Shown here in pieces: positions 1-64,000 of a DNA stretch of 64,000 bases. A program made the translations under genes and the position numbers. The notes beneath the pieces were generated by a model, which made no database searches, was not told where the DNA came from, and was given only the letters and a program-made list of their open reading frames with translations. How positions within the stretch are numbered: the first letter of the stretch is position 1; every line of letters begins with the position of its first letter. Origin of the DNA: Octopus sinensis (lineage: Eukaryota); NCBI RefSeq assembly GCF_006345805.1, contig NC_042999.1:12586001-12650000 (forward strand), in the 5' to 3' direction.

Positions 1-2983
1 TTTATCTCGAACAGGCAGAGCCCCTCGGTAGCACTGCCAGGCGAGAGACCTCTGGAAATTATCCATCGGCCCCGGCCCGAAAGTCCTCCCGAACAGACCG
101 CTCAGTTCGTCGTCTTCAACGCCTAGAGTTTCCCCGAGAACGTCGTCGCATTTTTCCTCCACTAACCCTCTATAGAACGCTAGAGTGGAGCTGTAACCGA
201 CCGCATTGCCCGCCTGGTGGAGGGCGGAGAGGGCTTGACGGCACTCGAGGTGCCAAGCGCCCTTTCTCGGTCTACGTTTGATCCAGGTCTGCAGCTCCGT
301 CAAAGAGACGAGCTGCGGAAAATCGCGTCTGACAAAAGACGACCACACCTGTTCACCGTCTAGGAAGCGCTTGAGATGCCGCAGCCTGAGCGCATGTCTG
401 CGCAACAGCAACCACGGCATTCCAAGGCCTCCGTTCAGCGGTCGTTGACAGCAGATGGATCGCCTGACCAGTGGCACCTGACCCTTCCACAAAAAGTCGA
501 AGAGCAGGCGTACCAGCTTGGCCAACCAGCGGTCAGGACAAGGGACGACGGTCAAGCGGTAATAGATGACGGATGCGATGTACGCATTCGCCACCTCCGC
601 TCGACCTTTCAGGGACAGCTTCCTCTCGGCCCATTTCTGGGTGAGACGTGCCACCCTGCTCGTCACCTCTTCCCAGTTCTTATCCACCTGGAGGTCCGGA
701 CCGAACCAGACCCCGAGCAGTTTAACGGGTCCGTCTGTCCAGCGCCCTACGACGCTGTTGGACGGCATGGGCTTGCCTCTCCAGGTGCCCAGTTGCAAGC
801 CCACAGACTTTTCCGCGTTAATCTTTGCCCCTGTCACCGCTTCGTACTGGTTTAGCGTCTCGCCAATCAGGCCAATGTGCCTGTGGCTCGACACCACCAC
901 GGTGACGTCGTCGGCATAAGCAGACACGCTGTTTCCGCCTCCTAGATCGCGCGGGATACCCCTCAAAGCCTCCAACTTGCGCAGTAATGGCTCGAGAGTC
1001 AAAATGTACAAGAGGGAGGAGAGAGGGCATCCTTGGCGGACCGAACGCGAGATGTCGAACGGTTCCGAAAGGTGACCGTTCACCCGTATCACTGAGCAGA
1101 TGTTGCTGTATAAAGCAGCGATCCACCCGCGGAAGACTGGACCGAAGCCGGCTGCCCTGAGGACAGCTGCCAGGTACCGATGGTCGACCCTATCGAAGGC
1201 TTTACTCTGATCCAAGTTGATCAAAGCCCCACCCGCGCCAGCGTCGTTACCCACCCTCTCTATGATGTAGCGCATGAGATGGAGGTTGTCGTGTATCGAC
1301 CTGGTCGGCACGGCGCATGTCTGCGTCTCGCCGACCAGCTTGTCCACGACAAGCGCCAATCTCTTGGCTAGCACCTTGGCCAAAATCTTCAACTCTGCAT
1401 TGAGCAGAGTGATGGGCCGGAAATTCCCTATAACGTCCCCCTTGTTTGGGTCCTTCTTTAGCAAAGCCACCACCCTCGACAGACAAAAGCAGGAATTCTC
1501 CCGTTTTGCTGCCAGTTGCAGTAGACGTTTGCCAACAGGTCCGCAAACAAGTCTGGCATTGAAAAGTAAAGCTCGTAGGGCAGACCATCCAACCCGGCGA
1601 TCTACCTCTCGTGCAACTCTTCATCGCTTCCTGTACTTCCCAGGCAGATATCGGTCCTTCGCAGCACTCTGCCTCGCTGTCCGAGAGTTGCGGCAGTCCG
1701 TCCAGGTACACACCGAAGTCTGTACCGTTGGTGTCCGTTCCACCGCTCGTCCCAAACAGTTGAGCAAAGTGCCGCTGAAGCACCGTACACATCTGCTTCG
1801 GTTGGGTAACCTCGCGCCCGTTCTGGTCCACCAAAGACCGAATGGTTGCTCTGTTGCCTCGCTTCGCCTCCGCCACGCGGGCCCATCGAGCGGCTCTAGT
1901 CCCCTCCCCGCTTAGCGAACGTGCCTTAGCTCTGACAACGCAGCCTTCGTGTTTGGCGTCGAAGTGTTGGTCGAGGGCCAACCTTGCCGCCAACACGTCG
2001 GTCGCGATGCCAGTGTCAAGAGCCTCGTCTAGTTTCTTAACTAAATCCCGCTCTCTCTTCCTACGTTCAATAGCTAGAGTCTTACTATACCTAATCGACT
2101 CTACTCTAATTGCTCTCTTGAGGGCAAACCACCAGTTGTTGTTGATGATTGCCCCCGTGAGCGCCCGCTTAACTAGTAAACTAATCCGGTCTCTGTAAGC
2201 TTTGCACGCCGTTAACGACGCGTTCAGCTTCCAGTAGCCGGGTCCCTGTCTATGTAGCCTATCTAAGTCGACCGTACAGATCACTAATTTGTGGTCCGTA
2301 TATTCGACTAGGTGGAATTGTGGACACCCTACGCTGTCCTTATCCGCTGGCCTACAAAACACTCTATCTAAGTACGATCTAGACGACCCGATGCGGTTTG
2401 TCCAAGTCCACATTGGCACATTCGGGTTGTCTAGTCGAAACCTGTCGGACAGCTGAAAGCGGCCGAGTAGGTTGGCGAGGCTCTTGCACCCTCCCCCTCT
2501 CCTATCAGACGCTCCCCTGCCCACCCGATCGAAACGTTCGTCTAAGACAGCGTTCCAATCCCCAACTAGTACTAGAGTGCGTGACGTTCCCAGGAAAACT
2601 TCCAGACGTTTGAAATAATCCGACTGCCCTGCTCCTGTCGGAGCGTAGGCAGCCAGCAGTCTGAAAGCACCGCCGTCACTACCGTCCACGTCGAGGACCA
2701 CCAACTTACCTTCCGGATCCAAGAAGACTGTCCTTATTTTCAGGTCCAGGCCCTTCCGAAACAACACCGCAGTACCACCACCGCCCGCTCCCGGCCGACA
2801 CGGAGATAGAAATATCTCGTATCCGCCGAAAAGGGCTGCGAGTTCCTGCGGGTCGGAGAGCCTGGTTTCACTGATGGCTGCTACATCCACATCATGAAAC
2901 CTCAGGTCGTTTAACAGGTGACCCTGTTTCCAAGGTGACCCGAGGCCTCTCACATTCAAGCAACCGATTCTAAGATTTGCCAT
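1..2983 (-). CDS. L1/Tx1 ORF2: APE endonuclease + reverse transcriptase, interrupted by two 1-bp deletions
   Basis: APE motifs CLNVRGL, ISETRL, VGDWNAV, SYLDRVF, YTDHKLV. After frameshifts at ~1591 (PG|LDGLPYE) and ~1475 (CRG|VVALLKK), my hand translation is stop-free to base 1: FRPITLLNAELKILAK, NLDQSKAFDRVDH, VRQGCPLS, YADD (907-918), KINAEKS, LSLKGR, GGLGMP, AWQCYRGALP. Confidence 0.92.
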
Positions 2984-3289
2984 GTTTCAAAAGTTAGGGA
3001 AAAAAAAGGAGAAAAAAGGCTCTACTTACTGTTGTTGGTGGTGGGGGTGGCTCCCTTGTGCTTTTGCACGGGTGCTTCAATAATATTTTTGTAAAGTTTC
3101 TGAGAGAAACTTTTCCCTAACGATCCCACATCGTTAGGGAATATTTGTTTTATTTCGTTGTAAACTGTTTTGTTTATTTTTATTGTGAGAATGTGTGCTG
3201 GTGGTGTGTTGTGTGTAGGTATTATGAAATCTGTAATGTTTGTGCTTGTTTTGTTTTTCAATACTCAACCAGTTCCTGGTTTCTTGTAT

Positions 3290-3830
3290 TCACTGCTGTA
3301 ATCGTGTCTGTAATTGTGTCTGTGTTTGTTGTGTCTGTGGTAGTGGCAGTAGTGGTGTCGAAAGTGTTGTTGTTGTTGTTTGTTGTTGTGAGTGTGTGTT
3401 GTTGTTGATGTTGTTGTTGATGTTGGGAAGTACTGTTTGTTCGTGCTTCCCCTGTAAATCTTTTTGTTTTTTCCTCCTTTTCTTTTTTGGAGGTACTATG
3501 TTCCATTCTCCTTTGTTGGAATCAGAGCTCGCACAATCCGAGATCTCTTCATCCGGCAAAGGAATGGTTGAGGGGTCTGCTTCAGTAGCAGGACGAAAAG
3601 TTTTTGTTTCCGCCGGTATCGGTGGTGCCGCTGCTCCTGTTACTGTTGATGTCGCTGCTGTCGACCTTCGAGGTACTGGTGTCGGTGTTGGTTTGCTGGT
3701 GGTTGTCGGTGTTGGTTTGGTGGTGGTTGTTGTTGTTGGAGGTGGTGTTGTTCGTCTTGGTGCTGGTGTTGGTGATGGTGTTGGTGGTGTGGCAGCCTTT
3801 GGTGTTTCTTGCTGTTTTTGTTGTTGCTTG

Positions 3831-3864
<34 letters not shown>

Positions 3865-4675
3865 GCTGCTGCCTCTTGCTGAAAGCCTCCATCCTCTTTT
3901 TGTGAATGGGACAGTCCCTCTTTAAGTGGCTTTCGCTGCTGCAGAGGAAACATTTTGGCTTTCGCCCCTCCACAGCAACGTTTAGCCTGGTGCCGTCCGG
4001 CAAACTTACGAAATCAGGGACTTTACTTATATTCTCTTGCTGAATTTGCGCAAGAAGCAGCACTCCCATCCCCAACCAGTTTTTCGCCCTCACTCTCCTG
4101 ACATCTAGAATGGTGGTAGTGTCCTCTATATCATAGAGGACAGCTGCCACCAGCCATGACATATTTAGCTCAGGGGGAACGAGGTCGATTTTTATTTTTG
4201 TTACTCTTCGCCCGAGGTGGGTTGGAATTAGTAACAAATTCTCAGTTTGCAAGGGCGAAATGGCGTTCGCCCTTGCCAGCTCCTCTGTTGGGAAGCGAAC
4301 CTCCACGGTTCCAAAACGCTTCCCCTTGGTTACGTAGCTCTTTTGGGCCCAAATGGGCTTTAGAGCTATCTCCAACTGTTGGGGTGTGGCATTTGTTATT
4401 CTTTTTAGTTTTCTGTCGAAAACTTTGTAAATTATTGTTTGCTTGTTGGTGCTTTCAATCACCTCTTGTGGAGTATTGAGGAAGATACCATTGCCATCCT
4501 TCCTTAACAATTCCTTCGCTCTTTTCACATCTTCTAGAGTTATCTTAACTTCCTCCGAAATTTGCTTCGCAGCAGAAGCAAAATTGTTGGAAGTTTTTTC
4601 TTTTATCTCCGTGTCAATGTTTGTGATGATTTTTGTATTTGTTTTTTTTTTCCTCCTCCTTCCGTACCAAAGCAT
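3290..4675 (-). CDS. L1/Tx1 ORF1 nucleic-acid-binding protein (zinc knuckle, Q13 tract, Pro/Thr-rich linker)
   Basis: 461-aa ORF upstream of ORF2 with CFLCSSESHLKRDC (CX2CX4HX4C) preceded by VAVEGRKPK, typical of Tx1-type ORF1. Confidence 0.85.
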
Positions 4676-5121
4676 TAGGTGAAGGCAGAGGGGGAAAATC
4701 GAGAATTACGTCGAACGCGACGTCCTGGCTTGCATTCTCCTTTTGAACGGAGCTCGTGCTCTGCGGTTCGGAAGGAGAATCTTTGTTGCCTTTTAAGGCG
4801 TGAAGTGGGTGTTTTGTACGAGTTGTGTGTGTTTGCGGAGGGAGTGTATCTTGAAGGAAGGAACAGCCAACTGTTCGCTTCATAGCCATGTTTTTTTTTG
4901 TTGTAATATTCAAAATGTTGAAAAATGTCAAATGTTCAAAATTTTAAAACGTAATTTCACCCCGAATGGGGCAAAATTTCGCCCAACCGACGAGCTCCGC
5001 AAGAAGCCGGTCGGTTTGGCTACAAAAATATTAAAAAATATTCAAACCTAACAATAGATTTCCAATGAAATTGGTGTCAAATTCACGGAGCTGATTCACG
5101 TACGTCCATCGGCGTCGGAAG

Positions 5122-5122
<1 letters not shown>

Positions 5123-5175
<53 letters not shown>
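5123..5175. repeat. (AAT)~17 microsatellite
   Basis: Perfect AAT run read directly. Confidence 0.95.
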
Positions 5176-5176
<1 letters not shown>

Positions 5177-7847
5177 TGCTGAAAAGAGTAAAAGTAGGAG
5201 CAGAAAGTCAAGTAAAGAAAAGAGCAATGAAAGCTAGAGGTATATGCACTGTGCTCAGGTTAAAACACAAAAATTGAGAAAAGTGAACGTCAATAAAGCC
5301 ATAAAGATGGATGGGCATGTCAGGAGTAGTGTTGGTGAATTTAGGGAAGCTTGGAATTTTTGAAAAAGTGTCCTTAGCAGTTGACAGTCAGTGAGGGTAG
5401 TTTATTCCATGCTTCAACAATTCTGGGCATAAAAATATGCGTTTGAAAATCATGGTTATTGCCCTGTTTTTTGATTTTATAAACATATCCAAAGAGGTAT
5501 TGAATTCAAAAAGGCAGCCAAAGTTGTTGTTGGGTTCCATCAAGACAACTACAACACAAGGAAATTGTAGAGTGTTGATGGCCAGGAAAGTGACATGTTC
5601 AAGAGATGGTGACGGACACAAGTTATTCCCACGCCAGATCAGACCGGAACCTGGTGCAGCCTTCTGGCTTCCCAGATCCCCGGTGGTCGAACCGTCCAAC
5701 CCATGCTAGCATGGAGAACGGACGTTAAACAATGACTTCCCAAACTTCTCTGATTCCTACCTACCAGACTTAATCCCATTCCCAATTTCTCTACTTAGGG
5801 CTCCTCTTATTCTATTTTATTTCTTCATGGTGGCTGTTTGGTTTAGAAGATTGCTTCCTGACCATCTCTTCTGGTTTTGGGTTCACTTTATGCGAGTGTC
5901 TTCAACTATAGCCTCAGGTCAACCAATGTCTTTTGAGTAAATTTAGTAAACGAAAGAAGCTAACCATATATACATATATGTATGTGTGTGTTTGTTTTGT
6001 GCTGACACCATGGAATGATGCTTGTTAAACAATCATCATCATACAAGCAATGATGTTTATTTTCAATCTTCCATGAAACATGTCCAGCTACAGGGAAATA
6101 TCAGTTTGCTTGGCAATAGGCAGGCAGTGGTTGATGACAGGATGGGCATTATCTGGTCAGAGAAAATCTACCTCAACTAGTTCTATTTGACTTATGTAAG
6201 CATGGAAGAGTGAATGTTAAAACAATGATGACGATGATTAGGAGGAGGATTACACTTTTTTTATGCTTCCTCTGATTTTTTACTATATTTCCCTTACTTT
6301 TGATTTTATTCATCTATCAGGTTCACCATGGGGCTGCTCTTTAACTCATGTTCTGTTTTAACAGTTGCAATTCACATTCCATTTTTGGTGTGCTGTATTC
6401 TCTATTTCCATGGCATTTCAGTTTCAAATGGTCCAGTCCATCTTGATGTAAATATGTTCCAAATGTGCCACATTTTCAAACAACAGGTGTCTGTTTTTGT
6501 TATCATGTAGTGCTACATCAGAATCCCTTATATCATGAGTATTATTCATACTCTGATACACGAGATGAAAATTCTCTGCATTTAAGAATTTTCCTTCCAA
6601 CACATTTCATGTCGGAGTCACCAGTATGTAGGGATGTAGTAGTTGGTTGATGTTAGGAGAAATTGTTGAATAAACATTACCCCACTACATCGATCCAATT
6701 AAAATTACATTTATACTGTCAAACCGTTGCTTATAGAATGTATAGATGTCAGAGTGAAAGAATGAGATGAAGAAAAGGATGTGTGCTCAAATTTATGTTT
6801 GCAATCCTTAAAGTATTCAAAATATTACTGAGATAAACTACCTTACCAGGTGAAGATAGCTGTGTTTATAGCTCCCTAATTTGGTTAACTAAGATATCTC
6901 TCGGTTGAAAGTTTGGTAGAGGAAACAGACAAATTGATATTATAGCAGCAGTGACTAATTGTCTCATTTGTCAGCAATCTGTTGGAGAAATATCAGCTAG
7001 CTGTAATTTTTGGTGGTAAAGGAAAGATATAGTTGGCCACTGATTTTGCGTGTGTGCAGTCAGTATTAAAGCGAAGTTCTATCAATCTCTCTTGACTGTG
7101 TGTGTGCGACAGGGACAAAGACAAGATGTCTTAGGACATTTAGTGTCGATCTCAGTGTGTGTGACATGACTTCATTCATCGCATGTTGAACTCTGTGTAG
7201 CAAGGCTAAAAAGGCTTGTATAGATAGGAAAACTGACAAGCAATGCAAAGAGCTATATTGTATTATCTATGTGAGAATAATGGCAAGGTAATCTACTGGT
7301 TTTGTTATTTCAGGTGAATCTAATCTAGTGGGGTTAGAGATCAAGTGGCGAAAACATTAACCAGCTAAGGATAGCGTGTTTGTGGTCTTATTGTTCTTAA
7401 CTAAAATCTATAGCATTACCTAGCTAGGAGGAAAACTAGTGATTTGGTTTCAAGTCTAATGCTAGCTGGTCTACAAATAAAAACGTATTCCATACATCCA
7501 TTACAATCTCTTTCATCTGTTGTTTTTCTTCAACTTCCTCACTTTCCTCTTCTTTTCATCCCTATTCTTCCCCGCATCACATTTAAATTGAACTCATCAG
7601 ATTTAGTATTTTTTGTTTTAGACATCTTTATTATTTGAAATCTGGATGTATTCCATCTCCGGTTGATGCCAACTCGTTCTTGGTCATGCAGTCCAGTACC
7701 CCGTGGTCGTAGTTGAGTGGTCAGTGGTGAAATGGGCTTCCTAACAGGCATCATCATTATCTTGTAATGCCTGTCTTCCATACTGGCATGATTTGGATGG
7801 TTTTAGAGGACCTGATGGATTGGTGGCATCACTTTTACGGTTGCATG

Positions 7848-10800
7848 CAGGAATTGTACAAAATTAATTGCAATATATTGGTCCAATTAATTGATTGGAG
7901 TCGTACTGCTAATTAAATAATTGATTGCTATCATATCAATTAATTGCAACATTGTCAGGGAAAGTTTTTCAAATGGCTCATACTTCATTCGGCGTTCAAT
8001 TGGCAAATACAGTGTTCTATTATTATTTGAGGTATTGTGTTGTTGTTTTGTTCTGACTGCTGAGAATGATTCACACATTTTGTAGTGCTTAGGAATTGAC
8101 CATTGTGTATGTTGTTAACTGTTGATGCTTGATTTGGACTGCTGAGAATGATACACATTCTATCATGCTTGGGAATTAGCAAATAACCACTGTTGACGCT
8201 TAGTTAGGACTGCCGAGAATGATTCACATATTCTGTCATGTTTGGGTATTGGCTATTGTGTATGTTGTCAAATAATCGCTGCCGAGTGATTCTTGGCTCT
8301 GACTGCCGAGAAGGATTCACACTTCAAGTCATTAAATCGTAAATTCGCCTACAACGTAGCTGCATCTTGAATTCCACTCCAGCATATTACCTGAATCAGA
8401 CTTTCATCCGTTGAGTGATGAAATATCTTCTATTTTAAATTGCGGTGAAATATCTTTTGTTTTAAACTAACTCATGCCACATGAAAACAAGCAAATCATC
8501 AGAAAATATTTTAATCAAACAGACAGTCGACATGTATGGAAAAAAGTTGACCCAGAAAAAGGGAACTGGATGGACAAATATTATGAATCATATAAAAAAA
8601 CCAGCATCCAGATTATCCTATTATACGAGCAACTGGACAACCATCGTTATTGAGTTTTCTTTTACCAAGAAGTAGTTTGGTCAGTTACTTAGCCTTAAAT
8701 GTTTATGGTTGGATTGAGTGGGTATTTCATTTCATTTCATTTCATTTGGGTTTGAGTCCATGCTCAGGCCAAGTCGAAGACTCCACCCTCAGAGTCTGGT
8801 GTGGTTGCCAGGTTGTATTCTCTGCTTAAATTTGACATGTGTAGGAGCGAGTTTGAGTCAGTTTGTGCTCGTTGTGTATATCCTGGGAGATGGGGTTCAT
8901 CTCTAATGGTGCTTAAGTATCTATCCAGTTGCAATTTGAATGATTCCACACTGCATCCTGATAGATTTCTGACATGTACCGGAATGGAGTTAAACAGTTG
9001 TGCTCCTCGAACCAACAGACTTGATTCTCGCAGGGTTTTTGCTGCCTGGCCAGCCTTTTTGTTGATTGGTGGCAGCTGGCAACGTCTTCCGTGGCGCAGT
9101 GAGTGGTAGGTTTTGATACCAAAGTTTGGCACCTTCTGCTCTATCATTTTCCAAATGTATATAATTCGGTATCGCTCAAATCTTCTTTCTATTGAGTACA
9201 TCCTCAAGGTTTTGAGTCTTTGCCAATAGTCCAGGTCCCTCGTTTCTGAGAAGTATGAGGTAAAATTTCTTTGAAGCGATTCTATCTTAGATAGTTGGCC
9301 CTTTGTTGTTGGTGACCACAACTGAGAACAGTAGTCAATCCTCGGAAGTATCATACTGTTCCAGAGGGTTTTCATTGTTGAGGTATCTCTTGATTTGAAG
9401 GTGCGCAAGATCCACCCGCTGTACTTTCTTGCAGTAAGACAGACTGAGTCAAGGTGTTCTCTGAATTTTAGGTTGGTTCCCATGTGGATGCCTAAGTGTT
9501 GGTTTAAAACCATTTTCCTTTACTGAAGACCCACTGACTCGTAAATACACAAAACTTGGGAAGTATGACAAGTGTGATCTTAAAGAAATACATGGAGAAA
9601 CTTGCTCAAGAATTGGGGAAAAAAATATCTGTTGAACTTCAAAGACTAAGGGTCCGACACATTTCATTGGACTTTTTGCATCTTATTTGTGCAATTATCA
9701 ACATGGCTATTGTACTGTTTTGCTGGCATTTTCGCCAATGGCAAGTGAAACATCATTCACTGCTTCTGATTATGTTGAATTTATTGAGTATGTGTTAAGT
9801 GTTTATAACAAAAATTTTGAAAATTTTGTAGCTGTTACCAGAGATAATACTGAACAATCTATAGCAAATTTGTGTAGAATACCATTGATTGGATGTGCCT
9901 CTCATAAATTCAATCAAGCTGTTTCTGTTGATCTTGACAAGCAGGAAGTTCTGCTTGATAAAATTAATGCATTGATGGGCCAGATAAAATCATTAAAACT
10001 TGTTGGTAAACTTCAAGAAAAAATGCCTTTGCAACCTATACAAAGAAATAAAACCCATCGGTCCAGTACTTATGATATGATTGAGAGGTATATCCAGCTC
10101 AAGCCATTTTTAAACTCTTTTCAAGATGATCCAAAGTTGGTTGATTATCTGTTGACTTCACACAATCATAATGATCTGCAGACTAAAAGACAATTTAGGA
10201 AAGTTACATTCAGTAACAGTCACCTTGCAAAGAACAGAAATAGATTCAGGAAATGTTCAAATTCTTGCATTGTATCCTTACGAGGAGTTTAAAAAATATT
10301 TGCTCCCAGTGCGAGCCATTGTGCACAGCCCAAATTTTGAAAGTGGAATTGTGAAAATGTTGCAACATGCAAAAGCAGAGTTAACTGCAGAGGAAATGGC
10401 TGCTCTACATCAGCTGAAAGTGGTGACAGACACGTCAGAAGTGTGATTTACCTGTAGAAGATGATGATTTTGGAGTGTTAGCTTTGCTTCAATTTGTTTG
10501 AAAAACACAAAAAAGATAAAATTTCACCTCAGCAATATCTGAACTGTAGATTTTTGTTACCAACATCTCGGAACATTTCTTCAGCTCAGCAGGTTACGCT
10601 TTTAATAATTTTTGGCAATACTTAACAGCAATGAATTTAGAAATGCAATTTTTTTCTAAAAGTCAATCGCACTTTCTGGGATGAAGACCTAGTTTCAGAA
10701 ACCTGCGATTGTTCATCACCTTTTGCTATATTAGAACATTTTAATTGTGCAACTCGTTTGAGAAACTCTTTCAATAAAACAATATTTGTTTTTCAACTAC

Positions 10801-11062
10801 TGTACAATGTAGAGAATACATGTTGTTTGTTCCCTATTCTAAATCAATAAGATTGAACTTTGAACATTTTCGAGACTATAAGACGTGCCTTTTATTTTCC
10901 TATCATTTTGGTTCTTATCTAAATCAAAACTAACACTCCAAAATACATGGTGTTTTTATGTTTGGCAAAATAATTGACAATTAATTGCAGTAATTGATTG
11001 GCCTGTATTCCAATTAAAATTAATTGATTGGAAAGGTTCCAATCAATTATTTACAACCCCTG
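7848..11062 (+). mobile_element. hAT-superfamily DNA transposon (degenerate transposase)
   Basis: 8-bp TSD GTTGCATG at 7840-7847 and 11063-11070. Imperfect TIRs CAGGAATTGTACAAAATT vs CAGGGGTTGTAAATAATT (reverse complement of right end). Transposase remnants at ~8480-8725 and 9496-~10700 (WIEWVCVGLKPFSFTEDPLTRKY; VAVTRDNTE, PLIGCASHKFNQAV). Confidence 0.9.
8726..9495 (-). mobile_element. CR1-clade LINE 3' fragment nested in the hAT transposase
   Basis: C-terminal ORF2 motifs GWILRTFKSR, LPRIDYCSQLWSP, YWQRLKTLRMYSIERR, FKLQLDRYL; (AAATG)4 3' tail at ~8726-8747. Removing it rejoins the hAT frame (EWV|CVGLKPF). Confidence 0.9.
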
Positions 11063-11289
11063 GTTGCATGCCCTTCCTATCACTAACCACTTTACAGAGT
11101 GTACTGGGCACCCCACCAATTCTACCACTTATTATATTGACCAATAAATACAAGAAAGACAACATTGTTGGCTTGGTCAAACGATGCAAAAAAAGGAAAT
11201 ATTCAAAGTAGGGGATCAGGTGAAAGGAGTACAAAATCTCAGAGATTAAACTGAACAACACTTGAAAGTCATTAGACTTTTTCTTAAAA

Positions 11290-11294
<5 letters not shown>

Positions 11295-11342
<48 letters not shown>
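11295..11342. repeat. (GA)n microsatellite; others at ~51760-51797 (GA), ~37097-37150 (CA) and many (TA)n/(TG)n tracts
   Basis: Direct reading. Confidence 0.95.
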
Positions 11343-11345
<3 letters not shown>

Positions 11346-11429
11346 TTGCAAAGCTATTACAATGTTTTGCAGAACCCGTTCAACCTATTTCTTGAAACAT
11401 GGGAAAATAGCTGGCAATAACTATTCTAA

Positions 11430-11625
11430 TTTTTAGTATAAGGCCAGCAGTCTTAGGGGAGGGTATAAGTCGATTATATTGATCCCCAGTGCTCAACTGG
11501 TACTTATTTTATGGACCCCGAAAGGATGAAAGGCAAAGTCGACCTGAATGGAATTTGAACTCTGAGCGTCGAGAGTTGAAAAAATGTCATTAAGCATTCT
11601 GTCCACCGCTCAAACAATTCTACTG
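11430..11625 (-). mobile_element. tRNA-derived SINE (central GACTTTGCCTTTCATCCTTT...AAAATAAGTACCAG domain); related copies at ~28690-28900 (+), ~43200-43340 (-), ~44485-44625 (-)
   Basis: B-box-like GAGTTCAAATTCC followed by a shared central motif that recurs in four places in the window. Confidence 0.7.
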
Positions 11626-14155
11626 GTGCTCATGCTGATTATATTAGTGTCTCGATTAATTTTTCCCGTCACGCTTTGTTATGTAGTGACGTAACCAGAG
11701 TGCGAGCCCCCCCCCCCCCAAGCGGATGCAACCTTATAGAGGAGACCTAAAGGTGTCGTTCCATAGAAGGCGTGCCCCCCCCGGCTACTGTTCTTAAGTT
11801 TCGCATTTGACTCAGAGCAACGTATGGCCGAATCAACAGGCAAAAGCAATTACTAATTTCAGTTAATATATTTCGACCACAAAATCTCGGCAAACTGCGA
11901 AACAAAGGAGAACATCAATGCTTTATGCTCGCAGGTTTGCCGCGACAATGACTGCAGGGCGTCGAGGATTCTTTGCGGTTGGTTTTCAGGTGAAAAATCC
12001 ACAAAGATAGCCTCTTGCCCCCAGCATTACATAGATATCCATTACAAAAACGCTGAACATGTAAAAGATACCAGGAAGCGGAAAAAATAAATCACAGAAT
12101 TTTTAAGTACTGGGTTCATTTCATGAAATGAGAAAATCTTGTGTGATAGTCCAATATCCGATCTGGGGATTGGTAGCTATTTTATTCACATAACAAGGTA
12201 AACACTGACCCCACATTTTGGGATTTTATAACGACCTTTCACCTGATTTAATCTTATTAACTTACATAATTCACCTCTACCTATCTTCTTTCATCCTCCA
12301 AAACCAACACCAGCTTTTTATTCCTCGTCTTTGTTTTAATTTAACTTCCCCCACTTCAAAAGCAATATTTTGTTCGGTTTCTTCAACCCCTTTTGCTTCC
12401 ATATATATCTTCCATATCTCTTATATTTTCCCTCCTTCCTACTCGCTTCGCTATTTTTCTTCGAAATAATTCTTTCCATCGTTTCTTCCTCTTATTTTTA
12501 TTCTTTTCCAAAGCCAGCCAACCCGCATATTCTTCGTACATAGGTTTCACTTTTTCTTTTTCTTTCTATTTCTTCCTGCCTCTTTTACCGTTTCCTTATT
12601 CCTATCACATCTCTTTAAGTTCGCTGACCTCTTATAAGGATTAAACTTAACCGTTCAGTTTCCTCCCTCAACATTCACAGTCGAGAGAATTTTTCTTCAA
12701 ATCTCTCTCATTGTTTTTATTCTCATTTTAAATTCCATTTGTTAAATATTTTCTTTCTTATGTTCTTCTTTTGTACTGATTCTTCTCAAAGTCGGGCTCT
12801 CACCTTATTTCAGACCCGCGCACACGTACAAGTGATTCGGATTTAAGGTTTCGAAGTCAATTTCTCTTCTAATCTGTCTCAGTTCAAGAAATTAAATGCC
12901 ACTAATAGACCATAGCAAAGACATTTATATATTCGCTGCTTTACGGCATAAATTTAAATTTCAGCTTGTTTTTCAGCGAGAGATTAAACATATAAAAGAA
13001 TAAGCTGAGGTTTATGATGCAAAAATAAATTTTTTGTACAGGAATATGTTTTTGTGTTAAATTCCTTCTAAAAAGATGTAAAAAAAACAACCGATTTCAT
13101 ATCTAGTTTAATATCAAAAATACAACATTCGCTTTTATCTGTAACACCTTCCCCGTTTTTAATATTTCCTTTCCCAACCGAAGGAAAAACAGCTCGGATT
13201 GGGATATATTATAGAAAGATAGAAATAAAAAAAGGGAGAAGTAGAGAGAAAATGAAATAGTTTATATTTGGTGAGGAAGGATTTGAATGAATGGAAGGAG
13301 AGAAGAGAAATGACATTTCATTGTTGCCTCGTAAAGAAGAAGAAAGAGAGAGAGTTATAAAAAATACAAGCAATGGACTTTGGAGATTATTGAAGTCGGA
13401 GAAAATATATTTTGGATATTGGAAAGAGGAAATAGTAGCGAAGTGTTAGGGGGATTAAACAGTTGCAAAAGGGATTAAGTTATACCAGATGATACGTGCA
13501 AAACGGATTAAGTAGTTTATACTAGAAGTATTAGGTGTCTTGATAAACTATTACAAATTGAAAGAAAGTGAGAGAAAGAGATAGTGAAGAAGAGAGAAAG
13601 AGGATGAGTGAGTAAAGAGAGAGAGAGAGAGATAGTGAGAGAGTGGAGCCTGGCAGAAAATTGGAAAGTTGTTGGTAATTCGAGCTTGTTTGGAAGGGTG
13701 TGCAGAAGTTGGGTAGTATGATGTGTGAGTGTGTAGGCATTCGGCCTCCTCCGCACTGTCAGATAGTTTCTTGCGAAATTCAGTTCCTGCAAGGGAGACG
13801 GCGAAAGTGGATGGCTATTTAGAGAGTGGCCAAACAAAAGTTCGAGACTCGAACACCTTTTACACTTTTATTATCTTCTTCTGCACGTGTACAACGTGAA
13901 TTGATGTCTATGCCTTTTTCGAAGGGGGCTGTTTTAAAGAGAGAAAAATAATAAGGAACTTCTTTGAAATCTAACGATAGTCCTTTGCACTGAATTAAGA
14001 AAAACAAAGACAACCAGTTGAATCAATGGAAACCTGGAAAGAAATGAAGAAAATCGATAATTAGAGGAAATTTTATTCCATAAAGTAAACCGAGGAGGCC
14101 AAACTTGGAAATTAATATTTTTCTGATGCTGTTATTACTTTGGCAGCCCTAAATT

Positions 14156-14498
14156 ATGGCTGTAGAGGAAAGGGCTAAATACATTTTTGGAGTTGCTGAT
14201 AGTAGCAAAGAAAGTGCAGATATTTGTGTGGTCGGCGATCAGAGAACGGAGACAACGACCGATGACAACAATCGCAGCAGCATTTACAACAAACACGGCA
14301 GGCATTTTACGAAGAATGCCAGGCGATTCCCTCATCTGCTGATGTCTTGCATTCTCATTTTTTCCATCCTATGTATACTGTCCACACAAGTACATGCCAT
14401 CAGTTCCCGTCATCGCCAACACCGAAAACATCGGCACCAAACTTATTCCCCAAAGTACAAAGATCGACGCCCTGCTACGCCTGTGGTTGGGGTTGATG
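14156..14498 (+). CDS. Exon 1 of multi-exon secreted/type II membrane protein gene (N-terminus, hydrophobic segment, His/Arg-rich stretch)
   Basis: ATG with A at -3 and G at +4. Hydrophobic LLMSCILIFSILCILSTQVHA. Phase-1 donor G|GTAAGA at 14498/14499 matches the phase of the next exon. Confidence 0.75.
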
Positions 14499-17400
14499 GT
14501 AAGATAGATTTTATGGAACCTTTTTTTCTCACCCCTTTCACCTTTTAAGTATCTTATTCCACAAAAACATACATTATTTTTCTGGCTCACTCCTGTTTCC
14601 AATCCCAAAATTATTTTCAGAAATATGCGTATTTCTTGAAAGGAAATTAAATATGAATTCATTCATTTAGTTTCAAGACAGGGTTTTTCATGATCAAAAT
14701 ACAAACAATATTACAATGGTAAACACTTAAACATTTAAGTTTAGATTTTAAACTGAAAATATATTTGTTAAAACTTATTTTTTTAAATTTTAAAATATAA
14801 ATAAAAGCTTTGAAATGAACCAATTTTCTTTTTTAAAATAAAGATGTTTCACAAAAATGTGTTGATATTAAAATAAAATTTTAAAACATTACATTTAAAG
14901 TACAAGTAATTTAACCGCATCAAACAACAAAGTAAAATAAAATTTAAAGTAACCTCAATTTTTTAAAACATAACAAATCGAGATAAAATAATATTGTTTA
15001 TTAAAGAGATGAGGCGCAGACATACGTGGTGAATCGAGCTGCTTGAAATAGTTACCAAAGCTCCCTTATGATACCTTCAGCTATCTTAAAAAATCAGAGT
15101 TGTCATAGGCTAATATATTCTTTGGTACACCATGCTTAGAAAAAAAAAAAAAGTACTCCACGGTGCTGACGGTTCGAATGCATTTGATTGTAGGTCTGCT
15201 TCATCAGGGCTGACCTGGGGCTATAGAGTATCAACTTCCTGATTTCGTTCAACCTTTCCTTAATCTTTGGAGTTTCGGAATAGCCAACATTAATTCATAG
15301 GGAAGGAAAAGGGCTAGGAATTAGGAGGTATTTCTTTTTCTTACAACGGAAATTACGATTATGAAAATATTTTCCGCCTTCAAAAATGTTCAATTCAAAA
15401 AACTTTTTGATCCTTAATACTTGCCCTTGTCATACCCCATGTAATAGTAATACTATTCCGAAATTCCGTCGTTATTTTGACCATTAGGGGCGGTTAGTTT
15501 GTTTCAAGGTTTGGGTTGTATCGTTGGAAGCTGACCAAATGTGCACTTGGATAATACGGAACATTTACAATATATTTTGGTTGGTCATTCAACCCCCACT
15601 TTTTTTTTTAATATTGACATTTATAAAGTTACTAACTTAATGAGACAATTAGCTAACAGCTGCAATGAAACTACAGGAAAACAACAATACTTATCTGCAA
15701 ATAACGAGATAAACCTTTAACTGTTTCGTTGATTGCTGTTTTTTATTCTCTCTCTCTCTCTTTTTTTTTTGTAAACTAGAGATCGTGTGTTCGATCCTCA
15801 GTGAAGGCCCTCTATAAAGACATCGGAAATTACAGCATTATCTTTGTAAATATTTGTTACAATGTTGGCAAAGACGTTATGAAGAATTAGGCTTAGCGGG
15901 CTGTGTCAGCATTTATTTTTAGGAGACGAATTTTCGCGTTTAGTTTTCATGTAAATAAACATTGATTGATGCCGATATACCACCATAATAATTGCGATTA
16001 ATTATTTTAGGAATTTTTGTAATTGTTTCTCACATTGAATAACACGCCATTGACATTGTCTACAAACACTCTGTCGTTGACAAATATCAGCACATGCTTC
16101 TTTGATATATTTTGCTTCTTAAAACTTAATCTAACGTCCGTCATCCATGCTGGTATGGATAGGACGGTTCGGTAAGATCTTACGTATCAGAAGTCTGCAT
16201 TGGGTTCCACTGTCTGTTTCTTTTTTCCACTGTCTGTTTCTAAGTATAAATTTGTTGCAAGTACCATTTTGCATTTTACTATCTAAAATAATGTCCCATT
16301 CTCTTGCAAGAGTTGCTATTAAACGTAGCAAATTCAAACCATTCTCTCCACGCATGCCAGACCTAAAAACACCCAAATTGCCCTTCTTTGTAGCTGTTCA
16401 TACAGTGCAAAGCATTGATTACAAAAAGCTTTGCTCTTTTTTAATAATAAGATTGATACTCTACCAGTCATAGATGTCCCTCACTGTAGTATTATTTCTA
16501 CATTTATAATTATGTACTCATCATATTCACCTGTATATGTAGTGGATAATGTCTAAGGGGTAAAATGTTTGGCCTGATTATGTTTCCAACTGAAAGTCTT
16601 TCAACCACGAGTTCAATTCAGTTCACATCTTCTAATGTCTTCTGTTGTGGCTCCAAACTGCATTCACCTATCCTCTACCCAGTCCCCTTCTAATCTTTGA
16701 ATTCCCATTCTAAACTCAGCCAAATCCATCTAATGCATAGCTTATCATTCTTAAAACTCACGTTCTGCTCATGGAAGCAACTATTAACTCTACCAAAATC
16801 CAAACTTTCCTCAGTACACAATTCTATGTAGGGTCTTGGTCAGCTCCCTTCCTCTGCAAACTAACCTCATCTTATCTCAGAACTCTGGGCTAAGAGGGGC
16901 TTTTTGTCACCTCTCTTTCTCTGCAAAACTATGCATTTAAACTTAATCTCATGCAGTCACTTATCTGCAGTTTCTGTTCAATTATTATAAAATAATTATT
17001 GATTCATCAATCACCAGTTCCTCTTAATTGTGACATACATTTTTCTTTTTCCCAAAGAAAATTTAAATGAAATGAATCCAATCAGGAATTGAAATTGGAC
17101 CACGGAACTATATTCAAATTTGATTATACCATCAATGTACTATACTCATTTCCCTCAAACAATTAAAGAGACTCAATTTTGCCTCCAGAATACAGAAAGC
17201 TGGAAAGTTATGTCTATCTTTATAGCTTCAATATAAATAATATTGTCACACTATTTGGCTTATCATTCTGCAGCCCTGATCTGAGATCATCATTTGAGTG
17301 CTGCTATTAATCCACATGACCAAGACCATTCCTGAATCTATGATACAAGCTTCTTGCTTTAAAGTTATCCATGTTAAAACTTTCCATCAAAATTTCATGT

Positions 17401-19769
17401 TAATTACTTCAAAGTACCAGCTTAATAATAATGATATTATTTTACCAAATATTTCATTGATTCTAAGAATGTTTGAAACAAAGATGGTGTGTGTTAAGTG
17501 GAATTTAGTAATTAATGGGTGAATATCATCTTTTACTTGTTTCAGTCAGGCTGTGGTCATGCTGGGGCACTCTCCTTTGAGTTTTTAGTTAAATGAACTG
17601 ACCCCAGGACGTTTTTCTTTTTAAGCCTGGTACTTATTCTATCAGTCTCTTTTGCCTGTTATAAGTTGTAGGGACATAAACACACCAACACACACACAAA
17701 GATGCATATACTCAAGTATATATACATATGCATGCATACTCACAATATATATATATATATATAAACATTCGAGCGGGGTTGTTGCCAATGCTGCTGGACT
17801 GGCTCCTGTGCAGGTGGCACATTAAAAACACCATTTGAGCGTGGCCATTGCCAGTACCGCCAAACTGGCCCTCGTGCCAGTGGCACATAAAAGCACCCAC
17901 AACACTCTCAGAGTGGTTGGTGTTAGGAAGGGCATCGAGCTGTAGAAATTCTGTCAGATCAGATTGGAGCCTGGTGCAGCCATCTGGTTCACCAGTCCTC
18001 AGTCAAATCATCCAACCCATGCTAGCATGGAAAGCGGACGTTAAATGATGATACGATGAGCTTCTTTCAGTTTCTATCAAATCCACTCATAAGGCTTTGG
18101 TTGGTTTGATGCTATAGTAGAAGATAAGCCCAAGGTGCCATGCAGTGAGACTGAACCTGGAGACAGGTTTTGGGAAGCAAACTTCTTATCACACAACCGT
18201 GCCTACTACTACCCCAACCCTAAATTCCTCATAGTTTTCAAAATTAAATGAAGCCACAGAAATATAATAACCGAAAGATTAATAATGACAATTATTATAC
18301 TAAATTCAACATTGTTTTCAAAATTAATTGCAACAAAAGCAGTGCATTTCAGTAAAAATTTAATAATGAAAGGGTTAAATCAAGAATCTGAAAGTGAAGT
18401 TGTTCTCTGATTTGTCAAGTTGTTATTTTTACAGATTTACCATTTTTCAATGTTTTCACTTAATGTCTTAATTAGTTTCAAGTTGGTTAATGAGAAAAGT
18501 AGTGAAAATATTCAAACATATCCATCCCCATCAATTACCCATCTCTGACCATTACTCCCTCTCCTGTTCCCTTCCTTGGTCAACATACCTTCGATTACTG
18601 AGTATTTTCCTCTTTTTTTACTATCTTCAAGGCACCCCACTGCCTGTGCCTTGTACAGGTCAATATCAAGTGAGGTTACCTCTCTACAGTAAGTGAATAG
18701 GCAAAGTGTAGGAGTGTCTTTGGTATTGTTTCCCTGAGGACCAGTCATCCTGTCTAGCATTGGTGTCACTCTGTAAAGTGGTTGGAAATAGAAAGGGGAT
18801 TCAACTGTAGAAACCTTGCCAAATAACACTAGTTTTTAAGGAGCATTAGCTCCCAATAAGAAATAAATCAGACCATGACAACTCCTTCAACCTGTGCTAA
18901 CATGGAAAGTAGTGTTGAATAATGATGATGATTTCAGTGAGTTTGTGGGATCCATTTGTCGAGGTCTGTTATTCTGGGCAGATATGAAACAGTGTTGGAA
19001 CAAATAATCACATAGGCAGTGAGTCTTATTATTTTAGAAATATCAGACTGAGATAACAGAGAAGCATTACTTTAAGTGTGTAATGGAGAACTTCAGTTAG
19101 AAATAAACAGAAAGATATAGGGTGTCAGAAAAGAAACATTGAGCAAGCAAAGGATATGGGAATATATTGTATGAAAAGAAGAAGAGGTTTGAAAAGTTTC
19201 AAATTGCAAGACACTGTAGGAAATAAACCAAGGCTATTGTGGCAGAAGGATTATCAAAATGTTTATGTATTTTGTTTGTTGTTAATGGCAGTGAAATATT
19301 GTAATTGGTTAATGAGCGAAGAGAATCTATGAGATAAGAAAATGAAAACAGAAAAAGGATTAAATATTTAAAAGTTGATGAATAAAACAAACTTATGGAA
19401 TACATGTAGATGGCTGTTATGTTGAAAGCATCCTTCTGGATAGGAAAATGTTAATGAAACACTCAAATTATCAAGAGATTTGTTAGTATAATGACTGATA
19501 TAGTAATATTATTGTCTATAAAAAAATAAATGTGTACTTTATGTACTTTTAACATAGTCAAATAAAGTATGAAGAGTACTGCAATTTACTTGAAGCATGG
19601 TTACACGTAAATAATGTAAATATTTTAAGAAAACCTTCAAGCCATGCAGTTGTCAGGCAAAACATGTCAATAAAGGAAGATATTATATCATCTTACATAA
19701 GTTGTTTGATGATTCTATTATATTTTGGAAAAGATTCCTTTTATCAAATATAACATAGTAAAATATTAT

Positions 19770-20775
19770 CACCATTTTATGCCTGTTGTCCATGCTGGTA
19801 TAGGTTGCACAGTTTCACTGGGCTGGCAAGGCTGGAAGGCTGCACCAGACTCCAGTCTGATTTGACATGGTTTTCTACGGCTGGATGCCCTTCCTAATAC
19901 CAGCCACTCTGAAAGTGCAATAGGTGCTATTATGTGCCACTGGTACAGGTGCCATTTGCATGACACCAGGGCGCATTTATGTGACTTCCTACTTAGTAAT
20001 ACTTTGGTTTTTGCTAGGTTAACTCTAAGGCCCTTTGATTCTAGACCTTGCTTCCATACCTGGAACTTCTCTAGTTCTGGTAGCGATTCAGCTATAAGAG
20101 CAAGGTCATCAGCATAGAGGAGCTCCCAGAGTCAGCCTATCTTTAAATTCCTCTGTTATTACCAGGAGGACTATAGTGAACAAGAAGGGGCTGAGCACCG
20201 ATCCTTGGTGAACCCCTACTTGTAGCCTGAATTCTTCACAGTTCTCATTGCCAACCCTCACTTTACTGGTAACATCCTTGTACATGGCTTCTACAGCACT
20301 CCCCAACCTCTTGTTTATCCCTAGTTTCCGCATTGACCACCAGATAAGGGATTGGAGGACCCTGCCAAAGGCTTTCTCCTAGTCAAGAAAGGCCAACTAC
20401 AGAGGTTTATCTTTGGCTATGTAATTCTCCTGCAGCTGCCTTGGCAGAAATATGGCATCAGTGGTGCTTTTCCCTGGCACAAACCCAAACTACATTTCAT
20501 CTAAACTAACTCTCTCCTTAATTAGTTTGTGATTTTCATCACCTGATCCAACAATTTGATACCTCTGTAATTATTTCTATCTAAAGCATCACCTTTACCT
20601 TTGTAGCAGTTGACTACATCAGTCATTGGGTATGACTCATTCATGAACCATCTGATTTACAATACAAGTGACTAGACCATAACCCACACTGCCAGATATT
20701 TTAAACATCTCACCGGTGATTTGTGATGGTCTGGGTGTTTTCCCTGTCTTCATATCCTTAATTGCTTTATCTACC
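19770..20775 (-). mobile_element. RTE-clade LINE fragment: RT core joined directly to 3' UTR/tail by internal deletion
   Basis: GVHQGSVLSPFLFTIVL, ELLYADDLAL and GLESKGLRVNLAKTKV, followed immediately by the family tail. Confidence 0.8.
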
Positions 20776-20989
20776 AAGGATCAGATTGGAGCCTGGTGCA
20801 GCCATCTGGTTTGCCAGACCTCAGTGAAATCGTCCAACCCATGTTAGCATGGAAAGCGGACGTTAAACGATGATGATGATGCTGTTGATTGATGTAGCTG
20901 GTCCCTCAATTGGGTCAACATTTGGCAGGCACTCCTCCTCCCATTCATTCTCCAAATTCAGCAGTCTTTCATACAATACAAAATCCTGG

Positions 20990-21905
20990 AAATATTGCAC
21001 ATCTGCAATGGGAGTTGGACATAATATACAGGTGGGCTGAGGACAACATGCAGTTTAATGCAGGAAACTTCTAGGCTCTACGCTACCAACACACAAGGCT
21101 AAATGACATGCAGACAGGATACACTGGCCCAGGAGGAATTGAAATCACTGAATCAAAATAAGTGTGTGACCTGGGCATTGACATGAGCAATGATGCACCT
21201 CTCCAGGTGCATATTACCAAATTGGTAATAAAATGCAGACGGCTAGCTGGAAGGATCCTCCGAACTTTCAAAACAAGAGAAAAGGAGACATTGATGATCC
21301 TTTGGAGGACATACATTCTCAGCTGCTTAGACTATTGTTCCCAAATACTGTCACCACACAATAAAAAATCAACGACAGAACTCGAAGCAATCCAACGAAG
21401 CTACACTAAGAAAATCGTCTCGATGCAACATGTCAGCTACTGGGATAGAATTGAAACTCTTCAACCTGGAATGAAGGCAGGAGAGATATACAGTGATATA
21501 CATCTGGAAAATCCTAGAAGGCCTTGTACCAAACTTTGGCTTTGAAAGTTATTCAAACTGCAGAACAGGGCGCCACTGCATAGTACCAAAGATGCCAGCA
21601 TTGCCATCAAAATACAGGACCAGATACTGCAACAGCTTGGGCTTCAAGGTGCCCACAGCTCTTTAATATCCTTCCAAAATGGCTGTAAGACCTGCATGGT
21701 CTTTAAAACTAAACTGGATCTCTTCCTGTTACGGGTTCAAGACAAGCCTACCTCATGGCAAGAAACACAGATGAGGGTAGCATAATCAAACTACCCCATT
21801 GACCAAATGCGACATATTAGAGGAGGTTCCAAATAATGATGTAGCTCAGTCAATGGTGGTGTGCTCCAGCATGACCGCAGTTTTGTAGCTGAAATCATTA
21901 AAAAA
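20990..21905 (+). mobile_element. CR1-clade LINE 3' fragment (degenerate)
   Basis: DLGIDMSND, GRILRTFKTR, CLDYCSQILSP, LEAIQRSYTKKI, SYWDR; several stops and frameshifts. Confidence 0.85.
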
Positions 21906-21944
21906 AATATTCTATATATTTGTATATAATATATTATATAAAAT

Positions 21945-23396
21945 CACAAATCCTTCAGGTAGATGGCCCTGCTCGATTTGTAGTAGAGTGTAGGTAGAAA
22001 CTCTATAAGATGTACCAAGTGTAAGCTAGGACACATAAGAGGTGTAGCAATATCAAAGGAAGGCTAACTGGAAGATAGTTTTCATACGTGGCAGATGCTG
22101 GGAAGCAATAAACATTGAAAATGTGCAGAGACCAACTTCTGCCACTTTCCAGGGAGTAAAACTAGAAGTAGTTAATATCTTCTGTTACCTAGGTGACCAA
22201 GTCAGTAGCGGGGGAGGGTGCGCTGAAAGTGTAGCTGCTAGAATAAGAATAGCTTGGGCAAAGTTCAGAGATCTCTTACCTCTGCTGGTGACAAAGGGCC
22301 TCTTGCTCAGAGTAAAAGGTAGACTGTATGATGCATGTGTACGAACAGCCATGCTACATGGCAATGAAACATGAGCTGTGACTGCTGAGGACATGCGTAA
22401 GCTCGCAAGGAATGAAGCCAGTATGCTCCGCTGGTTGTGTAATGTCAGTGTGCATACTCGACAGAGTGTAAGTACCTTGAGAGAAAAGTTGGACCTAAGA
22501 AGCATCAGATGTGGTGTGCAAGAGAGACGACTGCGCTGGTATGGTCATGTGGCGAGAATTGATGAGGACAGCTGTGTGAAAAAGTGCCACACCCTAGCGG
22601 TTGAGGGAACCTGTGGAAGAGGTAGATCCAGGAAGACCGGGGAGAGGAGGTGGTGAAGCACGACCTTCAAACTTTAGGTCTCACCTGAGGAATGACTAGT
22701 GACCAAGACTTTTGGAAATATGCCGTGGTGCGAAAGAAGACCGGCAAGCAAATGAGACCATAATCTCGTGGCCTATGCCAGGGGCATAACCAGCCCACTT
22801 ATGCATACCTTTCCTTCTTTGGACACTAAAACTCTGCTTGCGAAAACCTGTTGAGGCAAGTGAAATCAAAATCAAATCTAGTGGGGTACAAAGAGCACCA
22901 TACGAGTGTGATCACTGACAGAGCGGCTAACCAGCATCCATGCCAGTGGCACTTAAAAGGCACCATTCGAGCGTGATCATTACCAGCGTCGCCTAACTAA
23001 CACTCGAGCCCCGTGCTAGTAGGGTATTAAGAGCACCATCCGAGCATGATCATTGCCAGAGCAGCTATCTGGCCTCTGTGTCAGTGGCACGTAAAAGACA
23101 CCATTCGAGCGTGATCGTTACCAATATCGCCTTACTGGTACCTGTGGCGGTGGAATGTGTAAAAGATTCGAGCAAGGTCATTGCCAATACCGCCTGACTG
23201 GCCCCGTGCCAGTGGTATGTAAAAGCACCCACTACACTCTCGGAGTGGTTGGCGTTAGGAAGGACATCCAGCTGTAGATACTCTGCTAGATCAAAATTGA
23301 AGCCTGGTGCAGCCATCTGTTTCGCCAGCCCTCAGTCAGTCATCCAACCCATGCAAGCATGGAAAGCGGATGTTATACTGTGATGATGATGATGAT
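21945..23396 (+). mobile_element. RTE-clade LINE, 5'-truncated, with arrayed 3' UTR and (GAT)n tail
   Basis: FCYLGDQV, RIRIAWAKFRDLLPLL, KGRLYDACVRTAMLHG, RLRWYGHVAR, GRGR; ~5 tandem ~60-bp units; conserved tail ...GGAAAGCGGA..T(GAT)n. Confidence 0.88.
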
Positions 23397-23426
23397 ATAT
23401 ATACACACACACACACATACATACAT

Positions 23427-23477
<51 letters not shown>

Positions 23478-23509
23478 GAATACACACATACATACATAAT
23501 ACATATATA

Positions 23510-24800
23510 CGAGGAGCGTTCAATAAGTAATGCCCCTGACCCACTTCCCATAGCAGTAGAGCAACGAAACTTGGCACAGTTATTGGTCTTTTTCTACATA
23601 GGAACGACCCAGAGTTACGCATTTCTCCCATCGTTTGATACAGCTCTGGAGACCGTTTTTGTAGAAGACCCCAGCTTGGTCCTACAACCACGACGTGACT
23701 TCAGAAATCAAGGCTACATCATCCGGGAAACGCTTTCCTTTCAAAAACATCTTCATGGCTGGGAAGAGGTGAAAATCAGAGGGTGCAAGGTCAGGAGAGT
23801 AGGGGGATGGGGAGGAGTTCATAGCCGCACACCTGTGCTTCTGATCTGGCGAGACGCGATTTGTGGACCAGAGCATTGTCCTGCAGGAAGAGGATGCCTT
23901 TGCTGATCTTGCCCTGCCTCTTGATTTTGATAGCTTCTCTTAATTTCCTCAAAAGTGAAGCATAATAGGCTCCTGTAATTGTGGTACCCTTTGCCAGGAA
24001 ATCTGTCATCACTACTCTGTCCTGGTCCCAGAAGACTGTGAGCATGACCTTGCCAGCGGAGAGCTGCACCCTTGCCTTCTTTGGAGGAGGTGAGTCATGG
24101 TGCTTTCACTGCATTGACTGGGCTTTGGTCTATGGATCATAGTGATGGACCTAGGTTTCATCCTGTGTAATCAGTTTTTTGAAAAATTTTGACTCTTTTC
24201 CTTGGCACATCTCCAAATTCATCCTAAAGCACTCGATGCGTTCTTGCTTCTGGAAAGGTGTGAGCAACCAGGGAATCCATCTGGCAGACACCTTTTGCAT
24301 ATGCAAATGGTCATGAATGATAGTTTCCACAGACCCGGTACTAATCTTGACCTCATGGGCTATTTGGCGAATAGTTATGCGTCGATCTTCCAAAATGGCA
24401 GCCTCAACTTGACGGACAGATGCCTCATCAATGACAGAAGGGGGTTGACCAGATCTGGGAGCTGTTTTCACAGAGTTCCGACTATGTTTGAATTCACAAT
24501 GCCAGCGTTTTACAAGGTCATATGATGGGACATCATCACCATAAGTTACTTTCATTTCATCAAAAGTCTCCTGTGGTGTGCGTCCTTTCAAATACAAAAA
24601 CTGGATCACTACTCGACACTCACCAGGCTCCATTTCACACTTGACTCAGTTCAAACACCTGTAAATCAGAAACCACAATTAGTTCAGAGCTGTAAGTTGC
24701 CACTTAATCTATAGAGATATAAATAATTGCACATGCAAAATTTCAGCTAGATCAAACAACTGCAAGTGGGTCAGAGGCATTACTTATTGAACGTCCCTTG
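23510..24800 (-). mobile_element. mariner transposon, full length 1291 bp, inactivated (irritans/Himar-like)
   Basis: TA flanks at both ends. TIRs CGAGGAGCGTTCAATAAGTAATGCCCCTGACCCACTT vs CAAGGGACGTTCAATAAGTAATGCCTCTGACCCACTT. Transposase 24633 to ~23570 with HTH, SARWIPWLLT, ITQDET, KVMLTVFWD, QDNA and YSPDLAPSD (spacing consistent with DD34D once a small indel is repaired). Contains stops and frameshifts. Confidence 0.93.
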
Positions 24801-24869
24801 TATATATATATTTATATATACACACATACATACATATATATACACACACACATATATACATACACAACG

Positions 24870-26145
24870 TATATATACATCTATCTCTGATTCCCAACAC
24901 GGCTTCGTGCCGAAGAGATCATGCTTGACCAACTTACTGGTAATGGAAGAATTGATGACACGTATCCTGGATGATGGTGATGCTATTGACATTGTTTTAT
25001 TGGACTTTGCCAAAGCTTTTGACTCGGTAAACCACCGCCTATTACTTGTCAAGCTCCAAGCATATAGTTTCCATCCGGATATTGTACGATGGGTTGGTGC
25101 CTTCCTCTCAGATCGCTCCTTCCAAGTCCAAGTTAATGGTTCACTGTCCGACGTCTCCAGTGTGAGCAGTGGCGTGCCTCAACGTTCAATTCTTGGGCCC
25201 TTATTGTTCTTAGTCTTCATAAATGACTTGCCCGATGACCTCACGTAACACACCCTTCTATTTGCCGACGATGTCAAACTGGTCGCTCCTCACGGTGATA
25301 TAGAGGATCTTCGTCGATGCCTCCACCAAATTTGGAGATGGTCTAACGAATGGGACCTGTGTCTGAACGTGTCAAAGTGCTGTCATCTGCCTGTTGGCTC
25401 TTCTCCTGCAACTCAACTTGATTTCGAGCCGGGTCGTCTGCTGCTGGAGAGGACCGACCAGGTAAAGGACCTGGGTATCTTGGTGGATTCTTCCTTTTCG
25501 CCTTCGGCCCAGTGCGTCCATGCTGCCAACAAAGCACGCGGAGTTCTGTTTTTGATTCGACGGTCATTCAGAATGCTCACAGCAGCCATATTCCTACCGC
25601 TCTATGTCACGCTGGTGAGACTCATATTGGAGTACGGGATTCAAGTCTCTTCTCCTTAACTCCTCAAAGACATACATCATCTCGAAAGAGTCCAGAAGCT
25701 GGCTATCCACATGGTTCTTGGTCTCAAGCATTTGTCTTATGAAGAAAGGCTGAAGACACTCGACCTTTATTCTCTAGAAAAACAATGACGCCGTGGTGAT
25801 CTCATTCTTGCTCACAACATCATAAGCGGAAAGTGTAAACTCTCGAAAGAGCTGTTCTTCACTCCTGCTCCAGAGCGTCGGCTGCGGGGTCATTCTGAAA
25901 AGCTCTATCTGCGACGATTTCATCTCAATCGAAGGAGAGGGGCTTACTCCGTCCAGGTTGCGGATCCGTGGAATAAGCTGCCGGACGAGATAGTGAAGAT
26001 GCCGACGACCGCTCGGTTCAAAGTCTCCCTTGACCAGAAATGGCCTGAACTCTTTGCATGAACACCCCTGTACATAACTCCATGTCCCCCTACATGGCCT
26101 TGCTTTTTGCTTTTTGAGCCAAAAATTAACTTAACTTAACGTAAC
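24870..26145 (+). mobile_element. CR1-clade LINE, 5'-truncated RT-to-3' end
   Basis: SQHGFVPKRSCLTNLL, LDFAKAFDSVNH, SGVPQRSILGPLLFLVFINDL, LFADD, KDLGILVD; (TTAAC)n tail near 26125-26145; few stops. Confidence 0.9.
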
Positions 26146-26160
26146 TTGTACATACATACG

Positions 26161-26219
<59 letters not shown>

Positions 26220-26915
26220 CATATGATGATGATATATATACACACATACATATATATATATTATTTTTATCTTTTATTCAACGTTTAACGTCTGTTTTCC
26301 ATGCTGGCATGGGTTGGATGGTTTGACTGAGGGCTGGCAAGCCAGAAGGCTGCACCAGGCTCCAATCTGATCAGGCAATGTTTCTACAGCTGGATGCCCT
26401 TCCTAATGCCAACTACTTTGAGAGTGTTGTGGGTGCTTTTTATGTGCCACTTGCAAAAGGGCCAGTCAGGCGGTACTGGCATCAACCATGCTCAAATGGC
26501 GCTTTTTACGTGCCACGAGCACGGGAGCCAAGATATATATATATAGAGAGAGAGTTAAATGTTGTATATATAGATAATGATAAGCATGGTAGATGGACAG
26601 CCAGACTTTCAATGACTGGAGTGTGGAATGTGTGGTATAAGGAAACTTTGTCAGTGAAAGAAAATGATTTTCTCGATTTCTTGTGGTTAGTAATATGTTT
26701 TGTATATCAGCAATTGTCTAAGATGCCTGAGGTTTGTAATAACTTTCCAAACTCATTATTCAAAATATATCCCCTCCACAATTCAACAATTTCACTAGAA
26801 ACTATATTTGCATGACATTTACTAGTTTTCAGGGATGCATTTGTCACTCACGGAACTTTAATTTTGACTCTGAAAAACGATTAATTTTCATTATCATTTT
26901 ATTGTTTCCTTTCAG

Positions 26916-27460
26916 GAATTGATATTATTAAAGAAATTGGGAGGCAGTCTACTAACCAGACTGTGAAAAGAGTGTCTTTGAGGGCAGTGCAGTTATCTGA
27001 AGGTTTCCATGGCAGAATAAGTCGAAAATCAATGAAAAGTCTTCTGAGGAAATCTAGCAGAACATTTTCCTTGTTGTTGTATGGTGACATTTCAGCAAGT
27101 GATGGCACTCAAGCCACTTTAATAAGTGTACATTCTGAAGGAAGAGAATTGCCATTGTTGCAGGTCTTGTTAGACACTTCAAACCAGTCTTTGATTGTTC
27201 GGTACCAAGGTGAAAGATCTTACCAACGTATTAATATTCATGGATTCATTCCTATGACATCTGAAGACATTTCTGAAATACAATCGCATCCAAAGAGTCC
27301 CTGGGACCAGTTGCTGTTTACTTTCGGTCTTAATGAATTACGCATTGTGATTGACTGCTTCCCAGAGAAAATTATTCCTCTCCGTCAGAAAATGGCTATT
27401 TTTGATGGCCATAAATTATTTTTCTTTGGCCATGATAAAAAGAAGAAAAATTATTTAGAG
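26916..27460 (+). CDS. Exon 2: TSPN / laminin-G-like domain
   Basis: Acceptor TTTCCTTTCAG, donor GAG|GTTTGT, 545 nt open (phase 1 to 0). (G)IDIIKEIG...FSLLLYG...TLISVH...LQVLLD...WDQLLFTFGLNELRIVIDC...FFFGHD fits the TSPN pattern. Confidence 0.85.
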
Positions 27461-30277
27461 GTTTGTGCTTGTTTTATTAGATTTTGTGTCTTTGGTTGAA
27501 CTTTGACTTTTGAACTTTAACCCGTTTGATAGGGATCTGCTTGGGACTATACCTGGTTCTAAGAGAATACACATTTCGTTCAATTACAACCGGCACCAAA
27601 ATTTCATGTTATGTTACTTTACCAAATGACAGTTACTTTACTAAATTCTTCATTATTTTCGAAATCAATTGAAGCAAAGACTGCATAAAACCAGTCATAC
27701 GCCAGGTGACTGACTGACAGAAAACTAAAGCTCTTAAGTTGCCTGAAGGAATTATTAATCATACACATTATTATCAATTAGGAGGAATTGTACCCTGTTT
27801 ATAAACTATTTAATTCTGAGTGGAAAGCCAAAGAAAAGAGAGCCCTTACATTTCTTTCTTTTTGATGTTTTTAACAAGTAACATTTGTGTTTAAGGCTCT
27901 CAATGAAGAAAAAAGAATTTTATTAAAATTTTTTTTTTTTCCCATTTTGTCTCCATTGCAACTGAATGCATCTCGTTTGTAATAAATGACATTGTATTTA
28001 CGAACCCAAGATAGCAGTTTACTAGAATATACCTTTATTCTTTTACTTGTTTTAGCCATTGTTTGTGGCCATACAGGACCACTGCCTTGCAGGGTTTGTT
28101 GACAAATTGACCCCAGCACCTATTTTAAATCTGAAATGCCAAATCGCTAAAAGAGGAAAAAAAAAATAACAGAACCTGGCACTTCGTTAGTGAGGGTTCC
28201 TGCTGATCTGATCAGTGGAACAGCTTGCTTGTGGAATTAATGTGCAAGTGGCTGAGTACTCCACAGATATGCATGCCCTTTATGTGGTTCTCAGGGAGAT
28301 TCAGCATGACACAATGTAACAAGAATGGCCCTTGTACTGCTCATTTCTGCCAGCTGCAACAATATGAAATAAATCGCCAAGTTACAGGGACATAAACAAA
28401 CTAACACTGGTTGTTAAGCAGTGAGGAGATAAACACAGACAATCACACACAAACACAACAGGCTTCTACACAGTTTCCATCTACTAAATTCCCTTACAAG
28501 GGATCGATTAGCCCAGGTCTATAGTAGAAGACATTTGTCCGAGTTGCTGCATAGTGAGACTGAATGTGAAGCCATGTGGTTGGGAAACCTCTTAACCACA
28601 CAGCCATGTTTATGCCTAAAAGAACATGGCCTTTTCATTTATTCATTCTTATATGCTTTTCGTTGATGTAGGAGATTTTGAAGCAGTGAGCTGCAAAATC
28701 ATTGGAGCATTGGACAAAATTCCTTGTAGTACTTGTTCCGTCTCTTTGCATTGTGAGTTCAAATTTTGCTGAGATGAACTTTGTCTTTCATCCTTTCAGG
28801 GGTTGATAAAATAAAGTACCAGTCAAGTACTTGGGTCGATGTAATCTACTAACTCCCTTCCCTAAAATTACTTTCTTTGTACTGAGACCAGAAACATTTA
28901 TTATCAGAATCTATAAATATCTGCAATTAGTAACTCTATGAAATAGACACACACCATTTCACAAACTTTTAGACCAAAGTGAAAGTAATTGGAACAACAC
29001 TGCAAATATTTCAAAGGGCAGTATAAATATATATGGAACTCTTTCAAATTAGTTGCATATCTGGCCTGATTTAACATTTATTTAATAAGACAAAATGACC
29101 TTCTTAGAAAGAATCCTTTTTTGAAATACTGTACAACAATCTTACAAATGTTAATGCTAAATGCTAATTCTTCATCGTAATCATTATCACCATTTAGCAT
29201 CCACATTTCTGCTTGTTTGAGTCAGAAGGAATTTACTTCTAAAACCAATTATAAATTTACCACTAAAGCCTTCTCCTCCCCCCTCTCTCTTTCACATACA
29301 CACACAAGTTGTTTTTTTTCAATTTCTGTCTACTAAATCCAATTACAAGGCTTTAGTTATCCTGGGGCAGAAAACATTTTACCAAGGTCCAATACCACTG
29401 GTACCAAATCTGAAATCCTATGAGAAAACGAGTTGGTCTTTCTTATGAATATGTTTTTGTTACTCCGAGAAAGGACAGAAGCTACTGTTGTCTGGATAAT
29501 AAAATGGTTTGGGAAGTGATTTCTGGAAAGAAGCTTTAGAGAGCGGTCTTAGCAATTGTTTACACTAAGAAATTACTACCAAACTACATCAACCCCTACA
29601 CATATGCACCCAGATATATACAAATATTCATGCAAATATACTTGTGCCTCCTCCTCCTCCTCCTTCCTGACCCAGTTCCATTTCCTTCCCCTCTCTGCCC
29701 AAACTCATATTTACCATTGACCCACCCTTGTTTGCCATTCACTTTTATTCCATCCCCCTCTCCACCCATCTGCTGCTCTCGTTTCACACTCTTGTGAACT
29801 TTGCTTCTTACACACACTTCCCAATCTCCTTTCCCTCTTTCCTCACCTTCTTTTACCTTAAGCATATTTCCCAACACCTGATCACTACCCCCTCTTTTTC
29901 TCTTTCCGCCTGGGGTAGCCATGTATCTCCTCTATAACAATACTCCTGTTTTTGACCCTCACTCATACCTTAGCCACTCAATAACTGACATTCAGCCACC
30001 CCTCTCAATACTACATGCCTACTTGATTGAGGGGTCTTGTCTTGAGAGTTATTTGGTAACTTCACTACTGCCCATACTCTAAAAAAAGCTCTCAGTATAG
30101 TCTGTAAAGTGGTGGATATTAGAAAGGGTATCTAGACATAGAAACGATTTCAGGACAGACAGACAGATCACTGTGGTTCTCTGGCTCATCAAATCCTGTC
30201 AAACCGTTCAACTCCTGCTAAGATGGATGCTAAGTGATGATCACACACACACACGGAAGTTAAATGATGATGATACT

Positions 30278-30336
<59 letters not shown>

Positions 30337-30584
30337 TCTCATCTGTATCACCAACATTTGGATTTTAGGTCAGATATTTATAAAAAAAACTTGTCTAGAA
30401 ATCTCTGCTTAGATCAGTTGATTAAAAAGAATTGAATTTCTAATTGTAATTATTTTTTGAAAATTTCTAGTCAATAATTAGATAATATTGTTATGGTTTT
30501 AGTGATTTATTTATTACTTTTTAATAAAAATGTTTGTACTTTACATGTTACTGTTGAAGTTATGTATGTCTGTTTATTCCTCAG

Positions 30585-30651
30585 GGTTTGGTTTATAAGG
30601 CAAAACTTTACAATCATATTATTAAAGGATTTCCTTGGACTTGTCCCAAAG
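30585..30651 (+). CDS. Exon 3: end of TSPN domain (GLVYKAKLYNHIIKGFPWTCPK)
   Basis: Acceptor TTTATTCCTCAG, donor AAG|GTAAGG, 67 nt. Phase 0 to 1 exactly bridges exons 2 and 4. Confidence 0.85.
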
Positions 30652-30752
30652 GTAAGGATATTATTTAAAATATTTTATGGCTTAGAGTGTGAAGAATTGT
30701 CTGATTGACGATTTGCAATTGGTTGCATCTAGTAACATGTACATTTGGTTAA

Positions 30753-30962
30753 CCCTTTTGATATCAATCTGCCTAGAACTGTTCCTGATTCTTGTGATAC
30801 AAACTCCCTGTTTTAAAGAGATGTAAGTTAAAAACCTTTCAGCTAAATTTCATGTTAATTTATGTTCCAGACACTTGGTTAATAAGAACAAATTTATTTC
30901 ATTAACTTTCATTAACTTTAAAATTAATTGAAACAAAGACAGAATATTTCAACAGAAAAGAG
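30753..30962. mobile_element. TTAA-flanked MITE (piggyBac-like ends)
   Basis: TTAA|CCCTTTTGATA ... AAAAGAG|TTAA; internal similarity to the copies at 39348 and 50936. Confidence 0.65.
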
Positions 30963-31599
30963 TTAACTCAGAGAAATCATCATTTAGTGTACGTTTTCCC
31001 TGCTGGCATGGATTAGACGATTTGACTGGAATTGGTAAGCTAGGTAGCTGTATCAGGCTCTAGTCTGATTTTAGTATGGTTTCTACAGCTGGATGCCCTT
31101 CCTAATGCCAACCACTCCAAGAGGTGTAGTGGGTGCCTTTTACATGTCACTGTGCTTTGGCGATCCATCTGAACATCGATCGCTGACACTTTCGGCCGAT
31201 CTGTCCTGGTCAGTTATCCCTACACTGTCATGGCTGCTTGTTATGTGTCATCACCACTGACCATGACTATAGTCTCTCTTGGCCTGATGTGTCTTCTCAA
31301 GCACAGAAAACTGTCAAAGGTCTTGATCATTCATTATCACTTCTGTGAGACCAAACGTTTGAAGATCATGCTTCACCACCTTGTCCCATGTCTACCTGGG
31401 TCTACCTCTACCACAGTTAGGGACTGGCATGTCTTTATGCAGCTGTCCACATCCATATGCCAGCTGTCCTCATCCAGGCATCAAATGAGAATAAAATGGT
31501 AGGGTTAAATAATTTGATTGGATAATAAAAACAGTGAAAATATGCCATAAGATGGGAGTTAGAAGTGAAATAAATATTTTAAAGCTCCATATTCAGGCA

Positions 31600-31900
31600 C
31601 ATGTGTAGGTGTGTGGCAAGAAGCTTACTTCCGAACTACATGGTTCCGGGTTCAGTCCTGCTGCATGGCACCTTAGAAGAGGTGTTTTCTACTATAGCTT
31701 TGGACCAACCAAAGCCTTGCAAGTGGGTTCAGTAGATGGAAACTGAAAGAAGCTTGTTGTATAGATCTATGTCTGTGCACGTATGTCTTTATGTCTGCGT
31801 TTCTACTCCACCACTGCTTGACAGCTGGTGTTGATGTGTTTAGTGGTGCAGCAAAAGAAACTGACAAAAGAAGGACCAGGATTTTAAAAAAAAATAGACC
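31600..31900 (+). mobile_element. tRNA-derived CORE-like SINE; related pieces at ~18055-18200 (-), ~28430-28615 (-), ~55850-56000 (-), ~61815-61930 (+)
   Basis: GTGTGG..AAGAAGCTT...CCGGGTTCAGTCC head, GGCACCTT...TCTACTATAGC core and GATGGAAACTGAAAGAAGC motif recurring across copies. Confidence 0.75.
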
Positions 31901-33365
31901 CTACTGGAGTTGATTCATATGACCAAAATGAATTGTAGTTGTGACCGATGCTGGTGGCACATAGAAAGCATCCTTTGAGCACTAGGACTCATGGAGGCAA
32001 AGTGGTTGGTGTTGTCAAATGTGAAAAGCTCCTTTTGAGTGTTGGGCCTCATGGAGGCAATGATGCATAACTGAATCCTTTGGCATTATCTCATGCTTGA
32101 GAAAACCCGTCAAGCCAAGTAAAATCACAATTGTGGCAGATATTGGTGTTACGCAAATGGCACATAAAAGCACCCATTACACTTTTGAAGCGGTTGGTGT
32201 TAGGAAGGGCAGCCAGCTGTAAGAAACCTTGCCAAATCAGACTGGAGTCTGGTGTAGCCTTCCAGCTTGCCAGCCCTGGTCAAACCATCCAAGCCGTGCC
32301 AGCATGGACAACAGATGTTCAATGATGATGATGATTCTATATATGTTGCACTCTTTAGAAGTCATGTTACAAATTTCTTTATCTGATTTTCGCAATAATA
32401 AGAAGAAGCTTCTTTATTGCAAGCCAGCACATTGTAAGTTAATATAATTCTTTTGGTAGTAATTAATAGAAAGCAATTACAGAATATTTAATACTACAGA
32501 CTTTATCTCTTTTTTTATATTATCATTTGATTTATTAGACCTTGTTCCTGTTGTAGAATTATTATCTATTGTTATATTTTTTTGAATGTTGTCCATTATC
32601 TGATGGCTGAGTCTGGGAGAATACTTTTTCCACTGTGGCTGATATCAGGAAATATTCTTACAATTATTATAATTTAGCTTTCATCAAATTTCTTAGTAAT
32701 TATACAAAATGATGAAATGGATACTAACCGCTGAAAGGAAAATATCACCTTAAAACAAAAAAAAAAAGCAAATTTCTTGTTTGTGTAAATCCTTTCATAA
32801 CTATTCTGTCATTTACTCCCTCTCCTCTTCCCCTGTCTTTATGATTCATTCCCTCTCACTCTTGTGAGTGTGGGTGTGGGGCATTCCTTTACTCATTGCC
32901 TGCCACCAAGCTTAGTATATTGTGCTCTTTCTGCACTTCTCATGTTAATCCTCTCTGTAATATCTTATTCTCCACCCACCCCTATATGATGTACAGCATG
33001 ACTGGAGAAATCGACCAACCAACATTTATATTGGTTACTGTTATACAGAGATTATTGGATTTCATTATTCTTTCAGTTTTCTGCAGGAAATCAAACTAAA
33101 TCCTCATTATGACACTGCTCTTGCATGCATGGATTCTATGTGATGGTTTTTATGGTTATATATATTAATGTTTATATCAGAGAATATCTGAAAAAATATG
33201 TTCTGTGTAGTTTTCCTAGAAATGAGAGACCAACTTAAAATGACTTGTTGCAAATTTTGAAGGAAGCCATTTGTCAAAAAGTATATGTATATTTATATGT
33301 GTGTATATATATATATATTTATGTATATATATATATATATATATATGTGTGTATATATATATATT

Positions 33366-33424
<59 letters not shown>

Positions 33425-33435
33425 TTATGTATATA

Positions 33436-34297
33436 GTGCCTTGAGAGAAAAGTTGGACCTAAGAAGCAGCAGATGTGTGCAAGAGAGACGACAGCGCTGG
33501 TATGGTCATGTGGTGTGAATGAATGAGGATAGCTGTGTGAAAAAGTGTCACACTCTAGCGGTTGAGGGAACCTGTGGAAGAGGTAGACCCAGGAAGACCT
33601 GGGATGAGGTGATGAAGCACGGCCTTCAAACATTAGGCGTCACCAAGGCAATGACTAGTGACCAAGACCTTTGGAAATATGCTGTGCTTGAGAAGACTCA
33701 GCAAGCTCAAGTGAGACCATAACCTCATGGCCTATGCCAGGGGTGTAACCAGCCTACTTAGGCATGCCTTTCTTTCATTGGACACTAAACTCTGCTTGCG
33801 AAGACCTTTTGAGGCAAGTGAAATCGAAATCAAGTTTAATGACAGCACCGCATGACTGTCACCCATGCTAGTGGAGCGCTAAGAGTACTATCGTTGCCAG
33901 GGCCACTGACTGGCCCCAGTGCCGGTGACACGAAAAAAGTGCCATTCAACCATGCTTGTTACCAGTGTTGCCTTACAGGCACTTGTGCCAGTGGTACGTG
34001 AAAAACAACATTCGAGTGAGGGCGTTGCCTGTGCCACTGGACTGGCTCCTGTGCAGGTGATACGTAAAAACACCATTTGAGTGTGGCTGTTGCTGTACCA
34101 CAAGACTGGCCCTCATGTCAGTGGCACATAAAAGCACCCACTACACTTTTGGAGTGCTTGGCATTAGGAAGGGCATCCGGCTGTAGAAACTCTTCCAGAT
34201 CAGGCTGGAGCCTGGTGCAGCCATCTGGCTCACCAGTCCCCAGTCAAACCCATGCCAGCATGGAAATCGGACGTTAAACAATCATGATGATGGTGAT
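33436..34297 (+). mobile_element. RTE-clade LINE 3' fragment
   Basis: LREKLDLRS...WYGHVV, CGRGRPRKTWDEV, then 3' UTR units and tail; begins right after a (TA)n tract. Confidence 0.85.
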
Positions 34298-34324
34298 ATA
34301 TGTGTATGTATGTGTGTGTGTGTA

Positions 34325-34369
<45 letters not shown>

Positions 34370-34404
34370 ATATATATATATATATGTATGTATATATATA
34401 TCTA

Positions 34405-34924
34405 TATCTTCAAAACAAATCAAAATAGATGAACATCAATGGAATTTGTATCCTTGTGGTACCAGTGCTGGTGGCACGTGGCACACAAGAAAACCATCCG
34501 AACGTGGCCGTAGCCAGTACCGCATCGACTGGCCTCCGTGCTGTGGGCACGTAACAAGCACCATCCGATCGTGGCCGTTTTGCCAGCCTCATCTGGCACC
34601 TGTGTCGGTGGCACATAAAAAACACCATCCGAGCGTGGCCGTCTGCCAGCCTCGTCTGGCACCTGTGTCGGTGGCACATAAAAAACACCATCCGAGCGTG
34701 ACCGTTTGCCAGCCTCGTCTGGCACCTGTGTCGGTGGCACATAAAATCACCCACTACACTCTCGGAGTGGTTGGCGTTAGGAAGGGCATCCAGCTGTAGA
34801 AACACTGCCAGATCTGACTGGACTGGTGCAGCTTTCGGGCTCCCCAGACCCCAGTTGAACCGTCCAACCCATGCTAGCATGGAAAGCGGACGTTAAATGA
34901 TGATGATGATGATGATGATGATGA
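34405..34924 (+). mobile_element. RTE 3' UTR/tail copy with 4-5 tandem ~61-bp units (similar copies at ~17770-18055, ~42650-43005, ~45800-46115, ~49530-50027 on +; ~26270-26530, ~36445-37020, ~46985-47270 on -)
   Basis: Same tail as the RT-bearing copies (GGCGTTAGGAAGGGCATCCAGCTGTAGAAAC...CCGTCCAACCCATGCTAGCATGGAAAGCGGACGTTAAA(GAT)n). Confidence 0.88.
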
Positions 34925-34938
34925 TCTATATCTATCTA

Positions 34939-34980
<42 letters not shown>

Positions 34981-36393
34981 TCATCATCATCATCATCATT
35001 TAGCGTCCGCTTTCCATGCTAGCATGGGTTGGACGGTTCAACTGGGGTCTGGGAAGCCAGAAGGCTGCACCAGGCCCAGTCTGATCTGGCAGTGTTTCTA
35101 CAGCTGGATGCCCTTCCTAACGCCAACCACTCCGGGGGCCAGACGAGGCTGGCAATGGCCACAATTGGTGGGTGCTTTTTATGTGCCACAGGCATGGAGG
35201 CCCGTCGGGGCGACGCTGGCAATGGCCACGTTCCGATGGTTCGCTTACGTGCCACCGGCACTGGTATCACAGCTACAATTTCCATTGATGTTGATCAATA
35301 TCGATTTTGATTCTGATTTCGATTCTGATTCTCACTTGCCTCAACAGATCTTCACAAGTAGAGTTTTGTGTTCCAAGAAGGAAAGGCATGCATAAGTGGA
35401 CTGGCTACATCTAAGGTAGAGGCCATGGGTTATGGTCTCACTTGTCCTGCCGGGTCTTCTCACGCACAGCATACTTCCATAGGTCTCGGTCTCTAGTCAT
35501 TTCCTCTGTGAGACCTAAAGTTCGAAGGTCGTGCTTCACCACCTCGTCCCAGGTTTTCCTGGGTCTACCTCTTCCACAGGTTCCCTCAACCGCCAGGGTG
35601 TGGCACTTTTCACATAACTATCTTCATCCATTCTCGTCACATGACCATACCAGCACAAACGGCTCTCTTGCACACCACAACTGATGCTTCTTAAGTCCAA
35701 CTTTTCTCTCAAGGTACTTACACTCTGTCGATTATGAACACTGACATTACACATCCATCGGAGCATACTGGCTTCATTCATTGCGAGCTTACGCAAATCC
35801 TCAGCAGTGACGGTCCATGTTTCACTACCATGTAGCATGGCTGTTCGTACACATGCGTCATACAGTCTGCCTTTTACTCTGAGTGAGAGGCCTTTTGTCA
35901 CCAGCAGAGGTAAGAGCTCTCTGAACTTTGCCCAGGCTATTCTTACTCTAGCAGTTACACTTTCAGCACACCCACCCCCACTACTGACTTGGTCACCTAG
36001 GTAACGGAAGCTATCAACTATTTCTAGTTTTTCTCCCTGGAATGTGGTGGAAGTTGTTCTCTGCGCATTTTCAGTGTTTATTGCTCCTGAGCATCTGCCA
36101 CATACAAAAACTATCTTCCTAGTTAGCCTTCCTTTGACATTGCTGCACCTCTTATGTGTCCATAGCTTACACTTGGTGCATCTTATAGAGTTTCTATCTA
36201 CGCCCTTTCTACAGATCAAGCAGGGCCATCTACCTGAAGGCGTTTGTGACTTGTCTACCTTCCTACTTATTAGAACTTTGGTTTTAGCTAGGTTGACTCT
36301 AAAGCCCTTCGATTCTAATCCTTGCTTCCACACCTGAAACCTCTCCTCCAGTTCTGATAGTGACTCAGCAATTAGAGCTATGTCATCAGCATA
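34981..36393 (-). mobile_element. RTE-clade LINE, truncated at the YADD motif, with Cys-rich finger and 3' UTR
   Basis: YADDIALIAES, 265-aa ORF 35536-36333 containing WPCLICRKGV...CTKCKLWTHKRC...CGRC, then tail and (CAT)n. Confidence 0.9.
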
Positions 36394-37114
36394 TATGTAT
36401 GTATGTATATATATACATTATATATATATATATATATATATATATCATCATCATCATCATCATCGTTTAACGTCCGTTCTCCATGCTAGCATGGGTTGGA
36501 CGGTTCGACCGGGGTTCTGGGAAGCCAGAAGGCTGCATCAGGCTCCAGTCTAATCTGGCAATGTTTCTACAGCTGGATGCCCTTCCTAACGCCAACCACT
36601 CCGTGAGTGTAGTGGGTGCTTTTTACGTGCCACCTGCACAGGTGCCAGGCGGGGCTGGCAACGGCCACGGTCAGATTGGTGTAATTTATGTGCCACTGGC
36701 ACGGAAGCCAGTCGAGGCGGTGCTGGCATCGGCCATGAGTCGGATAGTGCCTTTTACGTACCACCAGACCAGGGATCCTGGCTGGTTCAATTCGATTTCG
36801 ATTTCGCTTGCCCCAACATGTCTTCACAAGCAAAGGGGGTTGGCATGGGTGCCTGTCGTACGGTCGCATTGGAGTATTTTACGTGCCACGGCCACGAGTC
36901 GGATAGTGCTTTTTACGTACCACCAGGCCAGGGATCCTGGCTGGTTCAATTTGGTTTCGCTTGCCCCAACATGTCTTCGCAAGCATGGGGGGTTGGCATG
37001 GGTGTCTGTCGTCGGATGAGGTTCTATATCGACTTCGCTTGCATCAACAGGTCATATATTTATATGTATGTTAACATGTGGTTGAGGAATGGGGAGAAGT
37101 GAGAGAGAGTGCAT

Positions 37115-37173
<59 letters not shown>

Positions 37174-39347
37174 CACACTCTCACAAGGCAATGATAAAAA
37201 GAAATCCAGACAATCTTTTGAAAAATATCATTTACCCTCCTTGAAGTAGCCACCTGGGTTTGTCATTTCTAAAAGCCAAGAATCACTTTCTATTGAAAGA
37301 ACTGACCAGCTGGATAAAAGTAAACACATTTTTTTCTTCTTTCTCTCTTCCTTTCCTTCTCTTTTCCATTGACACTCCTTTCAGATATCAGTTATCCATT
37401 CATAGCAAGATAACATTTAGGTAATTGCTTTCTATTCTAATCTAAATTGATTTTGTTTAAGCATCAAGTTGTGGCTGATGCTGGTGCCATGTACCTGGTA
37501 CCCATTTTGGTGGCATGTAAAAAGCTCCTTTGAAGTGTTTGGACTCACGGACGCAATGACCGAGACCTTTGGTATTATGTCGTGCTTGAGAAGAAGGCCA
37601 AGCTGAGCCAAATTGCAGTCATGGCAGACACTGGTGTCACACAAATGGCACCTGTGCCAGTGGCACGTAAAAGCACCTATTACACTCTCGGGGTGGTTGG
37701 CATTAGGAAGGGCATCCAGCTGTAGAAACCATGCGAAACTGAACTGGAGTCTGATGCACCTCTCTAGCTTGCCAGCCCTGATCAAACCGTCCAACCCAAT
37801 CTAGCATGGACAACGGATGTTAAATGATGATGATCTAATCAATATTATTATTAATTAAGCAATGGCATAGTGTTATACTTGGTATAAGTTAATGTAACTT
37901 GTATCATATATGAATAAGCTGCAGGTGAAATTATTCAGGATGTGACCCTCCCCAAGAAAAACTCACTCCTACATTTTATAAGTTGACAGAAGTTTCAGCT
38001 ACAAATGCTCTGTATGTCCCGGTCTAAACCATAATCGTCATCATCATTTAATGTCTGTTTCCCATGCTGACATTGGTTGGATGGTTTGAAAGGAACTAAG
38101 CCAGAGAGCTGCATCAGGCTCCAATTGTCTTTTTGGCATGGTCTCAACAGCTCGATGCCATCCTAGCACCAACCACTTTACAGAGTGCACTTGTACTTTT
38201 TACATGACACCAGTGCTTTTCATGTAGTACCATCACCAGTGCTTTTCATGTGGTACTAGTACAGTAACTAAAAAAAAAAAAATACAGTAAAACCATAGGT
38301 TCATAAAGGCATTGATACCACCTGTCTGATTTCACCAATGCCACACCAATGGAAGGTTTTTGCTACTGCAACCTATATGAAAGTAATTGTCTTACTATGA
38401 CCCTAGTAAGGCATTGGTCCTAAGAGTTTAGTCTGTCAGCCCTTATTTTAGTCTGGTCCTTATTTTATCAAACTGTTTACTGAGTTGCTTGATGCCTGGA
38501 GCAAGGGGACCTTTTCTTATGGTGGGGCTTGCATTGAACCTATAGGAAAAATTCCTTTTGAATTGAATTTGGAAATTTGTGTGTGTTTGTTCCCATGCAC
38601 ACATTGATTGTTGTATGTCTCCATATTCCATAATTTATCATTTTATATCCATTTTTCCATGCTGGTATGGGTTGGATGAGTTGTTGCTGTCTGACTCATG
38701 ACTCATAATAACAGATGGCTCAAACCGTGATGATCCATCAACTTCCCATGTCAGCATGGAAAGTGGCATAAAATAAGTTATGGAACATAATGGGATGCAA
38801 AGAAACAAAAGATGTGGACACAAATGTCTGTAGACATCCATACAAAATAAAACAAAAAACAAAAACAAAAACCAGAAAAGCTGTTCTACAGTTTCATTTA
38901 CCAAATCCTGTTCATGAGATGTTGCTCAACCTGATGTCCCCTGCCTAAGGCACCATGCAGGGATATTGAATACGTTATCAATCTTAACCAAAACAAACCA
39001 TTCTGATCTTGAGTACACGTGCATGCATGCATACACATGGGCACACAACACCTTGCTGTTGCGACCATTCCACTTCCTGTTATCAATGGATACTCTGTTC
39101 CACAGCACTTTTACACTTGTTTTCAGCTTTCATATCCTAGCACATGCACTCTGTGTCTTGTTTGTGTGTTTTGATTACATTACAGCATGATGGGCCAATG
39201 TGGATTGTTCTCCTATTTTCATTTTTTCTTGTTTGTACACTTTACATGTGCATGTTTTGTTTTGAATTTATAATGTAATCCTAGGTTAACTAACAATGGT
39301 TTGATGGTTTTATATCTTTTCAAATCATAGTTTATTATCCTGTTTAA

Positions 39348-39549
39348 CCCTTTTGATACCAACCAGATTGACAATGCATCTTGTTCCTTGGTATAAACTC
39401 CTTGTTTTAAAGTGCTTTAGATGAAAACCTTCCAAAATTTCATTTACGTTCCAAACACCATAACGACAGTTATTCTACTATATTCTTCCTTATTTTCAAA
39501 GTTAATTAAAACAAAAGTAATGTATTTAATCAAAAATATAACAAAAGGG
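39348..39549. mobile_element. TTAA-flanked MITE (piggyBac-like ends)
   Basis: TTAA|CCCTTTTGATAC ... ATAACAAAAGGG|TTAA. Confidence 0.75.
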
Positions 39550-39742
39550 TTAAATATTAAAAAACAAAAACAGCTTCCAATTCTTTTGGAATTCAAAGCC
39601 TTTTTTAATGTACTTAACATTTTTAATTAATTTGCATACCATTTGGTTCCTGTAGAACTTTGACTTCATTTTGTCACTGTGTGTGTGTGTGTGTGAACAC
39701 CTTTATTTTATTTTCACCCTGCTTGATTCTGATTATCTTTAG

Positions 39743-39861
39743 CCAATTCTCTTCAAGCCGATGACAGTGGTTTCAGTTCTCTGACTTTGACTGAACGTGT
39801 GGCAACTCTGCAGAGGCAAGTGGAACAGCTGGTTGTTGTGGTTAATTCTATTCAGCTCCAG
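39743..39861 (+). CDS. Exon 4: coiled coil (LTERVATLQRQVEQLVVVVNSIQLQ)
   Basis: Acceptor GATTATCTTTAG, donor CAG|GTAAAT, 119 nt, phase 1 to 0; heptad hydrophobic pattern. Confidence 0.8.
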
Positions 39862-39967
39862 GTAAATGTTGTAGTTATGCTTCATATTATAGAGAAATCA
39901 ATTTAGTTTTGGCTTGAAACATCCTTATTAATCATCTCAATGTTTTAATTTTTCATGCATACTTTTC

Positions 39968-41018
39968 ATTGCTTTAGTGGATAGGAAAAAGGGAGGCAGG
40001 CGCAGTGTATGAGGGTTTTAGTGGTGGGGAATGAGATGCATGGTTACTTCAAGTCTATATTGGTAAGATGCCATGAAGCACTAAATATTATTCTGCAATG
40101 CCTCAAAACTAAAGTAATTTATACAATAAAAATAAAATTGTGCACATAATTTTGGTTTGGTAGTATTCTATGGGCTCTTCGTGTGAAATCATCAGAGATT
40201 TTGTGTTTTAGCATCTGTGGCACATTCCAGCATTTTAGTGTTATTCATGACAATGGGGAGGGATTCACTTACCAAATTTAACTGAAAAGAAGCCCTGAGT
40301 TATTTTACTTTTGAGGCCTGTCTTGTTTCCCCACCCTCACAACTGAATTTTATTATGTGAATAACTTGTAGCTCCTCCACAATAAGGAACCTGTCCTGTT
40401 CTGACTGTTTCTCTCATACTTTATCCCCCCCTCCATCTAGCATAAAGCCACCTCCTTCTCTACAGCAGCCCTACTCAGTCAAAGGGATCTTAGTTTGATG
40501 ACCTCACTAGTGCTGGTGCTACCACAAAAACACCAAGGGCCCTCTGTAAAGTGGTTGGCATTAAGAAAGGCATCCAACTGCAGAAACCATGAGAAAGCAG
40601 ACATTGAGATGTGTTGCGTTCCTCAGATCCTGTCAAACCATTCAGTTAGCATAGAAGATAAATGCTGACAATAATGATGATGGCCTCGGCCAGAGGCTCC
40701 TAGATTTTAAGGTCTTAAGTTTCAATCTTGCATGCCTGTAGGTTAATCTGGTCCTGGTGTAAGGTGGAAAACGTCTTCTGCAATACATGGAGCAGCAAAA
40801 CAGAGATGAGAATGAAGATGATGATAGGAGAGACAAAAGAGAAATGACATGTTATTGGATAGATTGCTTTAGTGGATAGGAGAAAGGGAGGCAGGCACAG
40901 TGTATGAGGGTTTTAGTGGTGGGGAATGAGATGCATGGTTACTTCAAGCCTATATTGGTAAGATGCCATGAAGCACTAAATATTATCCTGCAATGCCTCA
41001 AAACTAAAGTAATTTATA
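39968..41018. repeat. 156-bp direct repeat pair (39968-40123 and 40863-41018)
   Basis: Two copies differing at 4 positions that I could see, 895 bp apart. Confidence 0.9.
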
Positions 41019-43009
41019 GTTCAAAATATTCCAGCATTGTAACTTGCTTCTAAAATAGTTTTTAGATTTTACATATTGGTAAGAAAAAATTGTGAATACT
41101 TTTGGCTAATAATTTGCATAATTACAAGAAAAGATGACCTGAAAAAAAGAAATAGCTCAAGTTGGCCAGTGGCATAAAGTAAGTTAAACAAATTAAGGAA
41201 TAATGTTTTGAATGGATATGCAAAAAAATTCTCAATGATTCGAAATTTTACTTTTAGTAGGAGGATGAAAACAAGAACCTAATGGTAATTGTTAGTGAGT
41301 GGCAAAGGCAATTAGGATAATTTTAAGAAATTAAGAATTCTATCATTAATTTACACATGTCTGCTTTGGCATGGTTTCTTTGTCTGGATCATTTCCTAAT
41401 GCCAACCAGTGATCCTGGTGCTAATGAAGTCACCAAGCAACTTGCAAGACTAAATCCCTCAGCTGAGTGAGGCTGCAGTATTGAAGGAGGTAGCTTTATG
41501 ACAGGTGAAAAAAAGGTTAAAGTAAGATTGAGGGACAGGAACTGGTTTCTTGCCCTGGAGGAGATACGTGGCTTTCCCACTTGGAAAGAGAGAAAGAAAA
41601 AGGATGGTAGTGATGTGGTGTTAGGATGTATTTAACACCACAGGGTACAAGAAAGTGAATATAAAAGAGAACAGAGTATCAGACAGAGTGAGTGGGTCAG
41701 GGAGACGATAGGTGGCAGCACAGATGATGTAACGTGGAGGTTGCAAGGGAGATGCCCTATGGTAGGGACAATATATGTGTGTATATATGTGTGTATATAT
41801 GAATGTGTGTGTAAAAAATTATAACGGCCGTATTTTTCAACTGATCACATGGAAATTTTACACATAGGTAAAAGACATCACAGTGGGTGCATCAGTTAAA
41901 TTTCATAACATAATCATTAATTTTAAAGTGAGATTTGCCCATTTTTAATCAAAATCTTGATGGAAAATCCAATTTCAATAGTGGTTATTGGCTATCATTC
42001 CGTAAATCGCGTATGAACAGCCACTATGTTTGTTCAATCAGTATCAGAACATTAATTACATTAAGCTTTCTAAGCAATTTCATGAAAGAACATGTGATTG
42101 CAGTAAAAATTGATATCCTTCTAGAATGAACTGTACTCGAACACGTGCATCTAGGCATGTCATTCTGACACAAAAGAGTAAGAAGACAAGGCAATTATTT
42201 TGAATAAGTAAAAATGAAATAAAATATTAACTTTAATGAATAAATTGTACTAATTGGCAATCAATCAACTGTGTGAATATTTTCTCACAACAAAATTCAG
42301 TTGAAAGTTAGCTAACAATTTCTTATATAAAGCAAAAAAAACTTTTGTGTGACTCACTTGATTTAACTTGTACATGCCCATTGTTTATTCTTTAATTCCA
42401 TTTCATGAACATTACAAATTATGAGTTATTTTTTACCACTAAGCATAACTGAATGATATTTTGGCAAATTCTTCTTACCATTTTGAAGAATTTTACAGAT
42501 CAAATTCATCGGTTACTTTCTAAAAAAAGCACTGTTCGGTCGGCTCTGGTAGCTTATTCATCCACAAGATTGCCGAACCCTATATTCCATTTGAAGTTTT
42601 CCAGTTACGAGGACTTAAATAATTTTATTTATAAAAAATTTTCTGTCCACATGTGTCGGTGGCACATGTTTCTGGCACTTGTGTCGGTGGCACATAAAAA
42701 CACCATCCGAGCGTGGCCGTCTGCCGGCCTCGTCTGGCACCTGTGTCGGTGGCACATAAAAAAAAAACACCATCCGAGTGTGGTCGTTCGCCAGCCTCGT
42801 CTGGCACCTGTGTCGGTGGCACATAAAATCACCCACTACACTCTCGGAGTGGTTGGCGTTAGGAAGGGCATCCAGCTGTAGAAACACTGCCAGATCTGAC
42901 TGGCCTGGTGCAGCCTTCGGGCTCCCCAGACTCCAGTTGAACCGTCCAACCCATGCTAGCATGGAAAGCGGACGTTAAATGAGGATGATGATAATGATGA
43001 TGATATATA

Positions 43010-43063
43010 TATATATGTGTGTATATATATGTGTATGTATATATGTATATATATATATATGTG

Positions 43064-43094
<31 letters not shown>

Positions 43095-44152
43095 ATGTGT
43101 GTATATATATATATGTATATATATGGTTGCAGCTTGTTAAGAAGGTTCTGAAAACAATTACAGTACGGACATTTGATAAGAAACATAGAAGCAACTTCGA
43201 TGAGATTTTCTTTCCTTTTATATCGACCTCCATATTCAACTGGTCCTTATTTAATCGACCCTAAAAGCATAAAAGTCAAAGTTTACATTGGTGGAATTCG
43301 AACGCGGAATGTGAAGCTCCTGGGCAGAGCTCTAAACATTAGTAACAATGTATTAGCTGGATGTGTGTGTGTGTGTGTAATGGTTGGGTGTGTCACTTAT
43401 TTTGTAATTGGTGAAAAGTGTTTCTCACCTGCTGACTTTAAACCTGACTTTACAAAAAATTGTTTTGCCCAACTGATGGCTATTATTATTTTAAGCCATT
43501 AAACGACTATCATCATCATCGTCATCATCGTCATCATTATCATTATCAATCAAAAATGTGCTTATACACGTGACTGCTCATTGACAACTGTCTGCATCCA
43601 CAGGCCATTTGGTGCTTACAATAACCAGTGCAAATAACTGTGTGCTTAAGCGTTGTGGGGATTTTTTGTGTTGAAATACCATATTTAGTGCTTGCAAACA
43701 GCAATGAGGTCAATTTGATTGATTTTTTAAAGATTCATTCAAATTCACATTTTCGATGGGAGGCCTTGAAAAGGCAAAAGACACATTGGCAGAAAAACAG
43801 AAAAATGTTTCTGTTTTGTGTTCCTTGCAGGCGAGCGAGACAGAAGAACAACGTGTGCTTCAGCATGTTCTCAATGCTGCTTCTACTTCAACTGCCAGGG
43901 CACCCAGAACTCTGACATGCTTGCAATGCTGCCTCTAATTCAATTGCCAGAGCATCACAGGCAGCTCAACAGGCAGAACTCCGCTGCGCTTGCAATGTTG
44001 CTTCGACTGCAGTTGCCAGAGCATCAGAGACAGAAGCGCAATTACACTATTTTCAACTCCAGTCCTATCATTATCTTGCACCATTCAAAGGACGGGGGTG
44101 GGGGATATTTGCTAGTATACATATATATATCTATGTGTGTATATATATATAT

Positions 44153-44191
<39 letters not shown>

Positions 44192-44198
44192 GTGTGTA

Positions 44199-44239
<41 letters not shown>

Positions 44240-44312
44240 GTATATATATATATGTATATGTGTATATGTATATATATGTATATATATATATATGTGTATA
44301 TGTATGTATATG

Positions 44313-44381
<69 letters not shown>

Positions 44382-45423
44382 ATGTGTGTATATATATATG
44401 TATATATATGGTTGCAGCTTGTTAAGAAGGTTCTGAAAACAATTACAGTACGGACATTTGATAAGAAACATAGAAGCAACTTCGATGAGATTTTCTTTCC
44501 TTTTATATCGACCTCCATATTCAACTGGTCCTTATTTAATCGACCCTAAAAGCATAAAAGTCAAAGTTGACATTGGTGGAATTCGAACGCGGAATGTGAA
44601 GCTCCTGGGCAGAGCTCTAAACATTAGTAACAAGGTATTAGCTGGATGTGTGTGTGTGTGTGTGTAATGGTTGGGTGTGTCACTTATTTTGTAATTGGTG
44701 AAAAGTGTTTCTCACCTGCTGACTTTAAACCTGACTTTACAAAAAATTGTTTTGCCCAACTGATGGATATTATTATTTTAAGCCATTAAACGACTATCAT
44801 CATCGTCATCATCGTCATCATTATCATTATCAATCAAAAATGTGCTTATACATGTGACTGCTCATTGACAACTGTCTGCATCCACGGGCCATTTGGTGCT
44901 TACAATAACCAGTGCAAATAACTGTGTGCTTAAGCATTGTGGGGATTTTTTGTGTTGAAATACCATATTTAGTGCTTGCAAACAGCAATGAGGTCAATTT
45001 GATTGATTTTTTAAAGATTCATTCAAATTCACATTTTCGATGGGAGGCCTTGAAAAGGCAAAAGACACATTGGCAGAAAAACAGAAAAATGTTTCTGTTT
45101 TGTGTTCCTTGCAGGCGAGCGAGACAGAAGAACAACGTGTGCTTCAGCATGTTCTCAATGCTGCTTCTACTTCAACTGCCAGGGCACCCAGAACTCTGAC
45201 ATGCTTGCAATGCTGCCTCTAATTCAATTGCCAGAGCATCACAGGCAGCTCAACAGGCAGAACTCCGCTGCGCTTGCAATGTTGCTTCGACTGCAGTTGC
45301 CAGAGCATCAGAGACAGAAGCGCAATTACACTATTTTCAACTCCAGTCCTATCATTATCTTGCACCATTCAAAGGACGGGGGTGGGGGATATTTGCTAGT
45401 ATACATATATATATCTATGTGTG

Positions 45424-45474
<51 letters not shown>

Positions 45475-45481
45475 GTGTGTA

Positions 45482-45522
<41 letters not shown>

Positions 45523-45691
45523 GTATATATATATATGTATATGTGTATATGTATATATATGTATATATATATATGTGTATATGTATGTATATGTATATAT
45601 ATATGTATATGTGTATATGTATGTATATGTATATATATATATATGTATATGTGTATATGTATGTATATGTATATATATGTATATATATATA

Positions 45692-45747
<56 letters not shown>
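43010..45747. repeat. Tandem duplication, unit ~1284 bp, bounded by (TA)/(TG) microsatellites
   Basis: Identical ORFs offset by 1284 (43628/44912, 43818/45102). At least 6 substitutions and a 3-bp indel between copies outside the microsatellites. Confidence 0.93.
43770..44115 (+). mobile_element. Helitron-like remnant (RASET.EQ-type repeats, ending CTAG|T); duplicated at ~45055-45399
   Basis: Degenerate repeats ASETEEQR...AASTSTARA / [12 protein letters not shown]...[11 protein letters not shown] resemble low-complexity repeats of animal RepHel N-termini. CTAG at 44112-44115 followed by T. Confidence 0.5.
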
Positions 45748-45748
<1 letters not shown>

Positions 45749-47269
45749 TAGCTTAAGGTGACCCACTCTACGCGCGGGTAAGAGTGAGGTTGTTATTTTC
45801 TGTTGCATCCTTTTGGCACGTAAAAAGCACCATCCAAATGTGGCCGATGGCAGCGCCGCCTTGACTGGCTTCTGTGCCGGTGGCACGTAAAAAGCACCAA
45901 CCGATCGTGGCCGCTGCCAGTGCCCCTCCCCCAGTGGCATGAAAAAAGCACCCACTACAATCACGGAGTGGTTGGCGTTAGGAAGGGCATCCAGCTGTAG
46001 AAACACTGCCAGATCAGACTGGAGCCTGGTGCAGTCTCCGGGCTTCCCAGACCCTGGTCAAACCGTCCAACCCGTGCTAGCATGGAAAACGGACATTAAA
46101 CAATGATGATGATGATTCTCCCTCTTTGTTTCTCCTTTCTCTCTCCCTTTCCCACTCTCTTACTCTTCCTTTCTCTCGGACTCTCCCTTGCTTTCTCTTA
46201 CTCTCTATCTTTCTCTATCTATCTCTCTCCCATTTATAAACAACAAAAGATCTTGAGTAAGTTGAGAAAGAAAGTAGTTTTAAAGATCAATCATAAATAT
46301 CAGGCAGTGACAACGGAAAGGTCTGCTTCAAGGCAGAAAGCTAAACATTAACATTTAAAAGGGACAGACGAACTTGCGAGCTGAATAAAAATAAAAAAAA
46401 TATTGGAAACCAAAGTTTGAAAGGATAGAATCTGAGGATAGTAGAGTCACCATGGCTGGCATTTCTTAATGACGGACAGTAACATAGTGGCAGTTTAACG
46501 GCTGGCGTAAAATTTAGAACTTGATGTAAAAGAAAATTCTTAAACACCAAGCTTTGAAGTGATTCTTTCTCACGACAGTAGACTCACCATGGCAAGCATT
46601 CAAAACTTCTTCATCATGAACGGCAACACATTGATGATTTAAAGCCTGGCGCAAATTTTTTAGCTTGATGTGACAGAGAATTCCTAAACACCCGCTCCTG
46701 TAAATTTTAATCCCCTTCAAGCCTTTTCACATTTTGGTTAATATAACCCGATTTCATTCGGGTCTACTTGGGTCACATTTTATAAGATGAGGAATTTTGT
46801 CCTAGAGGTCACGCCTTTCATTTGAGGAAATAAATAGTTGCCATGCAAACTCGCCAGCACTTTTAACATAGGTGTGCATATTTTCAAGCACAACCGACCA
46901 CATAATGCACACATTATATATATATATATATACACATTATATATATATGTGTGTGTGTGTGTGTACGCATTATATATACAAATCATCATCATCATCATCA
47001 TCGTTTAACGTCCGTTCTCCATGCTAGCATGGGTTGGACGGTTCGACCGGGGATCTGGGAAGCCAGAAGGCTGCACCAGGCTCCAGTCTTATCTGGCAAT
47101 GTTTCTACAGCTTGATGCCCTTCCTAACAGCAACCACTCTGTGAGTGTAGTGGGTGCTTTTTACGTGCCACCTGCACAGGTGCCAGGCGAGGCTGGCAAC
47201 GGCCATGGTCGGATTGATGTATTTTATGTGCCACCAGCACGGAAGCCAGTCGAGGTGGTGCTGGCATCA

Positions 47270-47303
<34 letters not shown>

Positions 47304-47644
47304 TAAATTAGAGATAAAACCACTATTAGGCAAATCAAACAGTGAAAAACATAAATGAAAACATAAAAATAAAAATATAATATACAAAATAGAGTGAGTG
47401 ATGGAGGAAGACAGATACATAAAAGAATGGGAGTAGACTTGTCAAAGTGCGTTTTTGGCCCTAGCAACGACACCTTTTAAGATGCGGATTTCTAACCTAG
47501 CCCACTGGCATCCTCACCTCATTTTACATGTCCCTGTAAATTTTGGAGTCAATCCGATGGGATCTAGTGGCCTTTAACCCGTTCTCAATGCCAAAACCAG
47601 ACAAACAAACAAACTTTTCGCATTTCAGAATTATAATATAGAGA
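45748..47644 (-). mobile_element. Putative non-autonomous Helitron with nested RTE-tail insertions
   Basis: On minus: A|TCTCTATATTATAATTCTGAAATGCGAAAAGTTTGTTTGTTTGTC 5' end at 47644; ACCCGCGCGTAGAGTGGGT hairpin then CTAG|T 3' end at 45748. That both ends belong to one element is inferred. Confidence 0.55.
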
Positions 47645-47764
47645 TATATGTATATTTAATGTTGTTTTTATGCATAAGTAAATTGATTGAAATTTACAAT
47701 TCTGAATATTTATTTTCAGCAGCAAGAGTTTCCTTTTAATAATTTTATTAATATTTTCCTTTAG

Positions 47765-47896
47765 AACACTAAAATGGCACAGCATATTGCACAACTGGAA
47801 ACCTGTGAATGCCTCCCAAAATGTACGTACAATGGCAAAACGTTTGGTGACAAAGAAACATGGCAACCAGACACCTGTACTCTATGTCACTGTCAG
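47765..47896 (+). CDS. Exon 5: end of coiled coil + first part of vWC (LETCEC...CTYNGKTFGDKETWQPDTCTLCHCQ)
   Basis: Acceptor TTTTCCTTTAG, donor CAG|GTATGT, 132 nt, phase 0-0; vWC signature C-x2-NG-x-x-F-x4-W-x2-D-x-C-x2-C-x-C. Confidence 0.9.
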
Positions 47897-48156
47897 GTAT
47901 GTTGAGACAACATTTCTTGTTCTGCAACACTCTGTTTAAATAATCTCAATCTTCTATTTTAGAAGGCAGTATTGGTCATATTTGGAACCACTGATTTATT
48001 ATATATTATGATATACAATGATAATTAGCTGATATAGGATACAACATTAACAAATTCTGTAACCTTTTTGGATGTAGTTTACAAATTAAACGTTTAATGT
48101 TGTTTGTTTTTAAGTTGTTGACTAATATGATGTTTGCATTATTTTAATTTTATTAG

Positions 48157-48205
48157 GAAGGAAAACCTGATTGCAAAGTGAGGGCTGATATTCCTGGTTG
48201 TTCAG
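48157..48205 (+). CDS. Exon 6: vWC continuation (EGKPDCKVRADIPGCS)
   Basis: Acceptor TTTTATTAG, donor CAG|GTATGG, 49 nt, phase 0 to 1. Supplies the G-x3-C that follows CxC in vWC. Confidence 0.8.
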
Positions 48206-48544
48206 GTATGGTTTTTATTCTAGCAAAATCCCAAAAAGCAAAATACATGATTTAGAACAATTGCAAAAAAATAAAGGAAAATTAATTAAAATTTTGTGTG
48301 TGTATGTGTGTGAAAATTGTGTTTTAACATAAGTATTATGCTAAAAGTTGTAAGTTCAACTCTCGCTGATAGCAGAGATTTTACTTCACCCTAATTTGCA
48401 ATGAAGATTAAGTCTTCCATGCAAACATCCTGATAATGAATAATGTTGAAAAACCCAACAAAAATAGGAAAAATCCAAATCCTACCAGAAATATTTATTG
48501 ACAGAAATTAAACAACTTGCTTTTAAAAATCAGAAATCCAAAAT

Positions 48545-49250
48545 ATTAATGTCTGAAAATTGCATCTTGTAGATGTTCTCCTCTATGTGTACATTCTGGC
48601 AATCTGCTGTTGAGGCTCCTCATTGCTTGGTGCAATAACTCAGGTGATATACCATGAATTTCACCTTGAATTCTTTGTTTCACATCCAGTATCCTTGGCT
48701 GAGCCATATAGACCCAACTCTTTAGATAGCCCCACAAGAAAAGATCACAAAAGGACAAATCCAATGATCTTGGTGTGGGGGTCAAATATGTCACTGAATC
48801 TTGAGATGACATGATTACTGAACAAATCTCACACAGCTTTTATTGACTGCCTTGTGTGTGATGTCAGAATATTCTGTGGAAACCAGACTTCATGAAGTTG
48901 CAGAAAATTGTTTAATACAGGTGCAACAAAAGATTGCAGCATCTCAACATATTGATCTGAAGGGACAGTCATTGTGATCCCCTATTCACTTTCGAAAAAC
49001 TAAGATCCGATGACCCCATGTGGCAAAACTGCACACCATACTGTCATCTTGCTGCTGTGTTAAAGGCATTCACGAAGTTCTTTAGGGTTGCTGTCTGCCC
49101 AGTAATGATAGTTCTGCTTCTTCATATAACCTGTGAGATGACAATGGGCATCATTTGACATCCACAGCTTGTCCAGAAATTTGCTTTTGTTTGTTTTCCA
49201 TAACTTTACGACAGAATTCTAATCACAATTAGTGATCATTCTCCTTCAGT
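48545..49250 (-). mobile_element. Tc1/mariner-superfamily transposase relic (PRSxDL..CD.FLWGYLKS.VY type, rosa/maT-like)
   Basis: PRSLDLSFCDLFLWGYLKSWVY...GEHLQDAIF; heavily degraded, TIRs not identified. Confidence 0.75.
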
Positions 49251-50051
49251 TCTTGCATGATCTGCTGCTTGTACAGAAGAAATTTTAATTCAAAAGGGAG
49301 AATTCAGTGAACACTCTCTCAGGGCAACCTTACAGCAGCTGCTTGCTTATGAGCTAAATGCCGTGTGCTCTGTAAGACTGAAACGCGTAGAGCCTTGGTT
49401 GTCTTGTTGGTTGCTTTTTCAAATCTGTTCCAGTCTCTTCACATTTTTATCACGTGTTTTGATGATGATGATATAAGTGTGTGTGTGTGTGTGTGTATAC
49501 AAGTGTTATTAAAAAAAAACATCAAAAAATCAAAATCAAATCAGATATCAGAAAGCAGAACCAAAATCGAAGTCGATCAACATCAATGGAAATTGCGGCT
49601 GTGATACCAGTGCCAGTGACAAGTAAGCGAACCATCCGATTGTGGCCGTTGCCAGCGCCGCCCCAACTGGCCTCCGTGCCATCCGTTCGTGTCCGTTGCC
49701 AGCCTCGCCTGGCCCCTGTGCCAGTGGCACATAAAAGCACCATCCGTTCGTGGCCGTTGCCAGCCTCGCCTGGCCTCCGTGCCGGTGGCACGTAAAAGCA
49801 CCATCCGTTTGTGGCCATTTGCCAGCACCGTCTGGCGCCTGTGTGGGTGGCACATAAAAAGCACCCACTACACTCGCGGAGTGGTTGGCGTTAGGAAGGG
49901 CATCCAGCCGTAGAAACACTGCCAGATCTGACTGGCCTGGTGCAGCCTTCTGGCTTCCCAGACCCCAGTTGAACCGTCCAACCCATGCCAGCATGGAAAG
50001 CGGATGCTAAACGATGATGATGATGATTTACCATATTATTTTCATTTGTAG

Positions 50052-50273
50052 AGCCATGTAGCAGTTCACCTTGTAAACATGCTGGATCATGTGTTGGAAA
50101 CGAATCAAATGGCACGTTCAAATGTCTATGTCCAGCACCCTTCAGTGGTACTCTCTGTGAAACCTGGATCAATCCTTACGTCTGGCCTGCTGACCCTGGA
50201 TACTGCCATGAAACCTATGAAGCATATTACTTTGATCGTAATAAAAACCAATGCCTTGTATTTAATTACACAG
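50052..50273 (+). CDS. Exon 7: EGF-like domain + N-terminal part of Kunitz domain
   Basis: Acceptor TTTCATTTGTAG, donor CAG|GTATGA, 222 nt, phase 1-1. PCSSSPCKHAGSC...FKCLCPAPFSGTLCE (6-Cys EGF) then PADPGYC...YYFDRNKNQCLVFNYT. Confidence 0.92.
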
Positions 50274-50935
50274 GTATGACATACTTTTATTACCTATACA
50301 AATTAACTGGTACATGTTTATTTTACTCAATGTATATTTTTCAAGTTGAAGCACATAAATAGGGCATTAACTCTTTTGATACCAACCAGCCCAAGACTGT
50401 TTTCGGTTCTCTGATACAAATTGACTTAAATTAACACCTTCCATCAAAATTTCAGGTTGGTTTATGTTCCAAACACTAGTTTCATAACAGTAAAGTTATT
50501 GTACTAATTCATTATAGATTTTGGGTAAATCAACCATTTACAGGGGTTGATTGAACCTCTGTTCAATACTACAAGGTAGCAATTGTTAGCAATAAACTAT
50601 TACATGCTAGTAATTGTTAGTTTACAATAGTTTGTTGCAAGCAATTGCTAGCTTGCAATAATTCATTGCTAGCTTGTAAGAACGCATTAATAGCAATTGC
50701 TAGCATGTGATAATGTGTTGTTAGTTTGTAGACATTTGTTGCTACTTTTCTTTGTAGATGTGTTATTCATGCAAGATATATAAGAGATTAACTCTCCCTC
50801 AAACATTAGAAGCTTCCCTCATTATTTCTTTTATTATTTCACAATACTTGATGTGAACTCCTACACTCTTCCAAAACATTTCATTATCTGCAAACTTTCA
50901 TACCCATTTCATTCATTTACAAAACCTATCTTTAA

Positions 50936-51156
50936 CCCTTTTGATACCAGCCCAGCCAAAACCACCTCTGACTCTGTAGTACAGATGTCTTGTTTCCAAA
51001 AGTATTGAATTAAAATCTTCCACCAAACCTTAGTCACAATCTATGTTCCCAACACTAGCTTAATGATAACTAAGTTCTTTTACTAAATTCTTTGTTATAT
51101 TTAAATTAATTGAATGAAACACAGAGCATCTCAACAGAAATACAGTAACGAAAGGG
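50936..51156. mobile_element. TTAA-flanked MITE (piggyBac-like ends), best-preserved copy
   Basis: TTAA|CCCTTTTGATAC ... GTAACGAAAGGG|TTAA, 221 bp. Confidence 0.8.
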
Positions 51157-51755
51157 TTAAGATTTAATTATTGCTCTTAATCAAATCTAAAATATGCCTT
51201 TGTGATAAATTAAGATTGTAAGGACATATTTCACTAATTCTTCTCAAATTTGAATATATTACTCTTTTATTTGTTTCAGTCATTTGACTGTGGCCATGCT
51301 GGAGCACCGCCTTTAAATATTAATTGTATTTTTATGTAATATCCTCTTTGTCCTGATTTTATGTCCACTTTTCATACTGCCATGGATTGGGTAGTTTGTC
51401 CTGGTCCAAGTAAGATCTTTTTAGCAGCTCCTGCCCATTTTGGATAGGTTGGGGACCGTATTTCACCCATGCTTTGCATTTTTTTGTATTGTTTCTGATT
51501 GCATGCCCTTCTTAATGCCACCCACTTAACAGACTGTAGGGAGTGCATTCTATGATGGCCCCAGCTCTAGTAAGGTTACTTTGTCCCCTGCAGGATGAAA
51601 GGGTTTCCACTACTCAGTGTTGTTTTCATTTGTTTCAGGCAGCAGGATTTGAGAATGGGAATAACATAGGGAGAGGGGGGGGTGAAGGTGATAGAAGTAA
51701 AAGTAATGAAAGTGAGGAGGTGGAGGGAGAAACGAGGAGATATATCAGCAAAGAT

Positions 51756-51800
<45 letters not shown>

Positions 51801-53866
51801 TTGGCAGTACAGGATGACAGCACAAGTAGAATTCAAAATATGAATATATATATTATTTTTAATCAGCAGAAGTTACAAAGTGACTCAAAAGCTGAGCGTT
51901 TCATGCATGGCCACTTATCAAATTTTGAATTTTGTACACACACACACACACACAGATATTTATACGCATTCATTTTTGAGATATTTCTGAACAGGAAATG
52001 AGTCATGTTTTGAGAATACTTGCTACAGCACCTCAAAATATTAGATTTTATGCTCTTCTGAAAGTCACATATGTAGTAATATAATATGATAATACCACTA
52101 TTTGTATAAGTATGTGGTGTCTGTTTTTGTTCATCATTTAGTCTTAGACTTGGCATTAACAGATGGCTCTGCTGATGTTAAGAAGAGCAGAAAGCTTGCA
52201 GGTTATACTCTAAACATAAGGTGTTTTTCGCTTTTCTGATGGTTGTGTAGCAAGCATTACAGATGTGGAAAATACTTATCAGTTGGTGATAGGGGGTGAC
52301 TTGCTCCCTGGTGTGTGGGCAGTGTTCTTTAACTGCGTTGGGTTTTCCTTTAGTTGAGTGATGGATGCAATGAAGAATGTCTAGAAAAATGGTTTTGGTC
52401 ACCCACTTAGCTCTTTCAGATGAGTTGGAGCCAAATCATATTTTATATGAAGAGTAGTCACATACTAAGAGGGGTTTAGATGAAGCATTAAGATGATGTG
52501 TGGTATGATGATTATTCAGAATCGTTGACAAAAGGCTATGTTTGAAGATGAGGAAGAGGTTAACAGAACTTACGGGGTCAATGTGTTGGTCATGGGTAAA
52601 TGTAGACTGTCCTTTTTCCTTCATTCTATTCACCTCTCACCCATTCCTCTTCCCTTGTACTACTTTACACTCTAGCGATCTCTTGATTCTTCTATTTCCA
52701 CTTCCACTCACTGCCTACATTAAGGACCCATAAAGTTACTTCACTCCTGCTATTTTTATCTCTTCCCCACTCCACCCTGATCACTGCCACCCTCCTCTCT
52801 TCTAAAATCCGAGTAGTCATGTAGCTCCTCAACTACAACAAGAAACCTCCTCTGTTCTTCTGCCTTCTCTAATACTTTAATCCCTTATCTCCCAGCTTTA
52901 AGCTGTTCCTCTCTGGATTTGTTATCATGCAGGCTGCATGGCAATCCCTTTGGTGTCACAAAACAAGTACCCAATACATTGTGTAAAGTGGTGAGTGTTA
53001 AGTATGGCATTCAAGCACAGAAACCATGCCAAAGTAGACATTGCAGAATGATGGAGTCCTTAGACCCGTTGCATCCTGTCAAATGGTCCAACCCATGCCA
53101 GAATGGATCATTGATGGTATAGGATGATGCTTTTCATAATAACTACTGTAGACTGTTGAGAGTGATAAATAATTTGGCTCTACCAAACAGCATTGAAGTA
53201 TGAGGAATGGGAATGCCAGAAAGAGGTGTGTGCATTGAAGGGACCAAGGAAGATCAGTTCAGAGAATGGCAAGGCAGAATAGCTTCGTCAGATCTGATGA
53301 TTATCAGCTAAATTCCAAATTCTCCCTGCTGCCAATAGAGTAGACAACCCTAATGGAATGAGAAAGAGAAACTTTAAGTCAGAGGAACTGAAGGGTTTTG
53401 TTCCTAAACACCAGTAGTTTATGGCCAGGATTCATGGTTGCCAAAAGAGTAGTCTTTGAGAGAGAGAAAGTAGTCTTTTAGTGTGTGTGTAAAGAGACTT
53501 AAGATAGGAGGAATAAAGAGGGAGAGGGTTCAGTCCCATTGTGTGACACCTTTGACAAGTGTCTTTTATTAGAGCTTCATGCTCACCAGTCCCTTGTGAT
53601 TGGATTTGGAAGATGGAAACTGAAAGAAGCTATCGTGTGTGTGTGTGTGTGTGTGCGTATAGCTACTAAAGCTTTCTCTTTTTATTCTCTCTCTGTTTAT
53701 TTTCTCGTGTTCCTTTCTGTTGAAGATTGTAGGCTTGAAACATAAAAGACTTTCTCACCTTCCCAAGCATTAAACTAATACACCTGTTTGTTATTTATAC
53801 ACCTGTCTTCGTCTTTTGTTTTTTTTTGTAAATTCCATCCATATATATATATATATGTATAGTGAA

Positions 53867-54199
53867 GGCACATGGCTGAGTGGTTAGAGCATCGAGCTTA
53901 CGATCGTGAGGTTGTGAGCTCGAATCCCGGACCAGGCTGCATGTTGTGTTCTTGAGCAAGGCACTTTATTTCACGTTGCTCCAGTTAACTCAGCTGTAGA
54001 AATGAGTTGCGACGTCACGGGTGCCAAGCTGTATCGGCTGCTGCCTTTCCCTTGGATAACACTGGTGGCATGGAGAGAGGAGGCCGATATGCATGGGCGA
54101 CTGCTGGTCTTCCATAAACCACCTTGCCCAGACTTGTGACTAGGAGGGTAACTTTCTTGGTGCAATCTCATGGTCAGTGGTGTGACCGAAGGGGGTCCC
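53867..54199 (+). mobile_element. tRNA-derived SINE, apparently full length
   Basis: A-box TGGCTGAGTGG, B-box-like GCTCGAATCCC, central GTGTTCTTGAGCAAGGCACTTTA motif, ends in a (TA)n tail. Confidence 0.8.
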
Positions 54200-54557
54200 A
54201 ATATATATATATATAGGAAGATGTATGATAAACGCAAGATGCAGTTTATGCTGTTTCTTCCCTACACATATTTCACCATTGTGGCTATTGGCATCCTCTG
54301 CAGTGGGTGTCCATAGTGCAATTGGATGCAAATTCACAACAGTTCTTCAGGGGGAACAGTATTACATTATGCTGACACAGATCAAATGCATGGAGCACTA
54401 AGTTCACCAGTAGCAGTCGTACACCTAACTATACAAACAGGAAATACTATACTGCTATTCATATATCATTGTTCATTTTCCATGCTGGCATGGGTTGGAC
54501 GGTTTGACAGGAGCTGGGTAGGCAGAAAACTGCACCAGGCTTCACTGTCTGTTTTGG

Positions 54558-54827
54558 TATAAATTAACAGAATGTAATAAAAAAATCCAAGGCTGTGAAT
54601 AATTTTCAGAACTGTTATAAAGAGGTCTTACAGCTGTTTCTGGGATATTTTATATATCCCATCATCCCTTCTCTATAATAACTATTACATAAACATTTTC
54701 TCGCACCGTCTCTGATGAAGGGATATATTAAATATCCCGGAAACAGCTGTAAGACCTTTTCTTTATAAATGTTCTGAAAACTATTCACAGCCTTGGATTT
54801 TTTTATCTCATTCTGTTGATTTTTATA
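54558..54827. mobile_element. ~270-bp foldback element with ~108-bp inverted arms, probably Penelope-like-element derived
   Basis: Left arm 54558-54666 is the near-exact reverse complement of right arm 54714-54827 (shared AACAGAATG, AAAAAAATCCAAGGCTGTGAATA, TTTTCAGAAC, GGTCTTACAGCTGTTTC, GGGATAT..ATATCCC); ~47-nt spacer. Confidence 0.8.
54708..54755 (+). ncRNA. Minimal type I hammerhead ribozyme motif
   Basis: Stem I GUCU/AGAC; core CUGAUGA 54712-54718; stem II GGGAUAU-AUUAA-AUAUCCC; GAAA 54740-54743; stem III with palindromic AGCU loop; GUA cleavage triplet (cut after 54751). A.G mismatch at the base of stem II. Confidence 0.7.
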
Positions 54828-54951
54828 TATATGCTTGCTAATACACGACCTGTGTTGGACTCCTCATTCGTATCATTGTTACCTTTGGGTCTTTTTGACA
54901 CCAGTACCTCTCATACCCCCCCCATATATATATATATATATATACATACAA

Positions 54952-54980
<29 letters not shown>

Positions 54981-54982
<2 letters not shown>

Positions 54983-55827
54983 GGGTGCGGTGAATAAACT
55001 GTTGTCTAAATTATGCAGAAATGAAAATAACATTGACATCTCATTTTAACAGATATATTTACCAAAGTTACATAAAGAGTAAACTTTGTCAATAAAATCA
55101 CCTTTGGCTTCGACCTCAGCCTCCAGATGATTTCAGAATCTCCTGCAACTCTTCTCCTATGGTCTCCTTATTTAAATTGGTGAATGCTGCCATAATCCTT
55201 ACCTTCAGTTTATCTTTGGTGTTACAAGGAGTTTTGTTGCTGTCTCAACTATGCCCTACACATAATAATCAAGGGGGTTGCAGTCTGGGGAGTTAGGTGA
55301 CCAGATGTTAGGGGTAATGTGGTCGCAGAAATTGTCTGACAGCCATGACTGGTTTCTCCTGCATGTGTGACATGGTGCAGAGTCCTGTTGCCAGACTGTC
55401 TTCCAGCAGCCACCCTCTTGACTCAGGGTAGCATTACTTTCTCTAGGCACTTGATGTAGGCCTCCATGTTGAATCTGAGGCCATGTGGGAAGATGAATTG
55501 AGGCATAACATCACCGTCACTAGTGATCATTCCAAACACCATGATGTTGACTGGATGTTTGATTTTTGTCACTCTCATTACATGTTCTAAGATTGACACC
55601 TAAACACTCTTAAATGTTCATATTGGAATATCAGGTGCGAATGTCAAGCTGTACAGTTTGTCATTTCCAAATTTCTGGCAGAGTGAATTGCATCATGGTG
55701 CTGTTTTTCTCACAGACAGTGCCCAACTGACCCTACTATACTGTACAATTGACAAAATCAAAAACAAACAATGTGTGTACATGAAATAAAAAATATAAAC
55801 TGGCGACAATTTACCCATCGCACCCCG
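54981..55827 (-). mobile_element. Internally deleted maT/DD37D-like Tc1/mariner transposon
   Basis: TA flanks; TIRs CAGGGTGCGGTGAATAAACTGTTGTC vs CGGGGTGCGATGGGTAAATTGTCGCC; remnant WQQDSAPCHT...WSPNSPDCNPLDYYV. Confidence 0.82.
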
Positions 55828-56279
55828 TATATGTATGTAGGAGATGCAGCCATAAATGAGCTTCATTTCAGTTTCTGTTTACCTTTTCCACCCACAAGGC
55901 TTTGGTTGGCCCATATCTATAGTAGAAGACATTTGCCCAAGGTGCTACACAGCGAGACTAAATCTGGAACCATGTGGATTGGAAACAAGCATCTTACCAC
56001 ACAAATTGAGTTAAAGAAACAGAACAGCAAAAGAATTCTATCCTGCAATCAACAGACATTTGCTCAATCCCAGGCAAATTCAAAACCATTAATGTCTCCA
56101 TTGAGACTTAACAGCAAAATCCATTCCTCGACTCAAATTACAATCTTGCATTTATTGCAAATACATCCAGCTTCTTTGATTCTTGTATTTTTAAAGTTTT
56201 TCTTTTTCTCGCTATTTTTTTGTCCTATGTTTTGCCTTTGAAATCCTCTCCTTCAAACACTCAAACATTGAAAATGATA

Positions 56280-56620
56280 GAAGTGACCACTGGCACAAGA
56301 GCTCGAGGGTAACCCCATCTTTGTTTCAAGGACGTCTGTAAAAGGGATATGAAGTTGCTTGATCTGGACATCTCTGGATGGGAGGAGGTTGCAAAGGATT
56401 GCCCACACTGGAGGCAAATACTATGAAAGGGAATGAAGAGAGCAGGAGGAAAAATAGGTACTCGCCATCAAAGAAAAGTGCACTCGAATGCAGTCGCTGC
56501 ATGCATGACTGCCACATTCCAGTGTGGGCTTCTACAGTCACAACAGATGCGGCACCACCATCAGCAGCCGACATGATGTCTTCAGGCACAGATCTATGGC
56601 CTCTTGAGATTGATGGATGT
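56280..56620 (+). mobile_element. RTE-BovB-like LINE 3' remnant
   Basis: FKDVCKRDMKLLDLDISGWEEVAKD..HWR and, across a frameshift, C-x2-C..DCHS.VGFYSHNRC (C2H2-type C-terminus). Confidence 0.65.
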
Positions 56621-57861
56621 GGCACATAAAAAGCATCCATCACACTCTCGGAGTGGTTGGCATTAGGAAGAGTTTCCAACTGTAGAAACTTTGCCAAATC
56701 TGATTGAGGCCTGGTGCAGCTTCCTGGCTTTCCAGCTCTCAGTCAAACTGTCCAATCCATGCCAGTATAGAAAGTGGATGTTAAACGATGATGATGATAT
56801 GTCTAGGTGTGTTGTTTGTGTTGTACCCTGTCATGTGATGATTGTAAATGAGCATTGTCATTATGTAAGCGAGGTTGTCTGTTTCCAGCCTTTTGTGAAA
56901 AAACATGTCTGATCATGGGAAATATTACCTTGCTTATAAACAGGTGAGGCCTGGCAACAGAAAGGCATTGGGTTGTAGAAAATCTGCCTCAATTGACCCA
57001 TGCAAGAATGGAAAAATGAACATTAAAGCAATGATGCTGATGCGTGTTATGAAAGTTAAGCGTGTGTGAATGTGATTAACCATTTAGGCAAATGACTTTG
57101 ATGAGATGTATTTAGTCTTCAGTGGACAATAGTAAAAGAAATATTAAAAACCATTTTAACATTGAATCAAATATTAAAATAACTTCGTTAAAAATACCGA
57201 AATAAAACTAAACCTACTGTCTGAACATATTCCATTTGTTTGTAGTTGTATACGAGTAGATATTTTGTGAAAATGCTTGGAATAATTCTTTAATTGGTGT
57301 CATTTCTAAACACTTCAGAAACAGTTTTTGAGTTGGCATTCTATGACACTTAGCAACCAACCAATTACACTGTATAATTTGACCTTCTTTGTATCACAAT
57401 TTCATTTGTATTTTATTTATTTAGTTTTTGTCCTAATATTATGAGTTATAAAATGAAATGCTCAAAGAGGCAGGTTGTTGTTTATTCTTATGTCTTTGAA
57501 TATTTGGCTTAGTGTAGCATAAGAGGGAAAGTTCTTTGCAAGAAGAGGAAAACTGTAGGAATTATATTTACTTCTATATGTGTCTTTGTGTCTTTGAAGA
57601 GAGCCTGATAAAAATATATATGAAAATACTAGAATTACTTTGACATTTAAGATGATGTTGAAGCTTACAAGATTAATGTAACAGTTTGTGTTAGGGAGGA
57701 GGAGAAGGAGGGAGGTTTAAAGGAAAATATGTGTGCATTTACACTTTGTTGTAATAAAGAGCTATCTTACCAATAATATGAATATATATTAGGTTTTATG
57801 GTACTGTTTATCATATTTGTGAAATTTGGCTGCATTTTCAACAATTATTATATTGCAACTA

Positions 57862-57892
<31 letters not shown>

Positions 57893-58005
57893 ATATGAGA
57901 AAAAGGGAAGGGTTGAAAATGTGCTAAATATTTTTATACATTTTTGCAGACTAAAACAAGTTTTTCTTCATATATTGTAGATGATGATAAATATTTTTAT
58001 TACAT

Positions 58006-60846
58006 ATCATCATCATCATTCCATGCTAGCATGGGTTGGACGGTTCAACTGGGGTCTGGGAAGCCAGAAAGCTGCACCAGGCCCAGTCTGATCTGGCAAT
58101 GTTTCTACGGCTGGATGCCCTTCCTAACGCCAACCACTCCGTGAGTGTAGTGGGTGCTTTTTATGTGCCAGACGGGGCTGGCAAACGGCCACAGTCGGAT
58201 GGTGCTTTTTACGTGCCACCGGCACTGGTATCCCAGCTACAATTTCCATTGATGTTGATCGATTTCGATTTTGATTCTGATTCTCACTTGCCTCAACGGG
58301 TCTTCACAAGTAGAGTTTTGTGTCCCAAGAAGGAAAGGTATGCATAAGTGGACTGGCTACATCCCATGTAGATGCCATGGGTTATGGTTTCACTTGTCCT
58401 GCCGGGTCTTCTCACGCACAGCATACTTCCATAGGTCTCGGTCTCTAGTCATTTCCTCGGTGAGACCTAAAGTTCGGAGGTCGTGCTTCACCACCTCATC
58501 CCAGGTTTTCCTGGGTCTACCTCTTCCACAGGTTCCCTCAACTGCTAGGGTGTGACACATTTTCACACAACTATCTTCATCCATTCTCTCCACATGATAA
58601 TACCAGCACAGCCGTCTCTCTTGCACACCACAACTGATGCTTCTTAAGTTCAACTTTTCTCTCAAGGTACTTACACTCTGTCGAGTATGAACACTGACAT
58701 TACACATCCATCGGAGCATACTGGCTTCATTTCTTGCGAGCTTACGCATATGCTCAGCAGTCACAGCCCATGTTTCACTACCATGTAGCATGGCTGTTCG
58801 TATACAGTCTGCCTTTTGTCACTAGCAGGGGTAAGAGCTCTCTGAACTTTGCCCAGGCTATTCTTACTCTAGCAGTTACACTTTCAGCACACCCACTCCT
58901 GCTACCCTAGATAACTATTTCTAGTTTTTCAGTGTTTATTGCTCCTGAACATCTGCCACATACAAAAACTATTTTCCTAGTTAGCCTTCCTTTGACATTG
59001 CTGCACCTCTTATATGTCCATAGCTTACACTTGGTGCATCTTATAGGGTTTCTACCTACGCCTTTTCTACAGATCGAGCAGGGCCATCTACCTGAAGGCG
59101 TTTGTGACTTGTCTACCTTCCTACTTATTAGGACTTTGGTTTTAGCTAGGTTGACTCTAAGGCCCTTCGATTCCACACCTGAAACTTCTCCTCCAGTTCT
59201 GATAGTGACTCAGCAATTAGAGCAAGGTCATCAGCATAGAGGAGCTCCCAGGAGCATCCTGTCTTGAATTCCTCCGTTATTTCCTAGAGGACTATGATAA
59301 ATAGGAGGGGGCTGAGAACTGAACCTTGGTGGACCCCAACCTCTACCCGGAATTCTTCACTGTACGCATTGCCAACGCTCACCTTACTAGCTGCGTCCCT
59401 GTACATGGCTCGCACAGCTCTCACTAACCATTCATCTATCCCTAGTTTCCTCATTGACCACCAGATAAGGGATCGGGGGACCCTGTTGAAGGCTTTCTCC
59501 ATGTCAACGAAAGCCAGGTACAGGGGCTTATCCTGCAGCTGTCTTACCAGGAATATAGCATCAGTGGTACTTTTCCCTGGCACGAACCCAAACTGCATCT
59601 CATCTAAACTGACTCTTTCTCTAATTAGTTGGGATGTGACCTTTATTACCTGATCCAACAGCTTGATACCCCTGTAGTTATTTGTATCTAGGGCGTCACC
59701 TTTACCTTTGTAGCAGTTGACTATTATGCTGCTACACCAGTCATTGGGAATGACTCCTTCGTGTATCACCTGGTTAACTATATGGGTGACTAGGCTATAG
59801 CCAACACTACCAGATATTTTGAGCATCTCAGCAGTAATTCCTGATGGGCCTGGGGCTTTCCCTGTCTTCATGCTTCTAATTGCCTTAACTATCAAGGAAC
59901 TGTCAACTTGGATAGCTGGTCCCTCTATTGGGTCGACATTTGGCAGACTCTCTTTATCACATTAATTTTCTTTATTCAGCAACCTTTCATAGTGGCATCT
60001 CCAAACCTCTCTCTTTGCAGCCTCATTTAGCACAAGTGAACCATCATCCATGCAGACACATTTCTCTCCTACCACATCATGATTCTCTCTCACACACCGT
60101 CTTGCAACACGAAATACCTCAAGTCTTTCATCCTCACGGCGCAGAACAGTGGCAAATTTTTTCTTATCTGCTTCCCCTCTGGCTAAATACACCTGCCTCC
60201 TAGCTTCCCTTCTGGCAGTCGGATACACTTCCCTGCTACCACCGTTCTTCCAGTCCTTCCAAGCCTGTTTCTTTTCTCTAACAGCCCTGTCAACAACATT
60301 GTTCCACCACCACATTATTTTGGATCTTGAGGGGACTTTGCACCAACAGCAGATCTGGTCAGTGGCTCTCAGCAGGTTGTCCCTTAGAGACCTCCAGTTG
60401 TCTTCCACCCCATTTGAAGCTATATCCTCTTGTATTTCGTCAAAGGCTTCAAGTAATATGTCTCTAAATCTCTGTCCATTCGCAGGATCTTTAAGCTTCC
60501 AGATCCTTCTTCTCTATGTTGGTCGTCCTCTTAGTCCTGATCCTAAAGTCACTAACTACCTATCTATGTTGTGGGGTACATTCTTCACCTGGGAAGGTTT
60601 TGGCATTTATAAGCAGCCAGCTTTCCTTTTTCCTGGCAAGGATGTAGTCAATTTGGCTAGTATGTCGACCCGATCGGTAGGTGACTAGGTGGCTGGTAGG
60701 TTTCCTGAAGTTTGTGTTGCAAACCATAAGACTATTTGTATCGCAGAACTTCAGCAGCCTGGTTCCCTCCTCGTTGCGGGAACCATAACCGTAGCCTCCA
60801 TGTGCGCCATAGAAGCCCCCACCATGTCGTCCAACATGCCCATTGT
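58006..60846 (-). mobile_element. RTE-clade LINE, longest copy in the window (partial APE, RT, Cys-rich finger, 3' UTR), degenerate
   Basis: APE tail (GYGYGSRNEEG, SQIDYILAR), KAPGPSGITAEMLK, YRGIKLLDQV, MQFGFVPGKSTTDAIF, FVDMEKAF, GVHQGSVLSPLLF, YADD; deletions and frameshifts. Confidence 0.92.
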
Positions 60847-61618
60847 TATATTATATATATTTAAAGATAATGGTGTTGTTTTCACATAAAAATGTTTTAT
60901 TGAGAAAAAAAAAGTGCTTTTTATTTATAATAAGCGTTTTCATAAAACAGCATTTACTAAAAGTAGGAGAATCCTTATCTTTAATTTGAAGTGCAACATA
61001 TCTGATTTGGCAGGTTTTTCACAAAATAAATTTTGCAAAAAGGAAAAAAGAAAATGAAAATTATATTTTCTGACCGGTTTGTGCTGGTTTTCAGTTTATC
61101 AATGTAAAGTTCACTTCCAACAGAATTTTTAGTTTGTGGAAAACACACATGGTTAATTTTGCACATGTGTGCACAAACATATACACACTTTCACTATCAT
61201 CATCATCATCATGATTAGTTTGATGTTCACTTCCCTATGTTTCCATGGGTCATGTGGAATTTACTGAGGCAGATATTCTACAAGTGGATACTCTTCCTGT
61301 TGCCAACCCTCACCTTTTTCCAAGCAAGGTTCTATTTCCCCTTGGCCAGACATATTTTGCAGAAGACTGGAAAGGAACGACATTGCTTCTGTGATGGTGT
61401 TATTTGCTTACATCTGTTACATGATGCCCAGACAAGGGCACACCTACACATGCATGCACACACACACACATGCACAATGGGCTTCTTTCAGTTTCCATCT
61501 ATCAAAGCTCTGTTCATTTTCAGTCTTCTGTGAAATGCATCTGGCCATGGGAAAAATATTATCTTGCATGGATTGTGAATATATGATTTTTAACCGTTTT
61601 TTTAAAATTGCTTTCCAG

Positions 61619-61761
61619 GTTGTGGTGGCAATGTAAACAATTTCAAATCATTGGAAGAATGTCAGAAGAATACCCTGTTTGGTGCTTGCTGTATTTACCA
61701 ATATTCTATAAAAAGAGAAGACATAATAAAGGGAAGGCAATCTGTCCAGAAAAGCTGTCAG
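61619..61761 (+). CDS. Exon 8: C-terminal part of Kunitz domain + GACC Cys-containing segment; gene probably continues beyond the window
   Basis: Acceptor TTGCTTTCCAG, phase 1. (G)CGGNVNNFKSLEECQKNTLFGACC completes the Kunitz. The donor CAG|GTCTGT is weak, so the 3' boundary is less certain; read-through stops at 61768-61770. Confidence 0.85.
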
Positions 61762-62293
61762 GTCTGTTGACTAAATTCTACTGATTGAATTGTTTTTGAT
61801 TCCATGATGCATTGTAGGTACAGGCGGGACTCTGTGGTTAAGAAGTTCACTTCCCAATGTGGCAAGTGTTTTCTGCTCTAAGCCTTGCATATGGATTTGA
61901 TAGATGGAAACTGAAAGAAGCATGTTGCGTGTATGTGTGCAAGTTCATATTTTCCCTTATTTTTGCACGTGTTTGCTCATTTGTATGGTGTTGCGTATTA
62001 TTCGGTAAACTGGGAGATTATTAACTAACATGGAAACAAGTTGGCATTAGGAATGTCATTCAGCTGTAAAAAAAACACTGACTCAACAAACTCTTGTCTA
62101 ACCCATGCAAGCATGGAAAAGTAGATGTTAAAAGACCATGATGATGATGATGATGGTGCATTGCTTTAGAAATCCTTAATTTTTGTGAAAGGAGTGAACT
62201 GCTGATTACTTTCTTGATAACATTTTGGAATAAAATTCCTTAAAAAAATGAAATAAAAAATTTGTTTACTTTTTGGATTATGAAAGCAAAATG

Positions 62294-62330
<37 letters not shown>

Positions 62331-63349
62331 GTGGAGATGATTTACTATCATCATCATCATCATCATCATTTTAATGTCTATTTTTCTATGCTTCCATGAA
62401 TTGGGTAGGATTCATTGAGGTAGATTTCTATGGCTGGATACTCTTCTATTCACTAACTCTCACCTGTTTCCAAGCCAGATAATATTACTCCATAGCTGGA
62501 TATGTTTCCAAGGAGGATAGGAAGCAAATAACCTCACTTGTATGAGGTAACACTTGTTTGCAACTATTGCACAATATCAGACAGGGAAGCACACAAACGT
62601 TCTTACACACACACACACTTACACACACACACACTTACACACACACACACATCCAGTTGGATGAAGATGTGCAATACTTAAATGTCGAAAACATTGATGA
62701 GGTCTGCTGTATAATTGATTATTGTCTAGTTTTGACAACCAAGGACTTTACACCTGATACTTTAACTAAGATAAAGTAAGCTGACATCTGTTAATTTTAT
62801 ATCCTGCTGCTGGATATATGATTTAATGGAGCAGAGAGAGAGAGTGAGTAAGTATTCACACGATGCTCTACGATTACTGTTACGTTGAGGTTAAATGCTC
62901 TCTGCCAACAGTGAACTGCTCAATCTGAACAATTGACAGCTCTTTATTTTATAGCAATGTTTCAATCCACCTTTTGTCACTTGGGGCTTGTCAGAATCCT
63001 TCCACAACAGTTAAGAACCGAAAGTTTTAACCATCAACAATTTAGGGTAAATGGTAGGTTTAGTAAGGATTTTAAGATAACAAACTGGTATGTCAAGGAT
63101 CATTTCAGTAAAGTTAAATTGTATTTGGCTACTCAAATTTCAGTCATAGAACATTAGCAGTGCCAATATTGGCCATTCAGTTTTCAGATATAGATTATTC
63201 ATTAATGGCTATTTCTGTTTCCACCACAGGGCTTTAATGGTCCCCATAGTGGTTGCTTGTGCTCACAGGTTTACTATAATAATGATAATAATAATGAAAT
63301 TATTGTATGTAGTGCTCAGGTGCACTGTAAATAATATAAGGTTTGTATA

Positions 63350-63805
63350 TCTATATATATAAAACTCAACTTGTGTGTCTGTGTGTGTATCTGTGTGTGT
63401 GTCTGTGTGTTTAACTTCCTGGCACATCTCCTCCTAGCCAACAAATCGTAGAACCACCAAAAATGAGTCACTTAAAGTTTAGGCGAATGAAAATTGAACT
63501 GCGCTATTTCTGTTCTGAAATTCATCTCACAAGTGCAAAAATTGATAATGTGTTTGTTTAGGCCTTATCCCATGCATTGAATAGTGAACTTTACTCAGTC
63601 AGCTGTTTGATGTGAACTGTGTTCACCACGCGTGCAAGCATGTGTAAATTGCATGAAAAATAAAAAATCAAGATATAAAAATGAATCGCCATAAACATTG
63701 TAGAAATTCGGCAAAGAAATGAATTTTCAGGATGTAGCCTGGAGGGTTTTTTCCTATTAATATGTATATATATATGTATGTATGTATATATATATATATA
63801 TATAT

Positions 63806-63836
<31 letters not shown>

Positions 63837-64000
63837 TGAGAGTATGATAGAAGAAGGCTAACTCTTCCTTCCATAGAAGAAAAAATTCAAATCGGACCAT
63901 GTTAACACCAAAAATTATTTACATCAAAAAGGTGCCTTTTTTCTATGAAAATCCCTAATTTTTACAATGTTTTGACTGCTGTGTCACCATTTTTCGGTGT
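63350..64000 (+). mobile_element. Helitron-like 5' end; runs beyond the window
   Basis: A|TCTATATATATAAAACTC followed by a (GTGTCT)-type microsatellite, the usual layout of non-autonomous Helitron left ends. 3' end not seen. Confidence 0.5.

Follow-up and report, generated by a model that had tools for sequence, protein, structure and literature searches.

In the window analysed here, a stretch of 64,000 nucleotides from Octopus sinensis, eight exons on the + strand between 14156 and 61761 join into 1620 nt, or 540 codons, with zero stops. When the chain was rebuilt from the sequence, the outgoing exon phases were 1,0,1,0,0,1,1, a GT stood directly 3' of all eight exons and an AG with a pyrimidine tract directly 5' of exons 2-8, in exact agreement with the exons, GT-AG sites, phases and stop-free length that the first-pass annotation had given. 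Its remark that most of the exons are invisible in the track of open reading frames was likewise borne out, with only exons 1 and 2 of the eight appearing in the ATG-ORF list. The exons are as follows:

14156..14498, + strand: exon 1, aa 1-114; start codon; phase-1 donor ATG/gtaaga
26916..27460, + strand: exon 2, aa 115-296; most of the TSPN / laminin-G-like domain
30585..30651, + strand: exon 3, aa 297-318, GLVYKAKLYNHIIKGFPWTCPK; last TSPN strand, then the Cys that shortly precedes the coiled coil
39743..39861, + strand: exon 4, aa 319-358; linker, followed by the N-terminal half of the coiled coil
47765..47896, + strand: exon 5, aa 359-402; last part of the coiled coil, then LETCEC and the beginning of vWC subdomain 1
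48157..48205, + strand: exon 6, aa 403-418, EGKPDCKVRADIPGCS; completes vWC subdomain 1
50052..50273, + strand: exon 7, aa 419-492; EGF (50057-50158) and, from 50183, the N-terminal half of the Kunitz domain
61619..61761, + strand: exon 8, aa 493-540; C-terminal half of the Kunitz domain (to 61668), GACC (61681-61692) and start of a linker; phase-0 donor CAG/gtctgt

The introns of this gene are full of transposable elements.

A protein of Argonauta hians, GAB1599713.1, 3774 aa long and named "kielin/chordin-like protein" by automated annotation, is collinear with exons 2-8 and has the same borders. In tblastn against the window, exons 2, 3, 4, 5, 7 and 8 were matched by this protein with E values of 1e-83, 1e-8, 3e-14, 5e-18, 3e-33 and 1e-16, respectively, in collinear alignments that start and stop within a few residues of the exon borders. 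Identity per exon is 70-86% to Argonauta and, for exons 4-8, 90-100% to A0A0L8IC82 of O. bimaculoides. Exon 2 is 81% identical to GAB1599713.1 aa 24-200 (E 4.5e-82), and homologous fragments of other genomes also stop at its phase-0 3' border. Exon 3 stands out in the intron 27461-39742 as the clearest candidate that enters in phase 0, leaves in phase 1 and has good splice sites; it shares 19 of its 22 residues with the Argonauta protein. Exon 4 is identical to O. bimaculoides at 38/39 positions and to Argonauta at 32/39, and exon 6 at 16/16 and 13/16. Judged from the sequence, the eight-exon chain is far beyond chance.

The O. bimaculoides model is partial, without exons 1-3, and carries two segments that are extra relative to the chain in the window. 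Both were considered as exons and rejected. The first, at 40441-40608, is a SINE-like repeat with no GT donor, and the second, at 52182-52315, has a frameshift in this genome and, if included, would interrupt the Kunitz domain; neither occurs in Argonauta. Without the two segments, the heptad register and the Kunitz domain are both continuous.

Exon 1 encodes a hydrophobic segment, LLMSCILIFSILCILSTQVHA, at 14336-14398, followed by an AxA-like site, and a start at the internal Met63 (14342) would yield a classical signal peptide. The predicted N-terminus in the window has a hydrophobic signal or anchor segment. An AG stands 10 nt ahead of the initial ATG, and a UTR exon may lie further upstream. 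The translation of exon 1 gave zero matches to Pfam, and its likeness to the Argonauta N-terminus, about 50% identity, is confined to the first ~22 aa. The 3' border of exon 1 is a putative one, placed by the strong in-phase donor and the hydrophobic segment only. In GAB1599713.1 the first exon has just 22 aa and no signal peptide, in contrast to the 114 aa with a hydrophobic segment in octopus; therefore, either the Argonauta model or the 3' border of octopus exon 1 is wrong.

The N-terminal part of the joined protein has no match in Pfam, and TSPN was recognised only with a profile of the family and by a search on fold, the fold work being done on the exon 2 translation and not on the spliced protein. 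A profile built from homologues matches the NELL2 TSPN with E 2e-5. An AF2 model of exon 2 from a single sequence was unusable (pLDDT 43), whereas an 8-row alignment raised the pLDDT to 65, and the fold search with this model matched the TSP-1 N-domain, NEL and collagen IX NC4. NEL and NELL2 are also the best sequence matches in the PDB, with one alignment running from TSPN through the coiled coil to vWC (E 5e-5), in which exon 3 aligns to NEL 'GIMQDVQLL..GFISQCP' and exon 5 to NEL 'LDQCYCERTCTMKGMTYREFESWTDGCKNCTC'. The resemblance of the TSPN, coiled coil, LETCEC and vWC head to NELL and kielin, as originally proposed, is thus supported by both sequence and fold. The coiled coil comprises ~5.5 heptads, with a/d positions in exon 4 of L V L V L V I N M I L and a register unbroken into exon 5, and it is flanked by cysteines in WTCPK upstream and LETCEC downstream. 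The vWC domain had been described as reduced to its first subdomain, and this description stands: subdomain 1 ends with exon 6, and no CCxxC second subdomain follows downstream. Against the Pfam VWC profile, the half domain scores 23.6 bits, under the threshold of 27.6.

The EGF and Kunitz domains named at first reading both pass their Pfam thresholds, with 25.2 bits for EGF and 52.9 bits for Kunitz (PF00014, threshold 21), the latter match spanning profile positions 5-50 of 53. Boophilin and TFPI are its PDB matches, boophilin at E 7e-17 with the whole chain as query, and homology to the Kunitz/BPTI inhibitors (boophilin, TFPI, conkunitzin-S1) is clear in sequence. These inhibitors, however, have six cysteines, three disulfides and a basic P1 for trypsin-like targets, whereas the octopus domain departs from them in both respects. 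By BPTI numbering, in which cysteine and P1 positions are given, it retains 4/6 canonical cysteines, with no Cys at the canonical Cys6 position, and its P1 is His, not Lys/Arg. The canonical Cys1 is Tyr in octopods and Cys in the gastropod and bivalve. Because two canonical cysteines are absent and P1 is His, trypsin-type inhibition by the octopus Kunitz-like domain is not expected. The GACC motif after the Kunitz domain is invariant.

Position 61761 is a splice donor (CAG/gtctgt) rather than the gene end. Read unspliced, the frame closes two codons on, with a stop at 61768-61770, whereas GAB1599713.1 and A0A0L8IC82 both run on straight after '...CQ' with 'VLS[VI]SACRKFHR...', the O. bimaculoides model for 83 aa beyond exon 8. 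The exon that encodes 'VLS[VI]SACRKFHR...' is absent from the rest of the window, 61762-64000. What had been presented as an eight-exon gene would accordingly be only the N-terminal ~14% of a giant protein, with a donor at 61761 and orthologue models that continue. Very probably, the eight exons are genuine and form the 5' end of an octopus gene orthologous to that of this giant secreted protein, the 'kielin/chordin-like protein' of A. hians, and the full gene would have roughly 3,800 codons, ~3,300 of them 3' of the window. Judging by the size of the introns seen here, that 3' part probably covers tens to hundreds of kb.

The order TSPN, coiled coil, CxC, vWC-half, EGF, Kunitz and GACC is common to octopus, Argonauta and O. 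bimaculoides. After the equivalent of exon 8, GAB1599713.1 has ~3,300 further residues, comprising a vWC-like unit, two tyrosinase-like domains, a second EGF-Kunitz-GACC, 22 vWC and a vWD/TIL tail, and each tyrosinase-like domain is followed by Tyr-rich G[YF][DN] repeats. Both tyrosinase-like domains appear to be without copper-ligand histidines (the second judged by eye only), which casts doubt on an enzymatic role. In gastropod (Batillaria) and bivalve (Ruditapes) models, vWC-half, EGF, Kunitz, GACC and tyrosinase follow in the same order with all cysteines conserved, a vWC-like unit standing between GACC and the tyrosinase domain. The combination, which the first-pass annotation could not assign to a named gene, already exists in automated models, as the deposited "kielin/chordin-like protein" of Argonauta and the partial model of O. 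bimaculoides. By sequence comparison, it is a mollusc-wide Kielin/NELL-type variant that bears automated names only. Its taxonomic distribution is a lower bound, as the 3,774 aa orthologue itself escaped the word-index protein search. In the literature, one sentence refers to spiralian tyrosinase sequences of >3,000 aa that carry kielin/chordin-like domains (PMC11667028). That the tyrosinase region runs on into the 22-vWC array is predicted from this sentence and one automated gene model.

Among solved structures, NELL1, NELL2 and NEL (PDB 9oz6, 10ft, 9pwq) are the best relatives of the octopus head. TSPN, the cysteine-flanked coiled coil, CxC and the first vWC are covered by a single alignment, and the window thus contains the N-terminal TSPN/laminin-G, cysteine-flanked coiled coil and vWC that characterize the NELL family. 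Beyond the head, the layouts are unrelated: NELL has five complete vWC and six EGF in about 810 aa, compared with one EGF and half a vWC in the octopus window, and it has no Kunitz, tyrosinase-like or vWD domains. Trimerisation through the coiled coil is likely a function common to NELL and the octopus head. NELL2 is trimeric via its coiled coil, deletion of which yields a monomer, and inter-chain disulfides have been modelled at both ends (PMC13100127). The features of thrombospondin subgroup A, namely TSR, type 3 calcium-binding repeats and the C-terminal lectin-like domain, were found neither in the window nor in a Pfam scan of the orthologue.

Kielin (Xenopus) and KCP, which are BMP modulators, have a plan like that of the Argonauta orthologue, with an N-terminal TSPN-like domain, a chordin-type vWC array (22 in the orthologue) and a C-terminal vWD/TIL. 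Xenopus Kielin, as reportedly described by Matsui et al. 2000, has a TSPN head, a long vWC array and vWD. At least 18 chordin-type vWC followed by vWD, as expected of Kielin/KCP, are seen in the Argonauta orthologue (22 vWC and vWD), and the octopus equivalent lies outside the window. The Argonauta orthologue differs from Kielin/KCP by about 1,500 extra residues between head and vWC array, an insert made of two modules, each consisting of EGF, Kunitz, GACC, a vWC-like unit, a tyrosinase-like domain and a G[YF][DN] repeat. Such modules are not known from vertebrate Kielin or KCP.

Other readings of the locus differ mainly in where the gene ends. A complete stand-alone gene for a secreted TSPN/coiled coil/half-vWC/EGF/Kunitz protein of 540-542 aa, as sole product or as a short isoform through intron retention or early polyadenylation, would account for the in-frame stop at 61768-61770 and for the next exon not being found in the remaining 2.2 kb of the window. 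We regard it as very improbable, given that the O. bimaculoides and Argonauta models splice here and go on, that the gastropod and bivalve models pass from GACC into the vWC-like unit and tyrosinase domain, and that the sequence right after the stop matches a repeat in other introns ('RWKLKEACC'). It is scarcely credible that the chain arose by chance or is a decayed pseudogene without functional product: 540 codons run without stop or frameshift, per-exon identity to two other octopods is about 70-100%, and every cysteine is conserved as far as gastropod and bivalve, against which stand the abundance of transposable elements in the introns and the lack of a homologue for exon 1 past its first ~22 residues.

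It is also rather unlikely, if conceivable, that the gene is mid-sized, with the head and one or two tyrosinase-like modules in about 1,000-1,900 aa, and that the 3,774 aa Argonauta model is an annotation chimera with a neighbouring Kielin-type vWC/vWD gene. Among the proteins retrieved, GAB1599713.1 is the only one to cross the junction from tyrosinase to vWC array, the remaining models found are short, at 459, 490 and 581 aa, and the assembled Logan contigs are partial. However, a TSPN head with a long vWC array and vWD is the layout of Xenopus Kielin, which argues against two fused neighbours. The independent mention in PMC11667028 of spiralian tyrosinase sequences >3,000 aa with kielin/chordin-like domains points in the same direction. 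The shortage of further junction-crossing examples is weak evidence, because the word-index search misses long proteins and missed GAB1599713.1 itself.

If the exons are the head of a giant Kielin-type protein, as preferred here, the coiled coil and its flanking cysteines would oligomerise the chains as in NELL2, most likely into a disulfide-stapled trimer, and the TSPN head may attach to glycosaminoglycan or matrix. Very long vWC-rich arms would extend from the oligomer and could act as an extracellular matrix scaffold or as a Kielin-type BMP-binding protein; oligomeric state, matrix role and BMP binding are here extrapolated from NELL and Kielin. The oligomeric scaffold of several Kunitz-like heads proposed at first reading keeps its putative oligomer but is incomplete, as each chain would have ~3,300 more residues and the presented Kunitz domain lacks two canonical cysteines and has a His P1. 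In the Argonauta eggcase, 'kielin/chordin-like' proteins are the most abundant matrix proteins (10.1101/2021.07.10.451900), and a link between them and the gene in the window is conjectural. As a long shot, the protein may be a trimerised Kielin-type scaffold with its own cross-linking, in which tyrosinase/hemocyanin-like domains beside Tyr-rich G[YF][DN] repeats, together with protease-resistant Kunitz-like units, would harden or build extracellular structures, such as the calcified eggcase of Argonauta and the egg envelopes, sucker linings or similar of Octopus, with the head in the window setting the valency.

The revised picture is not that of a small new Kunitz-presenting protein but of the predicted oligomerising head of a protein that would rank among the largest secreted ones in the octopus genome. 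The family to which it would belong combines a NELL-type head with Kunitz and tyrosinase-like modules and a vWC/vWD body of the Kielin type, and it is conserved in cephalopods, gastropods and bivalves. Its names are all automated, and the literature mentions it once, in passing. As current gene models are fragmentary or contain repeat-derived exons, the window offers a clean template for re-annotation of the 5' end and adds a plausible signal sequence that the Argonauta model lacks. Should it prove to be a matrix or BMP-binding scaffold, the protein would bear on mollusc biomineralisation and on the evolutionary recombination of Kielin and NELL modules.

The eight exons are real. Rebuilt from the window sequence with stop-free stretches and splice-site logic, the chain reads as follows.

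Exons of the chain, each placed by stop-free stretch and splice-site logic
14156-14498 (+), exon 1
26916-27460 (+), exon 2
30585-30651 (+), exon 3
39743-39861 (+), exon 4
47765-47896 (+), exon 5
48157-48205 (+), exon 6 (16 residues)
50052-50273 (+), exon 7
61619-61761 (+), exon 8

A pyrimidine tract and AG precede exons 2-8, GT follows all eight, the outgoing phases are 1,0,1,0,0,1,1, and the joined exons give 1620 nt, or 540 stop-free codons, reproducing to the base the exons, phases and codon count proposed in the first-pass annotation. Only exons 1 and 2 appear in the ATG-ORF listing of the window. Over exons 4-8 the encoded protein is 90-100% identical to that of Octopus bimaculoides, and over exons 2-8 it is 70-86% identical to that of Argonauta hians, which marks the DNA as octopod. 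When the translated exon 2 was used as query, exhaustive HMMER searching recovered a protein of 3,774 aa (P0006; E 4.5e-82, 81% identity), identified by cluster look-up as GAB1599713.1, ‘kielin/chordin-like protein [Argonauta hians]’. In tblastn, its residues 22-446 form a strictly collinear series along the window, matching exons 2, 3, 4, 5, 7 and 8 (E 1e-83 to 1e-8) with alignment ends within a few residues of the exon borders, and in exon 6 13/16 residues are identical.

The gene does not end where the chain does. Position 61761, taken by the first-pass annotation as the end of an 8-exon gene (14156-61761), is a phase-0 donor (CAG|gtctgt), and unspliced read-through meets a stop two codons on. 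Both octopod models, P0006 and the incomplete A0A0L8IC82 (P0001) from O. bimaculoides, read from ‘...KSCQ’ directly into ‘VLS[VI]SACRKFHR...’ and then a vWC-like unit; since nothing like this continuation is encoded in 61762-64000, the gene leaves the window, where its 540 codons represent about 14% of the orthologue length. The appearance of a hidden 8-exon gene with unfamiliar architecture is thus partly a window-edge effect.

P0001, which spans exons 4-8, carries two further segments, with equivalents in the window at 40441-40608 and 52182-52315 (+). Both were rejected as exons and are missing from the Argonauta orthologue: the former is a SINE-like repeat lacking a GT donor here, and the latter has a frameshift here and, as an exon, would split the Kunitz domain. 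With both omitted, the coiled-coil heptads and the Kunitz domain run continuous, and the segments are probably annotation errors.

At the 5' end, exon 1 opens with Met, and about half of its first ~22 residues are shared with the Argonauta N-terminus. The Argonauta model, which lacks a signal sequence, passes from residue 22 straight to exon 2; on reading the window sequence, no in-phase donor was found at the matching point, and the donor at 14498 is retained as the least secure border of the chain. Residues 61-81, hydrophobic and ending VHA|ISS, could be a type II anchor or a signal peptide whose N-region is long; with Met63 as the true start, they would form a classical signal peptide. At 14130-14155, an AG placed 10 nt 5' of the start ATG is accompanied by a weak pyrimidine tract (‘TTTGGCAG|CCCTAAATTATG’), and an untranslated 5' exon may therefore precede exon 1.

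The window is AT-rich (about 35-40% GC) and dense in repeats of the LINE, SINE, mariner and microsatellite kinds. At 1-4700 (-) lies a LINE-like element that is GC-rich (48-58%), and reverse-transcriptase fragments lie within the gene introns at 59284-60408 (-), 35536-36333 (-; weak PHD-like match), 58390-58791 (-) and 22123-22656 (+), with RVT_1 matched at 59284-59895 (8.8e-16) and the related ORF tails sharing ‘LRVKGRLYDACVRTAMLHGSETW’. A SINE-like repeat with a common translated segment occurs in >15 copies on both strands, and the start of A0A0L8IC82 falls within such a repeat. Intron 4 holds a tandem duplication (43150-45760, unit about 1.28 kb), whose copies carry 95 aa ORFs at 43628-43915 and 44912-45199 differing by one residue, each copy also with a long microsatellite that translates into a 12-letter peptide string.

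Mobile-element features
1247-2983 (-), ORF in the LINE-like element, Exo_endo_phos endonuclease domain (Pfam 1.3e-17)
3290-4675 (-), upstream ORF in the same element, CCHC-like motif, long poly-Q and poly-T/P runs, no Pfam match
24151-24633 (-), mariner/Mos1-type transposase N-terminus in intron 1 (HTH_48, 1.8e-7)
34716-34823, 42798-42902, 45953-46030, 47054-47152 and 58084-58152, example copies of the SINE-like repeat

The domain reading of the first-pass annotation holds. The Pfam scan of the window protein was silent on TSPN; a profile built from exons 2-3 and five to seven homologous fragments retrieved the NELL2 N-terminal domain over its full length (E 2e-5), followed by NEL and collagen IX NC4. 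An AF2 model from the homologue alignment, of moderate confidence (pLDDT 65, pTM 0.66), best matches the thrombospondin-1 N-domain (E about 1e-4, TM 0.5-0.6), chicken NEL and collagen IX NC4. The coiled coil keeps one register (a/d positions L V L V L V I N M I L, 10/11 aliphatic) unbroken over the exon 4/5 junction, bracketed by cysteines in WTCPK upstream and LETCEC downstream. The vWC domain (23.6 bits, Pfam threshold 27.6) comprises the first subdomain only (C..C.C..C..C), without CCxxC and with EGF directly after, a truncation common to the gastropod and bivalve models. EGF (25.2 bits, threshold 21.5) and Kunitz (52.9 bits, threshold 21; best solved relatives boophilin and TFPI) exceed their Pfam thresholds. 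By BPTI numbering, Tyr takes the place of canonical Cys1 in both octopods (Cys in gastropod and bivalve), the canonical Cys6 position has no Cys, and His stands at P1. GACC is invariant in 5/5 aligned sequences, one of which is the second module of the orthologue.

Layout of P0006 from Pfam scans of the whole protein and pieces
Part 1, TSPN (no Pfam match), coiled coil, vWC-half, EGF, Kunitz (profile positions 5-50 of 53)
Part 2, linker and vWC-like unit
Part 3, tyrosinase domain, then G[YF][DN] repeats
Part 4, EGF and complete Kunitz with ‘LVGACC’, then further repeats
Part 5, vWC-like unit, second tyrosinase domain, repeats again
Part 6, 22 vWC domains, vWD, TIL

That the head runs on into the first tyrosinase-like domain is independently supported by two models that keep all head cysteines: Batillaria P0039 (gastropod) runs from the end of TSPN through coiled coil, LETCEC, vWC-half, EGF, Kunitz and GACC to a tyrosinase domain, and the RefSeq model Ruditapes P0021 (bivalve) from vWC-half through tyrosinase domain and repeats. 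For the onward connection to the vWC array, the basis is the Argonauta model and a remark in PMC11667028, where some spiralian tyrosinase sequences are >3,000 aa with kielin/chordin-like domains. The tyrosinase-like domains of P0006 (residues ~560-760 and ~1400-1570, outside the window) come closest to the functional units of mollusc hemocyanin and to bacterial tyrosinases, and the G[YF][DN]xxG repeats after each have no Pfam match. Aligned to hemocyanin units, the first has Ala at CuB H1 and Gln at CuB H3 (2/3 CuB histidines replaced); by eye, the second also lacks copper ligands, and no family member viewed has His at the first CuB position. With these histidines apparently lost, both domains may be non-catalytic.

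The resemblance to NELL and kielin noted at first pass holds. A single phmmer alignment carries the second half of TSPN, exon 3, the coiled coil, CxC and the start of vWC onto chicken NEL (E 5e-5) and NELL2. Lacking the six EGF repeats and five full vWC domains of that family, the protein is not a NELL; nor is it a thrombospondin, because it lacks TSR, type 3 and C-terminal domains. The overall plan matches Kielin, with an insert of about 1,500 residues made up of EGF, Kunitz and tyrosinase-like modules. The gene boundaries drawn at first pass are wrong, and a self-contained novel protein was an overstatement; the combination is present in databases under an automated name, with one passing literature mention, and is uncharacterised.

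Domain order, its conservation and homology of the head to the NELL head are established by sequence comparison, and by analogy the head would work like that of NELL. SEC-MALS shows NELL2 to be trimeric, deletion of its coiled coil makes it monomeric, and inter-chain disulfides are modelled at both coil ends (PMC13100127). By this analogy, the cysteine-flanked coiled coil would staple the chains into a covalent oligomer, with a trimer the most likely form. ‘Kielin/chordin-like’ vWC proteins, which may or may not include the product of this gene, were the most abundant in the Argonauta eggcase matrix (10.1101/2021.07.10.451900). TSPN would serve as a glycosaminoglycan- or matrix-binding head, and the oligomer would display three very long arms. 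The arm body (22 vWC and vWD) belongs to the Kielin/KCP type and on that ground may bind BMP or matrix.
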